Origin: an uncultured Ruminococcus sp.
Lineage (GTDB): Bacteria > Bacillota > Clostridia > Oscillospirales > Ruminococcaceae
Assembly (NCBI GenBank): GCA_902781565.1
Contig: CACZJT010000005.1
Coordinates: 11,902 to 75,901 of the forward strand
Direction: 5' to 3'
Length of the DNA stretch: 64,000 bases
Part shown: positions 1 through 64,000 of the stretch, one piece after another
How the letters are laid out: every line of letters begins with the position of its first letter
How positions within the stretch are numbered: the stretch's first letter is position 1
Notes under the pieces: generated by a model
What the model was told of the DNA's origin: nothing
The model's input: only the letters and a program-made list of their open reading frames with translations
The model's database searches: none
Position numbers and translations under genes: made by a program

Positions 1-9
1 CGCAACGCA

Positions 10-25
10 GTTAGTTAGCGCTAAC
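10..25. promoter_or_regulatory. Palindromic box GTTAG-N6-CTAAC, putative metal-responsive repressor site
   Basis: GTTAGttagcgCTAAC; the same motif recurs at 881-896 upstream of the feo genes. Confidence 0.5.
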
Positions 26-157
26 CTAAATTGATTATATCACATCGGTTCTTATTCATCAATATGTTTTTGAGTATGCGGCAGTACGGTGCCTGTAAAA
101 AAATGAGAGATCGATCTCGATAAAACTATGAAAAATGACAAAATCGTGGAGACCCTC

Positions 158-186
158 TTGACAAATGTAGGAGAACGGTGTATCTT
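158..186 (+). promoter_or_regulatory. sigmaA-type promoter of tetR
   Basis: TTGACA-17-TATCTT; palindromic GAACATTGTTC just downstream is a possible TetR operator. Confidence 0.6.
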
Positions 187-224
187 AATATAAGAGAACA
201 TTGTTCACCGAATGGGGTGATGAA

Positions 225-839
225 ATGCCAAGAGACAAGACCGGGAGCCATGAGCGTATCATTTCGGCAGCAAAGAATGAATTTCTGACCTATGGGTTCG
301 AGAATGCATCTATGCGGCGTATAGCTGCAAATGCAGGGATAACAGTCTCTGGGCTTTACAAGCACTTCCCGGGCAAGGAGGATATGTTCGCTCACCTTGT
401 ACAGCCGACGCTTGATGTGTTCGGTGAGCTTTATTACCGCAAGGAGAAAGAAGAACACGACGCTATCAAGGAGATCGGTGCGGCGGCGGCGTTTCTGAAT
501 GAAGATGCCGTTTACGCAATGGCGTTCATCTACGATCATTTTGATGAGTTCAAGCTGCTGGTATGCTGTTCGCAGGGAACAAGGTATGAGGACTATGCCC
601 ATACTCTTGCCGAAATGGAGGAGGAGAGTTCGCTCAAATATATCGAAGCGCTGCGCAGGCGCGGCGACCACGTTCCCGATTTTGACAGGCGTGAGTTTCA
701 CCTGCTCGTGTCATCGAATGTGGAGGCGGTGTTGCAGCCGATACGGCACGATTTTACACGAGAAGCTGCCATGCACTACGCCGAGACCATAAACACCTTT
801 TTTTCAAAGGGCTGGAAGTGGCTCTGCGGAATGGAATAA
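225..839 (+). CDS. TetR/AcrR family transcriptional regulator
   Basis: N-terminal TetR HTH (AAKNEFLTYGFENASMRRIA..GITVSGLYKHF); ATG at 225 after GGGGTG. Confidence 0.9.
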   Translation: MPRDKTGSHERIISAAKNEFLTYGFENASMRRIAANAGITVSGLYKHFPGKEDMFAHLVQPTLDVFGELYYRKEKEEHDAIKEIGAAAAFLNEDAVYAMAFIYDHFDEFKLLVCCSQGTRYEDYAHTLAEMEEESSLKYIEALRRRGDHVPDFDRREFHLLVSSNVEAVLQPIRHDFTREAAMHYAETINTFFSKGWKWLCGME

Positions 840-845
840 CGATTC

Positions 846-870
846 TTGTCGGCTATATGCCGACAAAAAA
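846..870. terminator. Hairpin downstream of tetR
   Basis: TTGTCGGC-tatat-GCCGACAA followed by an A-run. Confidence 0.5.
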
Positions 871-880
871 ATGCACATAG

Positions 881-896
881 GTTAGCTTATGCTAAT
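881..896. promoter_or_regulatory. GTTAG-N6-CTAAT box upstream of the feo operon
   Basis: GTTAGcttatgCTAAT directly before the RBS AAAGGAGG. Confidence 0.55.
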
Positions 897-913
897 CAAA
901 GGAGGAAGATAGT

Positions 914-1078
914 ATGACGTGGCTTTCGGAAAATATCATGTCGATAGTGCTGCTGCTCGTGATAGCGGCGGTCGCTTTTCTGATCGTCAGGAGCAAGCTC
1001 AAAGCAAAAAAGGCAGGCAAGGGCTGCGGGTGCGGCTGCTCGGGGTGCAGCGGGTGCAGCTCGCAAAAACAAAAGTAG
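914..1078 (+). CDS. FeoB-associated Cys-rich membrane peptide (54 aa; absent from the ORF track)
   Basis: Hand translation MTWLSENIMSIVLLLVIAAVAFLIVRSKLKAKKAGKGCGCGCSGCSGCSSQKQK; TM helix plus Cys-Gly tail; strong RBS. Confidence 0.85.
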   Translation: MTWLSENIMSIVLLLVIAAVAFLIVRSKLKAKKAGKGCGCGCSGCSGCSSQKQK

Positions 1079-1108
1079 ACCTACAAAATAATTATCGGGA
1101 GGAAAGAT

Positions 1109-1330
1109 ATGAAGCTGACAGAATCAAAAACGGATATGCAGGGGAGGATACTCTCTGTGAGCGGTGACGATCATTTTTTGAACCGCATCACTTCAATAGG
1201 TATCACCGAGGGAACAGCATTTCAGACGGTCAGAAATGACAGGAAAATGCCTGTGCTCATCTATCTCAGGGAAACGCTGATCTCGCTCAACAGGGCAGAT
1301 GCCGAAAGGATCGAGGTGGAAACAGCATGA
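1109..1330 (+). CDS. feoA: Ferrous iron transport protein A
   Basis: 73 aa, RITSIGITEG motif, overlaps feoB start. Confidence 0.85.
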   Translation: MKLTESKTDMQGRILSVSGDDHFLNRITSIGITEGTAFQTVRNDRKMPVLIYLRETLISLNRADAERIEVETA

Positions 1331-3168
1331 GCGCAAGCATAGCACTTTTGGGACAGCCCAATTCGGGCAAGTCCACGATATTCAATAATCTGACCGGCGC
1401 ACGCCAGCACGTCGGCAACTGGGCGGGAAAGACCGTCGAGAAGAACGAGGGTTCCTTCACCTACAAAGGTACCAAGTACATAGTCACCGACCTGCCCGGA
1501 AGCTACGGGCTCTCGGGAAACTCCGATGAGGAGATCATCACCACCGATTTTATCAAGTCGGGACAGAGCGAGCTTACAGTGGTGCTGGTGGACGCTTCAC
1601 AGCTCGAAAGAAGTATGTTCATGCTGGCGGAGTTTGCAAGGCTCGACAAGCCCGCGCTGCTGGTGCTTAACATGATGGACGTGGCAAAGGGCATGGGCAA
1701 GGAGATAGACACCAAAGCACTTGAAGAAAAGCTGGGTATCCCCGTGCTGCCCTTCAATGCGACCGATACTAAGGACTACGACAGGCTCAAGGAGCTTATC
1801 GCCGAGGAGCTGAAAAAGCCCCACAAGCTCGCAGTCGCCGCTCCCGAGAGCAGTATAAATGTCAAGACGGACAGCAGACTGAAATTCGAGTGGGTGAGCG
1901 GGCTTCTCGAAAACGTAACGAAAACGCAGGGAGCGGTCTACAAGATGTCGAAGTTCGACCGCCTTATGACAAGACCCGTACTGGGCAAGATCATCTGCAT
2001 AGCCGTCGTTCTGTTGGCGTTCTTAGTGTCAATGATCGTCATGCTGCCCTTCGCGGGAGTGGGTCAGATGATACCGACCCTTCTGCACGACCCTGTTGAC
2101 AAGCTGCTGACGGACCGGAACGTTCACCCGTGGATAGTCAACATATTCAGCATGATGATACCGAACACTCTATCCTTCACGATATCTATGGCGAGCTTTG
2201 TGCTGGGCGTCAACATCGTATTCGGTTTCCTTGAAGAAACGGGCTTCATAGCAAGGGCGGCGTATCAGTTCGACGGCTTGCTCTCGAAGCTGGGCTTGCA
2301 GGGCAAGGCTATCTGCCCCATGCTCATGGGCTTCGGCTGCACGATAGGCGGCGCCTGCGGAACAAGAGTAATGGACAACTGGGGTCAGAGAATGCTTGCA
2401 ATGTCGATAGTCTGGGCGATACCCTGCGCGTCGATATGGTCGATAATCCCCGTGGTGTCGGGAATGTTCTTTACATGGTGGCAGACCATGCTGGTATGCG
2501 TCGGCATACTCGCATATGTGGTCGTGACCATCATGATAGTATCGAAGGTATTCGGCAGAAAGCTCGCTCCCGCCGAGACCAGAAGCGGAATGATAATGGA
2601 GCTCCCGCCCTACCACAAGGCGCACTGGAAGCACATATTCAAGGAAGCCGCACTCAAGGCATGGGACATTTTCAGAAGAGCCCTCGGCACCGTTACCCTC
2701 GTTTCGCTGTTATTCTATGTGCTGTCATTCAGCAGTGACGGCAATGTGAACAACAGCCTGCTCTACCGCGTCGGTACCGTGATCGAGCCCGTGACCAGCT
2801 TCTTCGGAATGGGCTGGCAGACCTTCGTGGCGTTCCTGAGCGGAGCCTTCGCGAAGGAAGCCGTACTCGGAACGCTCAATGCAGTGTTCATGGGCGGCAA
2901 CTCCGTAATGGAAGCCGCGTTCTTCTCCCAGGGGACTTCCACCGACACAGCACTCCTCGGAACTGCCATGTCGCAGGCTGTCTCGGGAGCGGAAGCGCTG
3001 GCGTTCATGTTCGCCACCACTTTCAGCGTACCCTGCCTTATGGCACTCTCCACCACCTACAAGGAATCCCACTCTTTAAAGTGGACAGTCAAGGTAGCGC
3101 TGTTCTACATCTGCAACGCACTGGTGCTCTCCTGCATCGTGTATCATATCGCAAGCTTATTCATGTAA
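1327..3168 (+). CDS. feoB: Ferrous iron transport protein B
   Basis: G1 GQPNSGKST, VGNWAGKTVEK, DLPG, NMMD, multi-TM domain with MELPPYH. Confidence 0.95.
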   Translation: MSASIALLGQPNSGKSTIFNNLTGARQHVGNWAGKTVEKNEGSFTYKGTKYIVTDLPGSYGLSGNSDEEIITTDFIKSGQSELTVVLVDASQLERSMFMLAEFARLDKPALLVLNMMDVAKGMGKEIDTKALEEKLGIPVLPFNATDTKDYDRLKELIAEELKKPHKLAVAAPESSINVKTDSRLKFEWVSGLLENVTKTQGAVYKMSKFDRLMTRPVLGKIICIAVVLLAFLVSMIVMLPFAGVGQMIPTLLHDPVDKLLTDRNVHPWIVNIFSMMIPNTLSFTISMASFVLGVNIVFGFLEETGFIARAAYQFDGLLSKLGLQGKAICPMLMGFGCTIGGACGTRVMDNWGQRMLAMSIVWAIPCASIWSIIPVVSGMFFTWWQTMLVCVGILAYVVVTIMIVSKVFGRKLAPAETRSGMIMELPPYHKAHWKHIFKEAALKAWDIFRRALGTVTLVSLLFYVLSFSSDGNVNNSLLYRVGTVIEPVTSFFGMGWQTFVAFLSGAFAKEAVLGTLNAVFMGGNSVMEAAFFSQGTSTDTALLGTAMSQAVSGAEALAFMFATTFSVPCLMALSTTYKESHSLKWTVKVALFYICNALVLSCIVYHIASLFM

Positions 3169-3449
3169 AAGACAAGGCAGCACCGCACGATCTGCTGCCC
3201 GCGCCTGTTAAGTCATCGCGCCATGATCGGCTCGCTCTCAGCAACGATCTTTGTCTGCTGACACCTTATAGTGACCCAAAAAAGCAGCATAAACATTTCG
3301 AGAGAAAAAATCACAGTTCAAGGAAAACTAACGCAGCCGTGAGTACAAGCACGACTTGAACATCGCACGGCAATGGAGTTTTACGCAGCAATGTGGATTT
3401 TTGACCGAAAGATTTGTGCTGCTATTTTTTTTGGGTCGCAATAACTGTC

Positions 3450-3476
3450 ACACCCTGCCGAACTCCGTCATAATAT
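3450..3476 (+). promoter_or_regulatory. Mother-cell sporulation sigma (sigmaK-like) promoter of cotJ operon
   Basis: ACA-16 nt-CATAATAT, 50 nt upstream of cotJA. Confidence 0.55.
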
Positions 3477-3526
3477 GTAATGTAAGCAAACGACAGACGA
3501 TCAACGATCACAACGGAGGTAATTCA

Positions 3527-3769
3527 ATGGAAGATCTTACAGTTATGATGATCGACAGTCTGACGGGTGACAGTGCCGAAAAGCCTGCGGGAAAATGCCC
3601 CGAAACAAAGGGACGTTTCCCCGATGATACGCCCATAGGCATGGCGTATGTACCTGTTCAGTTCTGGGAAAAGACCTACGACGACGCGATCGCGCTGGCG
3701 AGGGGGACGCTGTTTCCCTCCCTCGACAAGCCGTTCATAGGGGAGGAGGCTGTGAAGCATGGAAAATGA
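3527..3769 (+). CDS. cotJA: Spore coat protein CotJA
   Basis: GMAYVPVQFWEKTY..ALARGTLFPSLDKPF motif; RBS GGAGGT. Confidence 0.9.
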   Translation: MEDLTVMMIDSLTGDSAEKPAGKCPETKGRFPDDTPIGMAYVPVQFWEKTYDDAIALARGTLFPSLDKPFIGEEAVKHGK

Positions 3770-4016
3770 CCGCATAAAGGCGCTTCGCAGACTACAGGCG
3801 GCAAAATTCGCCCTGCATGATGCAGCGCTCTATCTCGACAGCCACCCCAAATGCCAAGAGGGGCTGAGGTATTTCCGCGAAAAGCGCGAGCTCGTCGAAA
3901 AGCTGACGAAAGAGTACGAGAAGGAATACGGTCCGCTGACAGCCGCTGCCTCCTGCGCGGAGGAGCGCTGGGACTGGGTCTGCACGGCGTTCCCGTGGGA
4001 AAGGGGTGAAAGCTGA
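3759..4016 (+). CDS. cotJB: Spore coat protein CotJB
   Basis: ALYLDSHP...YEKEYGPL...WDWVCTAFPWE. Confidence 0.92.
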   Translation: MENDRIKALRRLQAAKFALHDAALYLDSHPKCQEGLRYFREKRELVEKLTKEYEKEYGPLTAAASCAEERWDWVCTAFPWERGES

Positions 4017-4108
4017 TGTTCATGTATGAAAAGACCTTGCAGTATCCCGTAAACATCAAAAACCCGAACCCCGCGCTGGCGAAGGTTATCATAAGTCAGT
4101 TGGGCGGA
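4016..4108 (+). CDS. cotJC: cotJC 5' segment (codons 1-31); in the lysogen it reads on into ANSKKIYHL-stop at 4138
   Basis: MFMYEKTLQYPVNIKNPNPALAKVIISQLGG; ATG overlaps the cotJB stop. Confidence 0.9.
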
Positions 4109-4128
4109 GCAAATTCCAAAAAGATATA
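4099..4128. other. Left attachment junction: core GTTGGGCGGA (4099-4108) and attP arm CCAAAAAGATATA (4116-4128)
   Basis: Core identical to 41134-41143; arm is the exact reverse complement of 41120-41132. Confidence 0.92.
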
Positions 4129-4226
4129 TCACCTGTAAAATCAATGATTTTAGGGCAATAAGTTTGACAAAGGTTATATAAATTGCAATACCTCCACAAT
4201 GTCGAAAAATGTCGATAAAATACCCC

Positions 4227-4330
4227 TTGACAACCTGCCCCGGGCGTAGTATAATAATACACAGAGAGAATGATTCATTTTTAAAAAGAGACAGGGAAAG
4301 GTCTGTCCGCAAATTGCGGACAGGCTTTTT
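4227..4330 (+). ncRNA. Putative ~70-nt small RNA with its own promoter and terminator
   Basis: TTGACA(4227)-17-TATAAT(4250), then hairpin GTCTGTCCGC-aaatt-GCGGACAGGC-TTTTT ending at 4330; no RBS-led ORF. Confidence 0.5.
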
Positions 4331-4378
4331 CTATTGCGCAAAAAAGCCCCTCGAGCCTTGCGACCCGGGGGGCTGTCG

Positions 4379-5587
4379 TCATCTCATGACCAACCTAACA
4401 AAATTTTCTCCGATCACGCCCGTCTGCTTGTAGCCCATTTTGCGCTGCAAGTCCTTGACGGCGGCTTCCGTTCCGCCGCCGAAACCGCCCGTGTCATCGA
4501 GCTTGTAGCCGAGAGCCTTCATGCGCTGTTTTATGGCGAAGATCGAATGCTCGCCTGCCTTGTCCTTGTCGCCGCGCTTGTACCAGATCGCGGTGTCGAG
4601 GGGCTTCAGCGCAGGCTCGGCGGCGCTTTTAGGACGCAGAACGCCGAGGACGGGGCTGCACCCGTCATTTCCTCCCGAGCCGTTGAAATAGTGCTTGACG
4701 AGCTGTGTCGGCTCATGCCTGCCGAGAGTGTTTTCTTCGAGTGTGACGAACCGATCTTCGTCGCCCTCGCCGTTTCCGATACCGACGTGTCCCCACGAAC
4801 CGCCGCCCCAGATCACCACGTCGCCTTTTTTAACAACGAGTTCGCGGGTATTGGGTATCCTGTCAAAAGCCTTCACAAGCGCGGGATAGCTCTCGAATTT
4901 GTTGTACAGGTCTTTTGCGCCGTTGCACCACACGCCCGTTATCCCGAAGCAGTCTTTAAGGTATTGATCGAACAGGTCAACGCACTGCACCCCCGCAACG
5001 CCATCGAAATCCACCGCCTTGCCGAGATACTTTTTCTCAAACTCGTTATAGGTCATGTACTTTGAGGGCGTAGACGTTGCCGCACTCAGACGCTTATTGA
5101 CCTCGGCGGCGATGTACGGAAATTTGCCGCCGAGATACGGACCGGGACAGCCCGTCGCGGCGAACCACTTGTGCATCGTGAGATTTCCCGACGTGTCGCC
5201 CGTGAAGTTCAGCCGAGCTATATTGTTGCGCTTGCAGATGTCCGCGCACAGCTCGATCAGGGCGGCGAGCGCCTTGTCGGAAACGTGCCAGTCGGGCTCG
5301 CCGCCGTCGTTTGCGACCTCGATCGTGACGGCGCGGTGGTCGTTCTCGGCATTCGAGCTGCACCAGGAGCGGTTCGCTTCGTCCACGTACAGCGCGATCC
5401 TGCCGTCCGAACCAATGCCATAGTTGGAGCTTGCCTGCCTGCTCACGGGCGCGAACACCTCGCCGCACTGCTCGACGGTCAAGTTCCCCGCCATGTGGTG
5501 AATGGTGATCGTGTCGATCTTGTGGCTGCGCGGCTTGTTGCAGTTGGGTGACAGCCGCGTGTAACAGATCAGTTTGCTGTTGCTCAT
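4379..5587 (-). CDS. Endolysin: amidase_2 + CHAP + peptidoglycan-binding domain
   Basis: ITIHHMAG...SSNYGIG...TIEVAN...MHKWFAATGCPG; DFDGVAGVQCVDL...WGHVGI...EEN; C-terminal DDTGGFGGGTEAAVKDLQ; start at MSNSK. Confidence 0.9.
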   Translation of the reverse strand: MSNSKLICYTRLSPNCNKPRSHKIDTITIHHMAGNLTVEQCGEVFAPVSRQASSNYGIGSDGRIALYVDEANRSWCSSNAENDHRAVTIEVANDGGEPDWHVSDKALAALIELCADICKRNNIARLNFTGDTSGNLTMHKWFAATGCPGPYLGGKFPYIAAEVNKRLSAATSTPSKYMTYNEFEKKYLGKAVDFDGVAGVQCVDLFDQYLKDCFGITGVWCNGAKDLYNKFESYPALVKAFDRIPNTRELVVKKGDVVIWGGGSWGHVGIGNGEGDEDRFVTLEENTLGRHEPTQLVKHYFNGSGGNDGCSPVLGVLRPKSAAEPALKPLDTAIWYKRGDKDKAGEHSIFAIKQRMKALGYKLDDTGGFGGGTEAAVKDLQRKMGYKQTGVIGENFVRLVMR

Positions 5588-5588
5588 A

Positions 5589-5687
5589 TTATACCTCCTT
5601 CCGTCCCGTCTGCACACCATAGTTCCCGTCGAAGTCCATGCCTTTGTCGTTTACAGAGCGGAAGTATTCGTCAAATGTCATTTTCAT
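5589..5687 (-). pseudogene. Truncated N-terminus of a second CHAP-type lysin fused to the last holin codons
   Basis: MKMTFDEYFRSVNDKGMDFDGNYGVQ|TGRKEV; resembles MTYNEFEKKYLGKAVDFDGVAGVQ in the endolysin; good RBS AAGGAGG. Confidence 0.7.
5594..5613. repeat. 20-bp direct repeat, copy 1
   Basis: CCTCCTTCCGTCCCGTCTGC, identical to 8547-8566. Confidence 0.9.
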
Positions 5688-5698
5688 GCTGTACCTCC

Positions 5699-6730
5699 TT
5701 AGCCGAATAAAATCAGCGGGCGCACGTAAAGCGCGAAGGATGCGCCAGTGATGTGGGCACCGCCGTAGTTGTTGCAACGAGCGAAAGTCGTAGATGAAAC
5801 GACACTGCGCAGCCAGAAGTCGAGACGACCAAATTGCATGGGATTGATAAATTTGAATACAGGTAACTGCCTGTTATCCGCACCCACATCATACGCGGAG
5901 CTGGACCATACCGTAGACTCGTAAAGCTGTACCTCGTTCATGAGCTGTAATTCGATGGTGCCCCAAGCCCAATTGCTTGATGCGCCCGTCATACCTGCTC
6001 CAGCCATTGAGGGGATACTTGCATTAATTGCATTCGGTAATATAGTTCTGTGCGACAACAAGTGATTATTCAATGCTGTCTTAAGACTTGCGGCATAGCA
6101 AGGGAGCACTGTCTGATGCATATATGAGTTGAGATATCCGCCCTCTGTGGTGTTGGTTTCGTTCATTTTTGCTGTAGTCGCAAAACCCGCACCTCTCGGA
6201 ATAAACACGAGATGGGGTTTATTTAATGGGGTGTCTCCTATATTATAATAGTAGTTGAATGCGGCTATCATCAATTCCACGGTCTCGATCTTGATTGTTC
6301 CATCAGGGAGTGTTGTAGTTATGGTTACAGGAAAGTAGTCTCCGAGGTACAAGTCAGAAAAATCGCCGCTTGAAACCTTGTCGTGAAGTGTTTCTATAAA
6401 CGAAGAAACCTCACTTAACGTACACAATTGCTTCCCTCTGTATATGCCGTTGTGGTTTTCGACCGTGTTCACTTCTCCTCCCATAATATACGGCAATTCA
6501 GAAAATCTTGAACGCCCATTACCAAGTTTTATTTGTATACATCTGTCGTATTCCGGAAAGAATGTCCCCTCGGTCTGATCTAAACCCGTCGTCGCAGCGG
6601 CAATTTCAAACTCGCCTATGACGGGGTCTTCATCAAGCCATGTGTATTCGGAATTATACTTCACTCTTGCTTTCTCGTCTTTGACCTCGTACGTCGTGCC
6701 ATTGACAGTTATTTTTGAAATATCAGCCAC
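5699..6730 (-). CDS. Putative receptor-binding/tail fibre protein with DGR-target-like (CLec/DUF6273-like) C-terminus
   Basis: GDFSDLYLGDY, MNETNTTEGGY, FWLRSVVSSTTFA...VRP; GTG start after GAGG. Confidence 0.7.
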   Translation of the reverse strand: MADISKITVNGTTYEVKDEKARVKYNSEYTWLDEDPVIGEFEIAAATTGLDQTEGTFFPEYDRCIQIKLGNGRSRFSELPYIMGGEVNTVENHNGIYRGKQLCTLSEVSSFIETLHDKVSSGDFSDLYLGDYFPVTITTTLPDGTIKIETVELMIAAFNYYYNIGDTPLNKPHLVFIPRGAGFATTAKMNETNTTEGGYLNSYMHQTVLPCYAASLKTALNNHLLSHRTILPNAINASIPSMAGAGMTGASSNWAWGTIELQLMNEVQLYESTVWSSSAYDVGADNRQLPVFKFINPMQFGRLDFWLRSVVSSTTFARCNNYGGAHITGASFALYVRPLILFG

Positions 6731-6744
6731 CTCATCACCCCCCA

Positions 6745-7755
6745 TCACGATACGGTAATGGTCGCGCCTGTTCCGTTGAATGTCGGCTGAGATACGGAGC
6801 CGTTTGCAGTCGTTGTGCCGGCAAGCTGTACTTTCGTGCCCGTGAATGTGGGCTGCGATACGGAGCCTCCTGGCGTGCCTGCTACCGAAATATCGCCCTC
6901 CGTTCCTGTGAATGTCGCCGTGTATGTGTTCGGAACAGGAATATTGCCTGTTACAAGTCTTGCGCCTGTCCCTGTGAAAGTCGGCTGTGTTACCGATTTG
7001 ACGGACGTTGCGACCGTTGTATTAGCGCCCTTTGTCGGCAGGGTGCCTTGATTGAACGATATCGTCAGATTTTCATTTGCAACAGTTGTCGTCAATGTCG
7101 GAAGTGTTCCAACCGCTGTTATGCTGTTCACGGTCGTTGTATTGAGGGTTACCGCCGCGCCGGTGCAGTTGCCCGCAGGCGTATATGTCGCTGTTCCGGT
7201 GGTCGCGCTTACAGTCGTGGTCTTGTTTGTTGTCGCGTTGGTCGTTACTGTCACGCTTCCCTCGGGAGTGAATTTTCCTGTTGAAGTTGTCGATGTTCCT
7301 GTGAAAGTGGGCTTGCTTACTGTTCCGGCGGGGGTATAATTTCCGTTTGTGTTGTCGGTGACTGTTATTGTAACATTGCTCGAACTTCCCGTGAACGTCG
7401 GCTTTGTGACCGTACCCGCAGGGGTATACGAAGCCGAAGCCGTGTCTTTGAATGCAAGGGCTTTCAAGCTCCCCGTTGAGCCGAACTCCTGCCACTTTGA
7501 GCCGTTCCACACGAACTCCAGATCGCCGTAAATTACAGTAGCACCCGCGTCATCAGCCGCAAATGTTCTGCTTTCGCCGTCAATAACGAGTGTTGCAGTC
7601 GTCGAGCCGTCGGTCAGAGCCGTGGTTGTTATGCCCACGTAGAACATAGCACCGGTCAGGTCAACTTTTATGTCGGCTATTTCCTGTCTTGCGACGGCGT
7701 CCTTAATGTCGTATGTAGTTCCAGAAGGTAAAGTTATTTTGGATATATCAGGCAT
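6745..7755 (-). CDS. Thr-rich repeat tail/virion protein
   Basis: Repeated YTPAGTVSKPTFTG-type units; N-terminus MPDISKITLPSGTTYDIKD. Confidence 0.7.
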   Translation of the reverse strand: MPDISKITLPSGTTYDIKDAVARQEIADIKVDLTGAMFYVGITTTALTDGSTTATLVIDGESRTFAADDAGATVIYGDLEFVWNGSKWQEFGSTGSLKALAFKDTASASYTPAGTVTKPTFTGSSSNVTITVTDNTNGNYTPAGTVSKPTFTGTSTTSTGKFTPEGSVTVTTNATTNKTTTVSATTGTATYTPAGNCTGAAVTLNTTTVNSITAVGTLPTLTTTVANENLTISFNQGTLPTKGANTTVATSVKSVTQPTFTGTGARLVTGNIPVPNTYTATFTGTEGDISVAGTPGGSVSQPTFTGTKVQLAGTTTANGSVSQPTFNGTGATITVS

Positions 7756-7767
7756 TGTTATTCCTCC

Positions 7768-8160
7768 TTAATCTGTATAAAAAATTACGTTTTCAAAATT
7801 TTCTTCGTCAAGTCGAACAGATACTTTATTATTCCAAAAGTCTATCTGCTCCTGCGTAACACCGCCCGAATAAGCAAAAGGTAAGTCAATCAAATACGCT
7901 TTCCCGTCGCCTATCTTGATGTTCGGCACATTGTTTTCAGATTCGTCTTTTGTGTAATCCGTGTACACATAGATCGTGTTTTTCTTGGCAATAAGGTCTC
8001 TGTCGGCGTTCCATTCGTCGGTGGTGCGCGAGATAATGTTTCGACAGGCGTAGCCGAAGCCGATGTTTCCCGACACACTGCCCGTGCCGTTTATCTGTCC
8101 CGAAACTGCCGCACGTCCCGCGACCGCTCCGCTTATCTTTCCGCGCTGTTCATCGTTCAT
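7768..8160 (-). CDS. Small tail fibre-associated protein (Mtd-N/hyaluronidase-N-like motif)
   Basis: TTDEWN...IKIGDGKAYLIDLPF. Confidence 0.6.
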   Translation of the reverse strand: MNDEQRGKISGAVAGRAAVSGQINGTGSVSGNIGFGYACRNIISRTTDEWNADRDLIAKKNTIYVYTDYTKDESENNVPNIKIGDGKAYLIDLPFAYSGGVTQEQIDFWNNKVSVRLDEENFENVIFYTD

Positions 8161-8540
8161 GAGCCGTCACCGCCCGTCAGGTCCTTGTACGTTCCGACTG
8201 CGGGAGTGAGGATAAACGGCGATTTTGGGATAAAAGTGTATGCTTCGCCCGATGAATACACCAGCACAATATCGTAGGTGTACGCTCCCTCGGGTCGGTT
8301 CACTGTGTCGGACGGCTCTATGTTAAGTGTCAGGGCGTGGGTGTCGGGGTCCTGGTCTCCCGCGCCGAGCTCTTTCTGAAACATCACCTTCCCGAGAGTA
8401 TTCTTTATCGTGAACAGAACCTTGTCCCCCGCCGAAAGAATGACAGGATCGTCGGGAGTTACCATGTACGGCGTGATCTCGAGCACCGCCGTATTTCCGC
8501 GGGTGAGCCTTATCTCTCCGCTGCCTTGTATTTCAAGCAT
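8157..8540 (-). CDS. BppU-N-like baseplate/fibre attachment protein
   Basis: IRLTRGNTA...DKVLFTIK...IEPSDT...GAYTYDI. Confidence 0.6.
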   Translation of the reverse strand: MLEIQGSGEIRLTRGNTAVLEITPYMVTPDDPVILSAGDKVLFTIKNTLGKVMFQKELGAGDQDPDTHALTLNIEPSDTVNRPEGAYTYDIVLVYSSGEAYTFIPKSPFILTPAVGTYKDLTGGDGS

Positions 8541-8541
8541 T

Positions 8542-8724
8542 TTATTCCTCCTTCCGTCCCGTCTGCGTTCCGAAATAGAACGCTATGACGACCGTAAAAA
8601 TGTTCATGAACTGCTCCCCCGAAACGACCTCCCGCCACGCCAGCCCGCAGAAAACCGCGGTCAGAGCGAGGGTCACGAGGGATTTCACTTTAAGAAGTCC
8701 CGCCATTCTTTGCTTTAAGCTCAT
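8542..8724 (-). CDS. Holin (two TM helices)
   Basis: LLKVKSLVTLALTAVFCGLAW...FMNIFTVVIAFYFGTQ; start position approximate. Confidence 0.75.
   Translation of the reverse strand: MSLKQRMAGLLKVKSLVTLALTAVFCGLAWREVVSGEQFMNIFTVVIAFYFGTQTGRKEE
8547..8566. repeat. 20-bp direct repeat, copy 2 (holin 3' end)
   Basis: Identical to 5594-5613. Confidence 0.9.
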
Positions 8725-8953
8725 GCATTTCACGCTCCAGTGTTTTGACCCGCTCTTCGAGAACGGGCATTTGCCTTGCGAAATTGTTGTGCTCCCGAAC
8801 CTCGGCTATGAGGTTGTCGAGCTTCGTATCCGTGACTGCCTGCACTGTTTCGAGCCGATGTGTCATTTCCCGATTGGCGGCGCGGGTGTTGATGATGACC
8901 GTCACGATCGCCACGAGCCCCGAAATAATGCTGATTATTATGCTCACGTCCAT
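8690..8953 (-). CDS. Lysis-module membrane protein (N-terminal TM plus coiled coil)
   Basis: VREHNNFARQMPVLEE motif; immediately upstream of the holin. Confidence 0.65.
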   Translation of the reverse strand: MDVSIIISIISGLVAIVTVIINTRAANREMTHRLETVQAVTDTKLDNLIAEVREHNNFARQMPVLEERVKTLEREMHELKAKNGGTS

Positions 8954-8962
8954 GCTATCACC

Positions 8963-9542
8963 TCAATCCCCGAGGGCGATGATGCCGTTGTAAAAATACT
9001 CCCTGCCGTTCGCGGTGAGTTTTGATACGACCCTGAAGTATTGAGTGTACGGAGTAAAATAAACGTCGGGCGTATAGCTTTCAATGTTTGCACCAAGAGG
9101 GATTGGCACAAAGGCTGTCGATCCTGCCGCTTTCATAGCATCACTTGGCGAATATACGAATTCATACATTGCTGTGCTATGAACAATATCGGCGCATTTA
9201 TAATACAAGCTCGATGTTGAGCTGCTTTCCTGACCGCAGAACAGTATCGCAGTCGTACCCATACTTGATTCGGTGATCCACACGGTGCTGTAATCCATCA
9301 CAAGCACAAGTCCCTTTGAAGTTTTGACAGCTTGTCAGTGTGATCTTTATATTCTTGGACGTTCCGTCGAATCCAAGTGTAAGCACGGGGGTCTCGCCGA
9401 CATAACAGGTGATATTGTCTGTTGCTCCGTCCATCTCCACGCTGTCAAAATAGCCCTCCTTGTTCGCATTCAGGAACGCATAGACCTCGGGAGCGTTTGC
9501 CGCCTGAGTTCTCCCCGTGAAAACCGTTTTTTCTATCGCCAT
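8963..9542 (-). pseudogene. Tail-distal protein split by a frameshift or internal deletion near 9330
   Basis: Frame 1 ...KNIKITLT continues in the +1 frame as AVKTSKGLVLVMDYSTVW...NGIIALGD. Confidence 0.55.
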
Positions 9543-9543
9543 T

Positions 9544-10245
9544 TCAGATGTCCTCCTTTTCCGCCTTGACCGTCAGCGCCGAGAGCATTTGCGCGGAGAG
9601 GGAGGCGCTGACGGGGGCGCTGACGGGGGCGCTGCCGCCCGAATCGCCGCCTATCCGATCATCGCCCACGTACAGCGACGTCCCATCGGTCTCGCCGACG
9701 ATGTACATGGTACTCGCCGAATGCGTTTCCATAGCGTCGTACTGCGCCCGTGTGAGCCGCTCGAAACTCATGCCGCCCAGCGCCCCGAAGCCCTGCACAT
9801 AGCCGCACACAGCGCTGTCCGCGCGCTCGTCGATGACCTGCACGACACCCTCCGCACCGACTATCAGCACAGCGAGGGAAATGTCGTAAACCGTACTGTT
9901 TCGCACGAGCGGCGCGGGGGCGTTAGCCGTGCCCTGTGCTATCATGAGCGTGATGTTCCGAGCCGCCTGCGAGAGATCGAGCCGCAGTATCACGCGGTCG
10001 TACCGCACCCCGCCCGTGGTGCAGGCAGCGGCTGTGAGGGTCTCGGGCTCGGTCAGCTCCACCCAGCGGGCTTGGAGAAATCCCCACCCCGCCGACACGC
10101 TCACAGTAAGCCCCGAAGCCGTGACCTCGAAGCCGCCCTCGATAACTCCCGAGGGTATCAGCCGAAGAAAATAGTCCGTGAGGTCGGCGGCGCTGTAGAG
10201 CCTGTCGCCGTCCGCGCTGTCAAAAAATCCGTACTGTATCGCCAT
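9544..10245 (-). CDS. Baseplate/tail protein
   Basis: YGFFDSADGDRLYSAAD...RYDRVILRLD...DERADSAVCGYV; LTRAQYDAM repeat. Confidence 0.75.
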   Translation of the reverse strand: MAIQYGFFDSADGDRLYSAADLTDYFLRLIPSGVIEGGFEVTASGLTVSVSAGWGFLQARWVELTEPETLTAAACTTGGVRYDRVILRLDLSQAARNITLMIAQGTANAPAPLVRNSTVYDISLAVLIVGAEGVVQVIDERADSAVCGYVQGFGALGGMSFERLTRAQYDAMETHSASTMYIVGETDGTSLYVGDDRIGGDSGGSAPVSAPVSASLSAQMLSALTVKAEKEDI

Positions 10246-10256
10246 TTTGCACCTCC

Positions 10257-10291
10257 TACAAACTATAAATTACAAACTACAAACTACAAAG
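10257..10291. repeat. Heptamer tandem repeat (TACAAAC) x5, degenerate
   Basis: TACAAAC TATAAAT TACAAAC TACAAAC TACAAAG. Confidence 0.8.
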
Positions 10292-11741
10292 TCGTCCAGT
10301 CCGAGAACGTCGGGAAAATGCGGTAGCCCTCCGCGTCCTCGACCTCTGTTATCGCCGTTATTTTTGCCGAGCCCCGCACTCCACGAGCCGTTTCGAGGTA
10401 GACCGTGTCGCCCAGGTCGTAATCGACGCCCGCCTTGTAAAGCCCCGTGTCGGCGATCTGCGCGTTCAGGATTTTCAGCGGCGGCGTTATCCCCGAAGTG
10501 CCCCGCTCCGTGACGTCGGCTTTGTAGTCACTTATCCCGCGGGCGCGGAGTATCTGCGCCTTTGCGGAGGTCAGGTCGGAGGGCGATATGGTCTCGCCCG
10601 TGTACGGCGAAAGCGTGACCCTCGCATAAACCGCGTTTGCAGGCGGGGTCAAGGTTGTCCCGCTCGTTACAACTCCCGGTGATGAGTAGGGGATGTACTC
10701 ACGATTGTGGTCGTAGTAAAGGATTTTGAAGTACAGGGTCTTGTTGCCCGTGCTTCGCGCCGCCGTTATGCTGATACGCTTTCCACACTCGACATACTCT
10801 CCACATCGTATAGACAGGTCGGTAGACACGTCGCTGCCGTCCATACTGCTGTACGTCCCCTGTTCCCAAGTGTACTCCTTGAGGTCAACGCTCACGCTCT
10901 CCTCGGTCGGCACGCCGCTCACACTCATGCTCCCCTCGCGGCGGTCGAAGCCCTGCGAAAGGAAGCTCCCCGCCTGCCGCACAAGGGTGTACGGGTTCGA
11001 GCCGTCCGCCTGCGTTTCGCTGTCGGGTCCCGTCGCGGACACAAATACCACGTTGCATTTATCGCGGATATCCACCTCGTACTCGCAGGAGATCAGCATT
11101 TCGTTGTCCGCCGAAAAAACGACGTGAGGCTTGTCCGAGCCGCGGTAGAACTCGAACGTGAAAACGCCGCCGATGAGCCTGCACCTCAGTCCGCGCCCGA
11201 ACTCGCGGAGCAGTCCGTCAACCGCCGTCAGAAGGTTCTCGCCGCCGAATGTCCGCGTGATGTTGTCCCCGGGGGCAGAGGGTGATTCCACCTCCAAAGG
11301 CGCGAGCTTGCGTGCCGTAGGGTCGTAGCTGTAGTCGCTCTCGATCACCTCGGGGGCAATCATATTGGCGAGCATGAGGTTTCGAGCCACCACCATTGGC
11401 GGATAGTGAGCGTATGTAGTCGGATACCCCACGACCCGCGAAGTCATCACTGCGTCCATAGTCCGCCCGCCGATCAGGATAGTTTCGCCCTCGGCGCTCT
11501 CGGAGAGCTTGAAATCCTCGATGTACATGGGGATATCGTCCCCCTCGCGGGTGACGACGAGCACCCCGATATCCGCGGCGAGAAGCGTGAAAAGCTCCGC
11601 GCTTGACGGCAGATAAAGCTCGAAATTCCCCGGTTCGTCAAAGCACCTCACCCACCGCACGGAGATCGGGCTGTCGATGACCGCGACGGGGTAGACCTCG
11701 CCGCTGACACCGCCTATTTTTTGAATATAGTAGACCATCAC
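10284..11741 (-). CDS. Tail hub/Tal-like protein (ReqiPepy6 Gp37-like)
   Basis: WVRCFDEPGNFELY...YKAGVDYDLGDTV...ITAITE; follows Dit. Confidence 0.8.
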   Translation of the reverse strand: MMVYYIQKIGGVSGEVYPVAVIDSPISVRWVRCFDEPGNFELYLPSSAELFTLLAADIGVLVVTREGDDIPMYIEDFKLSESAEGETILIGGRTMDAVMTSRVVGYPTTYAHYPPMVVARNLMLANMIAPEVIESDYSYDPTARKLAPLEVESPSAPGDNITRTFGGENLLTAVDGLLREFGRGLRCRLIGGVFTFEFYRGSDKPHVVFSADNEMLISCEYEVDIRDKCNVVFVSATGPDSETQADGSNPYTLVRQAGSFLSQGFDRREGSMSVSGVPTEESVSVDLKEYTWEQGTYSSMDGSDVSTDLSIRCGEYVECGKRISITAARSTGNKTLYFKILYYDHNREYIPYSSPGVVTSGTTLTPPANAVYARVTLSPYTGETISPSDLTSAKAQILRARGISDYKADVTERGTSGITPPLKILNAQIADTGLYKAGVDYDLGDTVYLETARGVRGSAKITAITEVEDAEGYRIFPTFSDWTTL

Positions 11742-12595
11742 ACACCCCCGAAAAGCCGATACACCGATATCGTCACCGCCGCATTGTCAATGCCGCTGTC
11801 TGCGGTCACGCCCAAGCGGTTCGCACCGACGGCAAGTTTGAGCCACCGCGACCCGCTCACCATGTACCGCAGGAGATTCGTGACCGTCGTCCCCCGCGTG
11901 ACCTTGACCGCGAGCCGCCCGCTCCGAGTGTCAAGGGTCAGCTTGTCCCCCGCCGCAAAGCTGAAATCGAGCTTGAACCAAGTCCCAGCCGTTTCGTTGG
12001 CGAACCGCAGACCCGTCACCGCGCCCGAGAACGTGACCTCCGCCACAAAACCGCACTCCACATCGCCGCTGTTGAGTATCAGCGAGGTCGGGTGATCGAC
12101 CACCTCCGACACGGGTATAGGCTCGCCCTCCTCGATGGCAAACGGCGCGGAGAACAGCGGAACAGAGTAGGACGGAATGAAGTCCTCGGGCGTGACCGAT
12201 TCGAGCCACGGGGAGGGGCAGCGCAGCGTGATGTCAACCTTCTCGGCGGGGGCGTAGATGTCGGGCTCGTGGGTCTCGACATAGCCGACGGTCTTTACGC
12301 TCCGCAGGCGGTTCGCGAACACGAGTGTCACGGGCTTTTTCGGCGTGAACGCGCGGTAGAGCCGCAGGCGGTTCTCCTCGACGTCCCCCGCCATGACAAG
12401 GTGCAGGACGATCGTGCGCTCCCGCGCGTGAGCCGCCCCGAACACCGACCCGTCCCCCGCCCCCGAGGAAGCCGCGATATCCGTCGCGGGAGGACCCAAG
12501 CCCTCAACATCGGTGAGGACAAAGCGGTCGAATGCGCGGGAAAGCTCCAGCTCCTCGCCCGCCGCGTTTATCACCGAAAGCGTGTATTCGTACAT
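11738..12595 (-). CDS. Distal tail protein (Dit)
   Basis: Follows TMP; EGLGPP...RERTIVL...VEENRLRLY...WLKLAVGAN. Confidence 0.8.
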   Translation of the reverse strand: MYEYTLSVINAAGEELELSRAFDRFVLTDVEGLGPPATDIAASSGAGDGSVFGAAHARERTIVLHLVMAGDVEENRLRLYRAFTPKKPVTLVFANRLRSVKTVGYVETHEPDIYAPAEKVDITLRCPSPWLESVTPEDFIPSYSVPLFSAPFAIEEGEPIPVSEVVDHPTSLILNSGDVECGFVAEVTFSGAVTGLRFANETAGTWFKLDFSFAAGDKLTLDTRSGRLAVKVTRGTTVTNLLRYMVSGSRWLKLAVGANRLGVTADSGIDNAAVTISVYRLFGGV

Positions 12596-15363
12596 TAAAA
12601 CGCTCCTTTCAGCTCCCGCAGAAGTGTCTTTGTCTGACGGTAGGTGTCCCAGCGCGAAAGCGCCTTGGGGCTGTTGTTCGTCTGGTTGAAGGTGATGGTG
12701 ACGCCCGAAGTCCCGCGCCCGCCGTCGGTGCTTACCGCGCTGCTCGCGTATCTGTCACGGCTCGGAGCGGCGACCGCTTCCGCCGAAACGGAAGGCACAA
12801 TGTCGCTGAGCCTGCCGCTTATGCTGTCTTCGGCTTCGCGGGCGATGAGCTTTGAAACGTCGCCGATCTCGCCCGTGAAACCCGTTTCAATGCCGAGTGC
12901 GAGGTTCTTTCCTATCAGCTTTTCCATGACTTTCGACGGCGAATTTATATCGAAAATGTCGCAAAACGTTTCAAGCACGCTGTCGCCCCATTCGGTGATA
13001 TTTCCCTCCAGCTCGTGCCACTTGTTCACAATACCTTCCCATATGCCGCCTATAATATCGCCGCCAATGCGGGTGAAGCTGTCCCAAAGACCGCCCCAGA
13101 AGTCCTTGATATCCGTCCATATCGTTTCAAAAGTTTCAAGTACGCTGTCGCCCCATTCGAGCATAGCGCTCGCAAACTCGGGGCTGTTGAAGCCATCGAC
13201 CAGCTTCATTATGAGGTCGCCGCCCGCCTCGATCAGCTTGTCGTAAAGCTCGGGGAGATAGCCTATCAGCTTTTCGATCAGCGCGAACAGCTTTTCCTCC
13301 AGCTCGGGAGCGTTGTCGTAGATCGCCTTGCCGACCGCCTTGACGATCTCCCACACACAGTCGGCGAACAGATCGATGTTGTCTATGATACACTCCGCGA
13401 GGGTCTTTGACACCTCGATGACCGTGTCGAGAAGCGGCACGATGTTGTTCGTGAGCATATCCGCCGCGCTCCCGATGACGAGCTTCACGCACTCGGTCAG
13501 CGCGGGGAGAAGCACGGGAAGTATCTCGGGCAGCGCTTCGCCGAGCTTCATGAGCAGCTCGTTCACCGTGTCTATGAGCATGGGGAGCGCTTCGAGAAGC
13601 CCCCGCAGTATCTCGGGCAAGGCATTCACAAAGCCCGCCAGCAGGTCGGGCAGAGCTTCGATGAGCGCTCCGAGAAGCTCTCCCGCCGCTTCGATCAGCA
13701 CGGGCAGGGCTTCGGTCAAAGCCGCGCCGACATCGGGCAGGGCGTCGATCATCGTCTGCAAGATCATCGGCACGTACTCCGCAAGGGCGAGCGCCGCCTG
13801 CGAGAGCATTTCAGCCGCACCCGCTATCATTTCGGGGAGCAGTCCGAGCCCCGCGCTTATGAGCTGCGAGACAAGCTCTCCCACCGCGGGGAACAGCAGC
13901 GGAGCGTTCGCGGTGATCGCCGCGCCTATCTCCCTTACAGCCTGCGCGATGAGCGGCACGGCTCCCGAAACGGCTTTCAGCGCCTCGGGCAGAGCGCCCG
14001 CGAACGCCTTGATAAAGCCCTCCGAAAGGCTCACGGCGGCGGTGAGGACGTCGGGCAGAATGTCCGAGACCTTGCCGAGAAGCTCCTCAAAGACCTCCCC
14101 GAAGGCTTTAGCCGCACCCGTTATGCCGCCCTCGGTGAATGCAGCGGTTATCCTCGAAAGCCCGTCCGTGCCCGTCTGAACGAAGTCCCGCACTGCGGGC
14201 ATTACCGTATCGGATATCTCGATCTTGAAGCCTTCAAGTGCCGAGTTCCACTTGTCGATATCCCCCGCGAGGTTGTCGGTCATGGTCTCGTACTGCTTCG
14301 CCGCCTCACCCGCGCTTCCCGCAAGAGCCGCCGACCATTCTTTCTGTTTGTCGATGGAGGTCACGACCATTTTATTGTAGGCTTCCTGCCCCTGAATGCC
14401 GAAGATCGTGTTGATATATGCCGCCTGCTGTTCGTCGCCGTAACGGGAGAGCGAAGCGTTCAGCTCATTGATAACGGTGTTGATGTCGCGGTAGTTCCCC
14501 GCGCTGTCGAACGCCGCCACGCCCAGCTCGGCAAGTGCCGCCTTAGCCTGATCGGTGGGGGTGTACAGGTTCTTCATCGCCGCCGAAAGCATGGTGGAAG
14601 CGTTAGCACCGACCTCGCCCTGCTCCGCAAGCCGCAGGAGTGCGACTGTCATGCTGTCGGCGCTCTGCTTGTAAGCCTTGCCCTGCGCCGCCGAGCCCGC
14701 GAGCGCTTCACCCAGCTGTGCGACGTTGGTGTTCGCAAGAGTAGCGCCTTTTGCCATCAGATCGGCGTAGTATGCGCTGTCCTTGGTCGCGTCCCCGAAG
14801 CCCTTCATAGCTCCCGAGATATCGGCGGCAGCCGTGGACATCTCCATAGTTCCCGCCGCCGCAAGGTGAAGAACGTCCTCTATCATGCCGACGGAGTGTT
14901 CCGCGTCATAGCCCGACATCGCGAGGATATTCAAGCCTTCCGCCGCCTGCGCCGCGGAGAAATTCGTATCCGCGCCCATCTCCTTAGCCTTGTCGCGGAG
15001 CAGGTCGAAGGTCTCTCCCGCGCCGTCGATGTTGCTCTCGATCTCGGCGGTGGTCATACCCATAGTGGCGGCTATCTGTGACATCTGACTGTCGAAAGCC
15101 GAGCCGACGTTCACACTGTCAGCCACGAAGCCCGTGACCTCCGAGACCGCCGACTTCATCAGCTCCGCGACCTTGCCGCCGATACCTTCCAGCGCCGAGA
15201 GCAGACCGCCGCTCAGAGCGCCGCCCAGCAGAGAGCCCGCTTTGTCGCCCGCGCTCTTCATCTCGCCGCCGAGAAGCGAGTTCATCTGCGCCCCGATACC
15301 CTCCACCGAGGGGAGTATCTGCACATAAGCCTTACCTATCGTACTCGACTTATTTCCCGCCAC
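12595..15363 (-). CDS. Tail tape measure protein
   Basis: 922 aa; IGKAYVQILPS, TP901-type core (KAKEMGADTNFSAAQAAEG), amphipathic LP repeats, INSPSKVM. Confidence 0.92.
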   Translation of the reverse strand: MAGNKSSTIGKAYVQILPSVEGIGAQMNSLLGGEMKSAGDKAGSLLGGALSGGLLSALEGIGGKVAELMKSAVSEVTGFVADSVNVGSAFDSQMSQIAATMGMTTAEIESNIDGAGETFDLLRDKAKEMGADTNFSAAQAAEGLNILAMSGYDAEHSVGMIEDVLHLAAAGTMEMSTAAADISGAMKGFGDATKDSAYYADLMAKGATLANTNVAQLGEALAGSAAQGKAYKQSADSMTVALLRLAEQGEVGANASTMLSAAMKNLYTPTDQAKAALAELGVAAFDSAGNYRDINTVINELNASLSRYGDEQQAAYINTIFGIQGQEAYNKMVVTSIDKQKEWSAALAGSAGEAAKQYETMTDNLAGDIDKWNSALEGFKIEISDTVMPAVRDFVQTGTDGLSRITAAFTEGGITGAAKAFGEVFEELLGKVSDILPDVLTAAVSLSEGFIKAFAGALPEALKAVSGAVPLIAQAVREIGAAITANAPLLFPAVGELVSQLISAGLGLLPEMIAGAAEMLSQAALALAEYVPMILQTMIDALPDVGAALTEALPVLIEAAGELLGALIEALPDLLAGFVNALPEILRGLLEALPMLIDTVNELLMKLGEALPEILPVLLPALTECVKLVIGSAADMLTNNIVPLLDTVIEVSKTLAECIIDNIDLFADCVWEIVKAVGKAIYDNAPELEEKLFALIEKLIGYLPELYDKLIEAGGDLIMKLVDGFNSPEFASAMLEWGDSVLETFETIWTDIKDFWGGLWDSFTRIGGDIIGGIWEGIVNKWHELEGNITEWGDSVLETFCDIFDINSPSKVMEKLIGKNLALGIETGFTGEIGDVSKLIAREAEDSISGRLSDIVPSVSAEAVAAPSRDRYASSAVSTDGGRGTSGVTITFNQTNNSPKALSRWDTYRQTKTLLRELKGAF

Positions 15364-15364
15364 T

Positions 15365-15736
15365 TTACGCTGACCCCCTTATCCTCGCAAGCTCGTGCTC
15401 CAGCTCCTCCGCCGTCCCGAACGACTTCACCCGCGTTTCCTCTCTTATCGTGAGGTCGAGCGGTGAGGGCTTTTTCGCCTTGAAGCCCGCGCCCCTCGCG
15501 GTATAGTAGCTCACCTGCGAGAGCTTGTCCCACAGAAGCACCGTTCCCTCGTCAAGCCCGAAATGCTCGTTTCTGAGCCGCCGCTGAATGCGGCAGTCGG
15601 GGCGAAGCCCGCAGGCTAAAACGGCGGCTTTATGCGGCGAGAGCCCGTGCAGTTCGCCGCAGTAGCCGTAATACTCCGCTAAGTCGCATTCGAGCTCATC
15701 TCGGCATTCGCCGAGAAAAAACGCGAGGGTCAGTTC
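15365..15736 (-). CDS. Tail assembly chaperone extension (gpT-like, DUF5361-like), reached by -1 frameshift
   Basis: Open frame without own start: ELTLAFFLGECRDELECDLAEYY...AAVLACGLRPDCRI...RIRGSA; ends 2 nt before the TMP start. Confidence 0.8.
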   Translation of the reverse strand, partial: ELTLAFFLGECRDELECDLAEYYGYCGELHGLSPHKAAVLACGLRPDCRIQRRLRNEHFGLDEGTVLLWDKLSQVSYYTARGAGFKAKKPSPLDLTIREETRVKSFGTAEELEHELARIRGSA

Positions 15737-15996
15737 TTTTTTTTACCTCTGTTCGCGGCTGCGGTCATGATGTCGGTGAGTTCCGTTCTCATAGCCTTGA
15801 CCGTGACCTTGCCGCTCCGGGTGTCCCTGCAATGCTCTTTGAGCGCCGCAGCGCCCTCGGCGCCTATCAGCCTTTCGAGCACGGCGGGCAGCTTCAAACC
15901 GTTACCGCCCTCCAGCTCTCCGAGAAGCTCGATAAACTCCCAGTCATCAAAAACGCCTTCTGCTATCTCAAACTCAAATCCCGTGTTGGTAGTCAT
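15730..15996 (-). CDS. Tail assembly chaperone (gpG-like)
   Basis: MTTNTGFEFEI...DDWEFIE...GKKKN; ends with slippery A AAA AAG. Confidence 0.85.
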   Translation of the reverse strand: MTTNTGFEFEIAEGVFDDWEFIELLGELEGGNGLKLPAVLERLIGAEGAAALKEHCRDTRSGKVTVKAMRTELTDIMTAAANRGKKKN

Positions 15997-16012
15997 TCGG
16001 AAGCCCTCCTTT

Positions 16013-16579
16013 TTACGGCTTGATAAAATGCTCGTAGTGAGTGTTGCCCTCGCTGTCGGGATAAGCCGTGATCTCGCACTCGTAGCCCACGGCTTCCTCG
16101 TCGTTGTAGACCACCTCGCTGACGTTCGTGACCTTGCCCGAGGGAATGACCACACGTTTCAGAACGCCGCCGTTCATCACCATGTCGAACACCCACGCCT
16201 TTTCGGGCAGCTCCTGGGAATTCACGTTGACGGTGAGCCCCGCTGCCACAGAGCCTGTTACGTTGTCGTCGCCGTGTACGATCTTCAGCACCTCGGGGTT
16301 CAGAGCCTCGATAAACGTCACCGTGAACGTGTCGGTCTTCTCGGTCTGAGGGGAAAGCACGATATCTCCGCCCCATGCCTTGATGTTGTTGCTCGAACGC
16401 TCGCCGTTGTTGGTGAGCCCGTCCTCCGAGATATAGCCCAGCCCGACGAAGGCTTGATCGAGCGCGGTGGCAGCGTCGGTCGGCAGGGTCGAGCCCGTGG
16501 GGGCTGCGAACGCCGCACCGCCGTATCTCGGCTTGCCTGTCGTAACGTTGCTCTTGTTATTGGTAGTAGTTTCGGACAT
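16013..16579 (-). CDS. Major tail protein
   Basis: NVTTGKP..GG..APTG..LPTDA...LGYISEDGLTN...IKAWGGD. Confidence 0.9.
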   Translation of the reverse strand: MSETTTNNKSNVTTGKPRYGGAAFAAPTGSTLPTDAATALDQAFVGLGYISEDGLTNNGERSSNNIKAWGGDIVLSPQTEKTDTFTVTFIEALNPEVLKIVHGDDNVTGSVAAGLTVNVNSQELPEKAWVFDMVMNGGVLKRVVIPSGKVTNVSEVVYNDEEAVGYECEITAYPDSEGNTHYEHFIKP

Positions 16580-16581
16580 TG

Positions 16582-16935
16582 TTATTCCTCCTCGTAATAT
16601 GTTATCTCAAATAATGCCTGCATTCCGAAACGGCGGGTCTCGGGGTCGGTGAGATCGCTGTCGGAATTGCACCTTACGCGGGTGAAGCGATCATCGGCTT
16701 CAAGCTCTGCCATCGCCCTTTTTACCCGCTCGTTCAGCTCCATAGCGCCGCCGATACTGTCCGCGTTTATGCTCCTTACCGCCAGCAGGACCGAGTTTAT
16801 GACCCTCGCTGCCCCCTCGGAGCTTCCTATCCTGCCGATCAGGACGTACTCCCTCGGTGGCTTTGCCGGCTCGGTAAAGTACACCCCGCACCCCAGCGCT
16901 TCAAGCAGTTTCTCACGTATGATCTTCTCTATCAT
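16582..16935 (-). CDS. Tail terminator/completion protein
   Basis: Position; MIEKII...ELNERVK...NSDSD. Confidence 0.7.
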   Translation of the reverse strand: MIEKIIREKLLEALGCGVYFTEPAKPPREYVLIGRIGSSEGAARVINSVLLAVRSINADSIGGAMELNERVKRAMAELEADDRFTRVRCNSDSDLTDPETRRFGMQALFEITYYEEE

Positions 16936-17174
16936 TTCCCGAACACCGCCTTCAAGATCGTATTTTGCACGTAGTTCTCATGCTTTGCCCTGCCGCTCTC
17001 GGGGTAGACAGCGGCGTTCACGCGGTTTCTGCCCTTTCTGACATCGACCGCGTAACCGCTCCCCAGCCGCCCGACGACTTCATCGGCATAGTCCCTTACC
17101 GTTTCCTCGACCTCGGGGGACTTCAAAAGCTCCCGAACGCCGCGCCTGTCAAGAGTGAATATCCTCCTGCTCAT
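16932..17174 (-). CDS. Neck protein
   Basis: GVRELLKSPEV...GRNRVNAAV...NTILKA. Confidence 0.7.
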   Translation of the reverse strand: MSRRIFTLDRRGVRELLKSPEVEETVRDYADEVVGRLGSGYAVDVRKGRNRVNAAVYPESGRAKHENYVQNTILKAVFGK

Positions 17175-17508
17175 AGCGTATCACTCCGATCTTTTTGTGC
17201 CATGCGGTGGGTATGAGCTTTTCTATGCCCTCGACCGCCGCTCCCGTCGTCATGAAGGTCTTGCCGAAGAACCTCACCGAGGTATTCTCCCATTCGTGCG
17301 TATCGCCTTTGGGGATACCGAGAGTGTACCTTATGCGCCGACCCGTGAGGTTGTACTCGTTCAGCACCTCATCGGGCTCGGGCTGTCCGACCAGCACGTT
17401 ATCGACCGCGACCCATGCGGTATCATAGATCGGCTCACCGTATTCGTTCTCGCCCGTCTGTGTTTTTACAAGCAGCTCGACGGGTATGCCCCAGTTATTT
17501 CGTGCCAT
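17149..17508 (-). CDS. Head closure/head-tail adaptor
   Basis: VDNVLVG...YTLGIPKGDTHEW...FFG. Confidence 0.75.
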   Translation of the reverse strand: MARNNWGIPVELLVKTQTGENEYGEPIYDTAWVAVDNVLVGQPEPDEVLNEYNLTGRRIRYTLGIPKGDTHEWENTSVRFFGKTFMTTGAAVEGIEKLIPTAWHKKIGVIRYEQEDIHS

Positions 17509-17899
17509 CTCCGTACACCTCCAAAGCCCCGTATCGCTGACGGAGCACGCCGAGCTCGTCAAGCTCGTTGCGCAGAAAGTACAGCGCCTGCCCCGCGTTG
17601 ACGTAGCTCCACGAAGCCGAGTACCCGAGCCCCGCCTGCGATTCCTGCGTCACCGCCGCACTGTCCTCCGCGTAGACCGATATCGCCCGCAGGACTGATT
17701 TGACTGTGATATCCTTAGCGATCAGCCCGACGTCCTCGCTCTCGGCTATCATGTTGTCGAGGTCGAAGCCGTAATCCCCGCACTCACGCCGAAGCAGAGC
17801 CGAGGCACTCGTCAGAAGCACCTCAGCCTGTGTCCGCTCGCGGTCGGAGAGGCCGCGGAAAAGCTCAACGTCCTCTACCGTCGCATAGACCGCTCCCAT
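17495..17899 (-). CDS. Head-tail connector (Gp19/Gp15/Gp42 family)
   Basis: YATVEDV...ESQAGLGYSASWSY...LG. Confidence 0.8.
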   Translation of the reverse strand: MGAVYATVEDVELFRGLSDRERTQAEVLLTSASALLRRECGDYGFDLDNMIAESEDVGLIAKDITVKSVLRAISVYAEDSAAVTQESQAGLGYSASWSYVNAGQALYFLRNELDELGVLRQRYGALEVYGDGTK

Positions 17900-18816
17900 T
17901 ATTCGCCGTCCTCGCCGGGCGCCGCCGAAGCCGCCGATCTGATGACCGCGAAAGCGTTCTTATCGAGGATAGCCCAACCGAGGTACACCTCCGCACGAAT
18001 GTATATCTCATTGTAGCCCTTGAGGTCGCGTCCGCTGTTGTCGGGATCGCCGTACTTGATGACCTCGAAGGGTATCTGCTTGGAATAGCCCCACTTGAAG
18101 CCCTTTCCAAAGTCGCCCACGATCGCGCGGTCAAGAGAACTATTGAAGCTCACGGTGTTGTTGCAGGCGGCTTTCAGACCGTTCAGCGTGCCAGCCATCG
18201 CGCCCCATGTGAGTTCGGGGAACATCTTGTGACCGTCATTATACGTGAGCTTCGACAGGTCGGAGCGGAAGGTCGGCGAAAGCGCGATGCCGTCCACGTC
18301 GAAATCGGCGGTGATTATGCCCTCGATCGCACGCTCGACAAGGTCGTTCGCGTCCTCGCCCGTTTCGGGAGTTATCACGGTAACGCCGTTGTCGAAGTGG
18401 TTGGTGCCGATAAGTGTCGCAGCCTGCTTGCTCCTCGGGTTCACGCCGTGAAACGCCATGATGTCAAGACCGCGTGCAACTTTCTTTGCGAAACCGTCAT
18501 TGAATGCCGCAAACACGTCGAGCTTTGCATCATCGCTCGCGTACATAAATTCATCGGACATTCTCGCACCGTACTCGACTTTCAGCGGAGCGATGGTGCG
18601 GCTTCCGAGAGCCATGTGACCGCGGGACTTTGCGCCGCCCTCGGCTACGAGATCAACTTCATCGTCCATGCTGAAAGTATACTCTTTCTGTCCGTTGAAC
18701 GGAACGGGATTCGCCCCGCAAAGCACCGCCAGCGCGCTCGAACCCTTGACCTTGCTCACGAGATCACGCACGATCTCGGGGTCGAAAAGATTTCCTCTTG
18801 TTACGATATCAGCCAT
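17899..18816 (-). CDS. Major capsid protein
   Basis: KVKGSSALA...KVEYGARMSDEF...YGDPDNSGRDLKGYNEIYIRAE. Confidence 0.93.
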   Translation of the reverse strand: MADIVTRGNLFDPEIVRDLVSKVKGSSALAVLCGANPVPFNGQKEYTFSMDDEVDLVAEGGAKSRGHMALGSRTIAPLKVEYGARMSDEFMYASDDAKLDVFAAFNDGFAKKVARGLDIMAFHGVNPRSKQAATLIGTNHFDNGVTVITPETGEDANDLVERAIEGIITADFDVDGIALSPTFRSDLSKLTYNDGHKMFPELTWGAMAGTLNGLKAACNNTVSFNSSLDRAIVGDFGKGFKWGYSKQIPFEVIKYGDPDNSGRDLKGYNEIYIRAEVYLGWAILDKNAFAVIRSAASAAPGEDGE

Positions 18817-18846
18817 AGTGTCATACCTCCTGAATTTAAAATATTT

Positions 18847-19260
18847 TTATTCTTCGCCGCCGAACATCGCCGCCGCGCCGCGCTGCATGGCGGCGGACAG
18901 CTTGTCAGCGGAGCTTTCCGTACTTTTCAGCGGTGCTGTCACCGCCGTGTACTCGCATAGCTTCTTCGCGTCGGCGCGAAGCTCCTCCTCGGTCGTTCCC
19001 GAGAGCCTGTCCGCCAGCTCGTACCGCAAGCCGCTCTCGCGTGCGACCTTGTTTTTCAGAGCGTTCAGCTCGTGCGCCTTGTTTGCGCTGTCAAGCTCCG
19101 CGTTGGTCTTTTCGAGCTTTGCCGCCTTGTCGGTCAGCGTTTTGATACGCTTCTCGTACTCCGCAACATTCTCGGGGGAAGCGTATCCCTCGAACTTAGC
19201 CCTCTCCGCCGCAAGCAGCTCGTCGAGCTTCTCCTGTGTGGTTATCGGTTCAAAATCCAT
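18847..19260 (-). CDS. Capsid scaffolding protein (DUF4355-like)
   Basis: FEPITTQEKLD...LADRLSGTTEEELRADA. Confidence 0.85.
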   Translation of the reverse strand: MDFEPITTQEKLDELLAAERAKFEGYASPENVAEYEKRIKTLTDKAAKLEKTNAELDSANKAHELNALKNKVARESGLRYELADRLSGTTEEELRADAKKLCEYTAVTAPLKSTESSADKLSAAMQRGAAAMFGGEE

Positions 19261-19290
19261 ACTGCACCTCCGTTAAAATTTTTGTATAAT

Positions 19291-19319
19291 AAAAGCACCC
19301 CGCCGAAGCGGAGTGCCTT
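19291..19319 (-). terminator. Intrinsic terminator-like hairpin after terL
   Basis: GCACTCCGC-ttcg-GCGGGGTGC-TTTT on the minus strand. Confidence 0.55.
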
Positions 19320-20762
19320 TTAAACATAAACCGTCTGTATCTCTTCCTCATCTTCTGCCGACGCGCACGCCAGGTGCGCAAGGCTCACCGCTTCGAGGAG
19401 CGTTACGTCAGCCTTGTCGAGCATGGAACGGTAGCCGAAGCCGCCGTTGTTTCCGATCGCGCGGTGTTCCGAATTGCTCACCGACTGTTCGAGAGCGGGC
19501 TGTCCCGCATGGCATATGCCGCCCGAAAAAAGCCGCTTCTCGAAGAGCGCGTTCGCTTCCACGATGTCCGAGACCTTGGGCAGGGTCGGCACAAGCTCAA
19601 TGCCCGCGTCCTCCATCTCAGCGGCTAATATCTGCTGATTCCCCGCGCCGTCAATGACCACCGCCGTCACGTTGGGATTTTTCATGTAAGCTATGAGCCA
19701 CGCATTCCCGTCCCGCTGTGAGCGGCAGTCGAGAGCTTCCACGAATATCCTGTCCGCGTCGAGCCTTACAGCTACCGCCGCCGAGACATTTTCCGTATCC
19801 TTGCCGTACTTCACACCGATGAAAAGCGGGTGATCTTCGGGGAGCGCGGGCGGCTCTTTGAGCGCTCTTTCACGCCATTCGGCTCGGCTTATCGCCGACT
19901 TCTGACTGTAGAGTATCCACAAACCCAGCCGCTGTATGTTGTCGTCGAGGAAGTACGGATCGGTGTTCAGCTCACTTCTGACTGTACGCTCCGAAAGTAT
20001 GACCCCGAGGGAGGGATTCGTTTCGTACCAAAGCTCGACATCGTGGGCGTTCGAGAGCTTGCTCACGCCCCATTCCGCCCAGCCGCTGTCGGTCTCCTTG
20101 CCCGATAGGACTTTCTCGCGGAAGTCGGCGAAAACCGCGCCGCCGGAGACCGCCGTCGGCGGCGTTCCGCACATCAGGGTCTGCGGGTTCGGACTGTCGG
20201 TGACGACGTATTTGAGCGCCGTTTCCTGATCGGTGGTGTATTCCTGCGCCTCATCAATTATCAGAAGATCGTAGCCCTCGCCGAGCCCGCCCGTACCCGT
20301 GCGGGTGCGGAAATTTATGATCCCCGGCTCACCATCGCGGCTTTTCAGCCATTTGATATGCTCAAGACCATGACCCCTTGTGGTCTTGTAGTCCTCGTTC
20401 AGCCTGAAGCCCATTTTATCGAGCAGGCGGATAATTTTCAGATACGCGTTCGATGATGTGGTAGTCCTGTGCGCCGTGTAGAGCACCTGTTCTCCGTGGG
20501 TCAAGCCCCATATCGCCCGCATGATGAGCAGCTCCGACTTGCCGTTTCGGCGTGGGATAGACCACCCGAATTTCATGTGTGTCCACAAGCCCTCATCGTT
20601 CACAGCCATGATGTCCGACATCATGAGCTCCTGCCACTCTATAGCCTTCTGCCCCGACTGCTCGTAGAGGAGCACTGCCGCGCCCCCCTTGGTATCCTCG
20701 TAGGGCAGCACCACCGAATCCGTCGGGGTCTGCCGCCCGATACGCTTATCGGGAGCGTTCAA
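19320..20762 (-). CDS. terL: Terminase large subunit
   Basis: PRRNGKS Walker A, LLIIDEAQE Walker B, GTPP coupling motif. Confidence 0.93.
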   Translation of the reverse strand: MNAPDKRIGRQTPTDSVVLPYEDTKGGAAVLLYEQSGQKAIEWQELMMSDIMAVNDEGLWTHMKFGWSIPRRNGKSELLIMRAIWGLTHGEQVLYTAHRTTTSSNAYLKIIRLLDKMGFRLNEDYKTTRGHGLEHIKWLKSRDGEPGIINFRTRTGTGGLGEGYDLLIIDEAQEYTTDQETALKYVVTDSPNPQTLMCGTPPTAVSGGAVFADFREKVLSGKETDSGWAEWGVSKLSNAHDVELWYETNPSLGVILSERTVRSELNTDPYFLDDNIQRLGLWILYSQKSAISRAEWRERALKEPPALPEDHPLFIGVKYGKDTENVSAAVAVRLDADRIFVEALDCRSQRDGNAWLIAYMKNPNVTAVVIDGAGNQQILAAEMEDAGIELVPTLPKVSDIVEANALFEKRLFSGGICHAGQPALEQSVSNSEHRAIGNNGGFGYRSMLDKADVTLLEAVSLAHLACASAEDEEEIQTVYV

Positions 20763-22003
20763 ATGCCCGTCAGCCGCCTCAGCTTATCCTCGGTGAAGTA
20801 GTCGGGGAAGGCTTGCTGAATTTTCAGCACCGCGTCGCCCAGCGTCCCCAGCTCAGACGGCTCGACCGTGAATATCGGCTGCCAGTCGCAGCGGACGTCT
20901 TTTGCGATCGTGCGGCTGTAGCTTTGCCTGTCACGCAGGCAGGCGGCGAGGTAGCCGACGTTTTTCAGACCCGTCCCGAACGTTCTTTGCGCCGCCTGCG
21001 CCGTCAGCCGCAGGTTCTCGTGAGCGGCTTTGATAGCTTCGGCAGTGGTGGGGTTCGAGGTGGAGAATCCGAGATCATCAAGAGTAAGACCGTTCTCACC
21101 TGCGAAAACCGAGGCGAACATTTTGAGCTGTTCGGTGTAGGGGGTCATGCTCTGCTGCTGGAACTGCCCGATGACGGGGTGATCTCCCGACTTCGGGTCC
21201 TTGTCGAAGCGCAGAAGGGTGGAGATGGTCGCTTTCCACTTGTCGAAGGGCGTAGACTTGGGGCTTAGACCGAGGACGTATTTTTGCGGGAAGCTGTAAA
21301 ACTCCGCGCTGACCTCCGAGCGCCACAGAGTACGCGCGGCAGACCTCACAAGTGCCATATTCGAGCGCGAAATGCGGCTGTGACCGAAGGGACGGCTCGC
21401 GTCGGGCTTAAATATCATAGGCACAAGGAGCGCGTAGGGAGCTTTGTGGGTGAAGGTCTCGGAGAGCTTTCCGCGGCGGTATATCTCCGTCCTGCCCGCG
21501 GTGAAGTAGGCTTCGACGGTCGGCTCGGAGAGCGAGGAGAACTCGTTTTCGGGGGCATATCGACCGTCCCGTTCGAGGACAGCGTAGCCCTCGGTCAGAA
21601 GGTTAGTGATCGGGTCGATAACGCCCGTAGCCTCGTGACCGTTTATCACCTGCAAGCGGGGGTAGCCCGTTTCGTCGGAGCTGATGTACACGAAGCTGCA
21701 AGCCGCGATGAGCGCGTCCTTTATCGCCGCGCCCGCGAAAATATCTCGGCTGTTCATGTCAAACAGCTCGTTCAAATAATAATCATCATCGGTGAAGCGG
21801 TCGAAAACGAGCCTGTCCGCGAGGGTGTCCACCGCCTTGGCACACCAGCCGAGGACGGCTTTTAGGCTCGCGAACTGCGGCGGGATAATGGTCGCCGTAG
21901 TGTCAAAGCTGTTTTTCATGTCGTAATAGCGATACCGCAGCCGAACGCGGCTTTGCTTCGCGGCGAGTTTCCGCCGAAGATGTTCTATGCCGTAGGTCTG
22001 CAT
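20759..22003 (-). CDS. Portal protein
   Basis: LGWCAKAVDTLADRL...RPFGHSRISR...AEFYSFPQKY. Confidence 0.9.
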   Translation of the reverse strand: MQTYGIEHLRRKLAAKQSRVRLRYRYYDMKNSFDTTATIIPPQFASLKAVLGWCAKAVDTLADRLVFDRFTDDDYYLNELFDMNSRDIFAGAAIKDALIAACSFVYISSDETGYPRLQVINGHEATGVIDPITNLLTEGYAVLERDGRYAPENEFSSLSEPTVEAYFTAGRTEIYRRGKLSETFTHKAPYALLVPMIFKPDASRPFGHSRISRSNMALVRSAARTLWRSEVSAEFYSFPQKYVLGLSPKSTPFDKWKATISTLLRFDKDPKSGDHPVIGQFQQQSMTPYTEQLKMFASVFAGENGLTLDDLGFSTSNPTTAEAIKAAHENLRLTAQAAQRTFGTGLKNVGYLAACLRDRQSYSRTIAKDVRCDWQPIFTVEPSELGTLGDAVLKIQQAFPDYFTEDKLRRLTGI

Positions 22004-22018
22004 TTTTTCACCTCTGTT

Positions 22019-22283
22019 TCAAACTGACGTATGCTTCACGCGGTCGGCGACCTCCGCGCGCTTGGCGTTGTTGAAGCGGTCGAGAGTGCCGACGAGGTAG
22101 CCCGTTATGCGCCGTATGCGCTGGAACGGCACGGGGGGCGAAGTCGTAGCTCAGATCAACGTAATCGCCGTCGAGCGTGATATTCACGACTCCGTTTCGG
22201 TGCGGATATGTGTTGTTCGCGTGGTTCAGATACGCCTGCAATTCCGCTTCGGGGATATCGGGGTGAGTGCCTATCGTTATCAT
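22019..22283 (-). CDS. Stand-alone NrdD-type glycyl-radical domain protein (87 aa), needs a +1 shift in the C6 run at 22133-22138
   Basis: 50 codons (...YDFAP) then +1 frame VPFQRIRRITGYLVGTLDRFNNAKRAEVADRVKHTSV. Confidence 0.7.
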
Positions 22284-22287
22284 GGGG

Positions 22288-22395
22288 TCAGCTCCTTTCG
22301 TGTCGTTCGAGAGCCTTCCGCATACGCGCCGTCATGGTTTGAGCCGTGATGTATGCGGCAAGCTGTATCAGAAAACAGCGGAGATATTTTTTCAT
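22288..22395 (-). CDS. 35-aa hypothetical peptide
   Basis: MKKYLRCFLIQLAAYITAQTMTARMRKALERHERS; RBS AAAGGAG identical to that of the next gene. Confidence 0.45.
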   Translation of the reverse strand: MKKYLRCFLIQLAAYITAQTMTARMRKALERHERS

Positions 22396-22560
22396 GGGGT
22401 CAGCTCCTTTCGGGTATAAGAAAACCGCCCTGCGGTTGCAGAGCGGTGCGTTTATTCTTTGGTGGTTTGCGACATTCCCCGACTTGGACATTCACGCCGA
22501 AGGGGTACAAGAATATCGGGAATATGTTCTATTTTGACGGCATTACACCACCATTATCTG

Positions 22561-22740
22561 TTATAAACCTCTGTATTTATATTCAAAGCAGTTTGGAGTA
22601 TTGCAAAAAATCGTAAATGAAGTTGTTCCTTGTGTTTTATGCAATGGTTTACCGCAAAAAGGGCAAAGTGTCACTTTATTTGATTTAGAAAAATAGTTCT
22701 TTAAAAAATCTGAAACAGCAGTAAATTTGTTGTTAGCCAT
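22561..22740 (-). CDS. 59-aa zinc-ribbon protein, candidate immunity partner (absent from the ORF track)
   Basis: MANNKF...CPFCGK...CNTPNC...YRGL; overlaps the stop of the upstream gene; AT-rich. Confidence 0.65.
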   Translation of the reverse strand: MANNKFTAVSDFLKNYFSKSNKVTLCPFCGKPLHKTQGTTSFTIFCNTPNCFEYKYRGL

Positions 22741-23965
22741 ATAAAATACCCCTTATAAAGTCGTTGTATTTAATTGTTACACCAGCTTCTTTTGCTCTTT
22801 CTAAGGCATCAAGCACTAAATAGGCGCGATCTTCATCGGTCAGCCCCGGACAGTTTTTCGCGGCTAAATAGCTCGCTCGAAATTCATCGTTCCACGCCCC
22901 CGGTTCCAGCGTGGTAAACCTATTGGCTCTATGTCCATAATACTCGTGAGCAATCGCGGCACGTTCGCTCATTAAATCGCGTGGGTGTTTTGAACCATCA
23001 TTTGACGGGAAAATATTTGAACTGATGTAAACTATGTCCTCTTCATCCAAATAGTGACTTCCGACATTATCTACAAATGCAAAATGTTGAATATCTGCAC
23101 CAATCGCTTCAATTTCTTTTTGCAGATGTGCTTTTTCAGAATCAGATAACGGAATAAATGGGCTTTTCCGCATACCGTTTGCCATTTGTCTAATTATACC
23201 ACCATTCGCCGCGCCTGTCAACCTATGCGGCACCTTTTCGGCACCCTGCACAGCTCCGCGGTGGAGCTCCTTCGCGGGCGGGACTGTCCATGTCGCTTTA
23301 GACCACACGTCCTGCCTTGCTCCGCCCTTCGTCCCGTAGGTAACGGTGCAGGTGCAGTTGTCGTGGCGGCGGTACACGTCCTTCGGGACGTTGTCGGGGT
23401 ACTTGAAATGCCCGATCAGCTTCGCGCACCAGGGACAGCATTTGCCCCCGCCTTGCCGGTCAATGAACGTGTCGAAACCCGCACGGGAGCGCTTCTCCGC
23501 ATTGGCTTTCATGAAGTCGTCCGCAAAGCTCATGGTGATCGTCTCGGCGGGTGAGGTCACGCGCCGCAGGGTCTTCTCCCACGGTATGCCCTCTGCGCTC
23601 GCCGCACTTATGACGTCGTTCACGCGCTCGGTCGGGAACTCGGGGCGCACGGGCTTGATACGTATGCCTTCCCGCTCGTCAAGTTCCCTCTGTACCTGCT
23701 CCGCCGCACCGTTCACAAGCTCGTGATTTTCTCGGAGCGAGGGTTCGAGAATGCTCCGCGCGATGTTGTAATAAAGCTGACCGTCCGGCAGAACGTCGGG
23801 GCTGAGGTTCGCCGCGATCGCCCGCGAAAGCGCCCGTCCGACCCGACCCGAATACCCGCTCACGTCAGCCATGCTGCGAAGCTCCCGCGCTTTACCCAGC
23901 TGTTTCAGGAAGTCGGCGTGTATCTTATCATACAATTCCGCACCGATGTCAATATTTTCGTTCAT
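22733..23965 (-). CDS. Minor head (MuF-like) protein with C-terminal metallopeptidase-like extension
   Basis: LPDGQLYYNIA..IL, CCPWC...RRHDNCTCTV; extension with AIAHEYYGH...DEFRASY. Confidence 0.75.
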   Translation of the reverse strand: MNENIDIGAELYDKIHADFLKQLGKARELRSMADVSGYSGRVGRALSRAIAANLSPDVLPDGQLYYNIARSILEPSLRENHELVNGAAEQVQRELDEREGIRIKPVRPEFPTERVNDVISAASAEGIPWEKTLRRVTSPAETITMSFADDFMKANAEKRSRAGFDTFIDRQGGGKCCPWCAKLIGHFKYPDNVPKDVYRRHDNCTCTVTYGTKGGARQDVWSKATWTVPPAKELHRGAVQGAEKVPHRLTGAANGGIIRQMANGMRKSPFIPLSDSEKAHLQKEIEAIGADIQHFAFVDNVGSHYLDEEDIVYISSNIFPSNDGSKHPRDLMSERAAIAHEYYGHRANRFTTLEPGAWNDEFRASYLAAKNCPGLTDEDRAYLVLDALERAKEAGVTIKYNDFIRGILYG

Positions 23966-24054
23966 AAAATATTCACTCCCTGTGAAATTTGTGCAGTGAC
24001 GGCGGAACCTCTGAGCCGAAAAATGCGAGGGTCTCCCTCCCCCCGTGACCGCTG

Positions 24055-24396
24055 TCAGACCGTGTGCCAGTCGAAGGTCTGCGGCAAGAGCCTGTTGGAC
24101 ACGACTTCCGGTGCTTTGGTGAACTGCCTTTGCCCCGACAGCTTATCTGATTTCTGACGGTTACAGCAGAAATGCGCGAGCTGCAAGTTCGCAAGATCGG
24201 AAGGGTGCCCGCCTTGATTTATCGGGATAATGTGGTCGATCGTCGCGGACATCGGGTGCGGATATTTAAGCGACTTATCGACGGGGCGCCCGCATATCCC
24301 GCATACCTCCTGCGAGGCGAGTATGCGTTTTCTGTTGGTCTCAAACTGTCCGCGATGTCCCTTGAAGACCTCTGCGCGCGAGCGCGTATCGGGCAT
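24055..24396 (-). CDS. Packaging-associated HNH endonuclease
   Basis: CGICG..VD...TIDHIIP..GG...NLQLAH.CCN..KSDK; first gene of the late region. Confidence 0.85.
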   Translation of the reverse strand: MPDTRSRAEVFKGHRGQFETNRKRILASQEVCGICGRPVDKSLKYPHPMSATIDHIIPINQGGHPSDLANLQLAHFCCNRQKSDKLSGQRQFTKAPEVVSNRLLPQTFDWHTV

Positions 24397-24559
24397 ATAT
24401 CGTCATCTCCCGTTCGTGTCCGCGCTCCCGTGCGGGGGGAGGACGGTGCTTCGCCGTTCCCACGGTAAGAGTAGGGCGGGTCCAAAAACAACACCCCCGT
24501 TTCTCGCGGAGGTGCTGTTGGTGGGTGCTATTGTCGGAGTACGTACTGTCTCCAGTTTA

Positions 24560-24594
24560 ATTATAACACATAAAAACCGACACAATCGACACAA
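24560..24594 (-). promoter_or_regulatory. Putative late promoter with activator direct repeats
   Basis: CGACACAA x2 (24578-24594) just after the activator gene, then TGtTATAAT with no -35. Confidence 0.5.
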
Positions 24595-24596
24595 CT

Positions 24597-24986
24597 TTAT
24601 CCCACGAGGAATCTTTTTATCCTGTTTCTCACGCAATGTTCGGACATTCCTCCACCCAACATCATGGCTACCTGCCAATAAGTCGGCTTGCGCTCGCCCG
24701 AAATGAATTTCAGCTCGAACATTCGGCGCGTCTGAGGGTCGGGTATCTCCTGCACGAACCGCTCCACCTCCGTGATCTCTGCTTCGAGGGCGGCGATCTC
24801 ACGCTCTAACGCCGCGACCCTCGGGGTCGAGGGATAGCCCTCCGCATAGCGGGTGGTTTTGGCGAAACTCGGCGCTCCCCGCGAGCCCGACACGGGCTCA
24901 CAAACGTAATGCTCCGCAAGCTCTTCCCGCAGACGGTCAAGTTTAAGTCCGATGCTTCGGTAGGCTCTCAGTCGGTCAAGGGTCAT
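24597..24986 (-). CDS. Late transcriptional activator (RinA/ArpU-like)
   Basis: Coiled coil then IPDPQTRRMFELKFI...TYWQVA HTH; last gene of the replication module. Confidence 0.7.
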   Translation of the reverse strand: MTLDRLRAYRSIGLKLDRLREELAEHYVCEPVSGSRGAPSFAKTTRYAEGYPSTPRVAALEREIAALEAEITEVERFVQEIPDPQTRRMFELKFISGERKPTYWQVAMMLGGGMSEHCVRNRIKRFLVG

Positions 24987-24992
24987 CGTGTA

Positions 24993-26392
24993 TCACTCCT
25001 TCTCTTTGACAGTTCCTGTACTTCCTTTCGCCGCTCTGATACGCGCTTTAAGGCTCTCGATCAGTGCGTCCTGGGCGGCGTCCTTGCTTTGAAGTGCCGC
25101 TATTACGTCCATGTCACGGCTGTCTTTTACTACCAGCTCATGTACAAAGACCGCAGAGGACTGACCCTGCCTGTGCAGTCGCTTGTTCGCCTGTTGGAAA
25201 AGCTCTAAGCTCCAGTTCAGTCCGAACCATATCACATGATTGCCGCCCGCCTGCAAGTTCAGACCGTAGGCGCAGGACGCGGGGTGCGCCAGCAGCACAT
25301 CGAGCTCGCGGCGGTTCCAGAGTTCCGCGTCGGCGGCGGTCTTTAGTACGCGCACGCGCTTCTTCGCCTTTGCGAGAGCCGCAGTCAGCCGTTCGAGATC
25401 ATGACGGAAATTGTAGAATACCAACGCAGGCTGACCGTTCAGGCGCTCCATAAGCTCCATAAAGGCTTCGATCTTGCAGCCGTGCAGCGGGAGCCACTTG
25501 TCCGAATCGGTGTAGACCGCCCCGTTGCAAAGCTGCAAGAGCTTGTTGCTGAGAGCTGCCGCACTCCCCGCGTCTATGACGTTCTCGTCGATGGTCAGCA
25601 GCATTTCGCGCTCCATTTCGTCATACGCCTTCTGCGCCTTCGCGTCAAGACGGACGGGAACGAGGTCGTAAACGAGGTCGGGCAATTGCAGGTAATCCTC
25701 CGACTTCATGCTTATGCAGATGTCGCTTATCCGCCGCTGTATCTCGGCAGCCGCGCCCTCGTTTATCTCATAAGTCGTGAAATGCCCGCCGTGGGTGTTC
25801 GCTCGGAAAAAGCTCTCGCGGAAAGCCGTTATGTTCCTGCCGAGCCGTGCGCCCTCGTCCAGAAGATAAAGCTGCGCCCATAAGTCCGCAAGCCCGTTCG
25901 GCGCGGGCGTTCCCGTCAGCTCGACTATGCGCGATACGTGAGGTCTTATCCACGTAAGAGCCTTGAACCGCTTCGCCCGATGATTCTTGAAGCTGCTGCT
26001 CTCGTCGATAACGACCATATCGAAAAACCACGAATTACGAAGATAGTCCGCAAGCCATACAACGTTCTCCCGGTTGATAACGTAAATGTCGGCGGGAGTG
26101 TACACCGCCCGTATACGCTGCTTTTCGCTGCCGAGAATAAGGCTGAACCGCAGGTGCTTCAAATGCTCCCACTTCGCTGCTTCGGTGCTCCACGTTGCTT
26201 CAGCGACCTTCTTTGGCGCGATCACAAGTACGCGGCGTACCGCAAAACGATTGTAGATAAGCTCGTTCGCCCCTGTCAGCGTGACGACTGTTTTTCCTAA
26301 GCCTAACCCATGTCCAAGAACAGACCCAACATCGGCGTATCAAGTATGCGCCCGATACAGTAGCGCTGGTATTCATGCGGCTTGAACATCAT
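24993..26392 (-). CDS. SNF2-family helicase interrupted by a 5-nt insertion with in-frame TAG (26303-26305); 464 aa if bypassed
   Basis: MMFKPHEYQ...LFLDMG*, then shifted frame LGKTVVTL...VVIDESS...LTGTP...GLNLQ...RLHRQGQ. Confidence 0.85.
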
Positions 26393-26883
26393 GTGGCATC
26401 ACCCTCTTTCTTTTTGTCGTGCTCCGCGTGCCATGCAGCGTGCTCCGCTTGACTGCTGAAAACCATAAGATTTTCGCGGTCGTTATTTTGCTTGTTTCCG
26501 TCAATGTGGTGAACGACCTCACCGCGTTTCAATTCTCGCCCCAGTGAAAGCTCCGCGACGGTTCTGTGAAGATGCCGCCCAAAGAATTTCGGATAGCTTT
26601 TGCGTTTTGCCGGTGTTAAAAGATGCGCTTTGCGTATTTTCAGACGAACCGCGGGGGTCATTCTGTTCGGATTTAGCGCCGCGTTTAAGCGCTTCATATT
26701 CTGCGACATTCCCGCATAATTTTTTAGCGTCGTATATCCCGACGGATTTTTTGTTTTTGACGAGAATGAAGCCAAACAAGCTCTGCCACAAAAATTGTGC
26801 TTTGTGATTTTGGAAGGATACTTCCAAATCTCTGCGCCGCAAAAGTCGCATTTTACGGCTATCTTACCCTTTGCGAAATTCAA
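26389..26883 (-). CDS. Free-standing HNH (homing-type) endonuclease
   Basis: CxxC...FCxxxC zinc finger; HRTVAE..LGR.L..GEVVHHIDGNKQNN..ENL; AT-richer than neighbours. Confidence 0.85.
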   Translation of the reverse strand: MNFAKGKIAVKCDFCGAEIWKYPSKITKHNFCGRACLASFSSKTKNPSGYTTLKNYAGMSQNMKRLNAALNPNRMTPAVRLKIRKAHLLTPAKRKSYPKFFGRHLHRTVAELSLGRELKRGEVVHHIDGNKQNNDRENLMVFSSQAEHAAWHAEHDKKKEGDAT

Positions 26884-27154
26884 GCTCTATCACCTCTCTC
26901 ACTTTTGCTTTCGTGTCGATGTCGGCGTAGACGGTACAGCCCAAAGCCCTAAGCTCCGCCTGCCGTTTCTTCTGCTGAGGGGTCGAGGTCTTTCCCTCCG
27001 ATTTCGTCTCAACGAAGAAAACGCCGCCGTTCGGCTTTATCACGATGCGGTCGGGAACCCCCGCGCACCCGGGGGACACCCACTTGTACGAACGCCCTCC
27101 GCGAGCCTTCACCTCGTCCCGCAGGAACGCTTCTGTGTCTTTTTCCGATTGCAT
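26864..27154 (-). CDS. VRR-NUC domain nuclease
   Basis: EKDTE...KWVSPG.AGVPDR...FVETK. Confidence 0.88.
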   Translation of the reverse strand: MQSEKDTEAFLRDEVKARGGRSYKWVSPGCAGVPDRIVIKPNGGVFFVETKSEGKTSTPQQKKRQAELRALGCTVYADIDTKAKVREVIELEFRKG

Positions 27155-27285
27155 ATATATCTCCTTCCGTTACTTCGCAACTTCGCGCGTGCACGCGTAT
27201 ATATTTATTAAATTAGGCGCGTTAGGCGCTATAGGTATATCCCCTATTCCCTCTAATCCCTCTGTTTTATATTTTTAAAGAAAAT

Positions 27286-27447
27286 AAAGTAACAAAGTAA
27301 CAGATAGAGAGAAAAGCGTGGTATTTCGCTATAATCTGCTGTTACTTTAGCTGTTACTTTCCCGTTTTTTCGGTAACACCAAGTAACAGAGTAGGTGTTA
27401 CTTGTTTTTTCACTTTTTAGAGAAAGTAACAGCAGAAAGTAACAGAA
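27286..27447. repeat. Iteron-like GTAACA cluster (9 copies, both orientations), putative replication origin
   Basis: 6 x GTAACA and 3 x TGTTAC in an AT-rich gap downstream of the primase-helicase. Confidence 0.6.
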
Positions 27448-27448
27448 A

Positions 27449-29872
27449 TCAGCGATCAATTTTACGGATATAACCCTTTTGCAGACCGTATACTGCGCCG
27501 AACCTTATGCCGTTTTTCGACTTCTCCCACCCCTCCAAGTGGGCTAAGATACCGTTGATCTCGGCGGCGTCCTGTCGCTTGAAATACTTCATATCGCCGC
27601 CCAGCGCCTCGCACCATATCTCAATGGCGCACACGCGGTCGAGCTTTTTGAAGCTAACGCCCTCTGGGTTCATCAGCCCCGAACGGTAGCGCCGCCGTGC
27701 GTCGAGGTCGAGCTTATCCCAGTTGTCGGGTACCTCGCGTTCGACGAATTCGCGGATAATGCCCTCCTTCGCCGAGTGTACCTGGTGGCTCTCCTGCGCC
27801 GCCCTTGCCGCCGCCGCGAGCGCCCCCTTGTCCATATACAGGGATTCGCCCAGCCGCCAGCCGACCAGCGCCTCCGCCCATATCTGCGGCACCTCCGCGG
27901 ACAGGTCGTCGAACACCGACTTTGCAGGCTCATGCACCATGCAGTCTATCGGCAGGAAGCGCCGAGAGCCCGTCTTGTCCCGCAGAAACTCGTCATCGTT
28001 CGTCGTCCCGAAGAACACGCAGCGCCGCGGATAACGCCCAGTGCGCCGTCCGTAGGGCTCGCGGTAGATGTCGTCGGTCTTTGAGAGGAACTGCTTGACG
28101 GCGTTCTCCTCCGAGCGGTTCAGCCCGTTGAGCTCCTGCAATTCTATCAGCCACGAGCCCTGTATCATCTCGCAGGCTTCCTTGCCCTCGAATGTGTTCA
28201 GGCTGTCGTTGAACCAGTCCGCGCCGAGGAGCCGAAGCAGGGTGCTTTTCCCTATGCCCTGCGCCCCGACCAGTATCGGCATGGTGTCGTACTTGACCCC
28301 CGGCTGCATGGCTCTCGCTACCGCCGCGCAAAGGCTCTTTCTCGCCACGGCTCTCGTGTAGGGCGTATCCTCGGCGCCAAGATAGTCGATGAACAGTGTG
28401 TCCAGCCGCGGCACTCCGTCCCATTCGGAAAGGGCGTTAAGATACTGCTGAACGAGATTGACCCTGTTCAGCTCGCAGTACAGCAGGAATCCGTCGGCTA
28501 TCCGCTCCTTGCCCGTAATGCCGTAGACCCTCTCCATGTAGCAGCGCAGCCCCGCGTCGTCGGCGTCCTTCCAGTCCCGCCGCCTGCCCGATGTATCCCA
28601 GGGCAGCTTCCCCGTTATGTAGAGCCTGTTGGAGAACTCATCAAACACCGCCTTCCCCCGAAGCTGCGGGTCGTTCTCAAGCACCAGCAGTACGTTGTCT
28701 ATGGTCTTCAGCGGCTTTCCCGTTTCGGGCGACAGCAGCAGCCGCGTTATCCATTCCGTGTCCTCCTCCTTTGCGATCTCCGCCGTCGGCTCGCCGAAAG
28801 CCGATACTGCCTTTTCGTAACGCTCCCTGCTCATGAGCCGCGCCACCCTTTCGTCGCTCACGGCGAGGCGGCACATCTCTGTAAAGCTCGGCAGCTTGTT
28901 TGCGGGAGTATCGGGCTTTGCTTCGGCGTCCTTCTCGGCGAACAAATGCAGCCTAACGAGGTCGAATGCGTTCACGAGCCTTCCGCCCGCAGGGTCGGTG
29001 GCGTGGTGAGAGTACAGGAACCTGCCGTCCTCGTAAAGCACCGCACCGCCCGTTGTCGAGCCGCCCGTAAAGGTGTAGCGTCCCTCGCCCGCAGCCGTGT
29101 ATCTGTCGGGCAGATACTCCGCAATGACTGTCGGAATATCGTACACACGGCAGAAGGCACCCACGGCGCCCGCCTTTTCGGTGGGGTCTTTCTGCCGCAC
29201 GAGCTTGCCCGTGCCGTTACCACGCGGGATATTCTGCGCCGTCAGTCCCGCCCAGCTCGTGACGTCCCGCCAGTCGGCATACATGGCGAGGAGCCCGTCC
29301 GCGTCGGCAAAGGGCTTATCCGCGCAGGTGTAAACAAAGCTGCTGTCCGCGCAGCATGAGGGATAATACATCAGCCTTGAAGCCTCGAACGTAGTCTTAT
29401 CGCAGAGTTCAAGACCTATTATCTCCCCCGCCTTTCGGGCTATCGGCTCATATTCGTCCGCCGTGACCGTCCTCGAAAGCGGTATCAGCACCCGCAGGCG
29501 CGGAGCCTCGGGGGAGTGCTTTCTCGTCGAATACACGCAGTACCCCACCCCGAGGGTGTCGAGCTTCATGAGCACGCTGTCCGTCTGCCCCGCGGGAATG
29601 TTATCGAGGTCGAGAGTAATGATATCCCGTCCCGTCACGTCGCAGGCACGGCGTTTCTCGCCTCTGAACGTCCCCGCCACGTAGCCGCCGACGTCCTTCA
29701 GCTCGTCCTGCCTTGCCTTCGGCAGATCGCGGTACTGCGCAAGAGTTTCGGTACTTCTGTGAACGTTCCCCAGCCGCCCCCAGAACTCCGAGAGCGTGAG
29801 CGTTTCGGGCTTCCACACTGTAGCCTTACGGCTCGCCCCGACCGTTATCGTTATCATTCTGTCAAATTGCAA
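27449..29872 (-). CDS. Primase-helicase (VirE/VapE family)
   Basis: KDVGGYV, TLDLD, YSTRKH, GAQGIGKST, FFGTTN..FLRDKTG.RRF. Confidence 0.9.
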   Translation of the reverse strand: MQFDRMITITVGASRKATVWKPETLTLSEFWGRLGNVHRSTETLAQYRDLPKARQDELKDVGGYVAGTFRGEKRRACDVTGRDIITLDLDNIPAGQTDSVLMKLDTLGVGYCVYSTRKHSPEAPRLRVLIPLSRTVTADEYEPIARKAGEIIGLELCDKTTFEASRLMYYPSCCADSSFVYTCADKPFADADGLLAMYADWRDVTSWAGLTAQNIPRGNGTGKLVRQKDPTEKAGAVGAFCRVYDIPTVIAEYLPDRYTAAGEGRYTFTGGSTTGGAVLYEDGRFLYSHHATDPAGGRLVNAFDLVRLHLFAEKDAEAKPDTPANKLPSFTEMCRLAVSDERVARLMSRERYEKAVSAFGEPTAEIAKEEDTEWITRLLLSPETGKPLKTIDNVLLVLENDPQLRGKAVFDEFSNRLYITGKLPWDTSGRRRDWKDADDAGLRCYMERVYGITGKERIADGFLLYCELNRVNLVQQYLNALSEWDGVPRLDTLFIDYLGAEDTPYTRAVARKSLCAAVARAMQPGVKYDTMPILVGAQGIGKSTLLRLLGADWFNDSLNTFEGKEACEMIQGSWLIELQELNGLNRSEENAVKQFLSKTDDIYREPYGRRTGRYPRRCVFFGTTNDDEFLRDKTGSRRFLPIDCMVHEPAKSVFDDLSAEVPQIWAEALVGWRLGESLYMDKGALAAAARAAQESHQVHSAKEGIIREFVEREVPDNWDKLDLDARRRYRSGLMNPEGVSFKKLDRVCAIEIWCEALGGDMKYFKRQDAAEINGILAHLEGWEKSKNGIRFGAVYGLQKGYIRKIDR

Positions 29873-29883
29873 GACCCCGCCTC

Positions 29884-31839
29884 CTAATCTTTCTTATAAT
29901 ACCCCCCGACGAAGCCGTCGGCGTTCAGCAAGAGACCTTTCGCCCACGGTATAGGCGGCGCACACATCAGTCTGCACACGCGGTCGAGATCGGCTTTATC
30001 CGACGGCACATCGAGGATAACTTCGTCATGAATGTGCATGACTATCCGATATCCCGCCGCTTCGAGGTTCTCCATCGCCGCCGCAAGGCAGTCCCGGGCT
30101 ATAGCCTGCACTACGTTCTCCGTCAGCTTGCCGCCGTAGGTCTCCAGCTCCGCCCACTTCCCCGTGTTCGTGCCGTAGTAGTGCAGGCTCTCGTTACCGA
30201 AGCGGTTCGGCGCAAAAAAAGGCTCGGCATAGAACAGCTTTCTCCCCGACGGAAGCTGTATCGTGAGGAACCTTAGCCCCTCGGGAGTGCGCTCGTATCT
30301 GAATATCAGCCCCGCCGCTCCGACGGGTACGCCCGTCCGCACTGCTTCCGAGGCGGCGCTTTCAAGCGTATACCAAAGCCTTACGATGTTCGGGCTTGAC
30401 CGCCGCCAGTCGTCCACGATCTGTTTGAGCTCCGTATCGGACATATCCGCGCCGCCCATCTGCTTCATGGCTCCGATACTCCCGCCGTAGCCGCAAGCCA
30501 GCTCCGCCACCTTGCCCTTCTGACGCAGATGACCGTTTACGCCATGCTTCACTACGGGCACTCCGAAGATGTGCGACGCCGAAGCGCAGTAGATGTCCTC
30601 GCCGTTTGCGAAAGCCTTCATGCGCCACGTTTCTCCCGCGAGCCATGCGATCACCCGCGCTTCTATCGCCGAGAAGTCAGCCACGACGAAACGGTGTCCC
30701 TCTGCGGGGATAAAAGCCGTTCGTATCAGCTGCGAGAGCGTATCGGGCACGTTCCCGAACACGATGGCGAGCTCCCCCACGCGCCCCGTTTTCACCAGTT
30801 CCCGGGCGTAATCGAGCTCTTCTATGTAGTTGCGGGGAAGGTTCTGCATCTGCACCAGCCGCCCCGCCCAGCGCCCCGTTCTCGAAGCGCCGTAGAATTG
30901 CAGAAGTCCCCGTATACGCCCGTCGGGGCAAACGCAGTCAAGCATTGCCTTATATTTCGACACCGACGTTTTCCCGAGCCGCTGTTTCAGCTCCAGCGCA
31001 GTCCTGACCTTTATCGGGAGATATTCGCGGTCAAGATATTCTTCGACAGCCGCCTTGTCCAGCTTCGGCACCTCCTCGCCCAGCTGTTCGGACAGCCACG
31101 ACTTCATCTGCGCGGTGCTTTTGGGATTCGCCACGCCCGTTATCTGCCGCAACTGACTTTTGAGTCCTTCGAGCTCCGCGTCGGCGTAGGCTTTCGCGCC
31201 CTCGGCTAAGTCCATGTCGAGGCGCACCCCCGCGAGGTTCACGCGCATATCCTGCTCCCATTCTCTCTGCACCTCATCGGGTACGGGGAATGCCGAAAGC
31301 CTGCGCTCTACCTCCATTTCGGTCACTACGTCCTGCTTGCAGTAGCTTTTGAACAGCTCCCACTTCTGCGGCTCCTGCGCGGGTGAAACGGGCTGACCGT
31401 TCTTTTGCGGTACGCAGAACCTCGCTATCAGACTGCTTCCTATCCTGTCCTTCTGCTTGTCCGCAGGCAGCCCGAGGACTTCGCCGACCTTCCCCAAGCC
31501 CCCGATCAGACCGCAGTACAGTCCGTGTACCATCGTACATCTCCACTGACTCAGCCACTCCTCGGGCTTTTTCGTCCCGAAATACTTCGACAGGCAGTAC
31601 CACTCAAACGCCGCGTTGTAGGCGTGCTTTACGACCTCGGGCGAAAACAGCGCCGTCCGCAGCTCCGCGGGTATCGTTTCGCCGTTCGCAAGGTCGATGA
31701 TGTCGGGGGGCTCTCCGTCAAAGCTGTAGGCGAGGAGCAGTATTCGGAAAGCGCGGGACTGCACATATCTGTACAGCCCCGCTTTCTTGATGCTTTCGTC
31801 CGAATATGTTTCGATGTCGATGGACAAATGCCGTATCAC
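29884..31839 (-). CDS. Phage DNA polymerase, family A
   Basis: DIETYS exonuclease, TGRWAG, ADFSAIEARV, RQKGKVAELACGYGG, HIHDE. Confidence 0.93.
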   Translation of the reverse strand: MIRHLSIDIETYSDESIKKAGLYRYVQSRAFRILLLAYSFDGEPPDIIDLANGETIPAELRTALFSPEVVKHAYNAAFEWYCLSKYFGTKKPEEWLSQWRCTMVHGLYCGLIGGLGKVGEVLGLPADKQKDRIGSSLIARFCVPQKNGQPVSPAQEPQKWELFKSYCKQDVVTEMEVERRLSAFPVPDEVQREWEQDMRVNLAGVRLDMDLAEGAKAYADAELEGLKSQLRQITGVANPKSTAQMKSWLSEQLGEEVPKLDKAAVEEYLDREYLPIKVRTALELKQRLGKTSVSKYKAMLDCVCPDGRIRGLLQFYGASRTGRWAGRLVQMQNLPRNYIEELDYARELVKTGRVGELAIVFGNVPDTLSQLIRTAFIPAEGHRFVVADFSAIEARVIAWLAGETWRMKAFANGEDIYCASASHIFGVPVVKHGVNGHLRQKGKVAELACGYGGSIGAMKQMGGADMSDTELKQIVDDWRRSSPNIVRLWYTLESAASEAVRTGVPVGAAGLIFRYERTPEGLRFLTIQLPSGRKLFYAEPFFAPNRFGNESLHYYGTNTGKWAELETYGGKLTENVVQAIARDCLAAAMENLEAAGYRIVMHIHDEVILDVPSDKADLDRVCRLMCAPPIPWAKGLLLNADGFVGGYYKKD

Positions 31840-32444
31840 AGCGGCAGACCCGTGATCGGGTCAACGGCAGGAGCACCGCCGGGATAGAACATTGGCGCGG
31901 ACTGAGCCGAAGGAGCACCGCCAAAGGCGTCGGCTACCGATACCCCGCCCCCGAGGGGGTCCCCGTCACGGAGCTTCTGGACGGCTTCAAGCCCGAAGCC
32001 TATGCCGCGCTTGCCGTTTGAGTTGTAGGCGAACATGGAGATGCACACCCTCGCGTAGCAGCCCGAATACAGCTCGCCCTTCTGCATGATGGGGTTCATG
32101 CCCGCGTCCACGAGCTGTACGGGGTTCCTGCTCGACGCCGTGAACACCCAATGACCCCTGCACTCCGCGCCGAACTGCTCCCCGTTCGGGCGCACTCCGT
32201 CGCCGTCATATACGGGCAGCGCAAGCACGGGAGGCTGTACGCCGTTCCACTTTTCCGCGATACCCTTCTGCGTGGTATACTGAACGGCAGCGTCGAGCCT
32301 TGCCTTTGCCGCCGTATCCGACTTCGGCATGAGTACGGTAACGCTGTACTTGGGCTCGCCCCCGTTATTGCTGTAGGGCTCGTAAAGGTGTGCGTAGGAC
32401 AGGCGTACCTCGCCCGTTGTCATCTGATTCTGATTAAGTGCCAT
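31836..32444 (-). CDS. ssDNA-binding protein (DUF2815, gp2.5-like)
   Basis: VRLSYAHL...KYSVT...DGD...YSGCYAR...GLEAVQKLRDG. Confidence 0.88.
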   Translation of the reverse strand: MALNQNQMTTGEVRLSYAHLYEPYSNNGGEPKYSVTVLMPKSDTAAKARLDAAVQYTTQKGIAEKWNGVQPPVLALPVYDGDGVRPNGEQFGAECRGHWVFTASSRNPVQLVDAGMNPIMQKGELYSGCYARVCISMFAYNSNGKRGIGFGLEAVQKLRDGDPLGGGVSVADAFGGAPSAQSAPMFYPGGAPAVDPITGLPL

Positions 32445-32457
32445 GATCTTTTCCTCC

Positions 32458-33612
32458 TTAGTTATCTTTGAACATTTCGGCTATTCTCGTTTGCGAGAAC
32501 GCCTTTCTTTTATCACTTTCGGGTACCAGCGTCGGTTTGCCCGAAGGCTTCGTGATGTAGTTCCCGATAAGCTCAGTCAGCTTCTTTCTGCCGCAGAGCT
32601 TTTCGAGTGCGGTAAGTCCGAGGGGCTTGCGTTCGTAGAGCAGCTCACTGCCGTACCCTGCGGCTTCCAGCGCTGCAAAGGCTCCGTTTATATCGGAGAT
32701 GGCGCGAACGCTCCGCCCCTCTACGAGCTTCCAGTGAGGAACGGGTTCTCCGCGCAGCAGCTTATCGTACACGTACTCCTCCAGCCCCTTGACCCACCCT
32801 GCGAGCAGCTGCGCCCTCAGAAGAACCTCTCCGATCTCCTCGTCTGTCAGCATTTCGCCGCGGTCCTCGCGGGCTTTCTGTTCCTCCGCGGAAAGCAGCA
32901 TTTCCGCCCGTGCGCGGCATTTTGCTTTAGCCTTGCAGAATCGGCAATGCTCACCCGGGACGAACTCGCCGCCCGCAGCGATCGAAGCCTTCACCCTGCG
33001 CCCGAACTTGTCGCCCCATGCGGTCAGCTCCTCTGCGGGCATACACGCCGAACAGATGTTATCTATCCGCGGCTGAATGATATTCATGAAAACTGTTTTG
33101 ATCTTTCCGAATACCGAATATTCTCCGATCGCGCCGAGAGCATAGAGCCGCAACTGTGGGTTATTCTCCGCGCTGACCGAAACGCCCTTGCCGTACTTGA
33201 AGTCGAATATGTGAAGTATTGTTCCGTATAATACGATACAATCCGCTGTTCCGAAGCAGTCGGGGACGATGTGCCCCATGTCAAGGCGTTTTTCAACTAT
33301 AACATAGGGCTTTTCGGGGAAGGCGCAGCAGACCTTCATTATCTCATCGGCATAGATGTCCGTGTATTCCTCCATCTCCTTCTGATACAGTGGGTCGGCG
33401 CGGAGCATATCCAGTCTGCTTTTGCACACATCTGCGGGCAATAGACCGAATCGACTGCACAGCTTCAGCTCGGCGATAGCGTGCGCCAGCGTCCCCTCTG
33501 CGGCGTATTCGCTGTCCGTTTCGGGGATATTCTCCTCGGCTCTGACCGAAGCCGTACAGGTGCCCCATACCGCCGCATGAGAGGGGGAGTATCTCGCGTG
33601 TATCCCGGGCAT
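32458..33612 (-). CDS. PD-(D/E)XK exonuclease (DUF2800)
   Basis: HARYSPS...EGTLAH...FGTADC...DFKYGKG...NPQLRLYALG. Confidence 0.88.
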   Translation of the reverse strand: MPGIHARYSPSHAAVWGTCTASVRAEENIPETDSEYAAEGTLAHAIAELKLCSRFGLLPADVCKSRLDMLRADPLYQKEMEEYTDIYADEIMKVCCAFPEKPYVIVEKRLDMGHIVPDCFGTADCIVLYGTILHIFDFKYGKGVSVSAENNPQLRLYALGAIGEYSVFGKIKTVFMNIIQPRIDNICSACMPAEELTAWGDKFGRRVKASIAAGGEFVPGEHCRFCKAKAKCRARAEMLLSAEEQKAREDRGEMLTDEEIGEVLLRAQLLAGWVKGLEEYVYDKLLRGEPVPHWKLVEGRSVRAISDINGAFAALEAAGYGSELLYERKPLGLTALEKLCGRKKLTELIGNYITKPSGKPTLVPESDKRKAFSQTRIAEMFKDN

Positions 33613-34076
33613 CAGATAAGACCACCCATCGCTCTGAGACGCGCCGCAAAATCCGCCCGTCTGTCCTCGGGGAGCGCCGCTACAGACTGCACCCCGAACT
33701 CCGCAAGAAGTGCTATAAGCTCCTGCTGTCTGCCGTTTTCCATGAGAGGGCGCGCCGCCAGTCCCAGTTGAGGGATAGTGTAATGCTGTACCGTCGTCTG
33801 TGCGGGGATAGCAGCAGGCGCGGGGGGCGTTACGGGTATCGGGGCGGGGGACGGAGCGGCGGTCGGTATCGCGGTGGTATTAGCTGCTATCTGTGTGGCG
33901 CTCTCCTCAAACAGCGGCTCTCCCGTCTCCGCGGGGGCTGACGAGGCGGTATTACGCGCTTTGATAAGCCCCAGCACGGCGCTCGCCTGTTCTACCGTGA
34001 TCTCGTTGAGTGTAAGTGTTACTGTCATTGTCGATTCCTCCAATTCTAATTTTCCTGTGGGATATTTTATGTTCAA
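33612..34076 (-). CDS. Hypothetical replication-module protein
   Basis: Pro/Ala linker then LLAEFGVQSV..LP...FA..LR; typical position before DUF2800. Confidence 0.65.
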   Translation of the reverse strand: MNIKYPTGKLELEESTMTVTLTLNEITVEQASAVLGLIKARNTASSAPAETGEPLFEESATQIAANTTAIPTAAPSPAPIPVTPPAPAAIPAQTTVQHYTIPQLGLAARPLMENGRQQELIALLAEFGVQSVAALPEDRRADFAARLRAMGGLI

Positions 34077-34252
34077 TCAACTATCCTCCTTGTCTTGTAC
34101 GGGCGTCAATGCCCTCTATTTATAGCGAAAAAACGTCCTTTTTTTGCACGTTTGCGTGCAACTAAAACGCGAATATGTCTTGATTAAATCAAAAATCATT
34201 TGTTTGCACATATTTTTACGTCGATAATTGTGCATTTTTTCATATTCCCTCC

Positions 34253-34352
34253 TTGACATTCCGCGAATTTCGGTGTATACTTATGATAGAAATATTTCCT
34301 TGGTATTTCGACCGTGAGCTTGTCCCTGCGCCAACAGGGGCAGGCTCTTTTT
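34253..34352 (+). ncRNA. Putative ~65-nt antisense small RNA with its own promoter and terminator
   Basis: TTGACA-17-TATACT, then hairpin GAGCTTGTCCCTG-cgccaa-CAGGGGCAGGCTC-TTTTT. Confidence 0.5.
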
Positions 34353-34475
34353 CATTCGTCCTCAAAGTCCTCGTCCTCCTCGGGTATTATTTTGCACTGC
34401 GGGCAGTCCCTCAGTGAGCCGTAGTAGCACCACTCACAGCCGACGCACAGCCCCGGGTCGTATGCCGTTTCGTCC

Positions 34476-34676
34476 TCATACATCGCTTTTCGCCCTCCTT
34501 TTCAGCAGCTCTCTGCACGCCCTGACCTCTGTTTTCAAGTGCGCTATCTCCTCGCGGCTCGCGCGTTTCTGCTTCATGTAGTCCATGTAGCACAGCAGGG
34601 TCGCTATGATACAGAACACCGTGCAAAATGTCGTTATGCACATGAAAATTACTATCATCGTTGTGTTCGCCTGCAT
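34476..34676 (-). CDS. Small membrane protein
   Basis: RBS GAGGTG, hydrophobic N-terminus, operon-packed. Confidence 0.55.
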   Translation of the reverse strand: MQANTTMIVIFMCITTFCTVFCIIATLLCYMDYMKQKRASREEIAHLKTEVRACRELLKRRAKSDV

Positions 34677-34685
34677 TTTTGCACC

Positions 34686-34976
34686 TCACATTCCGCTCGC
34701 CCAGAGCACGAACTCTTTGAGAGCGTCCAGTGTGAGCCACACCATTCCCGCCGCCGCTATCGCAAGCACCGCGCCCGTGAGCCTGTCCTTCCACTTGTCC
34801 GAGCGCTCGTGCCGCTCATGCAGGCGCTGTCTCACAGCCGTTTCGTACTGCCGCTTGTAGTGCGCGATGAGCCTGTCCTTTTCGGCGATCTCGGCTTCAT
34901 GAGCGGCGTTCTGCTCCGCGATGATGTTAAGCAGATAGACGCGCTCACGTCCGTTAAGTTTCTTCTCGGTGTTCAT
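34686..34976 (-). CDS. Hypothetical protein (coiled coil plus C-terminal TM)
   Basis: RBS GGAGG, operon-packed. Confidence 0.6.
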   Translation of the reverse strand: MNTEKKLNGRERVYLLNIIAEQNAAHEAEIAEKDRLIAHYKRQYETAVRQRLHERHERSDKWKDRLTGAVLAIAAAGMVWLTLDALKEFVLWASGM

Positions 34977-35275
34977 TTTCGTCCTCCCATTCGTCCATGT
35001 CCGCGTCGTAAGCCGTCCATATCGCGTGAGCCGTCGGGAGCACCAGCGCGATTATCACGGCTATCACTATGTATTCCATGATGTTCTCCGTTTCATATTT
35101 TCCCATTCCTCCTAAGCGCCATAAACTCCCCATAACTCATTCCCACCGCGCGTGCCTCGCGGGTCAGACGGCTGATGTCCGCCTGCGCCCCCCGTCCGTT
35201 CCACCGCTCGCAGGGCAGGTGCTCGGAGTGGTAGCTCTCTGTTTCGCGCATGAGACTGTTCATCTTTTCGGAATT

Positions 35276-35509
35276 TCAGCGCGAGTATTCGCGTTTCATT
35301 TCCTTTGAGCAGGGCTGACAATATTTTCTGCGCCTAACGTCTTGATAAACGCACCCGCACCGCACACAGTGCCCTTTCAGCACCTTCGGCTTGCTGTACT
35401 TTATCTTGACGGTGGGCTTGTACACCTTCCGATCGGGCGTGAGTATCTCGGGGCAGGCGTCAAACATTCGGTAGTCCGCGCTCTCGATGATATAGGCGAG
35501 GTCGATCAT
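35276..35509 (-). CDS. Zinc-finger hypothetical protein
   Basis: CVRCG...KYCQPC; overlaps the upstream stop. Confidence 0.55.
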   Translation of the reverse strand: MIDLAYIIESADYRMFDACPEILTPDRKVYKPTVKIKYSKPKVLKGHCVRCGCVYQDVRRRKYCQPCSKEMKREYSR

Positions 35510-35859
35510 TTCGGGGCTCCTTTCATCGTGAAGGCAGAGACGTTGACCTCTGCTTTGAGGTCTATCCCGAACCTCTCCCTGACAAGCTCGGTGAGGTCGT
35601 CCGCGTCGAATCGCCCCGCAAAACCCACGCCGTTCATGTCCTCAAAAGTACCGCCGATCTCGTCGAAAACGCGGCGCAGACGTGCCTTGCCGAACCCCTC
35701 ACAGACGTTCAGAGTGTGCAGCACAGCCGCCAAAAGCTGAACCGTTATGTCCTTCTGAATGACGTTCTGATGTTCCCGATAGCGGCGGGTGTACTCTCGC
35801 TCGACCTCCTTCATCGCGTTGAGCTTCAGCTGTTGCTTCGGGGCGACTAATGCTTTCAT
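35506..35859 (-). CDS. Hypothetical phage protein
   Basis: LH...GFGKARLRR...GIDL motif; RBS AGGAGG. Confidence 0.65.
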   Translation of the reverse strand: MKALVAPKQQLKLNAMKEVEREYTRRYREHQNVIQKDITVQLLAAVLHTLNVCEGFGKARLRRVFDEIGGTFEDMNGVGFAGRFDADDLTELVRERFGIDLKAEVNVSAFTMKGAPK

Positions 35860-35875
35860 ATTTTAACATTCCTCC

Positions 35876-36088
35876 TTACATCAGCGCCTTGTAAACGTCC
35901 TGCATTATCGCAATAACGCTGTCGCAGGTGACGTTCACGGTCTTTTCATAGCCGTTCCCGAAGCGGATAGTCACCGCCTCGAAGCCGTCATCGTCCATGT
36001 GGTAGGTCAGAGCGGCGATGTCCTCGCGGCTGTATTTCGCAAGCAGAGCGCCCAGCTCAGCCGTGAAATCAGCTTTGTTCTCGTTCAT
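35876..36088 (-). CDS. Hypothetical phage protein
   Basis: MNENKADF...VNVTCDS..AIMQDV; RBS GGAGG. Confidence 0.6.
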   Translation of the reverse strand: MNENKADFTAELGALLAKYSREDIAALTYHMDDDGFEAVTIRFGNGYEKTVNVTCDSVIAIMQDVYKALM

Positions 36089-36357
36089 GTTTTCTTCCTC
36101 CATTCGATGTTCCCAAGCACCTGTTCGAGCGCCCACTCCGCGGAGCTGTTCGCCGCGAACCGCACGCCTATCCACAGCACCCCGTCATCGGTGCAGTTTA
36201 CCTCGAGCATATGCACGTCCCCGAAGTCGGGCATTTTGCGCTTGAGGGTCTCCGCGTCGCCCTCGTAGATCGTGTAGTCATTTCCCGCCTTGTCCGTCCA
36301 CGTAACGCTGACGGGCTGTTCGCCCGAGACACAGCGGATAAAGTTTGATAGGGTCAT
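36085..36357 (-). CDS. Hypothetical phage protein
   Basis: RBS AAGGAG, operon-packed. Confidence 0.55.
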   Translation of the reverse strand: MTLSNFIRCVSGEQPVSVTWTDKAGNDYTIYEGDAETLKRKMPDFGDVHMLEVNCTDDGVLWIGVRFAANSSAEWALEQVLGNIEWRKKT

Positions 36358-36370
36358 TTCAGCCACTCCT

Positions 36371-36568
36371 TTAAGTTCCGTATTTTTCAACTATCTTCCG
36401 CGCCTCATCGGGGCGGGCGGAGAGGGCGGTGCCCATCGCTTCGGCGAACCTCTTGCCCAGCTCTCCGCGCACCTCCGCGCGCTTCTCGGGCGGAAGATCG
36501 TCTAAGACCACCCTGACCCCGTTCACGCTGACCGTGCTTATTACCTTGTACTCATTCATCTTTGCCAT
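36371..36568 (-). CDS. 65-aa protein behind a sigmaK-like promoter; candidate recombination directionality factor
   Basis: ORF with RBS GAGGTG; function inferred from context only. Confidence 0.55.
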   Translation of the reverse strand: MAKMNEYKVISTVSVNGVRVVLDDLPPEKRAEVRGELGKRFAEAMGTALSARPDEARKIVEKYGT

Positions 36569-36586
36569 AAAATATCACCTCATCGT

Positions 36587-36613
36587 ATTATATGCGGGTG
36601 CGGTTGTCCGTGT
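36587..36613 (-). promoter_or_regulatory. sigmaK-like promoter inside the early phage operon
   Basis: ACA-16 nt-CATATAAT, same geometry as the cotJA promoter. Confidence 0.55.
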
Positions 36614-36629
36614 TGATTCGTGTTGCGGC

Positions 36630-36809
36630 TCATGCCCGAGCCTTGTTTTCCTCTGCCGTTGCTTTGCCGGCATTCTTAGCCGCCTCGAACGCAAGCGCTA
36701 CCTGCATAAGCGCGTAAGTCAGCATTTTTTCTTCAAAGCTCATTCCGCCGACCGCATTCTTTACCGCATCGGGCGAAATGTCCTGTACTGCGTTTGTGTT
36801 TTTGTTCAT
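36630..36809 (-). CDS. 59-aa hypothetical protein (absent from the ORF track)
   Basis: MNKNTNAVQDISPDAVKNAVGGMSFEEKMLTYALMQVALAFEAAK...; RBS GAGGGAG. Confidence 0.55.
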   Translation of the reverse strand: MNKNTNAVQDISPDAVKNAVGGMSFEEKMLTYALMQVALAFEAAKNAGKATAEENKARA

Positions 36810-36813
36810 AGTC

Positions 36814-37002
36814 TCACACTCCCTCTTTATTCAGACGGGCGATTTCTTTTTCAAGCTCCGCGATCTTAGCGTGGAGCAGACCGACCGTGCGCCCGATCTC
36901 GATCAGATCGGCGTTATAATCGGGGACTTGCTTTTCCACTCGTTTCAGGCGTTCGTTCAGGTCGTTGACTGCTCCAAACACCGTGAACATTTCATCGTTC
37001 AT
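36814..37002 (-). CDS. Coiled-coil hypothetical protein
   Basis: RBS GAGG, heptad pattern. Confidence 0.55.
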   Translation of the reverse strand: MNDEMFTVFGAVNDLNERLKRVEKQVPDYNADLIEIGRTVGLLHAKIAELEKEIARLNKEGV

Positions 37003-37073
37003 AGTTTCCTCACTTTCTGTGCGGGACTTTCCCCGCCCGCGCTTCGGGGTATTTGAGGTTGGTGTAGAATGTG

Positions 37074-37268
37074 TTAATGCTTTATCAGTTCATCGACTGA
37101 CTTTTCAAGCAGCTCCGCCGCTCTGATCAGATAACTTACCGGAAGATCGTTTGCTTTTTCCCAGTAATAGAAACGATTTCGGCGTATACCGAGCTTTTCG
37201 CAGAAGCTGTCTACCGACCATTTACGGCGCTTTAGTTCGGCGCGGATATTCTCAAAAATGTGTTTCAT
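37074..37268 (-). CDS. XRE-family HTH protein
   Basis: ENIRAE..RR...FCEKLGI..N..YYWE...P..YLI..A.LL..SVDEL. Confidence 0.75.
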   Translation of the reverse strand: MKHIFENIRAELKRRKWSVDSFCEKLGIRRNRFYYWEKANDLPVSYLIRAAELLEKSVDELIKH

Positions 37269-37273
37269 CGCTC

Positions 37274-37302
37274 TTGACATTCCTTTCATTTTGTATTATA
37301 AT
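37274..37302 (+). promoter_or_regulatory. Consensus sigmaA promoter of the YozE-like gene
   Basis: TTGACA-17-TATAAT. Confidence 0.75.
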
Positions 37303-37333
37303 TGATACAAATAAATGAAGGGAGGCGGCTTTT

Positions 37334-37558
37334 ATGACCTTTAAGGAATGGTTGATACGCCACAAAGGAGAAGATTCGCCGCTGGGCGACTTGGCGGAGG
37401 ACGTTGCGTTAGATAAGGATTTTCCGTCAGAAAATTCAAGAGAAGCAATAATGGATCATCTGACCGGGGCTGGCGTACACGCCTGCACAGAAGCCATTGA
37501 AACCTTTAAACGCGCTTGGTCTTCTTACCGCGCTTACGAGAAGAAGCATTCCGAATGA
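37334..37558 (+). CDS. YozE/SAM-like protein
   Basis: MTFKEWL...DSPLGDLAEDVALDKDFP...AW..Y; RBS GGAGG. Confidence 0.8.
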   Translation: MTFKEWLIRHKGEDSPLGDLAEDVALDKDFPSENSREAIMDHLTGAGVHACTEAIETFKRAWSSYRAYEKKHSE

Positions 37559-37673
37559 CCGGAAGAAGCTCCGTTTCGTTCGTGTAAGGCTTTCTTCTCA
37601 GCTCGCGCTGACTTTGTAGTAAAAACGCAAAGTCAGCGATTTCTTTTGCAGAACCTGTTATTACGATTTTCAT
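37506..37673 (-). CDS. 55-aa hypothetical protein (absent from the ORF track)
   Basis: MKIVITGSAKEIADF...; RBS AAAGGAG. Confidence 0.5.
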   Translation of the reverse strand: MKIVITGSAKEIADFAFLLQSQRELRRKPYTNETELLPVIRNASSRKRGKKTKRV

Positions 37674-37697
37674 GTGTTAGGGGTCTCCTTTCGTTGG

Positions 37698-37940
37698 TTA
37701 CAGGGTCGTTTCACTCACGTTGGCGTTTTTGCCTACATCGTCAGCAAAAAAAATAGCCTGCTGTTCATGCTCGGATAGTCCGAGCAGCTGTATCAGCTTT
37801 TTGATTTCGGACCCTTTAAACTCTCTGACACCGTTGAGTTTGTTATACAACCCTTGCCTTGTAAGACCGAGTTCCTCGGCGATCGAGTTTTTAGAGAGTT
37901 TACATTCCTCGATCTTTTCGCTAAGTATCTGACTGTTCAA
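37698..37940 (-). CDS. Cro-like HTH regulator
   Basis: IAEELGLTRQGLYNKLNG.REFK.SEI...AIFF; divergent from the repressor. Confidence 0.85.
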   Translation of the reverse strand: MNSQILSEKIEECKLSKNSIAEELGLTRQGLYNKLNGVREFKGSEIKKLIQLLGLSEHEQQAIFFADDVGKNANVSETTL

Positions 37941-37957
37941 AAAATCACCTCCGTTCT

Positions 37958-38125
37958 TTGTAGACTACTTGTCTACAATAACATTATACACCCTGTAGGC
38001 GTAAATGTCAACATATTTTTACCTAAAATAATGCACAAACTTTTGTAGTCTTTTTTGTCTACAATGTCAATTTATTTTTACAGGTGTAAATAATTGTTGA
38101 CATTCGCGGAAACAGATGATATAAT
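37958..38125. promoter_or_regulatory. Genetic switch: two divergent consensus promoters and palindromic operators
   Basis: Minus TTGACA(38011)-17-TATAAT(37988); plus TTGACA(38097)-17-TATAAT(38120); TTGTAGAC-5-GTCTACAA at 37958 with variants at 37994 and 38043. Confidence 0.8.
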
Positions 38126-38145
38126 TATTGCATGGAGGTGATACT

Positions 38146-38796
38146 ATGACAATAGGCGAAAAGATCAAACAGGCGAGACTTGATAAAGGACTTACGCAAG
38201 AGGAGCTTGCTTCAAAACTCGGATATAAGTCTCGTTCGTCTGTCAATAAGATAGAAACGGGAGGCAGAGATATTCCCAGAAGTCAAATTAAAAAGATTGC
38301 AGAAATACTTCAAGTTTCCCCTATTTCTTTATTGGGCTGGGAGGACGAACGACCCGCCTGCGACGACCTTTCCGTGCTCTCCGAGCGTTACGACAATATC
38401 CTGCCCGTGAAGCTGAAACGCTTTCCTCTCCTCGGAGAGATCGCCTGCGGTGAGCCTGTTTTCGCCGATGAGGACAAGGAAAGCTATGTAATGGCTGATA
38501 TGGATATACACGCTGATTTCTGCCTTCGGGCAAAGGGAGACAGCATGATAAATGCCCGTATCTTTGACGGTGATCTTGTGTTCGTCCGTAAAATGCCGAT
38601 AGTTGACAACGGTGATATCGCCGCAGTCATCATAGAGGACGAAGCGACCCTCAAACGGGTCTATTACGACAGAGAGAATAACCTTTTACAGCTCGTTGCC
38701 GAGAACCCGAGATATAAGCCCTTTGTTTACAGAGGAGAGGAGCTCGACCATGTCCGCATACTCGGCAAGGCTGTTTATTTTATGAGTGCATTATAA
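38146..38796 (+). CDS. CI/LexA-like prophage repressor (HTH + S24 peptidase)
   Basis: XRE HTH, IACG cleavage site, GDSM serine, ATLKR lysine. Confidence 0.92.
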   Translation: MTIGEKIKQARLDKGLTQEELASKLGYKSRSSVNKIETGGRDIPRSQIKKIAEILQVSPISLLGWEDERPACDDLSVLSERYDNILPVKLKRFPLLGEIACGEPVFADEDKESYVMADMDIHADFCLRAKGDSMINARIFDGDLVFVRKMPIVDNGDIAAVIIEDEATLKRVYYDRENNLLQLVAENPRYKPFVYRGEELDHVRILGKAVYFMSAL

Positions 38797-38973
38797 TAAG
38801 AATGGAGGAACTGTTCGGGAATATCTTCGAGAGAGAAGACTTCGGCGAGGAAGAGCCGCCGCAGGACAGCACAGCATGACCGTCACGCGCGGAAAGGGCA
38901 CGAAGTGATTCGTGCTAAAATAAAGCCTGCTTGCATTTGACTGCAAACAGACCCGAACAAAGGAGGAACCACA

Positions 38974-39528
38974 ATGGCTATAAAGGAAAACGAAAAGCCG
39001 CGCCTGAATGCGGCGCAATTTACTGCTGTGACCAAATTCAGCAATGAACGGCTGGAGCTTTTAGACGGCGAGATAGTGGCGCTCGGCGCGCCCAGCGAAC
39101 TTCATCAAACGATCGCGGGACGCTTGTTTTCAAGTCTTGACGGACATACCATCAAGAACAACGGAAAATGCAAGGTACTGATCTCGCCCTTTGAAGTTGT
39201 GCTTGACGATGATAATGTAGTCCAGCCCGATCTGCTCGTTGTGTGCGACCGAAGCAAGCTCGACGGCAAACGGGCAAACGGCGCTCCCGATCTCGTTATC
39301 GAGATACTGTCCGAAAGCAGCAGAAAACGCGACCTTGTGGACAAATACGTACTATACGCAAACAGCGGCGTCCGCGAATACTGGATAATCGACCCCTCCG
39401 AGGAAAGAACCATAGTCTATCTTTTCGGTGAGACTATCCGCATCGGATTCTACCCCTTCGACAAGCCTATCCCCGTGGGTATCTGGGACGGTGCGCTTGA
39501 AATAACAATAGCCGAACTGCTCGGCTGA
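38974..39528 (+). CDS. Uma2-family endonuclease
   Basis: ELLDG...P..LH...VQPD...GAPDLVIEILS...K..LY...GVREYWIIDP. Confidence 0.9.
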   Translation: MAIKENEKPRLNAAQFTAVTKFSNERLELLDGEIVALGAPSELHQTIAGRLFSSLDGHTIKNNGKCKVLISPFEVVLDDDNVVQPDLLVVCDRSKLDGKRANGAPDLVIEILSESSRKRDLVDKYVLYANSGVREYWIIDPSEERTIVYLFGETIRIGFYPFDKPIPVGIWDGALEITIAELLG

Positions 39529-39609
39529 AACGCACTGTGAAGCCCTCTGACACCCCTCAAGCCGAGGGGGTATAACTTTACCCCATGAACGCACAAAGCC
39601 CCTCACAGC

Positions 39610-39640
39610 GCATTTTCAGCACCGTGAGGGGCATATGATA
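39610..39640 (+). promoter_or_regulatory. sigmaE/sigmaK-like promoter motif upstream of the recombinase
   Basis: GCATTTT-15-CATATGATA, ending 17 nt before the ATG, overlapping a GC hairpin. Confidence 0.4.
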
Positions 39641-39657
39641 AGATAGGAGATGATATC

Positions 39658-41106
39658 ATGAAAACTGCCGCCGCGTATATCCGCGTTTCCACCGACGATC
39701 AGGTGGAGTTTTCGCCCGACAGCCAGCTCAAAGCCATTCGCAAGTACGCCAAGGACCATGACTTCGTACTGCCTAAAGAGTTCATTTTCGTTGACGAGGG
39801 CATAAGCGGACGCACCGCCGCAAAACGCCCCGAGTTCAACCGCATGATCGGCACGGCTAAGTCTACCCCGAAGCCATTCGACACCATACTGCTCTGGAAG
39901 TTCAGCCGTTTCGCCCGCAACCGTCAGGACAGTATCGTTTACAAATCCATGCTCCGCAAGCAGTGCGGCATTGATGTTGTGAGCGTGTCGGAACAGCTGG
40001 GCGAGGACAACACCTCTATCCTCATCGAAGCGCTCATCGAGGCTATGGACGAATACTACAGCCTGAACCTCGCCGAGGAGGTAAAGCGCGGCATGAACGA
40101 GAAGTTCTCCCGCGGAGGTGTGGTCTCACAGCCACCTTTCGGCTACAAGATGAAGGACGGCATTTTCGCTCCCGATGAGAACGCCGCGCCGATCGTCCGC
40201 ATGATCTACGCCGACTATCTCGCAGGTAAGGGCGCGCGTCAGATCGCTAAGGAGCTGAATCACAAGGGCATTACCACGAGCAAGGGAGGGAAGTGGGAGA
40301 ACCGCACCGTCGAGTACGTCCTGACCAATCAGACCTACCTCGGCAAAATGCGCCGCAGCACCGACCCGCGTAATAAGTACGACCGCTTCCACGAGGACGT
40401 GAACCTCGTTGACGGCGCTCACGAGCCTCTGATCTCCGAGGAGACCTTCGCCGCCGTGCAGGAACGCCGCGCCGAGATCAAAAAGACCTACGGCAAATAC
40501 GCTCGTCATGCTCCCGTGAATTTCATGCTTAAAGGCGTAGTCCGCTGTGACAATTGTGGTGCGACCCTCGTTGCCACCGCCAACCGCGACCGCCTGCAAT
40601 GCCATAACTACAACCGCGGCACCTGCAATGTCTCGCATTCCGTGAGCATTGAAGCCCTCACGCGGCTGGTGCTCGACAAGCTCCGCGCGGATATGGAGTG
40701 TGCCGATACCGAGGTGGAGATCGTGACCACTGCCGCCGCCGAGAACGTTCACGAGGACGACACGGAGTTCCTGCTCTCGCGCGAGTACAAGAAGCTGGAG
40801 CGTATCAGGGAAGCCTACGAAGCGGGTATCGACACCCTCGATGAGTACAGGGTGAACAAGCAGAAGATACAGCGGCGCATTGACGAGATCAGAGCCGAAG
40901 CGGAAGCCGCGAAGCCTGCTCATGTCCTGACCTCCGAGGAGAGACAGCAGGCAGTCCGCGCGAGGATACGTCTCGGGCTGGACACTCTTGCTTCCCCCGA
41001 TGTGAGCGAGACCACCAAAAACGAAGTCCTCCGCTCACTGGTAGAGCGCATAGTTTTCGTCAAGCCGAAAAAGGTGATAGAGATAGTCTATAAGGGCGAT
41101 TTTTAG
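39658..41106 (+). CDS. Large serine recombinase (integrase)
   Basis: YIRVSTDDQ catalytic Ser, SRFAR, recombinase domain, CDNCG zinc ribbon, coiled coil; ends next to the att junction. Confidence 0.96.
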   Translation: MKTAAAYIRVSTDDQVEFSPDSQLKAIRKYAKDHDFVLPKEFIFVDEGISGRTAAKRPEFNRMIGTAKSTPKPFDTILLWKFSRFARNRQDSIVYKSMLRKQCGIDVVSVSEQLGEDNTSILIEALIEAMDEYYSLNLAEEVKRGMNEKFSRGGVVSQPPFGYKMKDGIFAPDENAAPIVRMIYADYLAGKGARQIAKELNHKGITTSKGGKWENRTVEYVLTNQTYLGKMRRSTDPRNKYDRFHEDVNLVDGAHEPLISEETFAAVQERRAEIKKTYGKYARHAPVNFMLKGVVRCDNCGATLVATANRDRLQCHNYNRGTCNVSHSVSIEALTRLVLDKLRADMECADTEVEIVTTAAAENVHEDDTEFLLSREYKKLERIREAYEAGIDTLDEYRVNKQKIQRRIDEIRAEAEAAKPAHVLTSEERQQAVRARIRLGLDTLASPDVSETTKNEVLRSLVERIVFVKPKKVIEIVYKGDF

Positions 41107-41119
41107 TGCGGGTTTGGGG

Positions 41120-41143
41120 TATATCTTTTTGGGGTTGGGCGGA
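41120..41143. other. Right attachment junction: arm TATATCTTTTTGG (41120-41132) and core GTTGGGCGGA (41134-41143)
   Basis: Matches the left junction. Confidence 0.92.
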
Positions 41144-41647
41144 CCGGACGGAGAGGTCGGCGCGGCTATGCGCTATCTCAACCAGCGCTACGCCGCTCCC
41201 TGCCGCGAGGTACAGGGGATACTGACGGATATAGGCACCGAAGAACTGGGTCACATGGAGATGGTATCGGCTATTCTTTACCAGCTCACCCGCGGGCTTT
41301 CGATGAAGGAGATCAAGGAGTCGGGGTTTGACGCTTATTTTGTCGATCATACTACGGGTATCTACCCCGCCGCCGCTTCGGGTCCGGCATTTACTGCGGA
41401 TTATATCCAGTCCACGGGCGACCCGCTTGCCGACCTGCATGAGGATCTCGCCGCCGAACAGAAGGCGCGGCTTACCTACGATAATATCCTTCGGCTTGCC
41501 GACGATCCCGACGTCCGCGACCCTATCAAGTTCCTCCGCGAACGCGAGATAGTGCATTATCAGAGGTTCGGCGAGGGCTTGCGGAAGATCCAGGATATGC
41601 TCGATTCCAGGAACTTCTACGCCTTTAATCCCTCATTCGATAAATGA
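41144..41647 (+). CDS. cotJC: cotJC 3' segment (manganese catalase family, 167 aa)
   Basis: PDGE...RYL.QR...DIGTEELGHMEM...DLAAEQKAR...REREIVHYQRFGE; in frame with the 5' segment across the core. Confidence 0.93.
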   Translation, partial: PDGEVGAAMRYLNQRYAAPCREVQGILTDIGTEELGHMEMVSAILYQLTRGLSMKEIKESGFDAYFVDHTTGIYPAAASGPAFTADYIQSTGDPLADLHEDLAAEQKARLTYDNILRLADDPDVRDPIKFLREREIVHYQRFGEGLRKIQDMLDSRNFYAFNPSFDK

Positions 41648-41670
41648 CAGGCTGATACCCTGACGAAAAT

Positions 41671-41701
41671 GCACCGCTCCCGTTTTGCACGGGGACGGTG
41701 C
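41671..41701. terminator. Hairpin between convergent cotJC and GH2
   Basis: GCACCGCTCCCG...CGGGGACGGTGC. Confidence 0.5.
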
Positions 41702-41710
41702 ATTGTGGTT

Positions 41711-44700
41711 TTATTCGCTCACAAACCGTATCGACCCGAGGTCGAAGCGGCAGCCGGGCAGGAACACCAGCGAAACGTTTACCTTTCCGCTTATGCCTTC
41801 AAGGGGGAAACGCCTTTCGGTGTAGTCATCGGCTCCCGCAAATTCGCAGATGACGCGCTTTTCGGTGCCGCCCTCGAACATTAGCTCAATGCTGTTTCGC
41901 GCGATCTCCGACCTGCCGTTTATCACGACAGCTGTTGGACTTTCACTGCCGAAGTTGAACTCGCCGAAGTCGATGATGACGTTGTTGCCGATATCGGTTA
42001 TCGTATTCCCGTCACGTAGGAAGCTGTCACCGCGGACACTCTCGCAGAGTGAGGCGGGAAGCTCGGAGCTTTCTTTTCTCGTTTTCACGAACACGATACC
42101 GCCAACATCGAGCTTGTCCTCCGACTCGATACTTACGGTATGCACACCGCAGAGCCGTTTTGTCAGCGTGTAGGTCTCGGGCTGATATTCCAGCCATTTC
42201 GGGGATTTGCGGTATTCGAGTACGCCTATGAGCTCACCCTCGTCGGGGGTGCCGTCGTATACTTTCAGCCTGACAGTATCGTGAGTGTCCGCAAAGACCG
42301 GCAGGGTGATACGGTCGCTTCCGAGGGCGCCAAAGTCTATGTTCTTTATGCCGAAATAACCGCTCCCGATGAAGCGTACTCCGTGGTCTATGCCGTTCAA
42401 AACGTCACCGCCCGAAAGCTCGAACGTGCCCGCTTCGATGAGTTCATACGGGTCGCGGAAGGGACTTCCCAGCCCCTCGCATTCGAGCCGCATGACGGAC
42501 ATCACGCCCCCGTTTTCCCTGCCGTTCCTGCAAAGCGCACGGAGGTATATCTCGCCGTCCCCAAGCGCTTCTACAGTCACGCCGCCGCTGCCGCTCTCGG
42601 TGATGAGGGCGTTTTGGGAGGGTATGCCGTTCACGCTCGTGAGCCTGTATTCAATATCGCGGTACGTGGCGTTTGCGGGGAAGAGCCTCGCGTCAATGCG
42701 TATCTGCCTGCGGTCGGGGGAGAAACGCCTTTCGCCCGAAAGCTCTATTTTTCTGACGGGTATCTCTTCCGTGTTCCCGCCGCACGTTACGTTCTCACGC
42801 ATGAATGATATCCCATCGGGGACATCGGCGCTCTCGGCTCGTAAATGTATGGTGACGTCCCGGGTGTTGGGGGAGGAGAGCGTCACGGTGATCTCCCCCG
42901 CCCTGTCACGCGCCATGAGCATGATGAGCAGCCGCCCCGAGAACAGCCTGCGCGATGTGTCAGAATGCCTGTCAAGGTCAGAGGGGTCGCCGTTGTCAAG
43001 CCCTGCGAGCCGCGCCGCTCCGCCGACCGTGACGGTCACGCGGTCGTTGGCGTCGGCAGCGAAATTGCCGTCCTTATCGTATGCGGCGGCTTCAATGAAG
43101 ATCATATCTCTGCCGTCGGCTCTCATCACAGTCTTGTCGGGAAGTGCTTCAAGGTACGCGGTATCGCCGAAGGAGCGTTTAACGTCCCGCGCAAGCTCCC
43201 TGCCGTCCTCGTCACAGCCCACCGCAAGAAGCTCTCCCTTCACGAAAGGTATCCTCGCGTCAAGAAGTATCTCCCTGCCGTGAGCACGGTCGAAGCGCTG
43301 TTCCTTCACAAGCGTGCCGTTCAGATACAGCTTTACAAGGGGAGTATTTGAAGCGACCCTCACGTCGATAAGTTCACCCTCGTTAAAGCTCCAGTGAGGA
43401 AAGATATGCACCATAGGCGCGGACTTGCAGTCCGTCCACACGCTTCGGAAAACAAACGCTCCGTCCTTCTCAAAGCCCGCGGTATCGAACTGACCGTAGC
43501 AGCAGTTCTTGTTGGTATCGTAAGGATATGTTTCGCCTATGTAATCGAATCCCGACCATATGAACTGCCCCGCGCAGAAGTCTAGGTCGCGGTCGGGGAG
43601 TATGCAGTATTCATGGTTCCTTGCAGCCCATATGGGGCGGCTGTTGCCGAGGGAGGAACAATGGCAGTCCTCTTCCGAAAGTATCTGCTGGGAAAGAGGG
43701 AAGTGATAGACGCCCCTGCTCGAAAGTATCGAGGAGGTTTCGCTCCCGTAAATGCACCAGTCGGGGTGGGCGGCATGGTGGCTCTCATACAGCTCCTCGG
43801 AGTAGTTGTAACCCGCGACTTTAAGTATATCCGCGCACTTCCTGCCGTTCTCGGTGCGCATCTGATTCGAGCCTATGGTGACGACCGCATTGCCGCGGGG
43901 GTCGCTCCTGCGGACAAGCGCAGCTATGAGCGAGGTTATCTCCTGACCGTGGGCATCGGCTGCGGTATCGGGTATCTCGTTTCCTATGCTCCACCCGATG
44001 AGCGAGGGACTGTTCCTGTCGCGGCGCACCCACTGAGCGATGTCTCTCTCCCGCCATTCCTTTGAGAACCGAGCGTAATCGTACTCGGTCTTGGATATCT
44101 CCCACACGTCGGTAAATTCCGAGAGCACGAGGAACCCCATCTCGTCCGCAAGCTCCATAAGCTCGGGAGCGGGGGGATTGTGGGTGGTGCGCACGGCGTT
44201 CACGCCCATAGAGCGCAGTTTTTTTAGCTTGCGGGCAAGAGCTGCCCTGTTCACCGCAGCGCCAAGCGCTCCGAGGTCGTGGTGCTCGCAGCAGCCGTGC
44301 AGCTTCACGCGCTTGCCGTTAAGCAGAAATCCCTTGTCGGGAGTGAACTCGGCACTTCTTAACCCGAAGCGTACTTCCGCGCTGTCTATGACCTCTCCGT
44401 TCTGTTTCAGCTCCGTCTTGCAGGTGTAGAGCTTAGGGGCGGTGATGTCCCATAACACGGGGTCGGGGACGTTCATCACCTGAGTGTTCACCGAGTATTT
44501 GCAGCCCTCGCGGCGGAGGTGCGGGGGGATAAGGCTCTTGTCGGCGGCGGTCAGGTAATACTCCGTTTCGGCAAGGAGCCTCCCGTCGTCATACACCGCG
44601 CTGTGTACCGTAAGCCCGTTCACATCGGCGTTCTCGGGGCGCTCGGCTTCGGTCGTGACTGTTACTCTGCCCTTAGTATCGGCGGAGATATACACTCCGT

Positions 44701-45136
44701 CGGGCAGGATATGGATATCGGGATATCGGCAGAGCCACACGTTCCTGTAGATACCCGCCCCCGAATACCACCTCGAATTAGGCGAGCGGTGGTCTGCCCG
44801 CAGGACGATGAAGTTGTCGCCTTCCCGCAGGAGTTCGCTTATGTCGAACTGAAAGCTCGTGTAGCCGTTCTTCCACTCGCCCGCGCGAACTCCGTTCACG
44901 TACAGACTGCAATCCATATACACCCCGTCGAAGCGCAGAGCCGTCCGCAAGCCGTCGTCTGTGTGTCGGAGCGTCCGTCTGTACCAGCCCGTCGAATCGC
45001 GGTAGAGCGCCCGTGTATCGCTTATGAGCCAGTCATGTGGGATATCGACAGCCTGCCAGCCCTCCGCGCTGTCATACTCCGTCCCGAGGGGGCATTCGGC
45101 GAATTCCCATTTATCGCAAAACAGTCTTTTTTCCAT
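41711..45136 (-). CDS. Glycoside hydrolase family 2 (beta-galactosidase-like) with C-terminal CBM-like domains
   Basis: FDGVY, SRWYSGAGIYR, HHDLGALG, RTTHNP, WSIGNE, WSGFDYIGE. Confidence 0.9.
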   Translation of the reverse strand: MEKRLFCDKWEFAECPLGTEYDSAEGWQAVDIPHDWLISDTRALYRDSTGWYRRTLRHTDDGLRTALRFDGVYMDCSLYVNGVRAGEWKNGYTSFQFDISELLREGDNFIVLRADHRSPNSRWYSGAGIYRNVWLCRYPDIHILPDGVYISADTKGRVTVTTEAERPENADVNGLTVHSAVYDDGRLLAETEYYLTAADKSLIPPHLRREGCKYSVNTQVMNVPDPVLWDITAPKLYTCKTELKQNGEVIDSAEVRFGLRSAEFTPDKGFLLNGKRVKLHGCCEHHDLGALGAAVNRAALARKLKKLRSMGVNAVRTTHNPPAPELMELADEMGFLVLSEFTDVWEISKTEYDYARFSKEWRERDIAQWVRRDRNSPSLIGWSIGNEIPDTAADAHGQEITSLIAALVRRSDPRGNAVVTIGSNQMRTENGRKCADILKVAGYNYSEELYESHHAAHPDWCIYGSETSSILSSRGVYHFPLSQQILSEEDCHCSSLGNSRPIWAARNHEYCILPDRDLDFCAGQFIWSGFDYIGETYPYDTNKNCCYGQFDTAGFEKDGAFVFRSVWTDCKSAPMVHIFPHWSFNEGELIDVRVASNTPLVKLYLNGTLVKEQRFDRAHGREILLDARIPFVKGELLAVGCDEDGRELARDVKRSFGDTAYLEALPDKTVMRADGRDMIFIEAAAYDKDGNFAADANDRVTVTVGGAARLAGLDNGDPSDLDRHSDTSRRLFSGRLLIMLMARDRAGEITVTLSSPNTRDVTIHLRAESADVPDGISFMRENVTCGGNTEEIPVRKIELSGERRFSPDRRQIRIDARLFPANATYRDIEYRLTSVNGIPSQNALITESGSGGVTVEALGDGEIYLRALCRNGRENGGVMSVMRLECEGLGSPFRDPYELIEAGTFELSGGDVLNGIDHGVRFIGSGYFGIKNIDFGALGSDRITLPVFADTHDTVRLKVYDGTPDEGELIGVLEYRKSPKWLEYQPETYTLTKRLCGVHTVSIESEDKLDVGGIVFVKTRKESSELPASLCESVRGDSFLRDGNTITDIGNNVIIDFGEFNFGSESPTAVVINGRSEIARNSIELMFEGGTEKRVICEFAGADDYTERRFPLEGISGKVNVSLVFLPGCRFDLGSIRFVSE

Positions 45137-45220
45137 AAGCTGCTCCTCTCATTTGTCATTATTCATATCTCAAATAAAGAGCCTGACCGTTTTTTCGAAC
45201 AAGCTCTTTCGCATCAAATA

Positions 45221-46237
45221 TCACATGGTAGATTTTCGTATGAGCATCTCGAAGCCGAGAATGGTCGGGTGTCCCGCGCTCCCCCGGTCGAGCATATTCA
45301 TTATCTGGTCGGCGGCGGTCATGCCGAGGTCGGCGGCGCCGAATTTCAGCGAGGTTATGGGCGGGGAGTACATATCGAGGTAGTCGTTCCCGTAGAACGA
45401 AGCCACCTTGACGTCCCGCGGGATTGCCGTTCCCATCGAGCTCAGCACCGTCACGAGCTGCATACACAGCACATCGTCGCCGCAGATGATACACCCGCAC
45501 CCCCTGCGAAGAAGCTCCGACACCGCACGCTGTATGAGTATCTCCGAGCCCAGCCCCGTGACGGTCAGATCTGCGTTCGGTGTGAGTCCCGCGTTTGCGA
45601 AAGCCTGTTCAAAGCCCGCAAGGCGGCTCTTGTTGACTGTCTGATCCATCTTACCGAGGAGCAGTCCTATCCGTTCGGGAGGGTTGTTCATCATCAGATA
45701 AGAAGTCAGCTCGCAGCACCCTTCTGTATGGGCGCTGTCCACCGTAACGGCGCTCTCGTCCGCGCTCCTGCCTATCGCCACGAAGGGTATCTCTGCCTCA
45801 CGTAGCATTTTCTCCATGCTCCCGTCCGCCAGCGTCCTTGTTATGATTATCCCATCGACCTTACGCTGACTTATGACCCGCTTTAAGTGCGAGATATCGT
45901 TTTCCTCCGCGCCTATCATGAGCGTGTCGTACCCTCTCACGGCGCAGCACTTCGTTATCCCCGCCATGCAGGTCTGAAAGAAGGGCGCTTCCGTACCCTT
46001 GCTGTCCATAGGTATGACCACCCCGATATTATGCGTCACTCCGTTCGTTTCCGCGGCGGTCACAAGGGAGGGAGCGGGAGCGACATAATTCATCTCCTTA
46101 GCGCAGGCGATGACCCTTTCCCTTGTCTCCGCACCTATCCTGCCCTTACCCGACAGCGCCCGTGACACCGTTGTTTTTGATATGCCGAGCGCAGCGGCGA
46201 TATCGTCCAGCTGCACCCTTCTCTTCTCCTCAGACAT
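45221..46237 (-). CDS. LacI family transcriptional regulator
   Basis: LDDIAAALGISKTTVSRALSG HTH plus sugar-binding domain. Confidence 0.9.
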   Translation of the reverse strand: MSEEKRRVQLDDIAAALGISKTTVSRALSGKGRIGAETRERVIACAKEMNYVAPAPSLVTAAETNGVTHNIGVVIPMDSKGTEAPFFQTCMAGITKCCAVRGYDTLMIGAEENDISHLKRVISQRKVDGIIITRTLADGSMEKMLREAEIPFVAIGRSADESAVTVDSAHTEGCCELTSYLMMNNPPERIGLLLGKMDQTVNKSRLAGFEQAFANAGLTPNADLTVTGLGSEILIQRAVSELLRRGCGCIICGDDVLCMQLVTVLSSMGTAIPRDVKVASFYGNDYLDMYSPPITSLKFGAADLGMTAADQIMNMLDRGSAGHPTILGFEMLIRKSTM

Positions 46238-46412
46238 CAGCTTACCCCAGTACGAACTTGTTCGTACCGCCCCCTCGCTTATGACACAGCGCGGCAAGCT
46301 GATTGCTTCTACTTTCCACGCATTTTCCGCAGTTTGCAAAAGCGCGCGTGAGCATTATTGTTCGTGCTTTACGGCGTGTGCGTGACTGTCCCTCTCTGAA
46401 TTGGCGATCTGT

Positions 46413-46436
46413 GTAGGGTCGGGGCTTGCCCCGACC
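46413..46436 (+). repeat. GTAG-type REP-like palindrome
   Basis: GTAG-GGTCGGGGC-tt-GCCCCGACC in a 420-bp intergenic region. Confidence 0.55.
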
Positions 46437-46661
46437 TCCAATAACGTAACGCCCGTCAGGTTGTTCCTGCGTGAGCTTTACTGCGAATGGCGGGGGCTGC
46501 ACCAACGCAGCCCGGCTGCTCCGCCCTGCAAAGGCTTGCGCTTGACTGCTATCCGTTCCTCACGGCTCGCGTGTGACTGTACCCGCGCCTCTCACCGCGA
46601 TCTGATGTAAGGGCGCGTATTGCTTGTCTGTGACTGTCTGTTTATTTGTACAGTTGACCTG

Positions 46662-47816
46662 CTACTTCGGCACAGCCACTGCGTCCCTGACGGCGAGGTT
46701 CCTTCCGTCCTCGGGGTCGAAAAGATTTATCGTCCTCTCGCGGAACACGAAATTGAGCGTGCTGCTCCCTAAAAGCTCCCGCTGTTCCTCGTCGGTCATG
46801 TCGGCGATCTGTACGCGGGCGATTATCTTCTTCGAGGGGTCGCCGTTGAAATCCGCGTGTATATGTATCTCGCTGCCCATCATCTCATTGACCCGCACCG
46901 AAGCGATTATCGAATTCGGCGTATCGTTCGGCACTATCATAAGATTCTCAGGACGTATGCCCAGCTTGACATTTTTCGGCACTTCCCCCCGCTCGTCGAG
47001 AGCCGTGCAGATGTACTCGGGGACGTTTATCACTGCATCATCTATCTTGGCGGTATATCCGTTACCATGCTTTTTCAGCTCCGCGTCAAAGAAGTTCATC
47101 TGCGGCGTTCCGATAAAGCCCGCCACGAACAGGTTTGCGGGGTGGTTGAAAAGCTCCTGCGGGGTGCCGACCTGCATAACATAGCCGTCCTTCATTATCA
47201 CGATACGGTCGCCCAGCGTCATGGCTTCGGTCTGGTCGTGGGTAACGTACACGAAAGTCGTGCGTATCTTCTCGCGGAGGAGTATTATCTCCGCACGCAT
47301 CTGATTGCGGAGCTTCGCGTCGAGGTTGGAGAGCGGCTCGTCCATGAGGAACACCTTCGGCACGCGGACTATGGCTCTGCCTATCGCCACGCGCTGTCGC
47401 TGACCGCCCGAGAGCTGCTTGGGCTTGCGCCCGAGAAGCTCCGTTATGCCCAGTATCTCCGCGGCTTCAAGCACCTTCTGATGTATCTCCTTGTTCGGCA
47501 CCTTGCGGAGCCTGAGCCCGAAGGCGATGTTCTCGTAGACGCTCATGTGGGGATAGAGGGCGTAGTTCTGGAACACCATCGCGATATCCCTGTCTTTGGG
47601 TTCCATATCGTTGACCACGTTGCCGTCGATCTCGAGAGTGCCGCCCGAGATGTCCTCGAGCCCCGCTATCATGCGGAGGGTAGTGGACTTCCCGCAGCCC
47701 GAGGGTCCTACCAGCACGATGAACTCCTCGTGCTTTATCTCCAGATTGAAGTCATGCACGGCGACAAAGCCGTTATCGTACTGCTTCTTTATATTCGTCA
47801 GCTTTACATCAGCCAT
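46662..47816 (-). CDS. Sugar ABC transporter ATPase (MsmK/MalK family)
   Basis: GPSGCGKST, LSGGQRQR, DEPLSNLDAKLR. Confidence 0.95.
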   Translation of the reverse strand: MADVKLTNIKKQYDNGFVAVHDFNLEIKHEEFIVLVGPSGCGKSTTLRMIAGLEDISGGTLEIDGNVVNDMEPKDRDIAMVFQNYALYPHMSVYENIAFGLRLRKVPNKEIHQKVLEAAEILGITELLGRKPKQLSGGQRQRVAIGRAIVRVPKVFLMDEPLSNLDAKLRNQMRAEIILLREKIRTTFVYVTHDQTEAMTLGDRIVIMKDGYVMQVGTPQELFNHPANLFVAGFIGTPQMNFFDAELKKHGNGYTAKIDDAVINVPEYICTALDERGEVPKNVKLGIRPENLMIVPNDTPNSIIASVRVNEMMGSEIHIHADFNGDPSKKIIARVQIADMTDEEQRELLGSSTLNFVFRERTINLFDPEDGRNLAVRDAVAVPK

Positions 47817-47837
47817 TTAGAATTCCTCCTATGTGTA

Positions 47838-48719
47838 TCAGCCCTTTACGGCTCCGCCTGTTACGCCCTCGACGTAGTATCTTTGCAGCGCCATGAACAG
47901 CACCGTTACGGGTACGGACACGAAAAGTCCGCCCGCGCAGAATACCGTGAAGTAGTTGTTGATATGCTCCTTGTCGAGCCACTTGTACAAGCCCACCGCG
48001 ACGTTGTAAGCCTCCTCATGCCCGAAGGTTATCAGCGAGGCGTACATGAAATCTCCCCAGGGGGCTATGAATGCCATCATTATAGTGTAGATAATTATGG
48101 GCTTCGCCATCGGCATTATTATGCGGAAGAATACGCGGCTCCTCGAAGCGCCGTCTATACGCGCCGCCTCGTCGAGAGAGCGGGGGATAGTGTCGAAGAA
48201 GCCCTTTGCGATGTAGTAGCCCATGCCCGAGCTTGCGGCGTAAACGAGGATAAGACCCGGCACGCTGTTCTCGCTCGTAAGTCCCACGAGTTTGAGCAGG
48301 AAGTAGGTAGCTATCATCGAGAGGAATCCCGGGAACATTCCGAGGACGAGCATTACGTTCATGAGCAGCTTTCTGCCCTTGAAGCGCATTCTCGAAAGCG
48401 CGTAGGCAACGCTCAGCACTATCACCGTTTGAAGCACCGCATTGAACAGCGCGATGATGAGCGTGTTCTTGTACCAGTGCAGGAAGTTAGTTTCGTTGAA
48501 CAGTATTCGGAAATTGTTCATCGACCACTGCTTCGGGATAACGTATGTGACCATGTTCTGCGATTCCCCGCGGAAAGCCTGGAACACAAGATAAAAGAAC
48601 GGTATCAGCCATATGACGCACAGCAGCGTCAGGAATATGTATATCATAGTCCGCGTGAATCTCTCACGCCCCGACTTGCTGCGGTATTTTACATCAGAGG
48701 TATTGTTTTCTGCCATCAC
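47838..48719 (-). CDS. Oligosaccharide ABC permease (MalG/GanQ-like)
   Basis: LDEAARIDGA EAA loop, ends GAVKG. Confidence 0.9.
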   Translation of the reverse strand: MMAENNTSDVKYRSKSGRERFTRTMIYIFLTLLCVIWLIPFFYLVFQAFRGESQNMVTYVIPKQWSMNNFRILFNETNFLHWYKNTLIIALFNAVLQTVIVLSVAYALSRMRFKGRKLLMNVMLVLGMFPGFLSMIATYFLLKLVGLTSENSVPGLILVYAASSGMGYYIAKGFFDTIPRSLDEAARIDGASRSRVFFRIIMPMAKPIIIYTIMMAFIAPWGDFMYASLITFGHEEAYNVAVGLYKWLDKEHINNYFTVFCAGGLFVSVPVTVLFMALQRYYVEGVTGGAVKG

Positions 48720-50230
48720 TGGAAATCCTCCTCATTTTTCATTGCGGGAGACACATTATACACCACGAGCGATATAACGGCGATAACGAGGAACACGAGT
48801 ATACCGATGACCGCCGCCATCTTGTAGTCGTTGTTGGTTATGGTCAGGGTGTAGAGCCACGTTATGAGCAGGTCTGTCTTGCCTGCGCCGCCGTCGTATT
48901 CCATCGTCTTGGGCGCACCCGCCGTCAGAAGATAGATGACGTTGAAGTTGTTGATATTAGCCGTGAAGCTCGTGAGCAGGTAGGGTCCCGTCACGAAAAG
49001 CATATAGGGCAGGGTTATCTTCGTGAACTGCTTTATCCCCGAAGCGCCGTCTATTTTCGCGCTCTCGTAGAGGTCGGCGGGAATATTCATAAGCACGCCC
49101 GTGGTTATAAGCATGAGGTAGGGTATGCCGACCCAGAGGTTTATCACGAGAACCATTATCTTAGCCATAGTTGGGGTGGTCATCCAGCCGATGTTCTCGG
49201 TTATCGCCCCGAGCTTTAAGAGTATGCTGTTGACTATGCCCTCATTCGCGAACATCTTCGATACGAGCAGCAGGGAAACGAACTGCGGTACGGCTATGGT
49301 CATGACGAGTATCGTTCTGAATACCTTCTTGAACTTTATGCCCTTGCGGTTTATGCAGATAGCCACGAACATTCCGAGGAAGTAGTTCGAGAAGGTCGCC
49401 ACCAGCGCCCATATGAGCGTCCATATGAGTATCTCGCGGAAGGTATAGGCGAACTTGCCCGAGCCCGAGATATCGGTGGTGAGTATGGTTTGGAAGTTCT
49501 CGAAGCCCACCCACGAGAACAGGCTCTCGGGCGGGAGGTGGGCGTAGTCGTAGTTGGTGAACGCCACCAGTATCATGAAGAATATGGGTATCACCGTGAA
49601 CACCGTTATGCCGAGAAGCGGCACCGCGAGAAGGGTCTTGTAATACTGCTCGTCACCCAGCGATTTCAGGTCGTCCTTGAAAGCCTTGGGGCGTATGCCC
49701 TCCTCTATGAGCTTCTGGGCGGTGTAGTTCTGCTTTATGTTCAGGTACCACGTCCAGAGGAAGCCCACCACGAAGAATATGGTCAGCACGCCGTAGAGCA
49801 GTATTTTCAGGCTGTTGTCCTTGTAGACCGTGACCTCGAGCCCGTAGTCGTTGAGGGTCTTTTCCACCGCGACCGTTCCGAGGTTCCTCATGTCGGCTAA
49901 GTACCCGAAGCCGAACATCGCCATGAACACTATGAACACCGCTTCCATGATAAGGAAGATGATGCCCCTGCCTATCTGCCTGCGGAAGAACTGTCCGAAG
50001 CCCATTATGAAGAACGAGAGTTTCGTTTTCACATCGCCGTCCGCGAAGGTGTGTCCGATGTCTTTGAAGAAGCCCCCTATCCCGGCGAAGCCGTGTCCTA
50101 TGGCGGAGGGTATCTTTTTCAGAGCCGAGCCGCACTTTTTCGGCAGGTCGGCGAAGAAGACCTTGATATTGTAAAGCCTTTGTTTCGCGGGCGGCAAGCC
50201 CAGATAATCGAGTTCGTCAAGTCTTGTCAT
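48716..50230 (-). CDS. Oligosaccharide ABC permease (MalF/GanP-like)
   Basis: AFTNYD, LYESAKIDGAS, NFNVIYLL; start at MTRLD after AAAGGA. Confidence 0.9.
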   Translation of the reverse strand: MTRLDELDYLGLPPAKQRLYNIKVFFADLPKKCGSALKKIPSAIGHGFAGIGGFFKDIGHTFADGDVKTKLSFFIMGFGQFFRRQIGRGIIFLIMEAVFIVFMAMFGFGYLADMRNLGTVAVEKTLNDYGLEVTVYKDNSLKILLYGVLTIFFVVGFLWTWYLNIKQNYTAQKLIEEGIRPKAFKDDLKSLGDEQYYKTLLAVPLLGITVFTVIPIFFMILVAFTNYDYAHLPPESLFSWVGFENFQTILTTDISGSGKFAYTFREILIWTLIWALVATFSNYFLGMFVAICINRKGIKFKKVFRTILVMTIAVPQFVSLLLVSKMFANEGIVNSILLKLGAITENIGWMTTPTMAKIMVLVINLWVGIPYLMLITTGVLMNIPADLYESAKIDGASGIKQFTKITLPYMLFVTGPYLLTSFTANINNFNVIYLLTAGAPKTMEYDGGAGKTDLLITWLYTLTITNNDYKMAAVIGILVFLVIAVISLVVYNVSPAMKNEEDFQ

Positions 50231-50399
50231 AGCACTTCCGTTCCTTTCGTGATACCTGATGTTGCTGCTTTCCCGTGACAAAGACGGAACCAAACGCGCT
50301 TCCGTCCTTCTCGCCGAAAAGCAGTTTGCCGCGGCAGGCGGCGTTTGCCTTCCCCGCCGCGGCTGCTTTTCAAGGAGATCTATTATGCAATAATTAAGA

Positions 50400-51717
50400 T
50401 CATTTCGCTGCTTTGATAGCGTCCTCAAGGTCTTTGAGTCCTGCGGTGAGTTCTTCATCGGAGGCGTCCTTGTACTTGCCGCTGTTGATGTCGGTGCCGA
50501 ATGCCTTCGTGAGATCCCAGTAGGCGTTGGGGTACTGACCCTGAGCTTCGCAATACTGGAGCTGATCGGCTACGGCAGCGAGAGCAATGTCGGATTTTAC
50601 CTTGTCGTTCTGCTGGGCGTTCTTGTTGGAGGGTCCCCAGCCGTTGGCTTCAAATCTCGCAAGCTGTACTTCCTCGCCCGTGAGGTAGTCGGCGATGGCG
50701 TGACAGAAGGTCAGCTTGTCGGAATCGGTCTGAGGCTTTACGCCCACGAGCTTGAAGCCGCCGAAGCCGCTCATCTGGAAGGTCTCTCCGTCAACGGTGA
50801 AGGTCGGCAGCTTGCAGGCGCCGTAATTGTCGCCCAACAGCTCCGAAACGGTCGAGCTGTCCCATGTGCCCGAAACTATAGCTCCCGCCGTACCGCCGTT
50901 GGGGTCGAAGAGCGCCGCGTCCGCTTCTGTGGATTGTGAGAACGCTTTGTTAGCCGCCATATCGCGCATAGCTTTCAGAGCCTTCAAGCCTGCCGCACCG
51001 CTGTAATCGCAGGTAGCGCCCGTTACCGCGCCCTCGGTGTCGTAGTCATAGTAACACTGTGCGCCCGTTGCGAAGAAGAACGCCACGTTGTACCAGCCCG
51101 ACTGTATATCCATATAGAACTGCTTGCCTCCCGCCGCGCACTGGTCGAGTATGCCTTCGAGGGTCGAGGGGTCGGTGACTACGGACTTGTCGTAATATAG
51201 GAAGAAGCCGTTGTCGGAGGTCTCGGGATAGGCGTATACCTTGCTGTCGAGAGTAGCCGCCGCTATCGAACCGCTGTCGTTGTTGTTGGTAACGTTGTCG
51301 AGGAACACGCCGCCGGGAGCGGAGAGCGCACCTGCCGCAACGAGCCTTGCGAGCTGATCCTGTGCGAAGCCGTAAACGTCCGCGCCCGCTTCGACGTCGG
51401 TGAGGAGCTGTGTGGCAGCCTCGCCCTCGCCCATAGCCGATACGGTGATGGTGTACTTGCCTGCCCATTCGGTGGTAGAAGCCCATTCGTCGAGCTTGGT
51501 CTGTGTGAAGTCAACTATCTCCTCGGGCATCCAGACGGTCACGCTCCCGCCTGCCGAACCGTCGTCCGATTTCTTCTCCGAAGTGCCCGCCTCGGCACCC
51601 GCGGCACTCGTGTCACCCGCAGCCGAGCCCGAACCGCTGTCGGAGCTTCCGCAGCCCGAGAGCCCTAATACTAATCCCTAAAAGAACAGCAGACAAATCT
51701 CGGCACTGACGGCTCAT
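50400..51717 (-). pseudogene. Sugar-binding lipoprotein (MalE/GanS-like) with an apparent frameshift in the signal peptide near 51677
   Basis: Main frame begins after TAG with GLVLGLSGC; upstream frame MSRQCRDLSAVLL joins if one G of GGG is removed. Confidence 0.55.
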
Positions 51718-51774
51718 CACTCGTCGTCAAGCTCCCTTGCAGGGCGATAAATTCTTTATTCGTAACAAAACAAT

Positions 51775-51817
51775 GCGGCACCGCACAAAGTCAGTCCGAA
51801 TGCTTTGTGCGGTGCCG
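51775..51817. terminator. Long hairpin downstream of the anti-sigma gene
   Basis: CGGCACCGCACAAAG...CTTTGTGCGGTGCCG. Confidence 0.6.
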
Positions 51818-51819
51818 TT

Positions 51820-52926
51820 TCAGCTTATCCGAAGGTCGGTATTTCCGATCGTGATATGATCTGTCTGTGCGAAGTCTATCGGTCTGTCAGGATAGAAACC
51901 GATACTGCATGAGTATCTATCCTCATTCCCGTCCGACATAAAATATGTCCGCTTTGCTCCAAAGGAGGTGCCGTCCTTGTAAACTATCGTTATCGGCAGA
52001 GAGCTTTCGTCCTTGTATCTCATACGCTCTCCGAAGCCTTCCAAAGCAAGGTCTATGCCGATCGGACTTATACGCACTTCTGCGGTCTGTCCCTCCAATT
52101 CTGTATCAAAGTGCAGTGTGCTGTCCGGGATATCCGAGAGGTCTGTCAGATATCTTACCTCGCCTATAACGCTTTCATATGATATCTTCTCGGAATACGC
52201 GAAGTATTTGTCACGCTTCTGTTCGTACTGCCTGTTTTGCTCTTTATCTTCGGAACAGTAGGCGTTCAACGCTTCATATGCAAGCTCCTGCCGTTCGGTG
52301 CTTTCTTCAGAGCTGACGGTATGATCCTCGGGAACGCAATACAGGTTCGTAAAGCCCACTATATATTTCCTAAACTGCGGCTGAAAAAATCCGTTTGAAT
52401 GAACAGCCACCGATAGACTTCCGTCCCCGTTGATGAAGCACTGAGGTGTAATGACATAGCTTTTACTTGTGTGGTCAAGGAAAAAAAGATCGAGCCCCAC
52501 ATCGGCAAAGCCCGTCCGCCAAACATAGCCCTCGGGGGCTGTGAACGGTGTACCATCGGTTTTTCGCAGAGTGAATACCGCCGTATATTCATTGTCGGCA
52601 AATATAGTCCCCGAGAATGTGACCTCTGCTTTTTTGAAAGTGTTTTCCCTGAACTCACCTTTATAAGACGTCATCTCGTCAAGGGCTTTTATCTCACCCT
52701 CGGTCAAATTTTCCGTGTCGGAAAAATACCATTTCAGACCGTTGAGCAGACCGACCCTGTCAGCGAAATACGCTCCTGCACCTATCGCACACATCAGCAC
52801 CAAAGCTGCCGCTATCAGTATTGCAATTATCCGTTTGTTTGTCCTCCTTCTTTTTTTCACGTCCGCTTCGAGGATATACCTGTCACTTATGCCCCCGAAT
52901 ACACGCAGCAGTTCCATTTCATTCAT
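51820..52926 (-). CDS. Putative membrane anti-sigma factor
   Basis: GGISDRYILEA, single TM, coupled to the ECF sigma gene. Confidence 0.7.
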   Translation of the reverse strand: MNEMELLRVFGGISDRYILEADVKKRRRTNKRIIAILIAAALVLMCAIGAGAYFADRVGLLNGLKWYFSDTENLTEGEIKALDEMTSYKGEFRENTFKKAEVTFSGTIFADNEYTAVFTLRKTDGTPFTAPEGYVWRTGFADVGLDLFFLDHTSKSYVITPQCFINGDGSLSVAVHSNGFFQPQFRKYIVGFTNLYCVPEDHTVSSEESTERQELAYEALNAYCSEDKEQNRQYEQKRDKYFAYSEKISYESVIGEVRYLTDLSDIPDSTLHFDTELEGQTAEVRISPIGIDLALEGFGERMRYKDESSLPITIVYKDGTSFGAKRTYFMSDGNEDRYSCSIGFYPDRPIDFAQTDHITIGNTDLRIS

Positions 52927-53482
52927 TACCGTATCCCTCCCCGATAAGATATTCCCGCAGCCTGTCACGGGTACGTTTCAGTTTCATCTTTACAGCGCTC
53001 TCGCTGAGCCTGTAGGTGTGTGCTATCTCTTTCACGCTGCTCATATACCAGTAACGCCGCACAAAGACCCTGCGCGTTACTTCATCGAGCGTTCCGAGGA
53101 AGCAGTCAAGCATCTGCTCCAATATCCTCTGTTCCGTGTATTGTTCGGGGCTGTTTTCCGAGGGTATCACCTCCGCAAATTCCTCAAGTACAAGCTGCAT
53201 CTCTCCCCTGCCGCGCTTTTCGGCAGATAGTTTCTCATAAAGACCCAGAGCAAGATTCCGTACTATCCTGCCGAGATATGCTTTAAGGCTGCGCGGCCGA
53301 GTGGGCGGCACCGTATCCCACACCTTATAATAGCCGTCATTCACGATCTCCTCCGAGCTTTCCCTGTCGTGAAGAATGTTATTCGCTATGGAATTGCAGT
53401 AGCCGCCGTATTTCCTGCTTGTTTCGGCGACAGCCCTTTCGGAGCGTGCGAAATAAAGCTCAATGATCTCCTCGTCCTGCAT
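52919..53482 (-). CDS. ECF RNA polymerase sigma factor
   Basis: DEEIIELYFARSE.A...KYG.YC..IA.NIL...region 4 SVKEIA...ESAVKMKLKR. Confidence 0.9.
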   Translation of the reverse strand: MQDEEIIELYFARSERAVAETSRKYGGYCNSIANNILHDRESSEEIVNDGYYKVWDTVPPTRPRSLKAYLGRIVRNLALGLYEKLSAEKRGRGEMQLVLEEFAEVIPSENSPEQYTEQRILEQMLDCFLGTLDEVTRRVFVRRYWYMSSVKEIAHTYRLSESAVKMKLKRTRDRLREYLIGEGYGNE

Positions 53483-53820
53483 AGCCGTGACCTCCTTTTA
53501 CTTATAAAGACAGGAAACATAACGAAACGGTCACATCTCGGGTGTTTATCAGCGCAGAAAATATCCGATCATCAGCGGACAGGTCAATAGCAATCCAAGA
53601 AAATAGCAGCACAAATCTTTCGGATAAAATTCCACATTGCTGCGTCAAACTCCCTTGCGGTGCGCTGTACAAGCTGTGCTTGTACCCACGGCTGCGGTCG
53701 CTTTCCTTGCACTGTGAAATTTTCTCTCGAAATCTTTATGCTGCTATTTTCTTGGATTGCTATAAAAGCCGGGTTGCTGTATATATATTAGACTTCCTCG
53801 GAAACTATTTATGTCCGATG

Positions 53821-55464
53821 TCAGTCCGTCAGCTTGCCGTTCCCGCACAGACGGACGGTCCTGCGGGCGCCGTTCAGCTCTATGGTCAGCTCCACAGCAG
53901 AGCCGATGACCTCTGCCGAGATTAGCTTCGCGGAGGTCAGCCTGCGGGCGGTTGAAAGTATCTTCCTTGCGCGGGGAGTGCAGTCGTTCTCGTTGTCGGA
54001 GGTGCTGTAAAGACTGCCGCAGAGGTGGTCTATGAACGCCAGCGACTGCCGCTGGCAGTGGAGCAGGGAATTGCTCTCCTCGCTTAGCAGGAAGTCTCCG
54101 GGGTCGTTCAGGAATGCACGCCCGTTCAGCTGTCTGCGGAAGATGTTCCCGAGCATGGCGTTTCTGACCGAGGGCTGTTCGCGGCTGTTGCGCTTCTTGT
54201 CGCGGCGGAAATCCCATTCTTTTCTTATGTCGCAGCTCACTCGGCAGTAGTCTGCGATCCCGAAGGCGGGCATGAGCGGCACCCCTGCCGCGAGCAGCAG
54301 CTTGTCGCCCATACACTCCCGCAGGAAGTCCATAGCTTCGCACATGAGCTGACCGCGCGAGCGCCCCTCGTGCGGAAGCTCACAGACCGCGTACAGCAGA
54401 TCGAACTCTATCATATCGAAGCCCCAATCGTTAAGTATGGTATCTATCTGTGAGCGGATATGTTCTTTGAACTCGGGACAGCAAAAGTCCAGCGCGTATG
54501 TATCGGCGTCCGCTGGGACGGGGTCGCCGTTTTTGTCACGCAGCAGCCAATTTGCATGATCTTTGTACACTTCCGGATATGCGGAACATACGAACGGTGT
54601 GAAGCGGATACCCGAAAGCATTCCCGCTTCGTGTATAGCGTCGGAAATAGGTCTCATTCCCTCGGGGAATTTTCGCAGATCGGGTACGGCGGTACAGCCT
54701 GCTTCGGTCTGCCAGCCCGCGCCTATGCGGTAAAGGTCGGGGGCGGCGACGCTGCTGCGGCGAATGTCCTCTATCTCGCGGAGGATACAGTATTCTCCTA
54801 TATCATTGCCGAAGCTGTACGATGTGGTGCGGCAGGTGAGGGGCAGTACATCGGGCTTTCTGCATTTCATCATCTCGAAATAGCGGTCGAACACCTCGTC
54901 CTCGCCCCCCGTGAGAATGGCGATATCGAGGGCGGTGAACTTGTCCCTGTAGACAGCCCCCTCGCAGTCGAGACGCATGGTGAGCATCTCTGTGCCTGCC
55001 GAAAGGCTGATGACGGTGAAGCCGTTGCGCTCCGAAAGCGAGCCTATGAGAAGGTATTCGCCGTCCTTGCGGATATAGCAGTAGGAGAAGCCGTGCAGGT
55101 CGCCGTGGGTGTGGAGGTAATCCACAAAGCCGTAGTCGCCCGTTCTGTCGAGGGAGAGCTTTTCGAGCATAGGGAAGGCTTTTTTCTTGGGGCAATGCAT
55201 CTTGTCCCCCGCCCGAAGCTCGCAGCTCTCGGTGCGGGACTGATAGCCGTTCATGAAAACTCTGTCGTCGAAGCCCGCCGCCAGCTCGGCGGTCAGACGT
55301 ATATCCTCGAATATCATCTCATCTGCGGGAGCGATCTCAAGGCTCACGCGGTCTTTTTTATGTGTCAGCCGAGCGGAAAAGTATTCGCACTCGTAGTTAT
55401 CCTTGACTCTGTAAACATTACCTCCGAGCTTGATCTCGGCTACGAATCTGCGGGGCATTTCCAT
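53821..55464 (-). CDS. GH36/GH27-like alpha-galactosidase with divergent catalytic motifs
   Basis: NGYQS.T.S, IGAGWQ (usually IDDGWQ), KFPEGM, IEFDLLY (usually KLDFLY), CRVSCD, NDP. Confidence 0.7.
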   Translation of the reverse strand: MEMPRRFVAEIKLGGNVYRVKDNYECEYFSARLTHKKDRVSLEIAPADEMIFEDIRLTAELAAGFDDRVFMNGYQSRTESCELRAGDKMHCPKKKAFPMLEKLSLDRTGDYGFVDYLHTHGDLHGFSYCYIRKDGEYLLIGSLSERNGFTVISLSAGTEMLTMRLDCEGAVYRDKFTALDIAILTGGEDEVFDRYFEMMKCRKPDVLPLTCRTTSYSFGNDIGEYCILREIEDIRRSSVAAPDLYRIGAGWQTEAGCTAVPDLRKFPEGMRPISDAIHEAGMLSGIRFTPFVCSAYPEVYKDHANWLLRDKNGDPVPADADTYALDFCCPEFKEHIRSQIDTILNDWGFDMIEFDLLYAVCELPHEGRSRGQLMCEAMDFLRECMGDKLLLAAGVPLMPAFGIADYCRVSCDIRKEWDFRRDKKRNSREQPSVRNAMLGNIFRRQLNGRAFLNDPGDFLLSEESNSLLHCQRQSLAFIDHLCGSLYSTSDNENDCTPRARKILSTARRLTSAKLISAEVIGSAVELTIELNGARRTVRLCGNGKLTD

Positions 55465-55686
55465 GTTGACGATCTTCCTCCCGTTTTAACTTGCTCTTTA
55501 TCGGAGCTTACGTTTTTATGATACCACATATCGCGGGGCTTGTCAAGCATTGATCCCCGATCGGGACTAACGGGTCGTTCGTCCCGGAACCCTAATATTA
55601 TTCATAAAATATCTATTGACAATACGCCGCTGTGGGAGTAAAATTAAAATGTATGTTAATTGATATGAAAGGCAAAGGTGATCGTA

Positions 55687-56886
55687 ATGCTCACATTAGA
55701 TCAGGTCTATAAGGCTTCGCACGTTCTGAAAGAAGTCCTGCACCCTACGCAGTGCATAAGGGCAAAGCATATCTGCCCCGACGCGGAGGTGTATCTGAAG
55801 CCCGAGAATCTTCAGGTGACGGGTTCTTTCAAGGTGCGCGGCGCATACTATAAGATATCTCAGCTCTCCGACGAGGAGAAGGCCCGCGGAGTTATCGCCT
55901 GTTCGGCGGGTAATCACGCGCAGGGCGTGGCGCTCGCGGCGCAGAAGAACGGTATCAAGGCTGTCATCTGCCTGCCCGACGGCGCCCCAATCTCAAAGGT
56001 CGAGGCTACCAAGAGCTACGGCGCGGAGATATGCCTTGTGCCGGGCGTTTACGATGACGCATACAACAAGGCTTTACAGCTCCGCGACGAGAACGACTAC
56101 ACCTTCATTCACCCCTTCGACGATGAGAACGTCATCGCGGGACAGGGGACTATCGGTCTTGAGCTTTTAGACCAGCTCCCCGACCTTGACGCGGTGGTTG
56201 TTCCCGTGGGCGGCGGCGGACTTATCTCGGGCGTGGCTTTCGCGCTGAAATCCCTCGCTCCGAACGTAAAAGTCTACGGCGTTCAGGCGGCGGGCGCTCC
56301 CTCTATGGTGAAGTCCCTGGCTGACGGCAAGATAGAATGTCTTGATTCGGTATCGACCATAGCCGACGGCATAAAGGTCAAAGAGCCGGGCGAGAACACC
56401 TTCGAGTATTGCAGAAAGTACGTTGACGATATCGTGACCGTTACCGACGATGAGGTATCCTCGGCGATACTGGCGCTCATCGAGCAGCACAAGCTGATCG
56501 CCGAGGGCGCAGGCGCCGTATCGGTGGCGGCTGTCATGTTCGGGAAAGTCCCCGTAAAGGGCAAGAAGGTCGTATGCCTTGTTTCGGGCGGGAACATCGA
56601 CGTTACGATCCTGAGCCGCGTTATCAAGAGGGGCTTGCTCAAATCGGGCAGGTCGGACACTCTTGCGATACAGCTCGAGGACAAGCCGGGACAGCTGGTG
56701 GGCGTTTCGACCATCATCGCAAAGCTGGGCGGCAACGTTGTATCGGTACATCACGAGCGTGCCAGCGAGGACAGCGACATCACCGACTGCATACTCCGCA
56801 TAGTCCTCGAAACGAGAGATTTCGCTCACATCAAGGAGATACGCGAAGCCCTCACCGCGGGCGGCTTCCGCATAGTAGAAAGGTGA
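55687..56886 (+). CDS. ilvA: Threonine dehydratase with C-terminal ACT domain
   Basis: ENLQVTGSFKVRGA, SAGNHAQG, VGGGGLISG. Confidence 0.9.
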   Translation: MLTLDQVYKASHVLKEVLHPTQCIRAKHICPDAEVYLKPENLQVTGSFKVRGAYYKISQLSDEEKARGVIACSAGNHAQGVALAAQKNGIKAVICLPDGAPISKVEATKSYGAEICLVPGVYDDAYNKALQLRDENDYTFIHPFDDENVIAGQGTIGLELLDQLPDLDAVVVPVGGGGLISGVAFALKSLAPNVKVYGVQAAGAPSMVKSLADGKIECLDSVSTIADGIKVKEPGENTFEYCRKYVDDIVTVTDDEVSSAILALIEQHKLIAEGAGAVSVAAVMFGKVPVKGKKVVCLVSGGNIDVTILSRVIKRGLLKSGRSDTLAIQLEDKPGQLVGVSTIIAKLGGNVVSVHHERASEDSDITDCILRIVLETRDFAHIKEIREALTAGGFRIVER

Positions 56887-56935
56887 AACGGATCCGAAAT
56901 TCGGAATCAACAAATACAGCAGGGAGAGATTTAAA

Positions 56936-57310
56936 ATGGCAGAAACTATTTACACAAAGAACGCACCCGACGCAATAGGTCCTTATTCGCAGGCTAAGGT
57001 AGTCGGCGGACTGGTATTCACTTCGGGTCAGATAGCTATCGACCCCGCAACGGGAAATGTTGAGGCGGACACCATAGAGGGTCAGACCGAGCAGGTATGC
57101 AAGAACCTGGCGGCGCTCCTCGAAGCGGCGGGAAGCTCCCTCGACAAGGCGGTAAAGACCGTATGCTTCCTCGCGGATATGAACGACTTCGCGGCTTTCA
57201 ACGGCATTTACGGCAGCTACTTCACCTCCAAGCCCGCACGCTCCTGCGTTGCGGTAAAGACGCTTCCCAAGAACGTTCTTGTTGAGGTAGAGGTCATCGC
57301 AGAGGTCTGA
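56936..57310 (+). CDS. ridA: RidA family enamine/imine deaminase
   Basis: APDAIGPYSQA, SGQI, PARSCV, LPK..LVE.E. Confidence 0.9.
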   Translation: MAETIYTKNAPDAIGPYSQAKVVGGLVFTSGQIAIDPATGNVEADTIEGQTEQVCKNLAALLEAAGSSLDKAVKTVCFLADMNDFAAFNGIYGSYFTSKPARSCVAVKTLPKNVLVEVEVIAEV

Positions 57311-57378
57311 TACAGGCAACAAAAAAGCATATTCGGGGGCAGAGTATCCTGCCCCTTATTAGCATGAGGGGGCGGCAA

Positions 57379-58299
57379 ATGGACATAGAACAGGCGTACA
57401 AATACATGAGCTTCGCACAGCTCAGGGACTATCTGAAAAGGCTGCGCTTCAGGCAGAAAATGTGGTTCTCGATACCCGTGTTCGTGTCAGTTGCCGCGAT
57501 ACTCCTGCTTTCGCTCTCGGGCTGGGGGACTTACCCGCAAGTCATGAGCTCCCACAAACTGCGGTTCGACATATCGAGTTTCGGTATCTTCGACTGGATA
57601 TTCACGGCGGCGATGGTACTTTTTCTGCCATACGAAAAGACCGAGCGGAAATTCAACTACTCGGCGGCGGTGCTTATGGCGGCATTCACGGCGGTCAAGG
57701 CGCTGTTCGGAATACTCAACCCCCTCAATCTTGCGATGGCGGTATATTACTATTTTGCGGCGCTCATGCTCCTGCCCATAAATCAGCAGATCAATTTCAT
57801 CAAGGCGCTCCCCGATTATCCCTTCCCCGAGAGCGTGGAGCTTGAAAGGAAGCGCGAGGCGGAGGCGCAGAAGTTTTCCGAGAATAATATCGAGATGAAG
57901 CGGCGAATGAAGCTCGAACAGGAGAAGAAGGCAAATTCAATGGACGAGCTCATGCAGGCGCTCCCGAAAAAGTACATCGACCCCTCGAAGATAAACCGCG
58001 GAGAATTCGATGACACCGAGGAGGATTACAGCGACAAGCTCATCGGCGAGGATCTGCATGACGGCGCACCTCAGCCCGAATTTGACGAGATAGACCCCGA
58101 ATACAAGGGCAAGTTCCGCTCCGAGAGCGGGCTCACCATGAAGCGCCGCGACGAGATAGAGCTCATAGACGAGGGCTTCGAGGGCGATTTTGAGGTGGAA
58201 CCGAAACCACTGTCCGAGGAGGAGCTCCCCGCGCTCACGGACGGGAAGGTGTCCCTCGAAAAAAACGACCCACCCGTTACCGATGACGGGGTTTTATGA
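57379..58299 (+). CDS. Membrane protein with acidic cytoplasmic tail
   Basis: About 4 TM segments then an Asp/Glu-rich C-terminus. Confidence 0.7.
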   Translation: MDIEQAYKYMSFAQLRDYLKRLRFRQKMWFSIPVFVSVAAILLLSLSGWGTYPQVMSSHKLRFDISSFGIFDWIFTAAMVLFLPYEKTERKFNYSAAVLMAAFTAVKALFGILNPLNLAMAVYYYFAALMLLPINQQINFIKALPDYPFPESVELERKREAEAQKFSENNIEMKRRMKLEQEKKANSMDELMQALPKKYIDPSKINRGEFDDTEEDYSDKLIGEDLHDGAPQPEFDEIDPEYKGKFRSESGLTMKRRDEIELIDEGFEGDFEVEPKPLSEEELPALTDGKVSLEKNDPPVTDDGVL

Positions 58300-58409
58300 A
58301 CGCATAAATTTTTCGATGATACTTGACAAAATGCGGCGGCTGTGATATAATAGCAATATAAAATTTTGTTCATCATTTTTACAGAAAATACAGAAAGGAA
58401 GATGATAAA

Positions 58410-59141
58410 ATGGTATGTAAGAATTGCGGAGCACAGATGCAGGACGGTATGAAGTTCTGTACGGTTTGCGGCTCTCCGTTGGAGGATTCCGGAAAGGTCG
58501 ATCTCGGCAAGCCTACGGTAGACGGCTCAATGCCCCCCGTACCCGACCCCTCGATGGGCGATCAGAACTCGGACGCTAACGGCGCACAGTCGGGACAGCC
58601 CAACTTCGGCACTCCGAGCGGTCAGCCCGGTTACGATTATGACAGGCTCAACAGCTCCTACGGTATCAACGGTTCGTTTGACCCTAACGCAGGCGCAGAT
58701 CAGGGACAGCAGCAGTACGGCGGTCAGCAGTACGGAGGACAGCAGCAATACGGCGGCATGGGCTACGGCGCTCCTATGGGCAATGTTTCGGGCATTCAGG
58801 AGAGGAACATCGTTACGGCGATAATCCTTTCGGTCGTCACCTGCGGTATCTACGGGCTTTACTGGATGTACGCCCTCACCGAGGACACTAACCACTTTGC
58901 GACCGACCCCAACCCCTCTTCGGGCGGAACGGCGCTCCTGCTCTCTATAGTCACCTGCGGAATCTATACATGGTACTGGATGTACAAGCGCGGCGAGTAC
59001 ATCGACAACTACTACACCCAGCGCGGACTTCCTCCCCAGAGCAATTCGATACTTTACCTTGTGCTTTCCATCTGCGGACTCGGTATAGTGTCCTACTGCC
59101 TGATGCAGAGCGAGGTCAACAAGATCGCCCACGGAATGTAA
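58410..59141 (+). CDS. Zinc-ribbon + DUF4234-like membrane protein
   Basis: CKNCG...FCTVCG, Gln/Gly linker, LS.VTCGIY twice. Confidence 0.8.
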   Translation: MVCKNCGAQMQDGMKFCTVCGSPLEDSGKVDLGKPTVDGSMPPVPDPSMGDQNSDANGAQSGQPNFGTPSGQPGYDYDRLNSSYGINGSFDPNAGADQGQQQYGGQQYGGQQQYGGMGYGAPMGNVSGIQERNIVTAIILSVVTCGIYGLYWMYALTEDTNHFATDPNPSSGGTALLLSIVTCGIYTWYWMYKRGEYIDNYYTQRGLPPQSNSILYLVLSICGLGIVSYCLMQSEVNKIAHGM

Positions 59142-59147
59142 GGAGCA

Positions 59148-59534
59148 ATGTCTCCTGAAAAACGCCACAGGCGCGATGCCCTGCTGAAAAAAGTCCTTTG
59201 GGCGGCTGCGATACTTGCGGGGTATTACATCTTCGTGCGCTTCACGGGGCTTTCGATACCTTGTGTTTTCAGAGAAGTCACGGGGCTTAAATGCCCTGGC
59301 TGCGGAGTTACCCACATGGCTATGCACGCGGCGCACCTTGAATTCGGACGTGCCTTCAAGAGCAATCCGCTTCTGTTTTTCATGTTCCCGTTCTTCGGGG
59401 CGGTGCTGGCGGTGAAGCTCATATTCATGCCCGACTCCCTCGAATCGAACAGCAGGGTCTACCGTATCGGCGAGAGGATATGCCTTGGGCTGGTCATGGT
59501 ATTCTGGGTGGTGCGCAACATAGTCGGTATCTGA
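59148..59534 (+). CDS. DUF2752-like membrane protein
   Basis: PCVF...TGLKCPGCG.T...AF..NP. Confidence 0.8.
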   Translation: MSPEKRHRRDALLKKVLWAAAILAGYYIFVRFTGLSIPCVFREVTGLKCPGCGVTHMAMHAAHLEFGRAFKSNPLLFFMFPFFGAVLAVKLIFMPDSLESNSRVYRIGERICLGLVMVFWVVRNIVGI

Positions 59535-59666
59535 TGGAGAAATATCTTTTTTACACAGTGCTTTCCGTTTTCGGAGGGCACTGATTTTTTTGCATAAAAG
59601 CACTTGCATTTTTCGGCAAAATGTGATATAATATCAACAATGATTTTTGCGAAAGGAGTGAAAGAA

Positions 59667-60965
59667 GTGCTGAAACGAAAACTGTTATTCGCCGCCGCTG
59701 CCGCAGCTGTGCTGCTCTCGTGGACGGGGTGCGCGGGTGAGAGCGGGAACGGGTATGTCTACTACCTGAACTTCAAGCCCGAAGCCGATGAAGCGTGGCA
59801 GGAGATCGCGGAGGAATATACAAAGCTCACGGGGGTAGAGGTCGATGTGGTGACAGCTGCTTCGGGCTCTTATGCCGATACCCTCAGCTCGCAGATGAAC
59901 AAGAACCACGCCCCAACGCTTTTCGTCTGCGGAGGTGTGCAGGCTCTCGACAACTGGCATGATTACTGCCTCGATCTCCGTGACAGTCCGCTGACCGAGC
60001 ACCTTGAAGAGGACGCGCCCTGTCTTTACGGCGAGGACGGCTCCCTCTGCGCGGTGGGGTACTGCTATGAGGCTTACGGACTGATCGTCAACAAGAGCCT
60101 GCTGGAAAAGAGCGGTCACTCCCTTGAGGAGATACACGACTTCGCTTCCCTCAAAGCCGCCGCCGAGGATATCCACAGCCGAAGCGCGGAGCTGGGCTTT
60201 GATGCCTTTACATCGGCGGGACTTGACAGCTCGTCCTCGTGGCGGTTCAGCGGTCATCTGGCGGCGCTCCCGCTGTTCTACGAATTTCGGGAGAACGCCG
60301 CCACGACCCAGCCAGCCGAGATAAGCGGGAGTTTCCTCGACCTCTATAAAAACGTATGGGATATGTACATAAATAACAGCTCTGTCGCGGGCGGTGAGCT
60401 CAGTGCCGCCACGGGCGGAATGGCTGAGGAGGAGTTCGGGAGCGGCAGGGCGGTGTTCTTCCAGAACGGCTCATGGGAATACACCGCCCTCACCGCCGAG
60501 GACAAATTCGCCATGTCCCCCGACGAGCTTACGATGATACCCATATACTGCGGCGCCGAGGGCGAGGATAATGCGGGGCTCTGCTGCGGCACCGAGAATT
60601 ACTGGGCTGTCAATTCCCGCGCCGAGCAAAGGAACATCGACGCCACTATGGATTTCCTCGAATGGGTAGTGACCTCCGAGAGCGGGAAAAAGATGATGGC
60701 TGACAGCTTCGGCGTCACGCCGTTCAAAGATCACCTTCCGAGCGAAAACGTGTTCCTGAACGACGCCGAGAGAATGAAGTCCGAGGGTAAGTATAACATA
60801 GACTGGAGCTTCTCGTTCACGCCGAACACCGAATCATGGAGGGCGGGAGTGGTCTCGGCGCTCATGGAGTATTCCGAGGGCTCGGGCAGCTGGGAGAACG
60901 TCAGCACCGCCTTCGTGGACGGCTGGAAGTATCAGTACAAGCTCGAACACCGCATACTTGATTAA
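59667..60965 (+). CDS. Sugar ABC substrate-binding lipoprotein
   Basis: Lipobox WTGC, YYLNFKPE, FFQNGSW. Confidence 0.88.
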   Translation: MLKRKLLFAAAAAAVLLSWTGCAGESGNGYVYYLNFKPEADEAWQEIAEEYTKLTGVEVDVVTAASGSYADTLSSQMNKNHAPTLFVCGGVQALDNWHDYCLDLRDSPLTEHLEEDAPCLYGEDGSLCAVGYCYEAYGLIVNKSLLEKSGHSLEEIHDFASLKAAAEDIHSRSAELGFDAFTSAGLDSSSSWRFSGHLAALPLFYEFRENAATTQPAEISGSFLDLYKNVWDMYINNSSVAGGELSAATGGMAEEEFGSGRAVFFQNGSWEYTALTAEDKFAMSPDELTMIPIYCGAEGEDNAGLCCGTENYWAVNSRAEQRNIDATMDFLEWVVTSESGKKMMADSFGVTPFKDHLPSENVFLNDAERMKSEGKYNIDWSFSFTPNTESWRAGVVSALMEYSEGSGSWENVSTAFVDGWKYQYKLEHRILD

Positions 60966-60977
60966 GGGGGGAGCGTA

Positions 60978-61904
60978 ATGGTAAAAAACAGCGGCATACG
61001 CCGCGCAATAAGGCTTTGGGCTCCGCTTTTCATTCTGCCCGCATTCGTCTGCTTCGTCATCAGCTTCGTGATTCCCTTCGGGCAGGGGATATATCTGTCC
61101 TTCTGCGAGTTCAATATCCCGAAGGACGCCGCCTGGTCGGGAATGGATAACTACACCGCCGCCTTCGCAGACCCGAGCTTCGGCAGGGCTATGCTCAACA
61201 CATTTCTGTTCGCAGTGGTGTCGGTCATAGTCATAAACGTCCCCGCATTTTTCATCGCCTATTTCCTCTCGGGGAAATTCAAGGGCGTGAACCTTTTCAG
61301 AACGGCGTTTTTCGTCCCGAACCTCATAGGCGGCGTGGTGCTGGGCTACATCTGGAGCATGATCTTTGACGGCATACTGCGCTATTTCGGGACGTATCTT
61401 ATCGCAAGCCCCGTGTACGGCTTCTGGGGGCTGGTGATACTCGTCGCATGGCAGCAGATAGGTTACATGATGATAATTTACATAGCGGGATTTCAGTCCG
61501 TCCCGACCGATATGCTGGAAGCCGCCGACATCGACGGCGCGACTCGCTCACAGACGCTTTTCAGGGTCATACTCCCGAACATGATCTCGTCGATCTCGGT
61601 GTGCGTGTTCCTGTCGCTCACGAACGGCTTCAAGCTCTTCGATCAGAACCTTTCGCTGACGGGGGGCGCTCCGATAAAGACGCTCGAAAACGGTATGCAG
61701 GTCAACACCACAGAACTGCTGGCGCTCAACATCTACAATACATACGGCATAAACCGCCACTGGCACGGAACGGCTCAGGCTAAGGCAGTAATATTCTTCC
61801 TGATCGTCGGCGGGGTATCTCTGTTGCAGCAGTATCTCACCAACCGCGAGCGAAAGATAAAGCCCGCAAAGCATACCGATGCAAAGGAGGGGAAGCAGAA
61901 ATGA
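60978..61904 (+). CDS. Sugar ABC permease (MsmF-like)
   Basis: WQQIGYMMIIYIAG...EAADIDGA. Confidence 0.9.
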   Translation: MVKNSGIRRAIRLWAPLFILPAFVCFVISFVIPFGQGIYLSFCEFNIPKDAAWSGMDNYTAAFADPSFGRAMLNTFLFAVVSVIVINVPAFFIAYFLSGKFKGVNLFRTAFFVPNLIGGVVLGYIWSMIFDGILRYFGTYLIASPVYGFWGLVILVAWQQIGYMMIIYIAGFQSVPTDMLEAADIDGATRSQTLFRVILPNMISSISVCVFLSLTNGFKLFDQNLSLTGGAPIKTLENGMQVNTTELLALNIYNTYGINRHWHGTAQAKAVIFFLIVGGVSLLQQYLTNRERKIKPAKHTDAKEGKQK

Positions 61905-62761
61905 AACGCAGTACAGACCCCCGCACCCAAAGCGGCGGCAGGGACATAAGGACGATAGTATTCGCCGCACTGTCGCTCTTGTGGGTGATACCCATTTTCA
62001 CGGCGCTCATAAACTCCTTCAAGACTAACGACGGCATTGTAAGAGGTATCTTTTCCCTGCCCGTCGGAGATGACTTCGCGGCAGGGGAGAACTACGTCAG
62101 CGCCCTGACCTTCGGAAACTATCCGTTCTTAAAGTCCTTCGGCTACAGCGTCCTCATAAGCACCGTTTCCACCGCTCTCATAATCATCTGCTGTTCTATG
62201 GCTGCGTGGTACATCGTGAGGGTGAACAGCGTTTTCTCGAAGGTGTTCTATTATCTGTGTCTGTTCTCTCTGGCAGTGCCCTTTCAGATGCTCATGTTCA
62301 CGCTGTCCTCGACGGCTTACAGGCTCGGGCTCGACACACCGTTCACTATACCGATAGTCTATCTGGGCTACGGCGCGGGAATGTCGATCTTTATGTTCAC
62401 GGGCTTTGTGCGGGGACTGCCCTACGAGATAGAGGAAGCCGCGGTCATAGACGGCTGCGGACCCGTGAGGACGTTTTTCGGCGTGGTGTTCCCGATGATG
62501 TCCCCCATAGCTATCTCGGTGGGGATATTGCAGCTCATGTGGATATGGAACGACTATCTGTTACCGTATCTCGTCCTTGACATCACGAAGTACAGGACTA
62601 TCCCTATCCATGTCCAGTATCTTAAAGGCAGCTACGGCAGCGTCGATCTCGGAGCGTCGCTGGCGGTGATAATCATGTCGCTGCTCCCGATAATCATAGT
62701 CTATGCCTTCTGTCAGAAGTACATAGTCAAGGGCATAGCCGCGGGAGCGGTCAAGGGGTAA
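61901..62761 (+). CDS. Sugar ABC permease (MsmG-like)
   Basis: EIEEAAVIDGCG, WIWNDYLLP, ends GAVKG. Confidence 0.9.
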   Translation: MKRSTDPRTQSGGRDIRTIVFAALSLLWVIPIFTALINSFKTNDGIVRGIFSLPVGDDFAAGENYVSALTFGNYPFLKSFGYSVLISTVSTALIIICCSMAAWYIVRVNSVFSKVFYYLCLFSLAVPFQMLMFTLSSTAYRLGLDTPFTIPIVYLGYGAGMSIFMFTGFVRGLPYEIEEAAVIDGCGPVRTFFGVVFPMMSPIAISVGILQLMWIWNDYLLPYLVLDITKYRTIPIHVQYLKGSYGSVDLGASLAVIIMSLLPIIIVYAFCQKYIVKGIAAGAVKG

Positions 62762-62908
62762 TTCGGAATTAGGAATGCGGAATGCGGAATTAAAGGAGCG
62801 GCTGCGCCGCGTTTTTAGGGAGGAGTTTCATCAAGACGAGACCATATCCCCAAAAACGTTGCGAAGCGACACCTTTAATTCCGCATTCATAATTCCGAAT
62901 TCCGAATT
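62760..62908. repeat. Inverted-repeat element with heptamer-repeat arms
   Basis: Left arm AATTCGG AATTAGG AATGCGG AATGCGG AATTAAAGG; right arm CCTTTAATT CCGCATT CATAATT CCGAATT CCGAATT. Confidence 0.75.
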
Positions 62909-62921
62909 TTCCAAGGGTCTG

Positions 62922-63728
62922 TTATCTTCCGAAGAGCCTGAATTGCAGGTTCGCGCGGGTGTTCTCGGCAAAGTCGTACTGGCTCATGTACTCCCCGACG
63001 AACTGCTGTATCGCATAAGGATCGCATTCGAGATAGCGGTAATAATCGCAGTCCAGCAGTCCCGTGTTTACGCAGTATCCGCACCTGTCATGCAGAATGA
63101 CCCTTTCCACACCCAGCGTCGAAAAGTCTTCGAGCAGGCTTTTTGCAGCCACGCGGGTCATGGACTTGTGGGAATCGTCCCCCGTTCCGTCGGGCCATAT
63201 GTTGCCGATTATCATGTCGCTGGAGCAGACAGCGCCCCTGCGGTCTATGAGGTACGCAAGAAGCTCCTTACTCTTGCTGCGGCGGAAACGCACTGCCGCC
63301 CCGTTCACAAAGACCTCGAAGTTCCCGAAGCACCGCACTTTCACGGGTCTGTCGGACAGCTCGGGAGCTTTGCGGCGGCTGTTCACCAGGGCGTCGGTGA
63401 GCTTTTTCGCTGTGAGTGGCTTCATGATGTACCCGTCTGCATGGAGCGCGAAAGCCTCTGCCATGAAGCTGCCGTCCGAGGTCAGAAAAACGATCTCGCA
63501 GAGCGGAAAGCGCTCCCTGAGCCGCCGCGCGAAGGTCAGTCCGTCCATGCTATCCATGACCGTTTCGATGAACGCGATCTCCGCGGGTATTTCCCTGTCC
63601 GCAAGGGCAGCTTCGGGGTCGATGTATACTTTGCATACGCCGCAGGGGTCAGCTGCCACTGTCAATGCTCGCGCAGCCTCGGCAGCTGCCTTGTCATTAT
63701 CGACTATCAGGATATTCAAATCGTACAA
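62922..63728 (-). CDS. Response regulator (receiver + SARP-like winged helix) with Glu at the phosphoacceptor position
   Basis: LIVDND, AFIETVMDSMDG (usually FLDIEM), GYIMKP, VRCFGNFEVF...KSKELLAYL. Confidence 0.8.
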   Translation of the reverse strand: MYDLNILIVDNDKAAAEAARALTVAADPCGVCKVYIDPEAALADREIPAEIAFIETVMDSMDGLTFARRLRERFPLCEIVFLTSDGSFMAEAFALHADGYIMKPLTAKKLTDALVNSRRKAPELSDRPVKVRCFGNFEVFVNGAAVRFRRSKSKELLAYLIDRRGAVCSSDMIIGNIWPDGTGDDSHKSMTRVAAKSLLEDFSTLGVERVILHDRCGYCVNTGLLDCDYYRYLECDPYAIQQFVGEYMSQYDFAENTRANLQFRLFGR

Positions 63729-64000
63729 CTCCCATCGAAAACTCTTTTTAGATAATTATAGCATAACAAAACAAGAAAATTGTATCGTAAAAACTCACAA
63801 AGTTTTTACGAAGTATTTGTTAAAGATAGACAATGAAACTTGAACGATTATGCTAAACCATATAATTATTTGTTTAAAACCAACAAAACTCGGACGGCAA
63901 ATTTTACTTGTCGGTCAAAATTCTCGGGGCTCTCGGTAAAAAATTATTACACACATCAAAACCAATTGTCAGAATTTCCCGAAGGATAACAACTGTTTGA

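Follow-up and report, generated by a model that had tools for sequence, protein, structure and literature searches.

The question raised by this locus is whether a phage that splits the sole detected cotJC gene of its host is an ordinary lysogen or a developmental switch that is removed during sporulation. In the window, the whole 64-kb stretch of DNA that was analysed, cotJC is interrupted by a 37,035-bp siphoprophage. We consider it likely, at a probability of roughly 0.7, that this phage works as a switch of the SPbeta type, with a 65-aa factor under a mother-cell promoter.

cotJC is split by an intact-looking siphophage

The interrupted gene belongs to a cotJA-cotJB-cotJC operon, whose parts and attachment sites are as follows.

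3449..3476, plus strand: cotJABC promoter-like motif of the sigmaK type, CACA-N16-CATAATAT, a match to the strict pattern
3527..3769, plus strand: cotJA (Pfam CotJA, E 7e-16)
3759..4016, plus strand: cotJB (Pfam CotJB, E 2e-25), its stop codon overlapping the cotJC start codon
4016..4108, plus strand: cotJC 5' piece, codons 1-31 (read from the sequence), then 9 phage codons and a stop at 4138
4099..4128, plus strand: attL, with core at 4099-4108, likely crossover GG at 4106-07, and phage inverted-repeat arm at 4116-4128
41120..41143, plus strand: attR, with phage inverted-repeat arm at 41120-41132, core at 41134-41143, and likely crossover GG at 41141-42
41144..41647, plus strand: cotJC 3' piece, codons 32-198 (Mn_catalase match)

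The 10-bp core occurs twice in the window, at these two sites (4099-4108 and 41134-41143), and four times in the 2.87-Mb genome. In silico removal of the 37,035 bp between the cores yields a stop-free frame of 597 nt encoding 198 aa, with the insertion point at Gly31/Pro32. The 5' piece matches positions 1-33 of the Pfam Mn_catalase model and the 3' piece positions 29-196, and the rejoined protein gives gap-free alignments with the products of intact cotJC genes from 11 same-genus genomes (78-94% identity). These results bear out the sequence-only reading, in which a gene with a 10-bp core at both ends could be rebuilt into a Mn-catalase of 198 aa. The Mn_catalase domain, the operon, and the presumed metal-ligand pattern are all present, as expected for CotJC (PF05067). 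Judging from ligand pattern and numbering, we take the Mn ligands to be E35, E65, H68, E136, E166, and H169, all in the 3' piece.

When the phage ends are rejoined they form an attP with a 13-bp perfect inverted repeat (41120-41132 and 4116-4128) centred on GG, and 14 of 16 positions pair in its arms. The crossover is most likely this GG (4106-07 and 41141-42) in the middle of the repeat; the tenth base of the core is not the same in an excised relative (run X2, below).

The element had been described as a full-size prophage, and Pfam and PHROG matches agree: it is, from its gene content, an intact-looking 37-kb temperate siphophage with modules for virion, replication, lysis, and repressor.

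4379..8953, minus strand: lysis region (Pfam and PHROG)
4379-5587, minus strand: endolysin with Amidase_2, CHAP, and PG-binding (family matches)
8542-8953, minus strand: small membrane genes, presumably holin-like
9198..24396, minus strand: virion module (Pfam and PHROG)
24597..34076, minus strand: replication module (Pfam and PHROG)
37698..38796, no single strand: lysogeny switch (Pfam, PHROG, and promoter scan)
37698-37940, minus strand: cro-like HTH gene of the switch
38146-38796, plus strand: CI-like repressor gene of the switch, HTH plus peptidase S24
38974..39528, plus strand: cargo gene of the Uma2 family, putative restriction endonucleases (family match)
39658..41106, plus strand: large serine integrase, 482 aa (PF00239, PF07508, and PF13408, i.e., Resolvase, Recombinase, and Zn-ribbon; phrog_95 integrase)

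Four unannotated genes, variable among relatives, lie between the endolysin and the holin-like genes. The virion module encodes tail, Dit, tape measure, tail tube, connector, major capsid, scaffold, large terminase, portal, minor head, and HNH proteins; no small terminase was identified by the family search of the prophage. The replication module comprises SNF2 helicase, VRR-NUC, primase/helicase, DNA polymerase A, SSB, and exonuclease genes, and the lysogeny switch has two divergent sigma70 promoters, each scoring 12/12. Rfam gave no matches at the gathering threshold across the whole window.

The host assembly is a draft metagenome-assembled genome of 236 contigs and 2.87 Mb, 87.7% complete, and a draft of this kind might have created the split as an artefact. 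However, in the likely source run (X1) single contigs span both attL and attR with no differences and at a depth even with that of the host. Together with the symmetry of the att sites and the site specificity of the integrase family, this makes an artefact vanishingly improbable. No second cotJC was found in this 87.7%-complete assembly.

The integrase family is specific for one codon of cotJC

Insertion into cotJC by a serine recombinase, as previously proposed, is directly supported. Ser11 in the catalytic region of the 482-aa integrase is invariant across 33 relatives. The family of related integrases is large and centred on Oscillospiraceae, and its members range from intact mobile phage to remnants of 3-5 kb. 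Among the genome loci, 68 of 80 adjoin a cotJC half, at this same codon, and the attP form was found in 32 of 46 loci without placement. This shared codon and the gap-free alignment of the rejoined protein go beyond what chance would give. The split halves are still intact (32 of 32 5' pieces and 27 of 32 long 3' pieces).

The element is reversed within cotJC in 31 of the 68 genome loci. Orientation flips between near-identical integrases, together with inversion of an 18-bp attP core; on a FastTree tree the 90 labelled rows require no fewer than 22 changes, and orientation was rejected as a clade trait. The repeated flips with core inversion are a small mechanistic point, of which no description was found in the texts consulted for other aspects of the locus.

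It is conceivable that the cell makes a shortened CotJC without any excision, starting at one of the TTG codons of the phage arm (41114, 41129, or 41135), because every presumed metal ligand lies in the 3' piece. A frame of 177 codons is open from the TTG at 41114, and some in-frame start codon is present in 43 of 54 distinct forward junctions. However, a start codon with a ribosome-binding motif was found in only 1 of the 54, and on this count a phage-supplied start for the 3' piece was rejected. The T-run in the att arm supplies the common TTG, several junctions reach a stop within five codons, and in 31 of the 68 loci the arm with the TTG is not ahead of the 3' piece because the element is reversed there. 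The 3' piece also stands 37 kb away from the cotJA promoter, and 31 conserved residues are missing from it. We regard such a bypass as very improbable.

A small gene that accompanies the integrase

A second phage gene recurs with the integrase.

36371..36568, minus strand: 65-aa candidate recombination directionality factor (phrog_26314, unknown function)
36587..36614, minus strand: mother-cell-type promoter motif upstream of it, AACA-N16-CATATAAT, with an internal GGACAA

Homologues of this gene were found in 50 of 160 integrase loci and in the window, always on the strand opposite the integrase. Sixteen of them lie within 320 nt of the integrase start, and the fetched stretches of these 16 contain no CI match. 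Complete elements measuring 3.8 and 4.1 kb carry the integrase and the 65-aa gene without any phage hallmark gene; in remnant L197 the homologue is sub-threshold only (E 0.02). In the reverse test, a search from the 65-aa gene through 250 + 400 genomes, there were 19 matches. The fetched stretch contained an integrase of this clade in 14 of them and lacked an integrase in 5, and 12 of the 19 adjoined a cotJC half; once two duplicates of earlier loci are dropped, the counts with the integrase and next to cotJC become 12 and 10 of 17, respectively. Other small early genes were rejected as directionality factors, none being common to phage and remnants. The 65-aa protein is likely, judging by this co-occurrence and by its promoter motif, to be the directionality factor of the integrase, as with SprB and CD1234.

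The protein is predicted to form a beta-hairpin and two helices, and a fold search of the model against the PDB gave no match at E <= 0.001. Pfam has no family common to its homologues, and phrog_26314 was their sole PHROG match (21 of 33 members). The ESM Atlas returned nothing but unnamed clusters below 0.9, and a scan of viral contigs with the 65-aa protein alone gave no confirmed relative.

The promoter motif resembles the host's own cotJA promoter. Its -10 box is present upstream of 28 of 44 homologues versus 94 of 638 control ORFs, and the combined motif, which was defined after inspection of this first set, in 20 of 44 versus 17 of 638; in 19 later loci the counts were 15 and 7, respectively. 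The strict sigmaK-type pattern is matched by 6 of 1,656 host ORFs versus 1.7 in shuffles, and both cotJA and the 65-aa gene are among the six. The sigmaE-type pattern is matched by one of the 1,656, a spoIIIAA-like gene. The internal GGACAA is SpoIIID-box-like. The motif would be read by sigmaK/sigmaE, with SpoIIID. In C. difficile, the available text describes the cotJ operons as sigmaK-dependent (PMC3789822).

The host, a putative spore former, has core genes for such a program. Matches to spo0A, spoIVA, spoIIID, SASP, and one sigK model score above the family cut-off, and those to sigE, spoIIIAA, and spoIIE fall below it. The sigE-like and sigK-like genes are intact; no skin element was seen inside sigK, the sigK-like frame being unbroken.

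The excised form

In run X2, from a study other than that of X1, a 1,643-nt contig differs from 40500-41142 at 27 of 643 nt and then continues into attP, where 27 of 30 letters equal window positions 4108-4137. Depth was 0-4 over the host flanks versus 12.8. Thus, a phage about 96% identical to the one in the window occurs in the joined attP form in X2. Of the two junctions that the sequence-only reading proposed to look for, attP was found in this near-identical phage; neither attB nor attP contigs were found among the pieces listed for X1, and contigs drop rare variants. No RNA data set was listed with a match to 3300-9000. Runs X7-X20, with small word shares, were left out of these results.

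Switch or ordinary lysogen

Excision probably takes place in the mother cell. In the proposed mechanism, mother-cell sigmaK/sigmaE would turn on the promoter of the predicted 65-aa directionality factor, and this factor would direct the integrase to remove the phage from the mother-cell chromosome. cotJC would be rebuilt in the mother cell, and the prophage would be retained in the spore. Such rebuilding is likely because the candidate excision helper sits behind a sporulation-type promoter motif. DNA damage, acting on the CI with its S24 peptidase domain, would also lead to expression of the 65-aa gene because that gene sits in the cro-side early operon.

An ordinary lysogen would land at the conserved run of Gly-Gly-Pro-Asp codons and be excised by stress or spontaneously only, and spores would lack CotJC or sporulation would be rare. 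The CI/S24 switch and the complete set of virion genes do point to a mobile phage, no excised form was found among the pieces listed for X1, and the promoter motif, which scores 10/12 as a sigma70-type site, can be read as a weak one. The little coat phenotype of CotJC also favors this explanation: in the parts available of two C. difficile studies, cotCB/cotD mutants made a coat without significant defect, and catalase activity of CotJC seemed unimportant in coat assembly (PMC11222575, PMC3533761). Selection for excision may thus be weak. However, an ordinary lysogen would not readily account for phage-less remnants that retain the integrase and the 65-aa gene, for an upstream motif like the host cotJA promoter at a fixed distance from the small gene in phage and non-phage members, or for split halves that show no decay. 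We give it a small but real chance.

The same evidence divides what had been claimed earlier. Developmental excision of an active lysogen gains indirect support from the candidate factor with its mother-cell-type motif, the phage-less remnants, and the intact halves. In contrast, the claim that the spore coat needs the phage recombinase for its completion was not supported, given that a full-length uninterrupted Mn-catalase gene is present in 12 of 15 other genomes of the genus and that CotJC was dispensable in the C. difficile studies.

It is also possible that the sporulation-type promoter starts both excision and phage development, with virions leaving at mother-cell lysis and the spore retaining the prophage. 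The promoter lies within the early operon, the next gene begins 13 nt behind the 65-aa gene, no terminator-like site was among those listed directly behind it, and the phage genome looks complete, with a near-identical phage found excised (X2). However, a terminator-like hairpin lies ahead of the replication genes at ~34133, the combined motif is absent from all other phage ORFs in the set of 48 window control ORFs, and SPbeta is described as yielding no particles upon sporulation excision (PMC4191935). We therefore consider release of this kind quite improbable.

A broader synthesis would have a widespread gut phage family with its excision factor wired to mother-cell sigma factors, the early-operon promoter both restoring cotJC for the prophage-carrying spore and launching phage development in the doomed mother cell. 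Orientation would flip whenever the 18-bp attP core is inverted. Up to three other integrase families would target cotJC as well, leaving some hosts in need of two or three separate excisions per coat gene. As a whole this synthesis is unlikely.

If the phage is an SPbeta-type switch, developmentally excised prophages, described for Bacillus and for pathogenic clostridia, would come to include a large family found in commensal Clostridia of the gut and rumen. The locus offers a testable unit of integrase, attB/attP with a natural excised form, candidate directionality factor, and candidate mother-cell promoter, and the integrase and 65-aa protein may be a new integrase/RDF pair for genome engineering. 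Its importance is capped because systems of this kind are already established and a mild phenotype is probable for the target gene.

Comparison with known systems

Excision switches were known before, as were cotJC-interrupting elements in silico, according to the portions available of the reports cited here. What is added is the link of the 65-aa gene to the integrase, its survival in remnants, and its sigmaK/sigmaE-type motif. The in silico elements were noted by Abe et al. 2013 (cited in bioRxiv 10.1101/2021.11.22.469490) and in Laceyella sacchari (bioRxiv 10.1101/2022.02.25.481979); compared by one-line mentions alone, they share the target gene family and are of skin-like type. The main text of the Durrant et al. 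preprint, in the part available, has no mention of catalase, cotJ, or spor, and no experimental study of a cotJC-splitting element was found in the literature searched, mostly without subscription papers. C. difficile phi027 was rejected as a cotJC-splitting phage; in the available record it lies beside and not inside a CotJC-like gene.

The 32-kb circular phage Bajarodcaudo virus 3 from woodrat faeces (PQ006094.1) has an integrase 51.5% identical to that of the cotJC phage, an attP-like site of the same type behind it, and a homologue of the 65-aa gene (E 1e-10). However, its gene layout is unrelated, its small gene lies across attP without the promoter motif, and it has no annotated host or target.

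In Clostridioides difficile, skinCd has the CD1231 integrase and the 72-aa factor CD1234 under sigmaE and SpoIIID (PMC5025042). The cotJC phage likewise appears to combine a clostridial integrase with a small factor that has a mother-cell promoter (here a motif) and a SpoIIID-like box, and the 3-5-kb remnants of its integrase family resemble skin. In contrast, skinCd measures 14.6 kb and interrupts the essential sigK, whereas the cotJC phage looks intact, sits in a gene of mild phenotype, and leaves the sigK-like gene of its host unbroken. PhiS63 of Clostridium perfringens, an inducible 33.6-kb siphophage with a 10-nt core and precise excision (PMC3442830), is also a siphophage inside a sporulation gene, but its target is sigK.

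A further likeness is to SPbeta in spsM of Bacillus subtilis, with its integrase SprA and directionality factor SprB (PMC4191935). SPbeta is an active prophage that splits a late mother-cell spore-surface gene, and the cotJC phage is a presumably active one in a spore-surface gene of probable late mother-cell expression. Both have a large serine integrase at one end, and in both a small factor would be under a lytic-operon and a mother-cell promoter, as demonstrated for sprB and proposed here for the cotJC phage. Unlike the much larger SPbeta, the cotJC phage is a 37-kb siphophage with a CI/S24 switch and cotJC as its target, and its small gene lies inside the early operon, 3 kb away from the integrase, rather than across attP. 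No Bacillus SPbeta-like record was among the 20 best integrase matches, and membership in Spbetavirus was rejected on the 37-kb genome with other modules. Thus, the cotJC phage likely works like SPbeta without belonging to Spbetavirus.

Prophage within cotJC

The host cotJA-cotJB-cotJC operon is broken directly 3' of cotJC codon 31 by a siphoprophage. Features considered here are the following.

4099-4108: left copy of the 10-bp core
36371-36568 (-): small gene, 65-aa candidate recombination directionality factor
39658-41106 (+): large serine integrase, 482 aa, ending 28 nt 5' of the right core
41134-41143: right copy of the core

Taking out the 37,035 bp between the core copies left a 198-aa cotJC frame without a stop, and a domain search aligned the two pieces to positions 1-33 and 29-196 of the Mn_catalase model. 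The rejoined CotJC aligned gap-free with intact genes from 11 same-genus genomes (78 to 94% identity); differences from its closest intact relative were silent in 91 codons and changed the residue in 11. Among 15 other genomes of the genus, 12 had an unbroken full-length match, one had gene pieces at contig ends close to the same break, and two had no cotJC match. Because the gene is intact in those 12 relatives, the element is an insertion rather than a fixed trait of the genus. A second cotJC elsewhere in the host was looked for, and the assembly (87.7% complete) yielded no Mn_catalase match besides the two pieces. With in-frame rejoining, a core at both ends, and an integrase beside the right core, the proposal of the sequence-only reading that a serine-integrase prophage splits cotJC is well supported and almost certainly correct.

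Scanning 80 chosen ORFs against Pfam and 59 against PHROG recovered structural and lysis genes (endolysin, tail, tape measure, connectors, capsid, scaffold, large terminase, portal, HNH), replication genes (helicases, DNA polymerase A, SSB, exonuclease), and regulators (a cro-like gene and a CI repressor bearing an S24 peptidase domain). Two divergent perfect sigma70 promoters lie in the cro/CI interval. The rejoined phage ends (attP) contain a perfect 13-bp inverted repeat whose centre is the GG inside the core, a symmetry absent from the rejoined host site (attB).

Further features of the element were noted.

4227-4370 (+): near-consensus sigma70 promoter, then a short hairpin-bearing stretch
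5589-8541: four unannotated genes between a holin-like gene and the endolysin
19320-23965 (-): minor head, portal, large terminase, scaffold, capsid, in that order
37274-37558 (+): YozE_SAM-like gene, placed against the early operon and having a 12/12 sigma70 promoter of its own
38974-39528: Uma2 gene

The portal gene is upstream of the terminase gene, and the family search identified no small terminase. The YozE_SAM-like and Uma2 genes are likely lysogen-expressed cargo. The promoter at 4227-4370 is directed towards the phage interior and opposes the 3' end of the endolysin gene; the stretch, which has copies 79 to 90% identical on host contigs C47 and C12 and zero Rfam matches at the gathering threshold, is possibly a small RNA. 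The 5589-8541 interval is a variable cassette, possibly related to tail fibre or baseplate: a contig from X2, a sequencing run of another study, skips 2,953 nt there, and runs X3 and X4 have different sequence across part of it. The host genome has eleven further Recombinase-domain matches (contigs C2, C12, C23, C47, C77, C86, C103, and C150).

Excised form in sequencing runs

Run X1, a bovine gut metagenome according to its record, holds 0.95 of the words and is the likely source run. The chromosomal prophage ends, attL and attR, were each crossed there by single contigs at a depth of about 11, the same as the host. In X2, a 1,643-nt contig matched window 40500-41142 with 27 differences and ran on into 27 of the 30 letters of window 4108-4137, at a depth of 12.8 versus 0 to 4 for the host flanks. 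A near-identical phage therefore exists in the excised attP form, and this contig places the crossover at or before 41142. Of the junction forms that the sequence-only reading had suggested seeking, the joined attP was found for this near-identical phage, and no excised form was present among the assembled contigs listed for X1.

The integrase family and its target

Relatives of the integrase are encoded in 296 genome stretches. Two cultured organisms, Ruminococcus flavefaciens SAb67 (locus L004) and Marasmitruncus massiliensis (locus L064), are carriers of the family. Among the best 80 of these (47 to 65% identical, mostly titled Ruminococcus or Oscillospiraceae), the feature downstream of the integrase was the cotJC 3' piece in 37, the reversed 5' piece in 31, a contig edge in 4, and something else in 8; for 80 viral loci the 3' piece was next in 21, the reversed 5' piece in 1, and an edge in 20. 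Among 46 unplaced loci, an attP in which 11 or more of 16 arm positions pair was found in 32 (14 with GG centres, 18 with CC), against a background of 5 of 4,923 GG/CC centres in the prophage. All 32 of the 5' cotJC pieces and 27 of the 32 long 3' pieces were intact; the other five comprised one contig edge and four genes broken again further on. A second break at residues 62-65 occurred in 19 forward loci; in 11 of these another, distant integrase was within reach. One possibility is that CotJC is made from the 3' piece without excision, from a bypass start. This is unlikely, because a start codon with a ribosome site was present at just 1 of 54 forward junctions.

Additional cotJC breaks were seen around residues 136 and 178, and sites at about 62-65 and 136 are often beside other serine integrases. 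Some cotJC genes are in three pieces; loci with further breaks are L014, L020, L023, L032, L037, L066, L093, L102, L126, L193-L196, and L200-L201. These extra sites are empty in the window's cotJC. At locus L246 (7658-9915) the cotJC 3' piece that comes after the integrase is encoded on the other strand with its C-terminus facing the integrase, which simple insertion does not fit. Locus L164 (genome G034, contig C19) has att-arm-like letters in cotJC and a stop at codon 30, possibly a scar or a misassembly in a genome 55% complete.

Orientation is scattered across the integrase tree (FastTree), with at least 22 changes over 90 labelled rows, and integrases 94 to 96% identical can lie in opposite orientations in cotJC. 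The inner bases of attP that resemble the attB 5' half shift together with the central dinucleotide, which means that the whole 18-bp core is flipped as a unit between the inverted-repeat arms, perhaps through template switching between the arms. Examples just past the integrase stop are L007/L010/L012/L090/L098 and L033/L034/L043.

Four complete elements measure merely 3.2 to 5.4 kb and have no capsid, terminase, portal, or tape-measure match. Remnant cargo (L017:681-2691; L047:758-2350; L197:1324-2424) includes a Y-family polymerase pair, an AbrB/MazE-type regulator, and a metallophosphoesterase.

Candidate directionality factor

The small gene travels with the integrase. An iterated profile seeded with window 36371-36568 gathered 51 ORFs, one from the window and the others from 50 of 160 integrase loci. 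Each is encoded on the opposite strand to its integrase, and the set includes the small genes divergent from the integrase in remnants L017 and L047. The 50 of 160 is a lower bound, as a 3-kb flank was examined and the window's own copy is 3,090 nt from the integrase. None of the 16 copies at most 320 nt from the integrase start was accompanied by a CI match, versus 14 of the 34 copies 0.9 to 2.8 kb away. When 250 whole genomes from the order and 400 from the family were searched with this profile alone, 5 and 14 matches, respectively, were obtained. In the stretches examined, the integrase clade was near 14 of these 19 and a cotJC half near 12 (12 and 10 of 17 once two repeats of earlier loci are removed); no integrase was found there for the other five, three of which are near-identical kin.

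The family, with 488 representatives at 50% clustering, has no name in Pfam, and the protein matches phrog_26314, a PHROG without assigned function. Its predicted structure is a beta-hairpin and two helices (pLDDT 89). In size and context the small gene fits known factors such as CD1234 (72 aa), SprB (58 aa), and GirX (42 aa), suggesting that it encodes a recombination directionality factor.

Promoter motif

The motif AACA-N16-CATATAAT (36614-36587) lies 18 nt upstream of the small-gene start, and CACA-N16-CATAATAT (3449-3476) lies upstream of host cotJA. Motif searches used presumed full letter patterns for sigmaE and sigmaK and a presumed SpoIIID consensus. A -10 box 20 to 34 nt upstream was present in 28 of 44 distinct small-gene upstream regions versus 94 of 638 control ORFs. 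For a combined motif with GGACAA/GTACAA, defined post hoc from these 44 regions, the counts were 20 and 17, respectively. Nineteen later small-gene loci had the box in 15 and the combined motif in 7 (13 and 6 among the 17 new loci only). In many family members, ATA stands at the spacing for sigmaE. The strict sigmaK-type pattern matched 6 of 1,656 host ORFs versus 1.7 in shuffles (cotJA, the small gene, an asparagine synthase, an Amidase_6 gene, and two unnamed genes), and the sigmaE-type pattern matched one, a spoIIIAA-like gene. Against a sporulation reading, the window's small-gene site scores 10/12 as sigma70, and the loose -10 box is also upstream of the integrase in 27 of 137 regions. 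In the window's integrase upstream region, 39600-39640 (+), a CATATGAT box and a hairpin overlap. Published passages describe a -10 box common to sigmaE and sigmaK, a differing -35 (ATA versus AC), and sigmaK-dependent cotJ operons in C. difficile (PMC3789822).

Proposed excision in the mother cell

Host matches to spo0A, spoIVA, spoIIID, and SASP exceed the cut-off, those to sigE, spoIIIAA, and spoIIE fall short of it, and a sigK-like gene, which is unbroken, passes one of two cut-offs. In the mechanism that we propose, sigmaK or sigmaE, perhaps with SpoIIID, would transcribe the small gene in the mother cell, and the small protein would redirect the integrase to attL x attR. This would rebuild cotJC downstream of cotJB, with a promoter belonging to the small gene's own class, and the prophage would stay in the forespore. 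Upon DNA damage, CI cleavage would lead to small-gene expression via the early operon. Near 34133, a terminator-like hairpin may shield the replication genes from mother-cell transcription. From the genomic evidence, we place the probability of mother-cell excision at about 0.7. Making coat completion dependent on the phage recombinase, as the sequence-only reading did, goes too far because published passages (PMC11222575, PMC3533761) describe reduced catalase, a coat without significant defects, and CotJC activity without an apparent role in coat assembly.

Comparison with known systems

An experimental study of a cotJC-splitting element was not found in the literature searched; preprint supplements, outside that search, may bear on this point. 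In the available text of two preprints, cotJC is named as a target (bioRxiv 10.1101/2021.11.22.469490, citing Abe 2013), including in Laceyella sacchari (bioRxiv 10.1101/2022.02.25.481979). Published passages also describe SPbeta in spsM (PMC4191935), PhiS63 in sigK (PMC3442830), the yin element in yabG (PMC10747680), and mother-cell directionality factors (PMC5025042, PMC6957869, PMC5595907). Active prophages inside sporulation genes, as with SPbeta and PhiS63, are established, and so are these factors and yin. The window's prophage would work like both SPbeta and skin, yet it is not a Spbetavirus.

Follow-up and report, generated by a model that had tools for sequence, protein, structure and literature searches.

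A stop codon inside the Walker A motif of a prophage helicase

How a helicase is made from a gene with an in-frame stop inside its Walker A motif is the question raised by a locus in the 64,000-nt stretch of DNA from an uncultured Ruminococcus sp. that we analyzed (hereafter the window). On the minus strand, the Walker A region reads ATG GGT TAG GC TTA GGA AAA ACA, so that the motif DMGLGKT is broken by an insert. The first frame of the helicase (ORF1, 26303..26392; 29 codons plus TAG, protein MMFKPHEYQRYCIGRILDTPMLGLFLDMG) begins with an ATG at 26392 that overlaps the TGA of an HNH endonuclease ORF, and ends on the candidate take-off codon GGT (Gly29, 26306..26308). It is followed by the 5-nt coding gap TAGGC (26301..26305), in which the stop TAG (26305-26303) shares a base with the candidate landing codon GGC (26303-26301). 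ORF2 (24993..26300) runs from LGKT to its stop and encodes an SNF2-type protein (PHROG 62; SNF2-rel_dom and Helicase_C), the second frame being open as GLGKT... over 436 aa and ending at 24993. A skip of 5 nt yields a 464-aa helicase with the exact DMGLGKT. The sequence and coordinates of the insert given in the initial annotation of the window were all reproduced on the minus strand.

The gene belongs to an apparently complete prophage in which endolysin, tail, capsid, portal, terminase, repressor and serine-type integrase genes are present (the integrase at the prophage end, window 39658-41103), within a host assembly of 2.87 Mb. The gene order in the module, by Pfam, is DUF2800, ssDNA-binding protein, PolA, VapE, VRR-NUC, HNH and SNF2-type helicase. 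The VRR-NUC nuclease gene (26864..27154, minus strand) forms the upstream flank and is found in alleles with and without the HNH-bearing element described below. A second short HNH gene (PF01844, window 24055-24396), unrelated to the first and probably of the terminase-associated type, lies 5' of the head genes. A group I or II intron was rejected as the source of the interruption, Rfam giving two chance matches elsewhere and none within 24000-28000, and the gap measuring only 5 nt; an intein was likewise rejected, Pfam detecting no intein domain around the insertion.

To exclude an assembly error, we relied on two lines of evidence. First, contigs of runs X2, X3, X5 and X7 cross the site ungapped at ~91-95% identity (X2 and X3 belong to one study): those of X3 and X5 cover the whole 361-nt stretch with 0 gaps at depths of 141 and 90, that of X7 spans 26168-26902 with 36 differences and 0 gaps relative to the window, and that of X2 has 4 gaps, none at the insert site. 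Second, the identical insert is present in metagenome contigs L379 and L380 (91% aa). Because contigs from other studies and L379/L380 share the insert at the same length, it is real rather than an assembly artefact, and it is not peculiar to this genome, a doubt voiced when the insert was first noticed. The contig of run X1, a possible source run, is identical at the site but not independent of the window, and that of RNA run X20 retains the insert, ends only 22 letters past it and may derive from DNA. Alleles without the HNH block also occur in runs X7 and X8, the X8 allele being without the five bases too.

Interrupted helicases recur and are under selection

With the downstream helicase protein alone as query, three collections yielded 234 loci, 222 of them scorable and 12 unscorable. 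The helicase is interrupted at this site in 33 of the 222 (9/76, 14/75 and 10/71 per collection, the rows being partly redundant), and in 32 of the 33 an in-frame stop directly follows the last sense codon. Four pattern scans returned at least 120 matches each; the matches listed give no frequencies, and 95 of the 240 matches of two scans were non-helicases and were removed before counting. Among the matches listed were at least 48 distinct Gly/Asp inserts and at least 19 distinct Leu/Met inserts, 4-10 nt long, and the insert family comprises at least 67 sequence versions. Inserts lie after Gly29, Leu30 or Gly31 and rarely after Asp27 or Met28, and gap lengths of 4, 5, 6, 7, 8, 9 and 10 nt account for 22, 37, 32, 6, 8, 5 and 3 of 113 alleles, covering all three frames. 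The initial annotation had proposed a GGN-stop-GGN arrangement between DMG and LGKT in phage homologues; this arrangement was indeed found, but other sites are used as well and the length varies from 4 to 10 nt. The ends of the gaps are not conserved (A, C, G and T all occur). As three different stops and three frames are involved, stop-codon reassignment or suppression was discarded; no tRNA genes were found in the window and no suppressor anticodon among the host tRNAs.

Named carriers include Pd_22F and phiPaco (5 nt), Carmen17 (10 nt), S4-5 (9 nt), NatCom_29429 (4 nt) and PBC1 (6 nt), whose annotations begin the helicase downstream or split it. Take-off at Met28 is represented by a single case (L695, ATG TAG C CTG, 7 nt), the one real candidate among 14 helicases in a Met take-off scan with at least 120 matches listed, and take-off at Asp27 by another (L525, GAT TAG..., 10 nt). 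Some inserts place a sense codon after the take-off codon, reading GGT CTA CGGC in L775, GGT TGG C in L802/L803 (also L316 and L342) and GGT CCA GC in L848; these are possibly hungry-codon variants or dead alleles. In a distant SNF2 subfamily (ADEMGLGKT, 24-32% identity), the same Leu-stop-Leu gaps occur in L556, L569, L584 and L610.

Of 129 insert alleles, 127 retain the whole downstream frame, compared to 183 of 187 intact alleles. We estimated dN/dS from 34 pairs of insert alleles, chosen so as not to overlap, and from 29 intact pairs. It came to 0.16 (ORF1), 0.095 (codons 32-55) and 0.086 (codons 56-95) with the insert, and to 0.093, 0.067 and 0.079 over the same segments without it. ORF1 itself is made up of native helicase residues. 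Purifying selection, anticipated in the initial annotation for the downstream frame, holds there and indeed for both flanks of the gap. Moreover, the insert is found in the plaque-forming phages Carmen17 and PBC1 (PMC6430321). We conclude that interrupted helicases are real, widespread and under selection. That the insert kills a dispensable helicase, perhaps as a collateral of homing, is what an in-frame stop inside an essential motif would suggest, yet the intact and constrained downstream frames, the plaque-forming carriers, a host assembly with no close second copy (the best being a 28% match) and the complete appearance of the remaining prophage make a pseudogene exceedingly improbable.

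A second alternative holds that translation ends after a 29-aa peptide and starts anew in ORF2, so that the helicase consists of two chains. It draws on the strong ribosome binding site (RBS) of ORF1 and the selection acting on it, and on an in-frame TTG that overlaps the stop in the 5- and 8-nt alleles with TGA, phiPaco being annotated in this manner. On the other hand, no ATG, GTG or TTG precedes Lys32 in 89 of 118 representatives, and the first start codon downstream in the window allele, GTG 26225, lies past GKT, yet codons 32-55 show the low dN/dS given above. On balance, we regard separate chains as very unlikely.

Codons for take-off and landing match

For codon counts, alleles were clustered at 90%, and the patterns allowed any GGN take-off. 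The Gly-class take-off codon is GGT or GGC in 116 of 116 clustered alleles, whereas GGY is found in 41/92 and 52/92 intact alleles. At Gly29 (site A) the landing codon is GGN in 39 of 39 alleles and never GGG; at Gly31 (site B) it is GGN in 46 of 77, the other 31 are AGC, GAC, AGT, AGA or CGC, and in nearly every such case a gap of 4 or 5 nt makes the landing codon overlap the stop. Leu take-offs are followed by landings in the same codon family in 19 of 22 cases (CUN to CUN in 17/20, never UUR; UUA to UUA in 2/2). Matching extends mostly to two bases only, since 21 of 116 landings are GGA, a codon unread by tRNA-Gly(GCC), and tRNA boundaries are crossed by several of the CUN pairs. In the window the pair is GGU/GGC, and the host encodes tRNA-Gly(GCC). 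Codon-level matching is invisible to protein constraint and thus points to tRNA re-pairing.

It could be argued instead that recoding depends on gap length, with a -1 shift for 5 and 8 nt, a +1 shift for 4, 7 and 10 nt and readthrough for 6 and 9 nt, the enzyme tolerating one to three extra loop residues (here DMGLGLGKT). Such a scheme would accommodate the 31 mismatched site-B landings as well as the 4-nt gaps, which always read UGA C or UAG C and resemble the prfB shift site, and the upstream helix described below could stimulate shifting too. However, it has to combine three mechanisms with a single, conserved geometry of the helix, while a single hop repairs every gap length from 4 to 10 nt, which favors the hop. 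In addition, the longer loop occurs in no open-frame allele (0/183; the Tyr8-Lys32 distance is 72 nt in 183 of 183 open-frame alleles with a parsed anchor), CUN-CUN and UUA-UUA matching is left unexplained, and the stop is UAA in 17 of 116 Gly-class alleles. We therefore consider length-dependent recoding unlikely as a general explanation, though the 4-nt class may be +1 frameshifts.

The gap accompanies an HNH nuclease and its cassette

Alignment with the empty allele L381 and the joint at 26377-26875 in run X7 define an inserted block (26378..26874, minus strand) that comprises the HNH body, a new helicase RBS and the first codons. The HNH endonuclease itself (26389..26883, minus strand; 164 aa) contains two CxxC pairs and an HNH_3 domain (PF13392, E 5.8e-13); C12, C15, C32, C36, H125, H126, D128, N133 and N138 are invariant in 23 relatives, and the catalytic motif is intact according to Pfam and the alignment of relatives. 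A PDB search with the HNH protein gave no useful match. The nuclease begins with the original start of the helicase, TTG AAT TTC, the entry point being after helicase codon 3 with the empty alleles L381 and L486 as reference; the site is also empty in Wes44 and S4-4. In exchange, the element supplies a new strong RBS, new first codons, recoded codons ~17-31 and the gap. Its extended Shine-Dalgarno sequence (SD; GAGGGTGAT, 26398..26406, minus strand; family consensus GGAGGTGAT) bears a GTGATG[CT] signature that is present in 99 of 120 insert alleles versus 5 of 100 intact alleles.

Among protein-found clusters, the insert is present in 9 of 11 with HNH versus 13 of 111 without (p 1.8e-6, uncorrected), and independent pairs agree (5.9 the same way versus 0 opposite, of 8; p ~0.03), so that HNH presence predicts the insert, as the initial annotation had foreseen. 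The coupling runs in one direction: HNH carriers are mostly inserted, but most insert alleles, 80 of 110 clusters, are without HNH. These HNH-less insert alleles nonetheless keep the RBS signature of the element (68/84), which follows the insert among HNH-less rows in 13.2 versus 0.1 of 18 independent pairs, and in L487 the HNH is cleanly lost while gap, RBS and start are kept. The opposite ordering, in which the hop is real but regulatory (slow termination being required for helicase synthesis) and the HNH is just a passenger, would fit the many clusters that retain a gap without HNH. Yet it runs against the element RBS signature in those very alleles, against the HNH carriers that use substitution instead of a gap (see below) and against close relatives that manage without a gap; we thus deem it hardly credible as the primary role, although a secondary regulatory use of the hop may exist. 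Phage NatCom_29429 has its HNH (L967:1798-2299) annotated as two fragments, the picture of a nuclease in decay next to a retained 4-nt gap.

We also searched from the nuclease side, with a profile built from helicase-adjacent HNHs; of the 535 HNH-family loci we examined the best 80, and each of these 80 precedes this helicase. Within these best 80, 55 helicases have stop inserts (one scored by eye, one oddly parsed), 4 have inserts without an immediate stop and 21 are uninterrupted; the motif is altered in 20 of these 21 (Met28 to Cys in 16) and canonical in 1. Gapless HNH carriers with replaced Walker A residues include L788, L800, L808, L812, L835-L837, L516, L522 and L965 (StAB), the replacements being Met28 to Cys, GLGLGKT and GLGMGKT. 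Substitution in Walker A is thus an apparent second route to self-immunity. In a search with a Cys-type helicase as query, run to exclude a clade effect, 5 of 5 HNH rows were DCG and 50 of 50 canonical rows were without HNH, and in an order sample of 400 genomes 4 of 4 HNH rows carry an insert or Cys. It follows that HNH and an unaltered motif almost never coexist.

Mobility is indicated by a tree of 176 rows of at least 380 aa each, on which the insert is gained or lost at least 35 times. Window and L379 are separated by 7 differences over 487 HNH bases and by none over the 36 bases of codons 17-28, but by 33 over 260 VRR-NUC bases; for L463 versus L504 the counts are 10 over the 36 bases of codons 17-28 and only 8 over 1260 downstream. 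Both patterns argue for a co-converted tract at codons 17-28. L463 and L504 are near-identical prophage helicases, one gapped and one not, in one complete Lacrimispora sinapis genome. The HNH adjoins the interrupted gene and moves with it; the earlier idea of a minimal homing cassette is supported as far as HNH and insert are concerned, but the cassette is not minimal, bringing along an RBS, a start and a long-range RNA helix.

A predicted RNA helix ends next to the take-off codon

Folding of 26405-26260 pairs helicase codons 2-4 (AUGUUCAAG, 26381..26389, minus strand) with a 3' arm (CUUGGACAU, 26310..26318, minus strand) just 5' to the take-off codon, from which it is separated by one unpaired base. 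In the window, this segment folds with no unusual stability (z +0.51). At least 8 of the 9 pairs can form in 27 of 39 site-A and 59 of 74 site-B alleles versus 4/98 and 8/98 intact alleles (L492, with +1 base, and L294, L525, L258 and L181 were left out of these sets), and the register moves by 6 nt with the site, such that the 3' end lies one base before take-off at both sites. Two-sided changes number 42 versus 13.6 in shuffled controls and at most 3 in slid controls (36 Gly29 alleles), RNAalifold predicts the helix unprompted, and a Met/Ile change at codon 2 is coupled to the wobble base of Asp27 in 38 of 39 alleles. On the tree, each pair has only ~4-7 independent changes, which always run the expected way but reach significance for no single pair; against synonymous shuffles of codons 23-29, duplex energy did not differ significantly (p 0.10 and 0.15). 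The covariation and the register shift point to a putative stimulatory RNA structure 5' to the take-off codon. Five intact alleles that keep the element RBS (L044, L050, L417, L502 and L513) are probable reversions; the helix is lost in four of the five, which ties it to the gap, and is full in L513. A best duplex ending at the take-off codon itself was tried and fails once downstream bases are allowed (1/39 and 1/74).

The SD is followed by a conserved GCC (26395..26397, minus strand) that could pair with the take-off codon, the landing codon or the SD. In predicted folds its partner is split among these three and the unpaired state, and for this reason we kept an anticodon-mimic step out of the main explanation. 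GCC could pair with the take-off codon, the last pair being G-U, in 35 of the 36 site-A rows. Predicted folds join the take-off GG to the 5' region in only 8 of 39 site-A and 3 of 74 site-B alleles. In L082 and L644, where take-off is CUG, the triplet after the SD is CAG rather than GCC, as the anticodon-mimic idea predicts; in other Leu alleles this triplet pairs only with the first base of the take-off codon. In some folds the SD pairs with post-landing codons, where codon use is unbiased.

These pairings also bear on a scenario in which the gap is excised from the mRNA by a trans-acting nuclease and ligase or by a ribozyme, with the helix as guide. A terminal G-U at the cut is a feature of the group I P1 helix, which the GCC-take-off pairing in 35 of 36 rows recalls, and some folds bulge the gap out. 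Against excision, the gap ends are unconserved, every stop lies in the frame of ORF1, Rfam detects no family in 24000-28000 and the codon-family matching points to tRNA, and we judge it quite improbable.

A putative programmed bypass within a mobile cassette

Taken together, these comparisons lead us to favor, as the probable explanation, a programmed stop-hop bypass of the gap, inside a mobile cassette whose HNH nuclease would cut uninterrupted copies. The ribosome would pause once GGU occupies its P site and UAG its A site, while the exiting mRNA would zip onto codons 2-4 of the same message and pull the mRNA forward. The peptidyl-tRNA-Gly(GCC) would then leave GGU and re-pair at GGC five bases on, and coding would resume at TTA to give the 464-aa helicase with its motif restored. 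At the DNA level, as we infer from the sequence comparisons, the HNH would cleave the uninterrupted allele: the gap would render the carrier immune to its own nuclease with the protein unchanged, self-immunity would allow the cassette to spread between co-infecting phages, and the HNH could later be deleted while gap and helix persist.

A more elaborate version is conceivable, though we advance it tentatively: in widespread micro-bypass cassettes, the start region might fold onto the codons before take-off, the GCC acting as an anticodon mimic that strips tRNA-Gly(GCC), and the SD, parked beside the gap, setting the 4-10-nt landing window. If true, nature would offer dozens of sequence variants of bypassing, in-frame stop-hops would have their first natural examples, and homing nucleases would have a fourth means of immunizing an invariant motif, after introns, inteins and split genes.

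Relation to known bypass systems

A T4 MobA element with the gene 60 bypass was reportedly described by Bonocora in 2011. In the accessible text on that system, a free-standing HNH likewise sits next to a non-coding gap that opens with a stop, within an invariant motif of a gene for DNA metabolism (bioRxiv 10.1101/2022.08.31.505936; PMC7026636). The codons for take-off and landing match and are movable by a codon and RNA pairs 5' of take-off (PMC7026636), and the element gives a new N-terminus, the nuclease often being lost while the gap stays (bioRxiv 10.1101/2022.08.31.505936). As far as these descriptions go, the differences are equally clear. The gap measures 4-10 nt instead of ~50 nt, the target is the Walker A motif of an SNF2-type helicase, mainly in Firmicutes phages, instead of the topoisomerase large subunit, and the HNH has 164 aa here versus 269-279 in T4 MobA. 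The helicase is not split, the HNH taking its start codon, whereas the T4 topoisomerase subunit is split with CTE/NTE tails. The take-off tetraloop hairpin, AU-rich gap and mini-SD that those accounts give for gene 60 were not seen at the helicase site, where the predicted helix, unlike that of gene 60, spans a long range and encloses ORF1 in full, and the Met to Cys substitution as an alternative to the gap also sets the helicase cassette apart. On the best reading, the helicase cassette would work like T4 MobA/gene 60 but be unrelated in build. In the portions available to us, refolding of the mRNA behind the ribosome is said to favor forward sliding in T4 (PMC7026636; bioRxiv 2024.12.09.627546), and by analogy we infer that the helix of the helicase cassette may have this role. 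Such a long-range helix beside a bypass gap is new in this analysis and had gone unseen in the initial annotation.

Other systems share single traits, judging from the accessible parts of the papers. The terminase of Streptomyces phage Hau3 resembles the helicase in its short blocks (7-10-nt bypass) in an essential phage gene with length-invariant junctions (PMC10732093), and its bypass was shown by MS in E. coli with UUA changed to UAA (PMC10732093); it differs in its trigger, the hungry codon UUA, and its proposed regulatory role, and the available sections make no mention of homing (PMC10732093). Synthetic E. coli stop-hops (Weiss 1987) also use matched codons around a stop, 9 nt being decoded as one residue as in our 6-nt class, but have no dedicated helix or mobile element in the account consulted (PMC5009743). 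The same 2016 review, in its accessible text, states that no natural in-frame stop-hop occurrences are known (PMC5009743). Magnusiomyces mitochondrial byps are many short mobile inserts that are bypassed with a loose landing match, but as described there they are mitochondrial, with an unassigned A-site codon and a take-off stem-loop inside the insert (PMC5009743, PMC7026636). In the largely non-subscription literature that we searched, no description of this helicase bypass system was found.

Natural bypassing has so far rested on T4 gene 60, the Hau3 terminase and yeast mitochondrial byps. Here, a common phage helicase appears to need a stop-hop in ~15% of sampled relatives (33/222). Carmen17 and Wes44 are 95% similar and share the same host (PMC6430321); Carmen17 has the HNH and a 10-nt gap, and Wes44 is without both. 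This cultured pair renders the system testable: with a covarying RNA signal and cultured plus and minus phages on a safe host, what governs take-off, landing and forward drive can be put to a direct test. The locus illustrates a way in which a homing nuclease could keep an invariant motif safe with neither intron nor intein, and many phage helicases that are annotated as truncated or as pseudogenes are probably whole.

Follow-up and report, generated by a model that had tools for sequence, protein, structure and literature searches.

The prophage dividing cotJC

The stretch of DNA analysed here (the window, 64,000 nucleotides from an uncultured Ruminococcus sp.) contains a cotJC gene that is split after codon 31 by an element of 37,035 bp, as measured between its attL and attR cores. 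The element is a complete temperate prophage of 37 kb, with genes for head, tail, lysis and replication as well as cI and cro. The features bearing on its integration and early transcription are:

3450..3476 (+): sigmaK-like motif ACA-16-CATAATAT before cotJA-cotJB
3527-4016: cotJA-cotJB, upstream of the cotJC 5' part
4016..4108 (+): cotJC 5' part, 31 codons
4099..4108 (+): attL core, GTTGGGCGGA, 10 bp
36371..36568 (-): 65-aa ORF, likely directionality factor (RDF) of the prophage integrase; PHROG 26314, function unknown
37274-37558 (+): YozE-like gene with its own perfect TTGACA-17-TATAAT, pointing against the early operon
37698..37940 (-): cro-like HTH gene, head of the early operon
37983..38011 (-): sigmaA promoter before cro, TTGACA-17-TATAAT, 12/12
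38128..38796 (+): cI-type repressor (HTH and S24 peptidase)
39658..41106 (+): large serine recombinase (LSR, the integrase), 482 aa
41134..41143 (+): attR core, GTTGGGCGGA, 10 bp
41135..41647 (+): cotJC 3' part (Mn catalase family)

The LSR gene ends 27 nt before the 10-bp core that recurs at 4099, and crossing at the two cores rejoins the halves of cotJC in frame to encode 198 aa. As in SPbeta, a complete temperate phage lies between att cores, and recombination at these would restore a split sporulation gene. Contigs from three other gut-metagenome studies begin at 4099 and run into the 30 nt preceding the right core (two exactly, one with three differences); as they span the attP junction, this junction is real DNA in close relatives, and they are compatible with a virion, a circle or a sporulation product alike. 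The host genome contains spoIIID and spoIVA along with sigK-like and sigE-like genes, the last two both scoring below the curated sigmaK cut-off and being named from score and N-terminus.

Several other observations were made in this region. In run X1, read depth rises to 145-286, against approximately 11, over positions 3228-3441 immediately upstream of the cotJ promoter, which suggests that a repeated element lies there. A putative endonuclease of the Uma2 family (38974-39528, +) is found between cI and the integrase, and in one of 62 related loci. A module of exonuclease, SSB, family A polymerase and primase-helicase genes (27449-33612, -) is shared with the cotJC phage of genome G747 (L123:8220-14524).

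A small early protein of an unnamed family

The 65-aa ORF is encoded inside the element, in the early operon, and begins with an ATG at 36568. Used as a single-sequence query, its translation matched two proteins, but nothing in viral contigs, phages or metagenome contigs and none of 400 family-level genomes, whilst an Atlas search returned unnamed clusters alone, at 0.80-0.82. The family came to light only once loci had been collected via the integrase. At E <= 0.001, a profile built from these matched 751 clusters of proteins (50% identity), the best 150 of which were mostly 56-100 aa long. PHROG 26314 was matched by 26 of the 41 aligned members, and no member shared a family in Pfam or NCBIfam. 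This family of 751 clusters appears to be without a name so far. The aligned members had diverged too far for the viral contigs to be scanned with a pattern, so members accompanying other integrases were sought in genome samples only.

Co-occurrence with the integrase clade

Eighty viral loci were gathered by LSR similarity alone, 62 of which had at least 4 kb upstream of the LSR. An iterated profile found an ORF homolog in 64 of the 80 (weakest E 0.14) and in 59 of the 62, although such counts overstate independence, since many of these loci are near duplicates. There was one homolog per locus, invariably on the opposite strand to the LSR and at a median distance of 3 kb. Three long loci with around 10 kb upstream (L023, L024 and L046) have an LSR with no homolog detectable by the profile; their RDF may lie elsewhere or belong to a different family.

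The association was specific to this ORF amongst its neighbours. When every ORF was put through an identical pipeline with single-sequence seeds against the 62 loci, the 65-aa ORF matched 45, once each, against 0-2 for each of 16 other non-HTH neighbours; seeds from two HTH neighbours gave promiscuous matches. In this comparison, 10 kb upstream of each related integrase was examined. Of the 60 loci in which sufficient DNA was available downstream, 57 have a Gly-Gly-type core after the LSR (background 38%), and pieces of cotJC adjoin the LSR in 22 viral loci, 21 being 3' parts and one a 5' part.

The reciprocal search, which is favoured by the training of the profile on LSR-linked homologs, gave a similar association. 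At the order level the ORF profile matched 14 of 400 genomes; the same LSR clade was present in the fetched stretch of 12, the other two being contig ends, and a cotJC piece adjoined the integrase in 11 of the 12 that had the LSR. At the class level ten further genomes matched and five were kept, four with the LSR clade and the remaining one a contig end. Taking both levels together, 16 of 19 genomes carry the same integrase clade and the three misses are contig ends. The five class-level matches excluded were weak (E 8e-5 to 6e-4), and lay inside ORFs of 346-3945 aa.

Insertion into cotJC takes more than one form across these loci. The att core behind the integrase is inverted (CCGCC, not GGCGG) in L002, L004, L006-L010, L017, L026, L107 and others, and in L026 and L107 the cotJC 5' part lies beside the integrase; the inversion of the core relative to the integrase indicates that part of the clade enters cotJC in the opposite orientation. 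In L019, L032, L037, L042, L047, L101, L108 and L110 the cotJC 3' part is broken again after approximately 33-36 codons, so that there is apparently a second insertion hot spot within the gene. In L019, the part at 11454-11561 resumes about 9 kb on, at 20620-20847, and near the rebroken part of L101 and of L108 there is a second serine recombinase, a distant one.

Co-divergence and stripped-down elements

Distances between integrases were correlated with those between the accompanying ORF homologs (Mantel rho 0.63, p 0.001, 33 pairs, which include non-independent kin), more strongly for the DBD2 domain of the LSR (0.65) than for the catalytic domain (0.55). The cI and cro genes sit between the ORF and the integrase, yet showed no such correlation (cI, rho -0.10, 32 loci; cro, rho 0.07, 25 loci), with the proviso that these genes were chosen automatically and may be noisy.

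The pair also persists where little else of a phage does. In G653 (L120:831-11271), a 9.8-kb element in cotJC has the ORF homolog and the LSR as its only phage-type genes, the remainder being an esterase, a hydrolase and a MATE-like transporter, host-like cargo as judged from the translations. The two genes are arranged head-to-head, 116-242 nt apart, in six loci. In G593, a head-to-head pair (L122:9660-11909) lies amid host-like genes, and the 3' part of cotJC converges on its integrase, whilst the 5' part is on a separate contig (L121:1841-1999); we regard this as a rearranged or domesticated element. Genome G1077 has cotJA-cotJB and the cotJC 5' part at approximately 225.4-225.8 kb of contig C1 (-; locus L149), and the homolog, the integrase and the cotJC 3' part at approximately 451-453 kb of the same contig (+; L147:3222-5520). 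These halves, on a single contig of a genome with a contamination figure of 11, are 227 kb apart on opposite strands and have a common core; recombination between att sites so placed would invert the intervening segment instead of excising it.

Predicted complex with the integrase

AlphaFold2 models the 65-aa protein as a beta hairpin and two helices (pLDDT 89.7). A sequence search of the PDB gave nothing below E 0.12 and Foldseek nothing at E 0.001, the best structural match having a Z score of 3.7 and an rmsd of 6.4 over 57 residues, though the lack of a PDB match is no proof of a new fold. The earlier note on this DNA had proposed modelling each small ORF with the recombinase coiled coil; for the 65-aa ORF and LSR residues 272-482 (DBD2), the predicted complex scored 0.78, whereas the best of three unrelated control proteins scored 0.01. 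Among solved complexes, 116 of 157 attained the mark for this score, as did 2 of 215 mismatched pairs, a calibration that is roughly applicable because our own alignments were used here. Contact agreement between runs was at least 84% and partner pLDDT at least 80.

In the model, ORF residues 8-14 pair with the last strand of the LSR (473-478), and further contacts fall on LSR helices at 331-347, 426-445 and 451-461, which flank the coiled coil; the contacting stretches of the LSR are 333-349, 433-461 and 472-482. The coiled coil itself is predicted at 359-418, inside DBD2; the contacts are at its base and none are named at its tip. Verified RDFs bind the junction of DBD2 and the coiled coil, most of them adding a strand to DBD2 (PMC12286644), and the same mode, at DBD2 and the coiled-coil base, is described in PMC11722253. 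The modelled interface of the 65-aa protein, at that junction and not the tip, would place it among these RDFs, as do its small size, its location within the element of its integrase and its cognate pairing with that integrase. The score may nevertheless partly reflect likeness to solved integrase-RDF complexes, and of 11 virtual-pulldown matches tested previously four were false positives, including Cb16, which docked at the right site (PMC12286644).

A conserved promoter motif before the ORF

The earlier note had drawn attention to an ACA-16-CATATAAT motif 19 nt upstream of the 65-aa ORF, with the same geometry as one before cotJA. Both were found as described: ACA-CGGACAACCGCACCCG-CATATAAT occupies 36613-36587 (-) and is followed by 18 nt, including GAGGTG, such that the ATG starts at the 19th, and ACA-16-CATAATAT lies at 3450-3476 (+). 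The elements of the region are:

36611..36613 (-): -35 position, ACA here (sigmaK-like), ATA (sigmaE-like) in most homologs
36604..36609 (-): GGACAA box in the promoter spacer, G[GT]ACAA in the family and similar to a SpoIIID site; 27/49 regions, 21/345 controls
36587..36594 (-): -10 element CATATAAT, sigmaE/sigmaK type
36576..36581 (-): Shine-Dalgarno GAGGTG, from the sequence

The bare motif is not enriched over chance across the genome: ACA-N16-CATAnnnT has 108 matches in 2.87 Mb, against 56-119 with other spacers of 10-23 nt, and three in the window, against an expectation of about 2.4 per 64 kb. What raises it above chance is its conservation before the ORF homologs. We compared 49 dereplicated upstream regions (of 78, including the prophage copy; L109 was omitted as its start is uncertain) with 345 regions upstream of other ORFs in the same loci, using patterns picked after inspection of the data. 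ATAG[GT]ACA was present in 19 of the 49 and none of the controls, [GT]ACA-10..13-[CAG]ATA in 33 against nine, ATA-16..18-CATA in 13 against two, and ACA-16-CATA in two against none. A sigmaE-type -35, with ATA 16-18 nt before the -10, was found in 27 of the 49 and 13 of the 345, but not in the prophage copy. The features conserved across homologs are the -10, the G[GT]ACAA box within the spacer and, predominantly, an ATA -35. By a loose pattern, the motif is kept in all six head-to-head modules. The host sigK and spoIIID genes are themselves preceded by ATA-17-CATA motifs, and the -10-like element before spoIIID has the same eight letters, CATATAAT.

SigmaH promoters have a spacing of 17-18 nt; a sigmaH reading of the region (AGGA...GAAT) gave three matches amongst the 78 upstream regions, with spacers of 13, 13 and 18, and was rejected.

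The -35 of sigmaE promoters is ATA and that of sigmaK promoters AC, with the -10 being shared, and cotJ-type operons of C. difficile are controlled by sigmaK (PMC3789822). When the 49 regions are classed by this consensus, 23 have ATA, four AC and nine another -35, with 13 lacking an anchor. Hence the label 'sigmaK-like', as originally given to this promoter, suits the prophage copy (AC at -35, CATA---T at -10) and a few near relatives, but does not extend to the family, in which the AC-type -35 is not conserved and the promoter looks sigmaE-like with a SpoIIID-like box, overlooked in the earlier note, in its spacer. From its sequence and conservation, the motif at 36613-36587 is probably a mother-cell promoter.

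For the box, we put the chances of SpoIIID acting there as roughly even, judging by motif resemblance. In B. subtilis, the consensus for SpoIIID is WWRRACARNY. This B. subtilis form was matched by 14 of the 49 regions and ten of the 345 controls, with the prophage copy one letter off, whilst the C. difficile consensus KRTAACARK (PMC5025042) was matched by one of 47 upstream regions. SpoIIID sites that overlap polymerase sites generally repress (PMC517825), so the box could give a pulse as opposed to activation, or might bind something else.

Proposed wiring to the phage early operon

Five co-oriented genes extend from the cro promoter to the 65-aa ORF, and between cro and the ORF are two weak terminator-like hairpins and the opposing YozE-like gene. 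Read-through from the cro promoter on induction is suggested by analogy with sprB (PMC4191935, PMC6957869). Motifs for both promoter types, a presumably inducible sigmaA promoter before cro and a putative mother-cell one, are present in the prophage, and dual wiring to induction and sporulation is plausible from the layout.

A likely directionality factor with two proposed routes of expression

The 65-aa ORF is a likely excision helper because it travels with the integrase, is predicted to bind it and is preceded by a conserved sporulation-type promoter motif, and we consider it very probably the RDF of the cotJC-splitting prophage. The original suggestion was that this ORF or one of the next small genes was the RDF; two-way co-occurrence, co-divergence, the stripped elements and the predicted complex strongly favour the ORF itself. 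The protein would add a beta strand to DBD2 of the integrase and grip the base of the coiled coil, and that grip would switch the integrase from integration to excision. On phage induction the ORF would be expressed by read-through from the cro promoter, whilst in the sporulating mother cell it would be expressed from its own promoter at 36613-36587. Having its own mother-cell promoter would allow the prophage to be excised and cotJC rebuilt with the remaining phage genes off. To this account as a whole, comprising the RDF, two-way expression and mother-cell excision of the cotJC prophage, we assign a probability of about 0.75.

The alternative that retains most weight, though an improbable one, accepts the ORF as the RDF but takes the motif for a sigmaA promoter of low strength or for an operator bound by some regulator, whether of the phage or of the host, so that excision would follow induction only. 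The prophage copy can indeed be read as TCAACA-18-TATAAT, matching 10 of 12 positions; this reading is not conserved in the family, however, with TATAAT found in 3 of 49 regions and 16 of 345 controls, whilst the ATA-16..18-CATA arrangement enriched before the homologs corresponds to the published sigmaE form (PMC3789822). An operator would fit with the chance-level frequency of the bare motif genome-wide, with the host sigK and spoIIID genes, whose upstream motif regions lack a G[GT]ACAA box, and with two genomes in which an intact cotJC accompanies the module (L117 of G548 and L150 of G1127), these being either second copies or mixed assemblies. Yet the family motif agrees with the host's own sigK and spoIIID motifs, and is kept in the head-to-head modules, where cI and cro are absent between the pair.

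It is less probable still that the protein binds the integrase without a role in excision, for instance as an inhibitor of re-integration, or that it is a merely linked false positive of the pulldown. The binding is a model prediction, Cb16 shows that a false positive can dock at the right site (PMC12286644), and three loci have no ORF homolog; against this, the ORF co-diverges with the integrase when the intervening cI and cro do not, its homolog is the sole partner retained in stripped elements, and none of the 16 neighbours is another conserved non-HTH small ORF. We think it very unlikely that the 65-aa ORF is an ordinary early gene and the RDF some other prophage gene. SprB does lie far from its integrase, at the other end of SPbeta (PMC6957869), and our systematic comparison spanned 10 kb upstream of related integrases, but the neighbouring ORFs are not conserved, the reciprocal search links the ORF to the integrase clade, and apart from the pair no phage gene can be recognised in the G653 element.

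A much broader reading of the dual-promoter RDF, speculative and in our view unlikely as a whole, is that a class-wide clade of gut Clostridia phages carries a portable module, comprising the integrase, a member of the new family of RDFs and a sigmaE promoter whose spacer contains a SpoIIID box. Judging by the sequences, the box might shape a brief mother-cell pulse of the RDF, lineages might shift its timing through a change of the -35 from ATA to ACA, and hosts might domesticate the two-gene module after phage decay. In at least one genome, G1077, the module might rebuild cotJC by programmed inversion of the mother-cell chromosome between att sites 227 kb apart.

Significance

To our knowledge, RDFs are difficult to recognise from sequence, and no RDF has been assigned to the majority of large serine integrases. 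A likely function is now available for PHROG 26314, a family that has no name (751 clusters at 50% identity), which would offer many natural integrase-RDF-att sets for reversible genome engineering. The finding also bears on whether the common cotJC-splitting elements of gut spore-formers are excised on schedule: a mother-cell-type promoter that is conserved in front of the likely excision factor in particular, and that persists in elements which have lost their phage genes, is evidence at the sequence level for scheduled excision. The question is thereby reduced to a testable system of two genes and one 27-bp promoter.

Comparison with known systems

The closest parallel is SprA/SprB of SPbeta, which splits spsM in Bacillus subtilis and is likewise a temperate phage, and an active one, dividing a mother-cell spore-surface gene (PMC4191935, PMC6957869, PMC11722253). 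On induction, co-transcription of its RDF starts from a sigmaA phage promoter lying upstream, a layout to which that deduced here is analogous, and has its own sigmaE/K promoter approximately 20 nt before the start, a position similar to that of the motif described here. The SPbeta RDF binds DBD2 and the base of the coiled coil, the site modelled for the 65-aa protein. The present system differs in its clostridial host and cotJC target, in the location of the likely RDF, which belongs to the cro operon and lies about 3 kb from the integrase as opposed to the far end of the phage, and in having a conserved internal promoter box; the PDB searches linked the protein to no solved RDF, whether by sequence or by fold.

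Laceyella sacchari is a member of the Bacilli. A skin-like element in its cotJC has already put this gene in print as an insertion site, in one sentence of the main text, where neither an RDF nor a promoter is described (bioRxiv 10.1101/2022.02.25.481979). The yin element in yabG is a clostridial sporulation-gene element with a candidate RDF, HEQ52_18460, proposed from AlphaFold and having a putative sigmaK promoter; its target gene and integrase are different, and as presented in the available part of that paper it is a single case without family-level conservation (PMC10747680). In skin(Cd) of Clostridioides difficile (CD1231/CD1234) and skin of B. subtilis (SpoIVCA/Skr), a small RDF is under sigmaE and SpoIIID (PMC5025042, PMC6957869). 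The G653 element and the head-to-head modules resemble these skin-type elements; however, skin elements are defective phages splitting sigK (PMC5025042, PMC6957869), whereas a complete phage splits cotJC here. The centre of the CD1234 SpoIIID motif lies 46 bp upstream of the start site, in contrast to the box between the -35 and -10 in the present case (PMC5025042).

A literature search, with subscription papers and bioRxiv supplements outside its scope, turned up no publication in which cotJC elements are assigned an RDF. The supplementary file of PMC12286644 does not contain the integrase motif KFSRFARN, and the available excerpts of PMC11222575 and PMC11795197 contain nothing specific on this system. 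Whilst the likely mode of action resembles that already known from SPbeta SprA/SprB, and CD1234 of C. difficile is a further known case of this kind, the family to which the likely RDF belongs seems to be unnamed.
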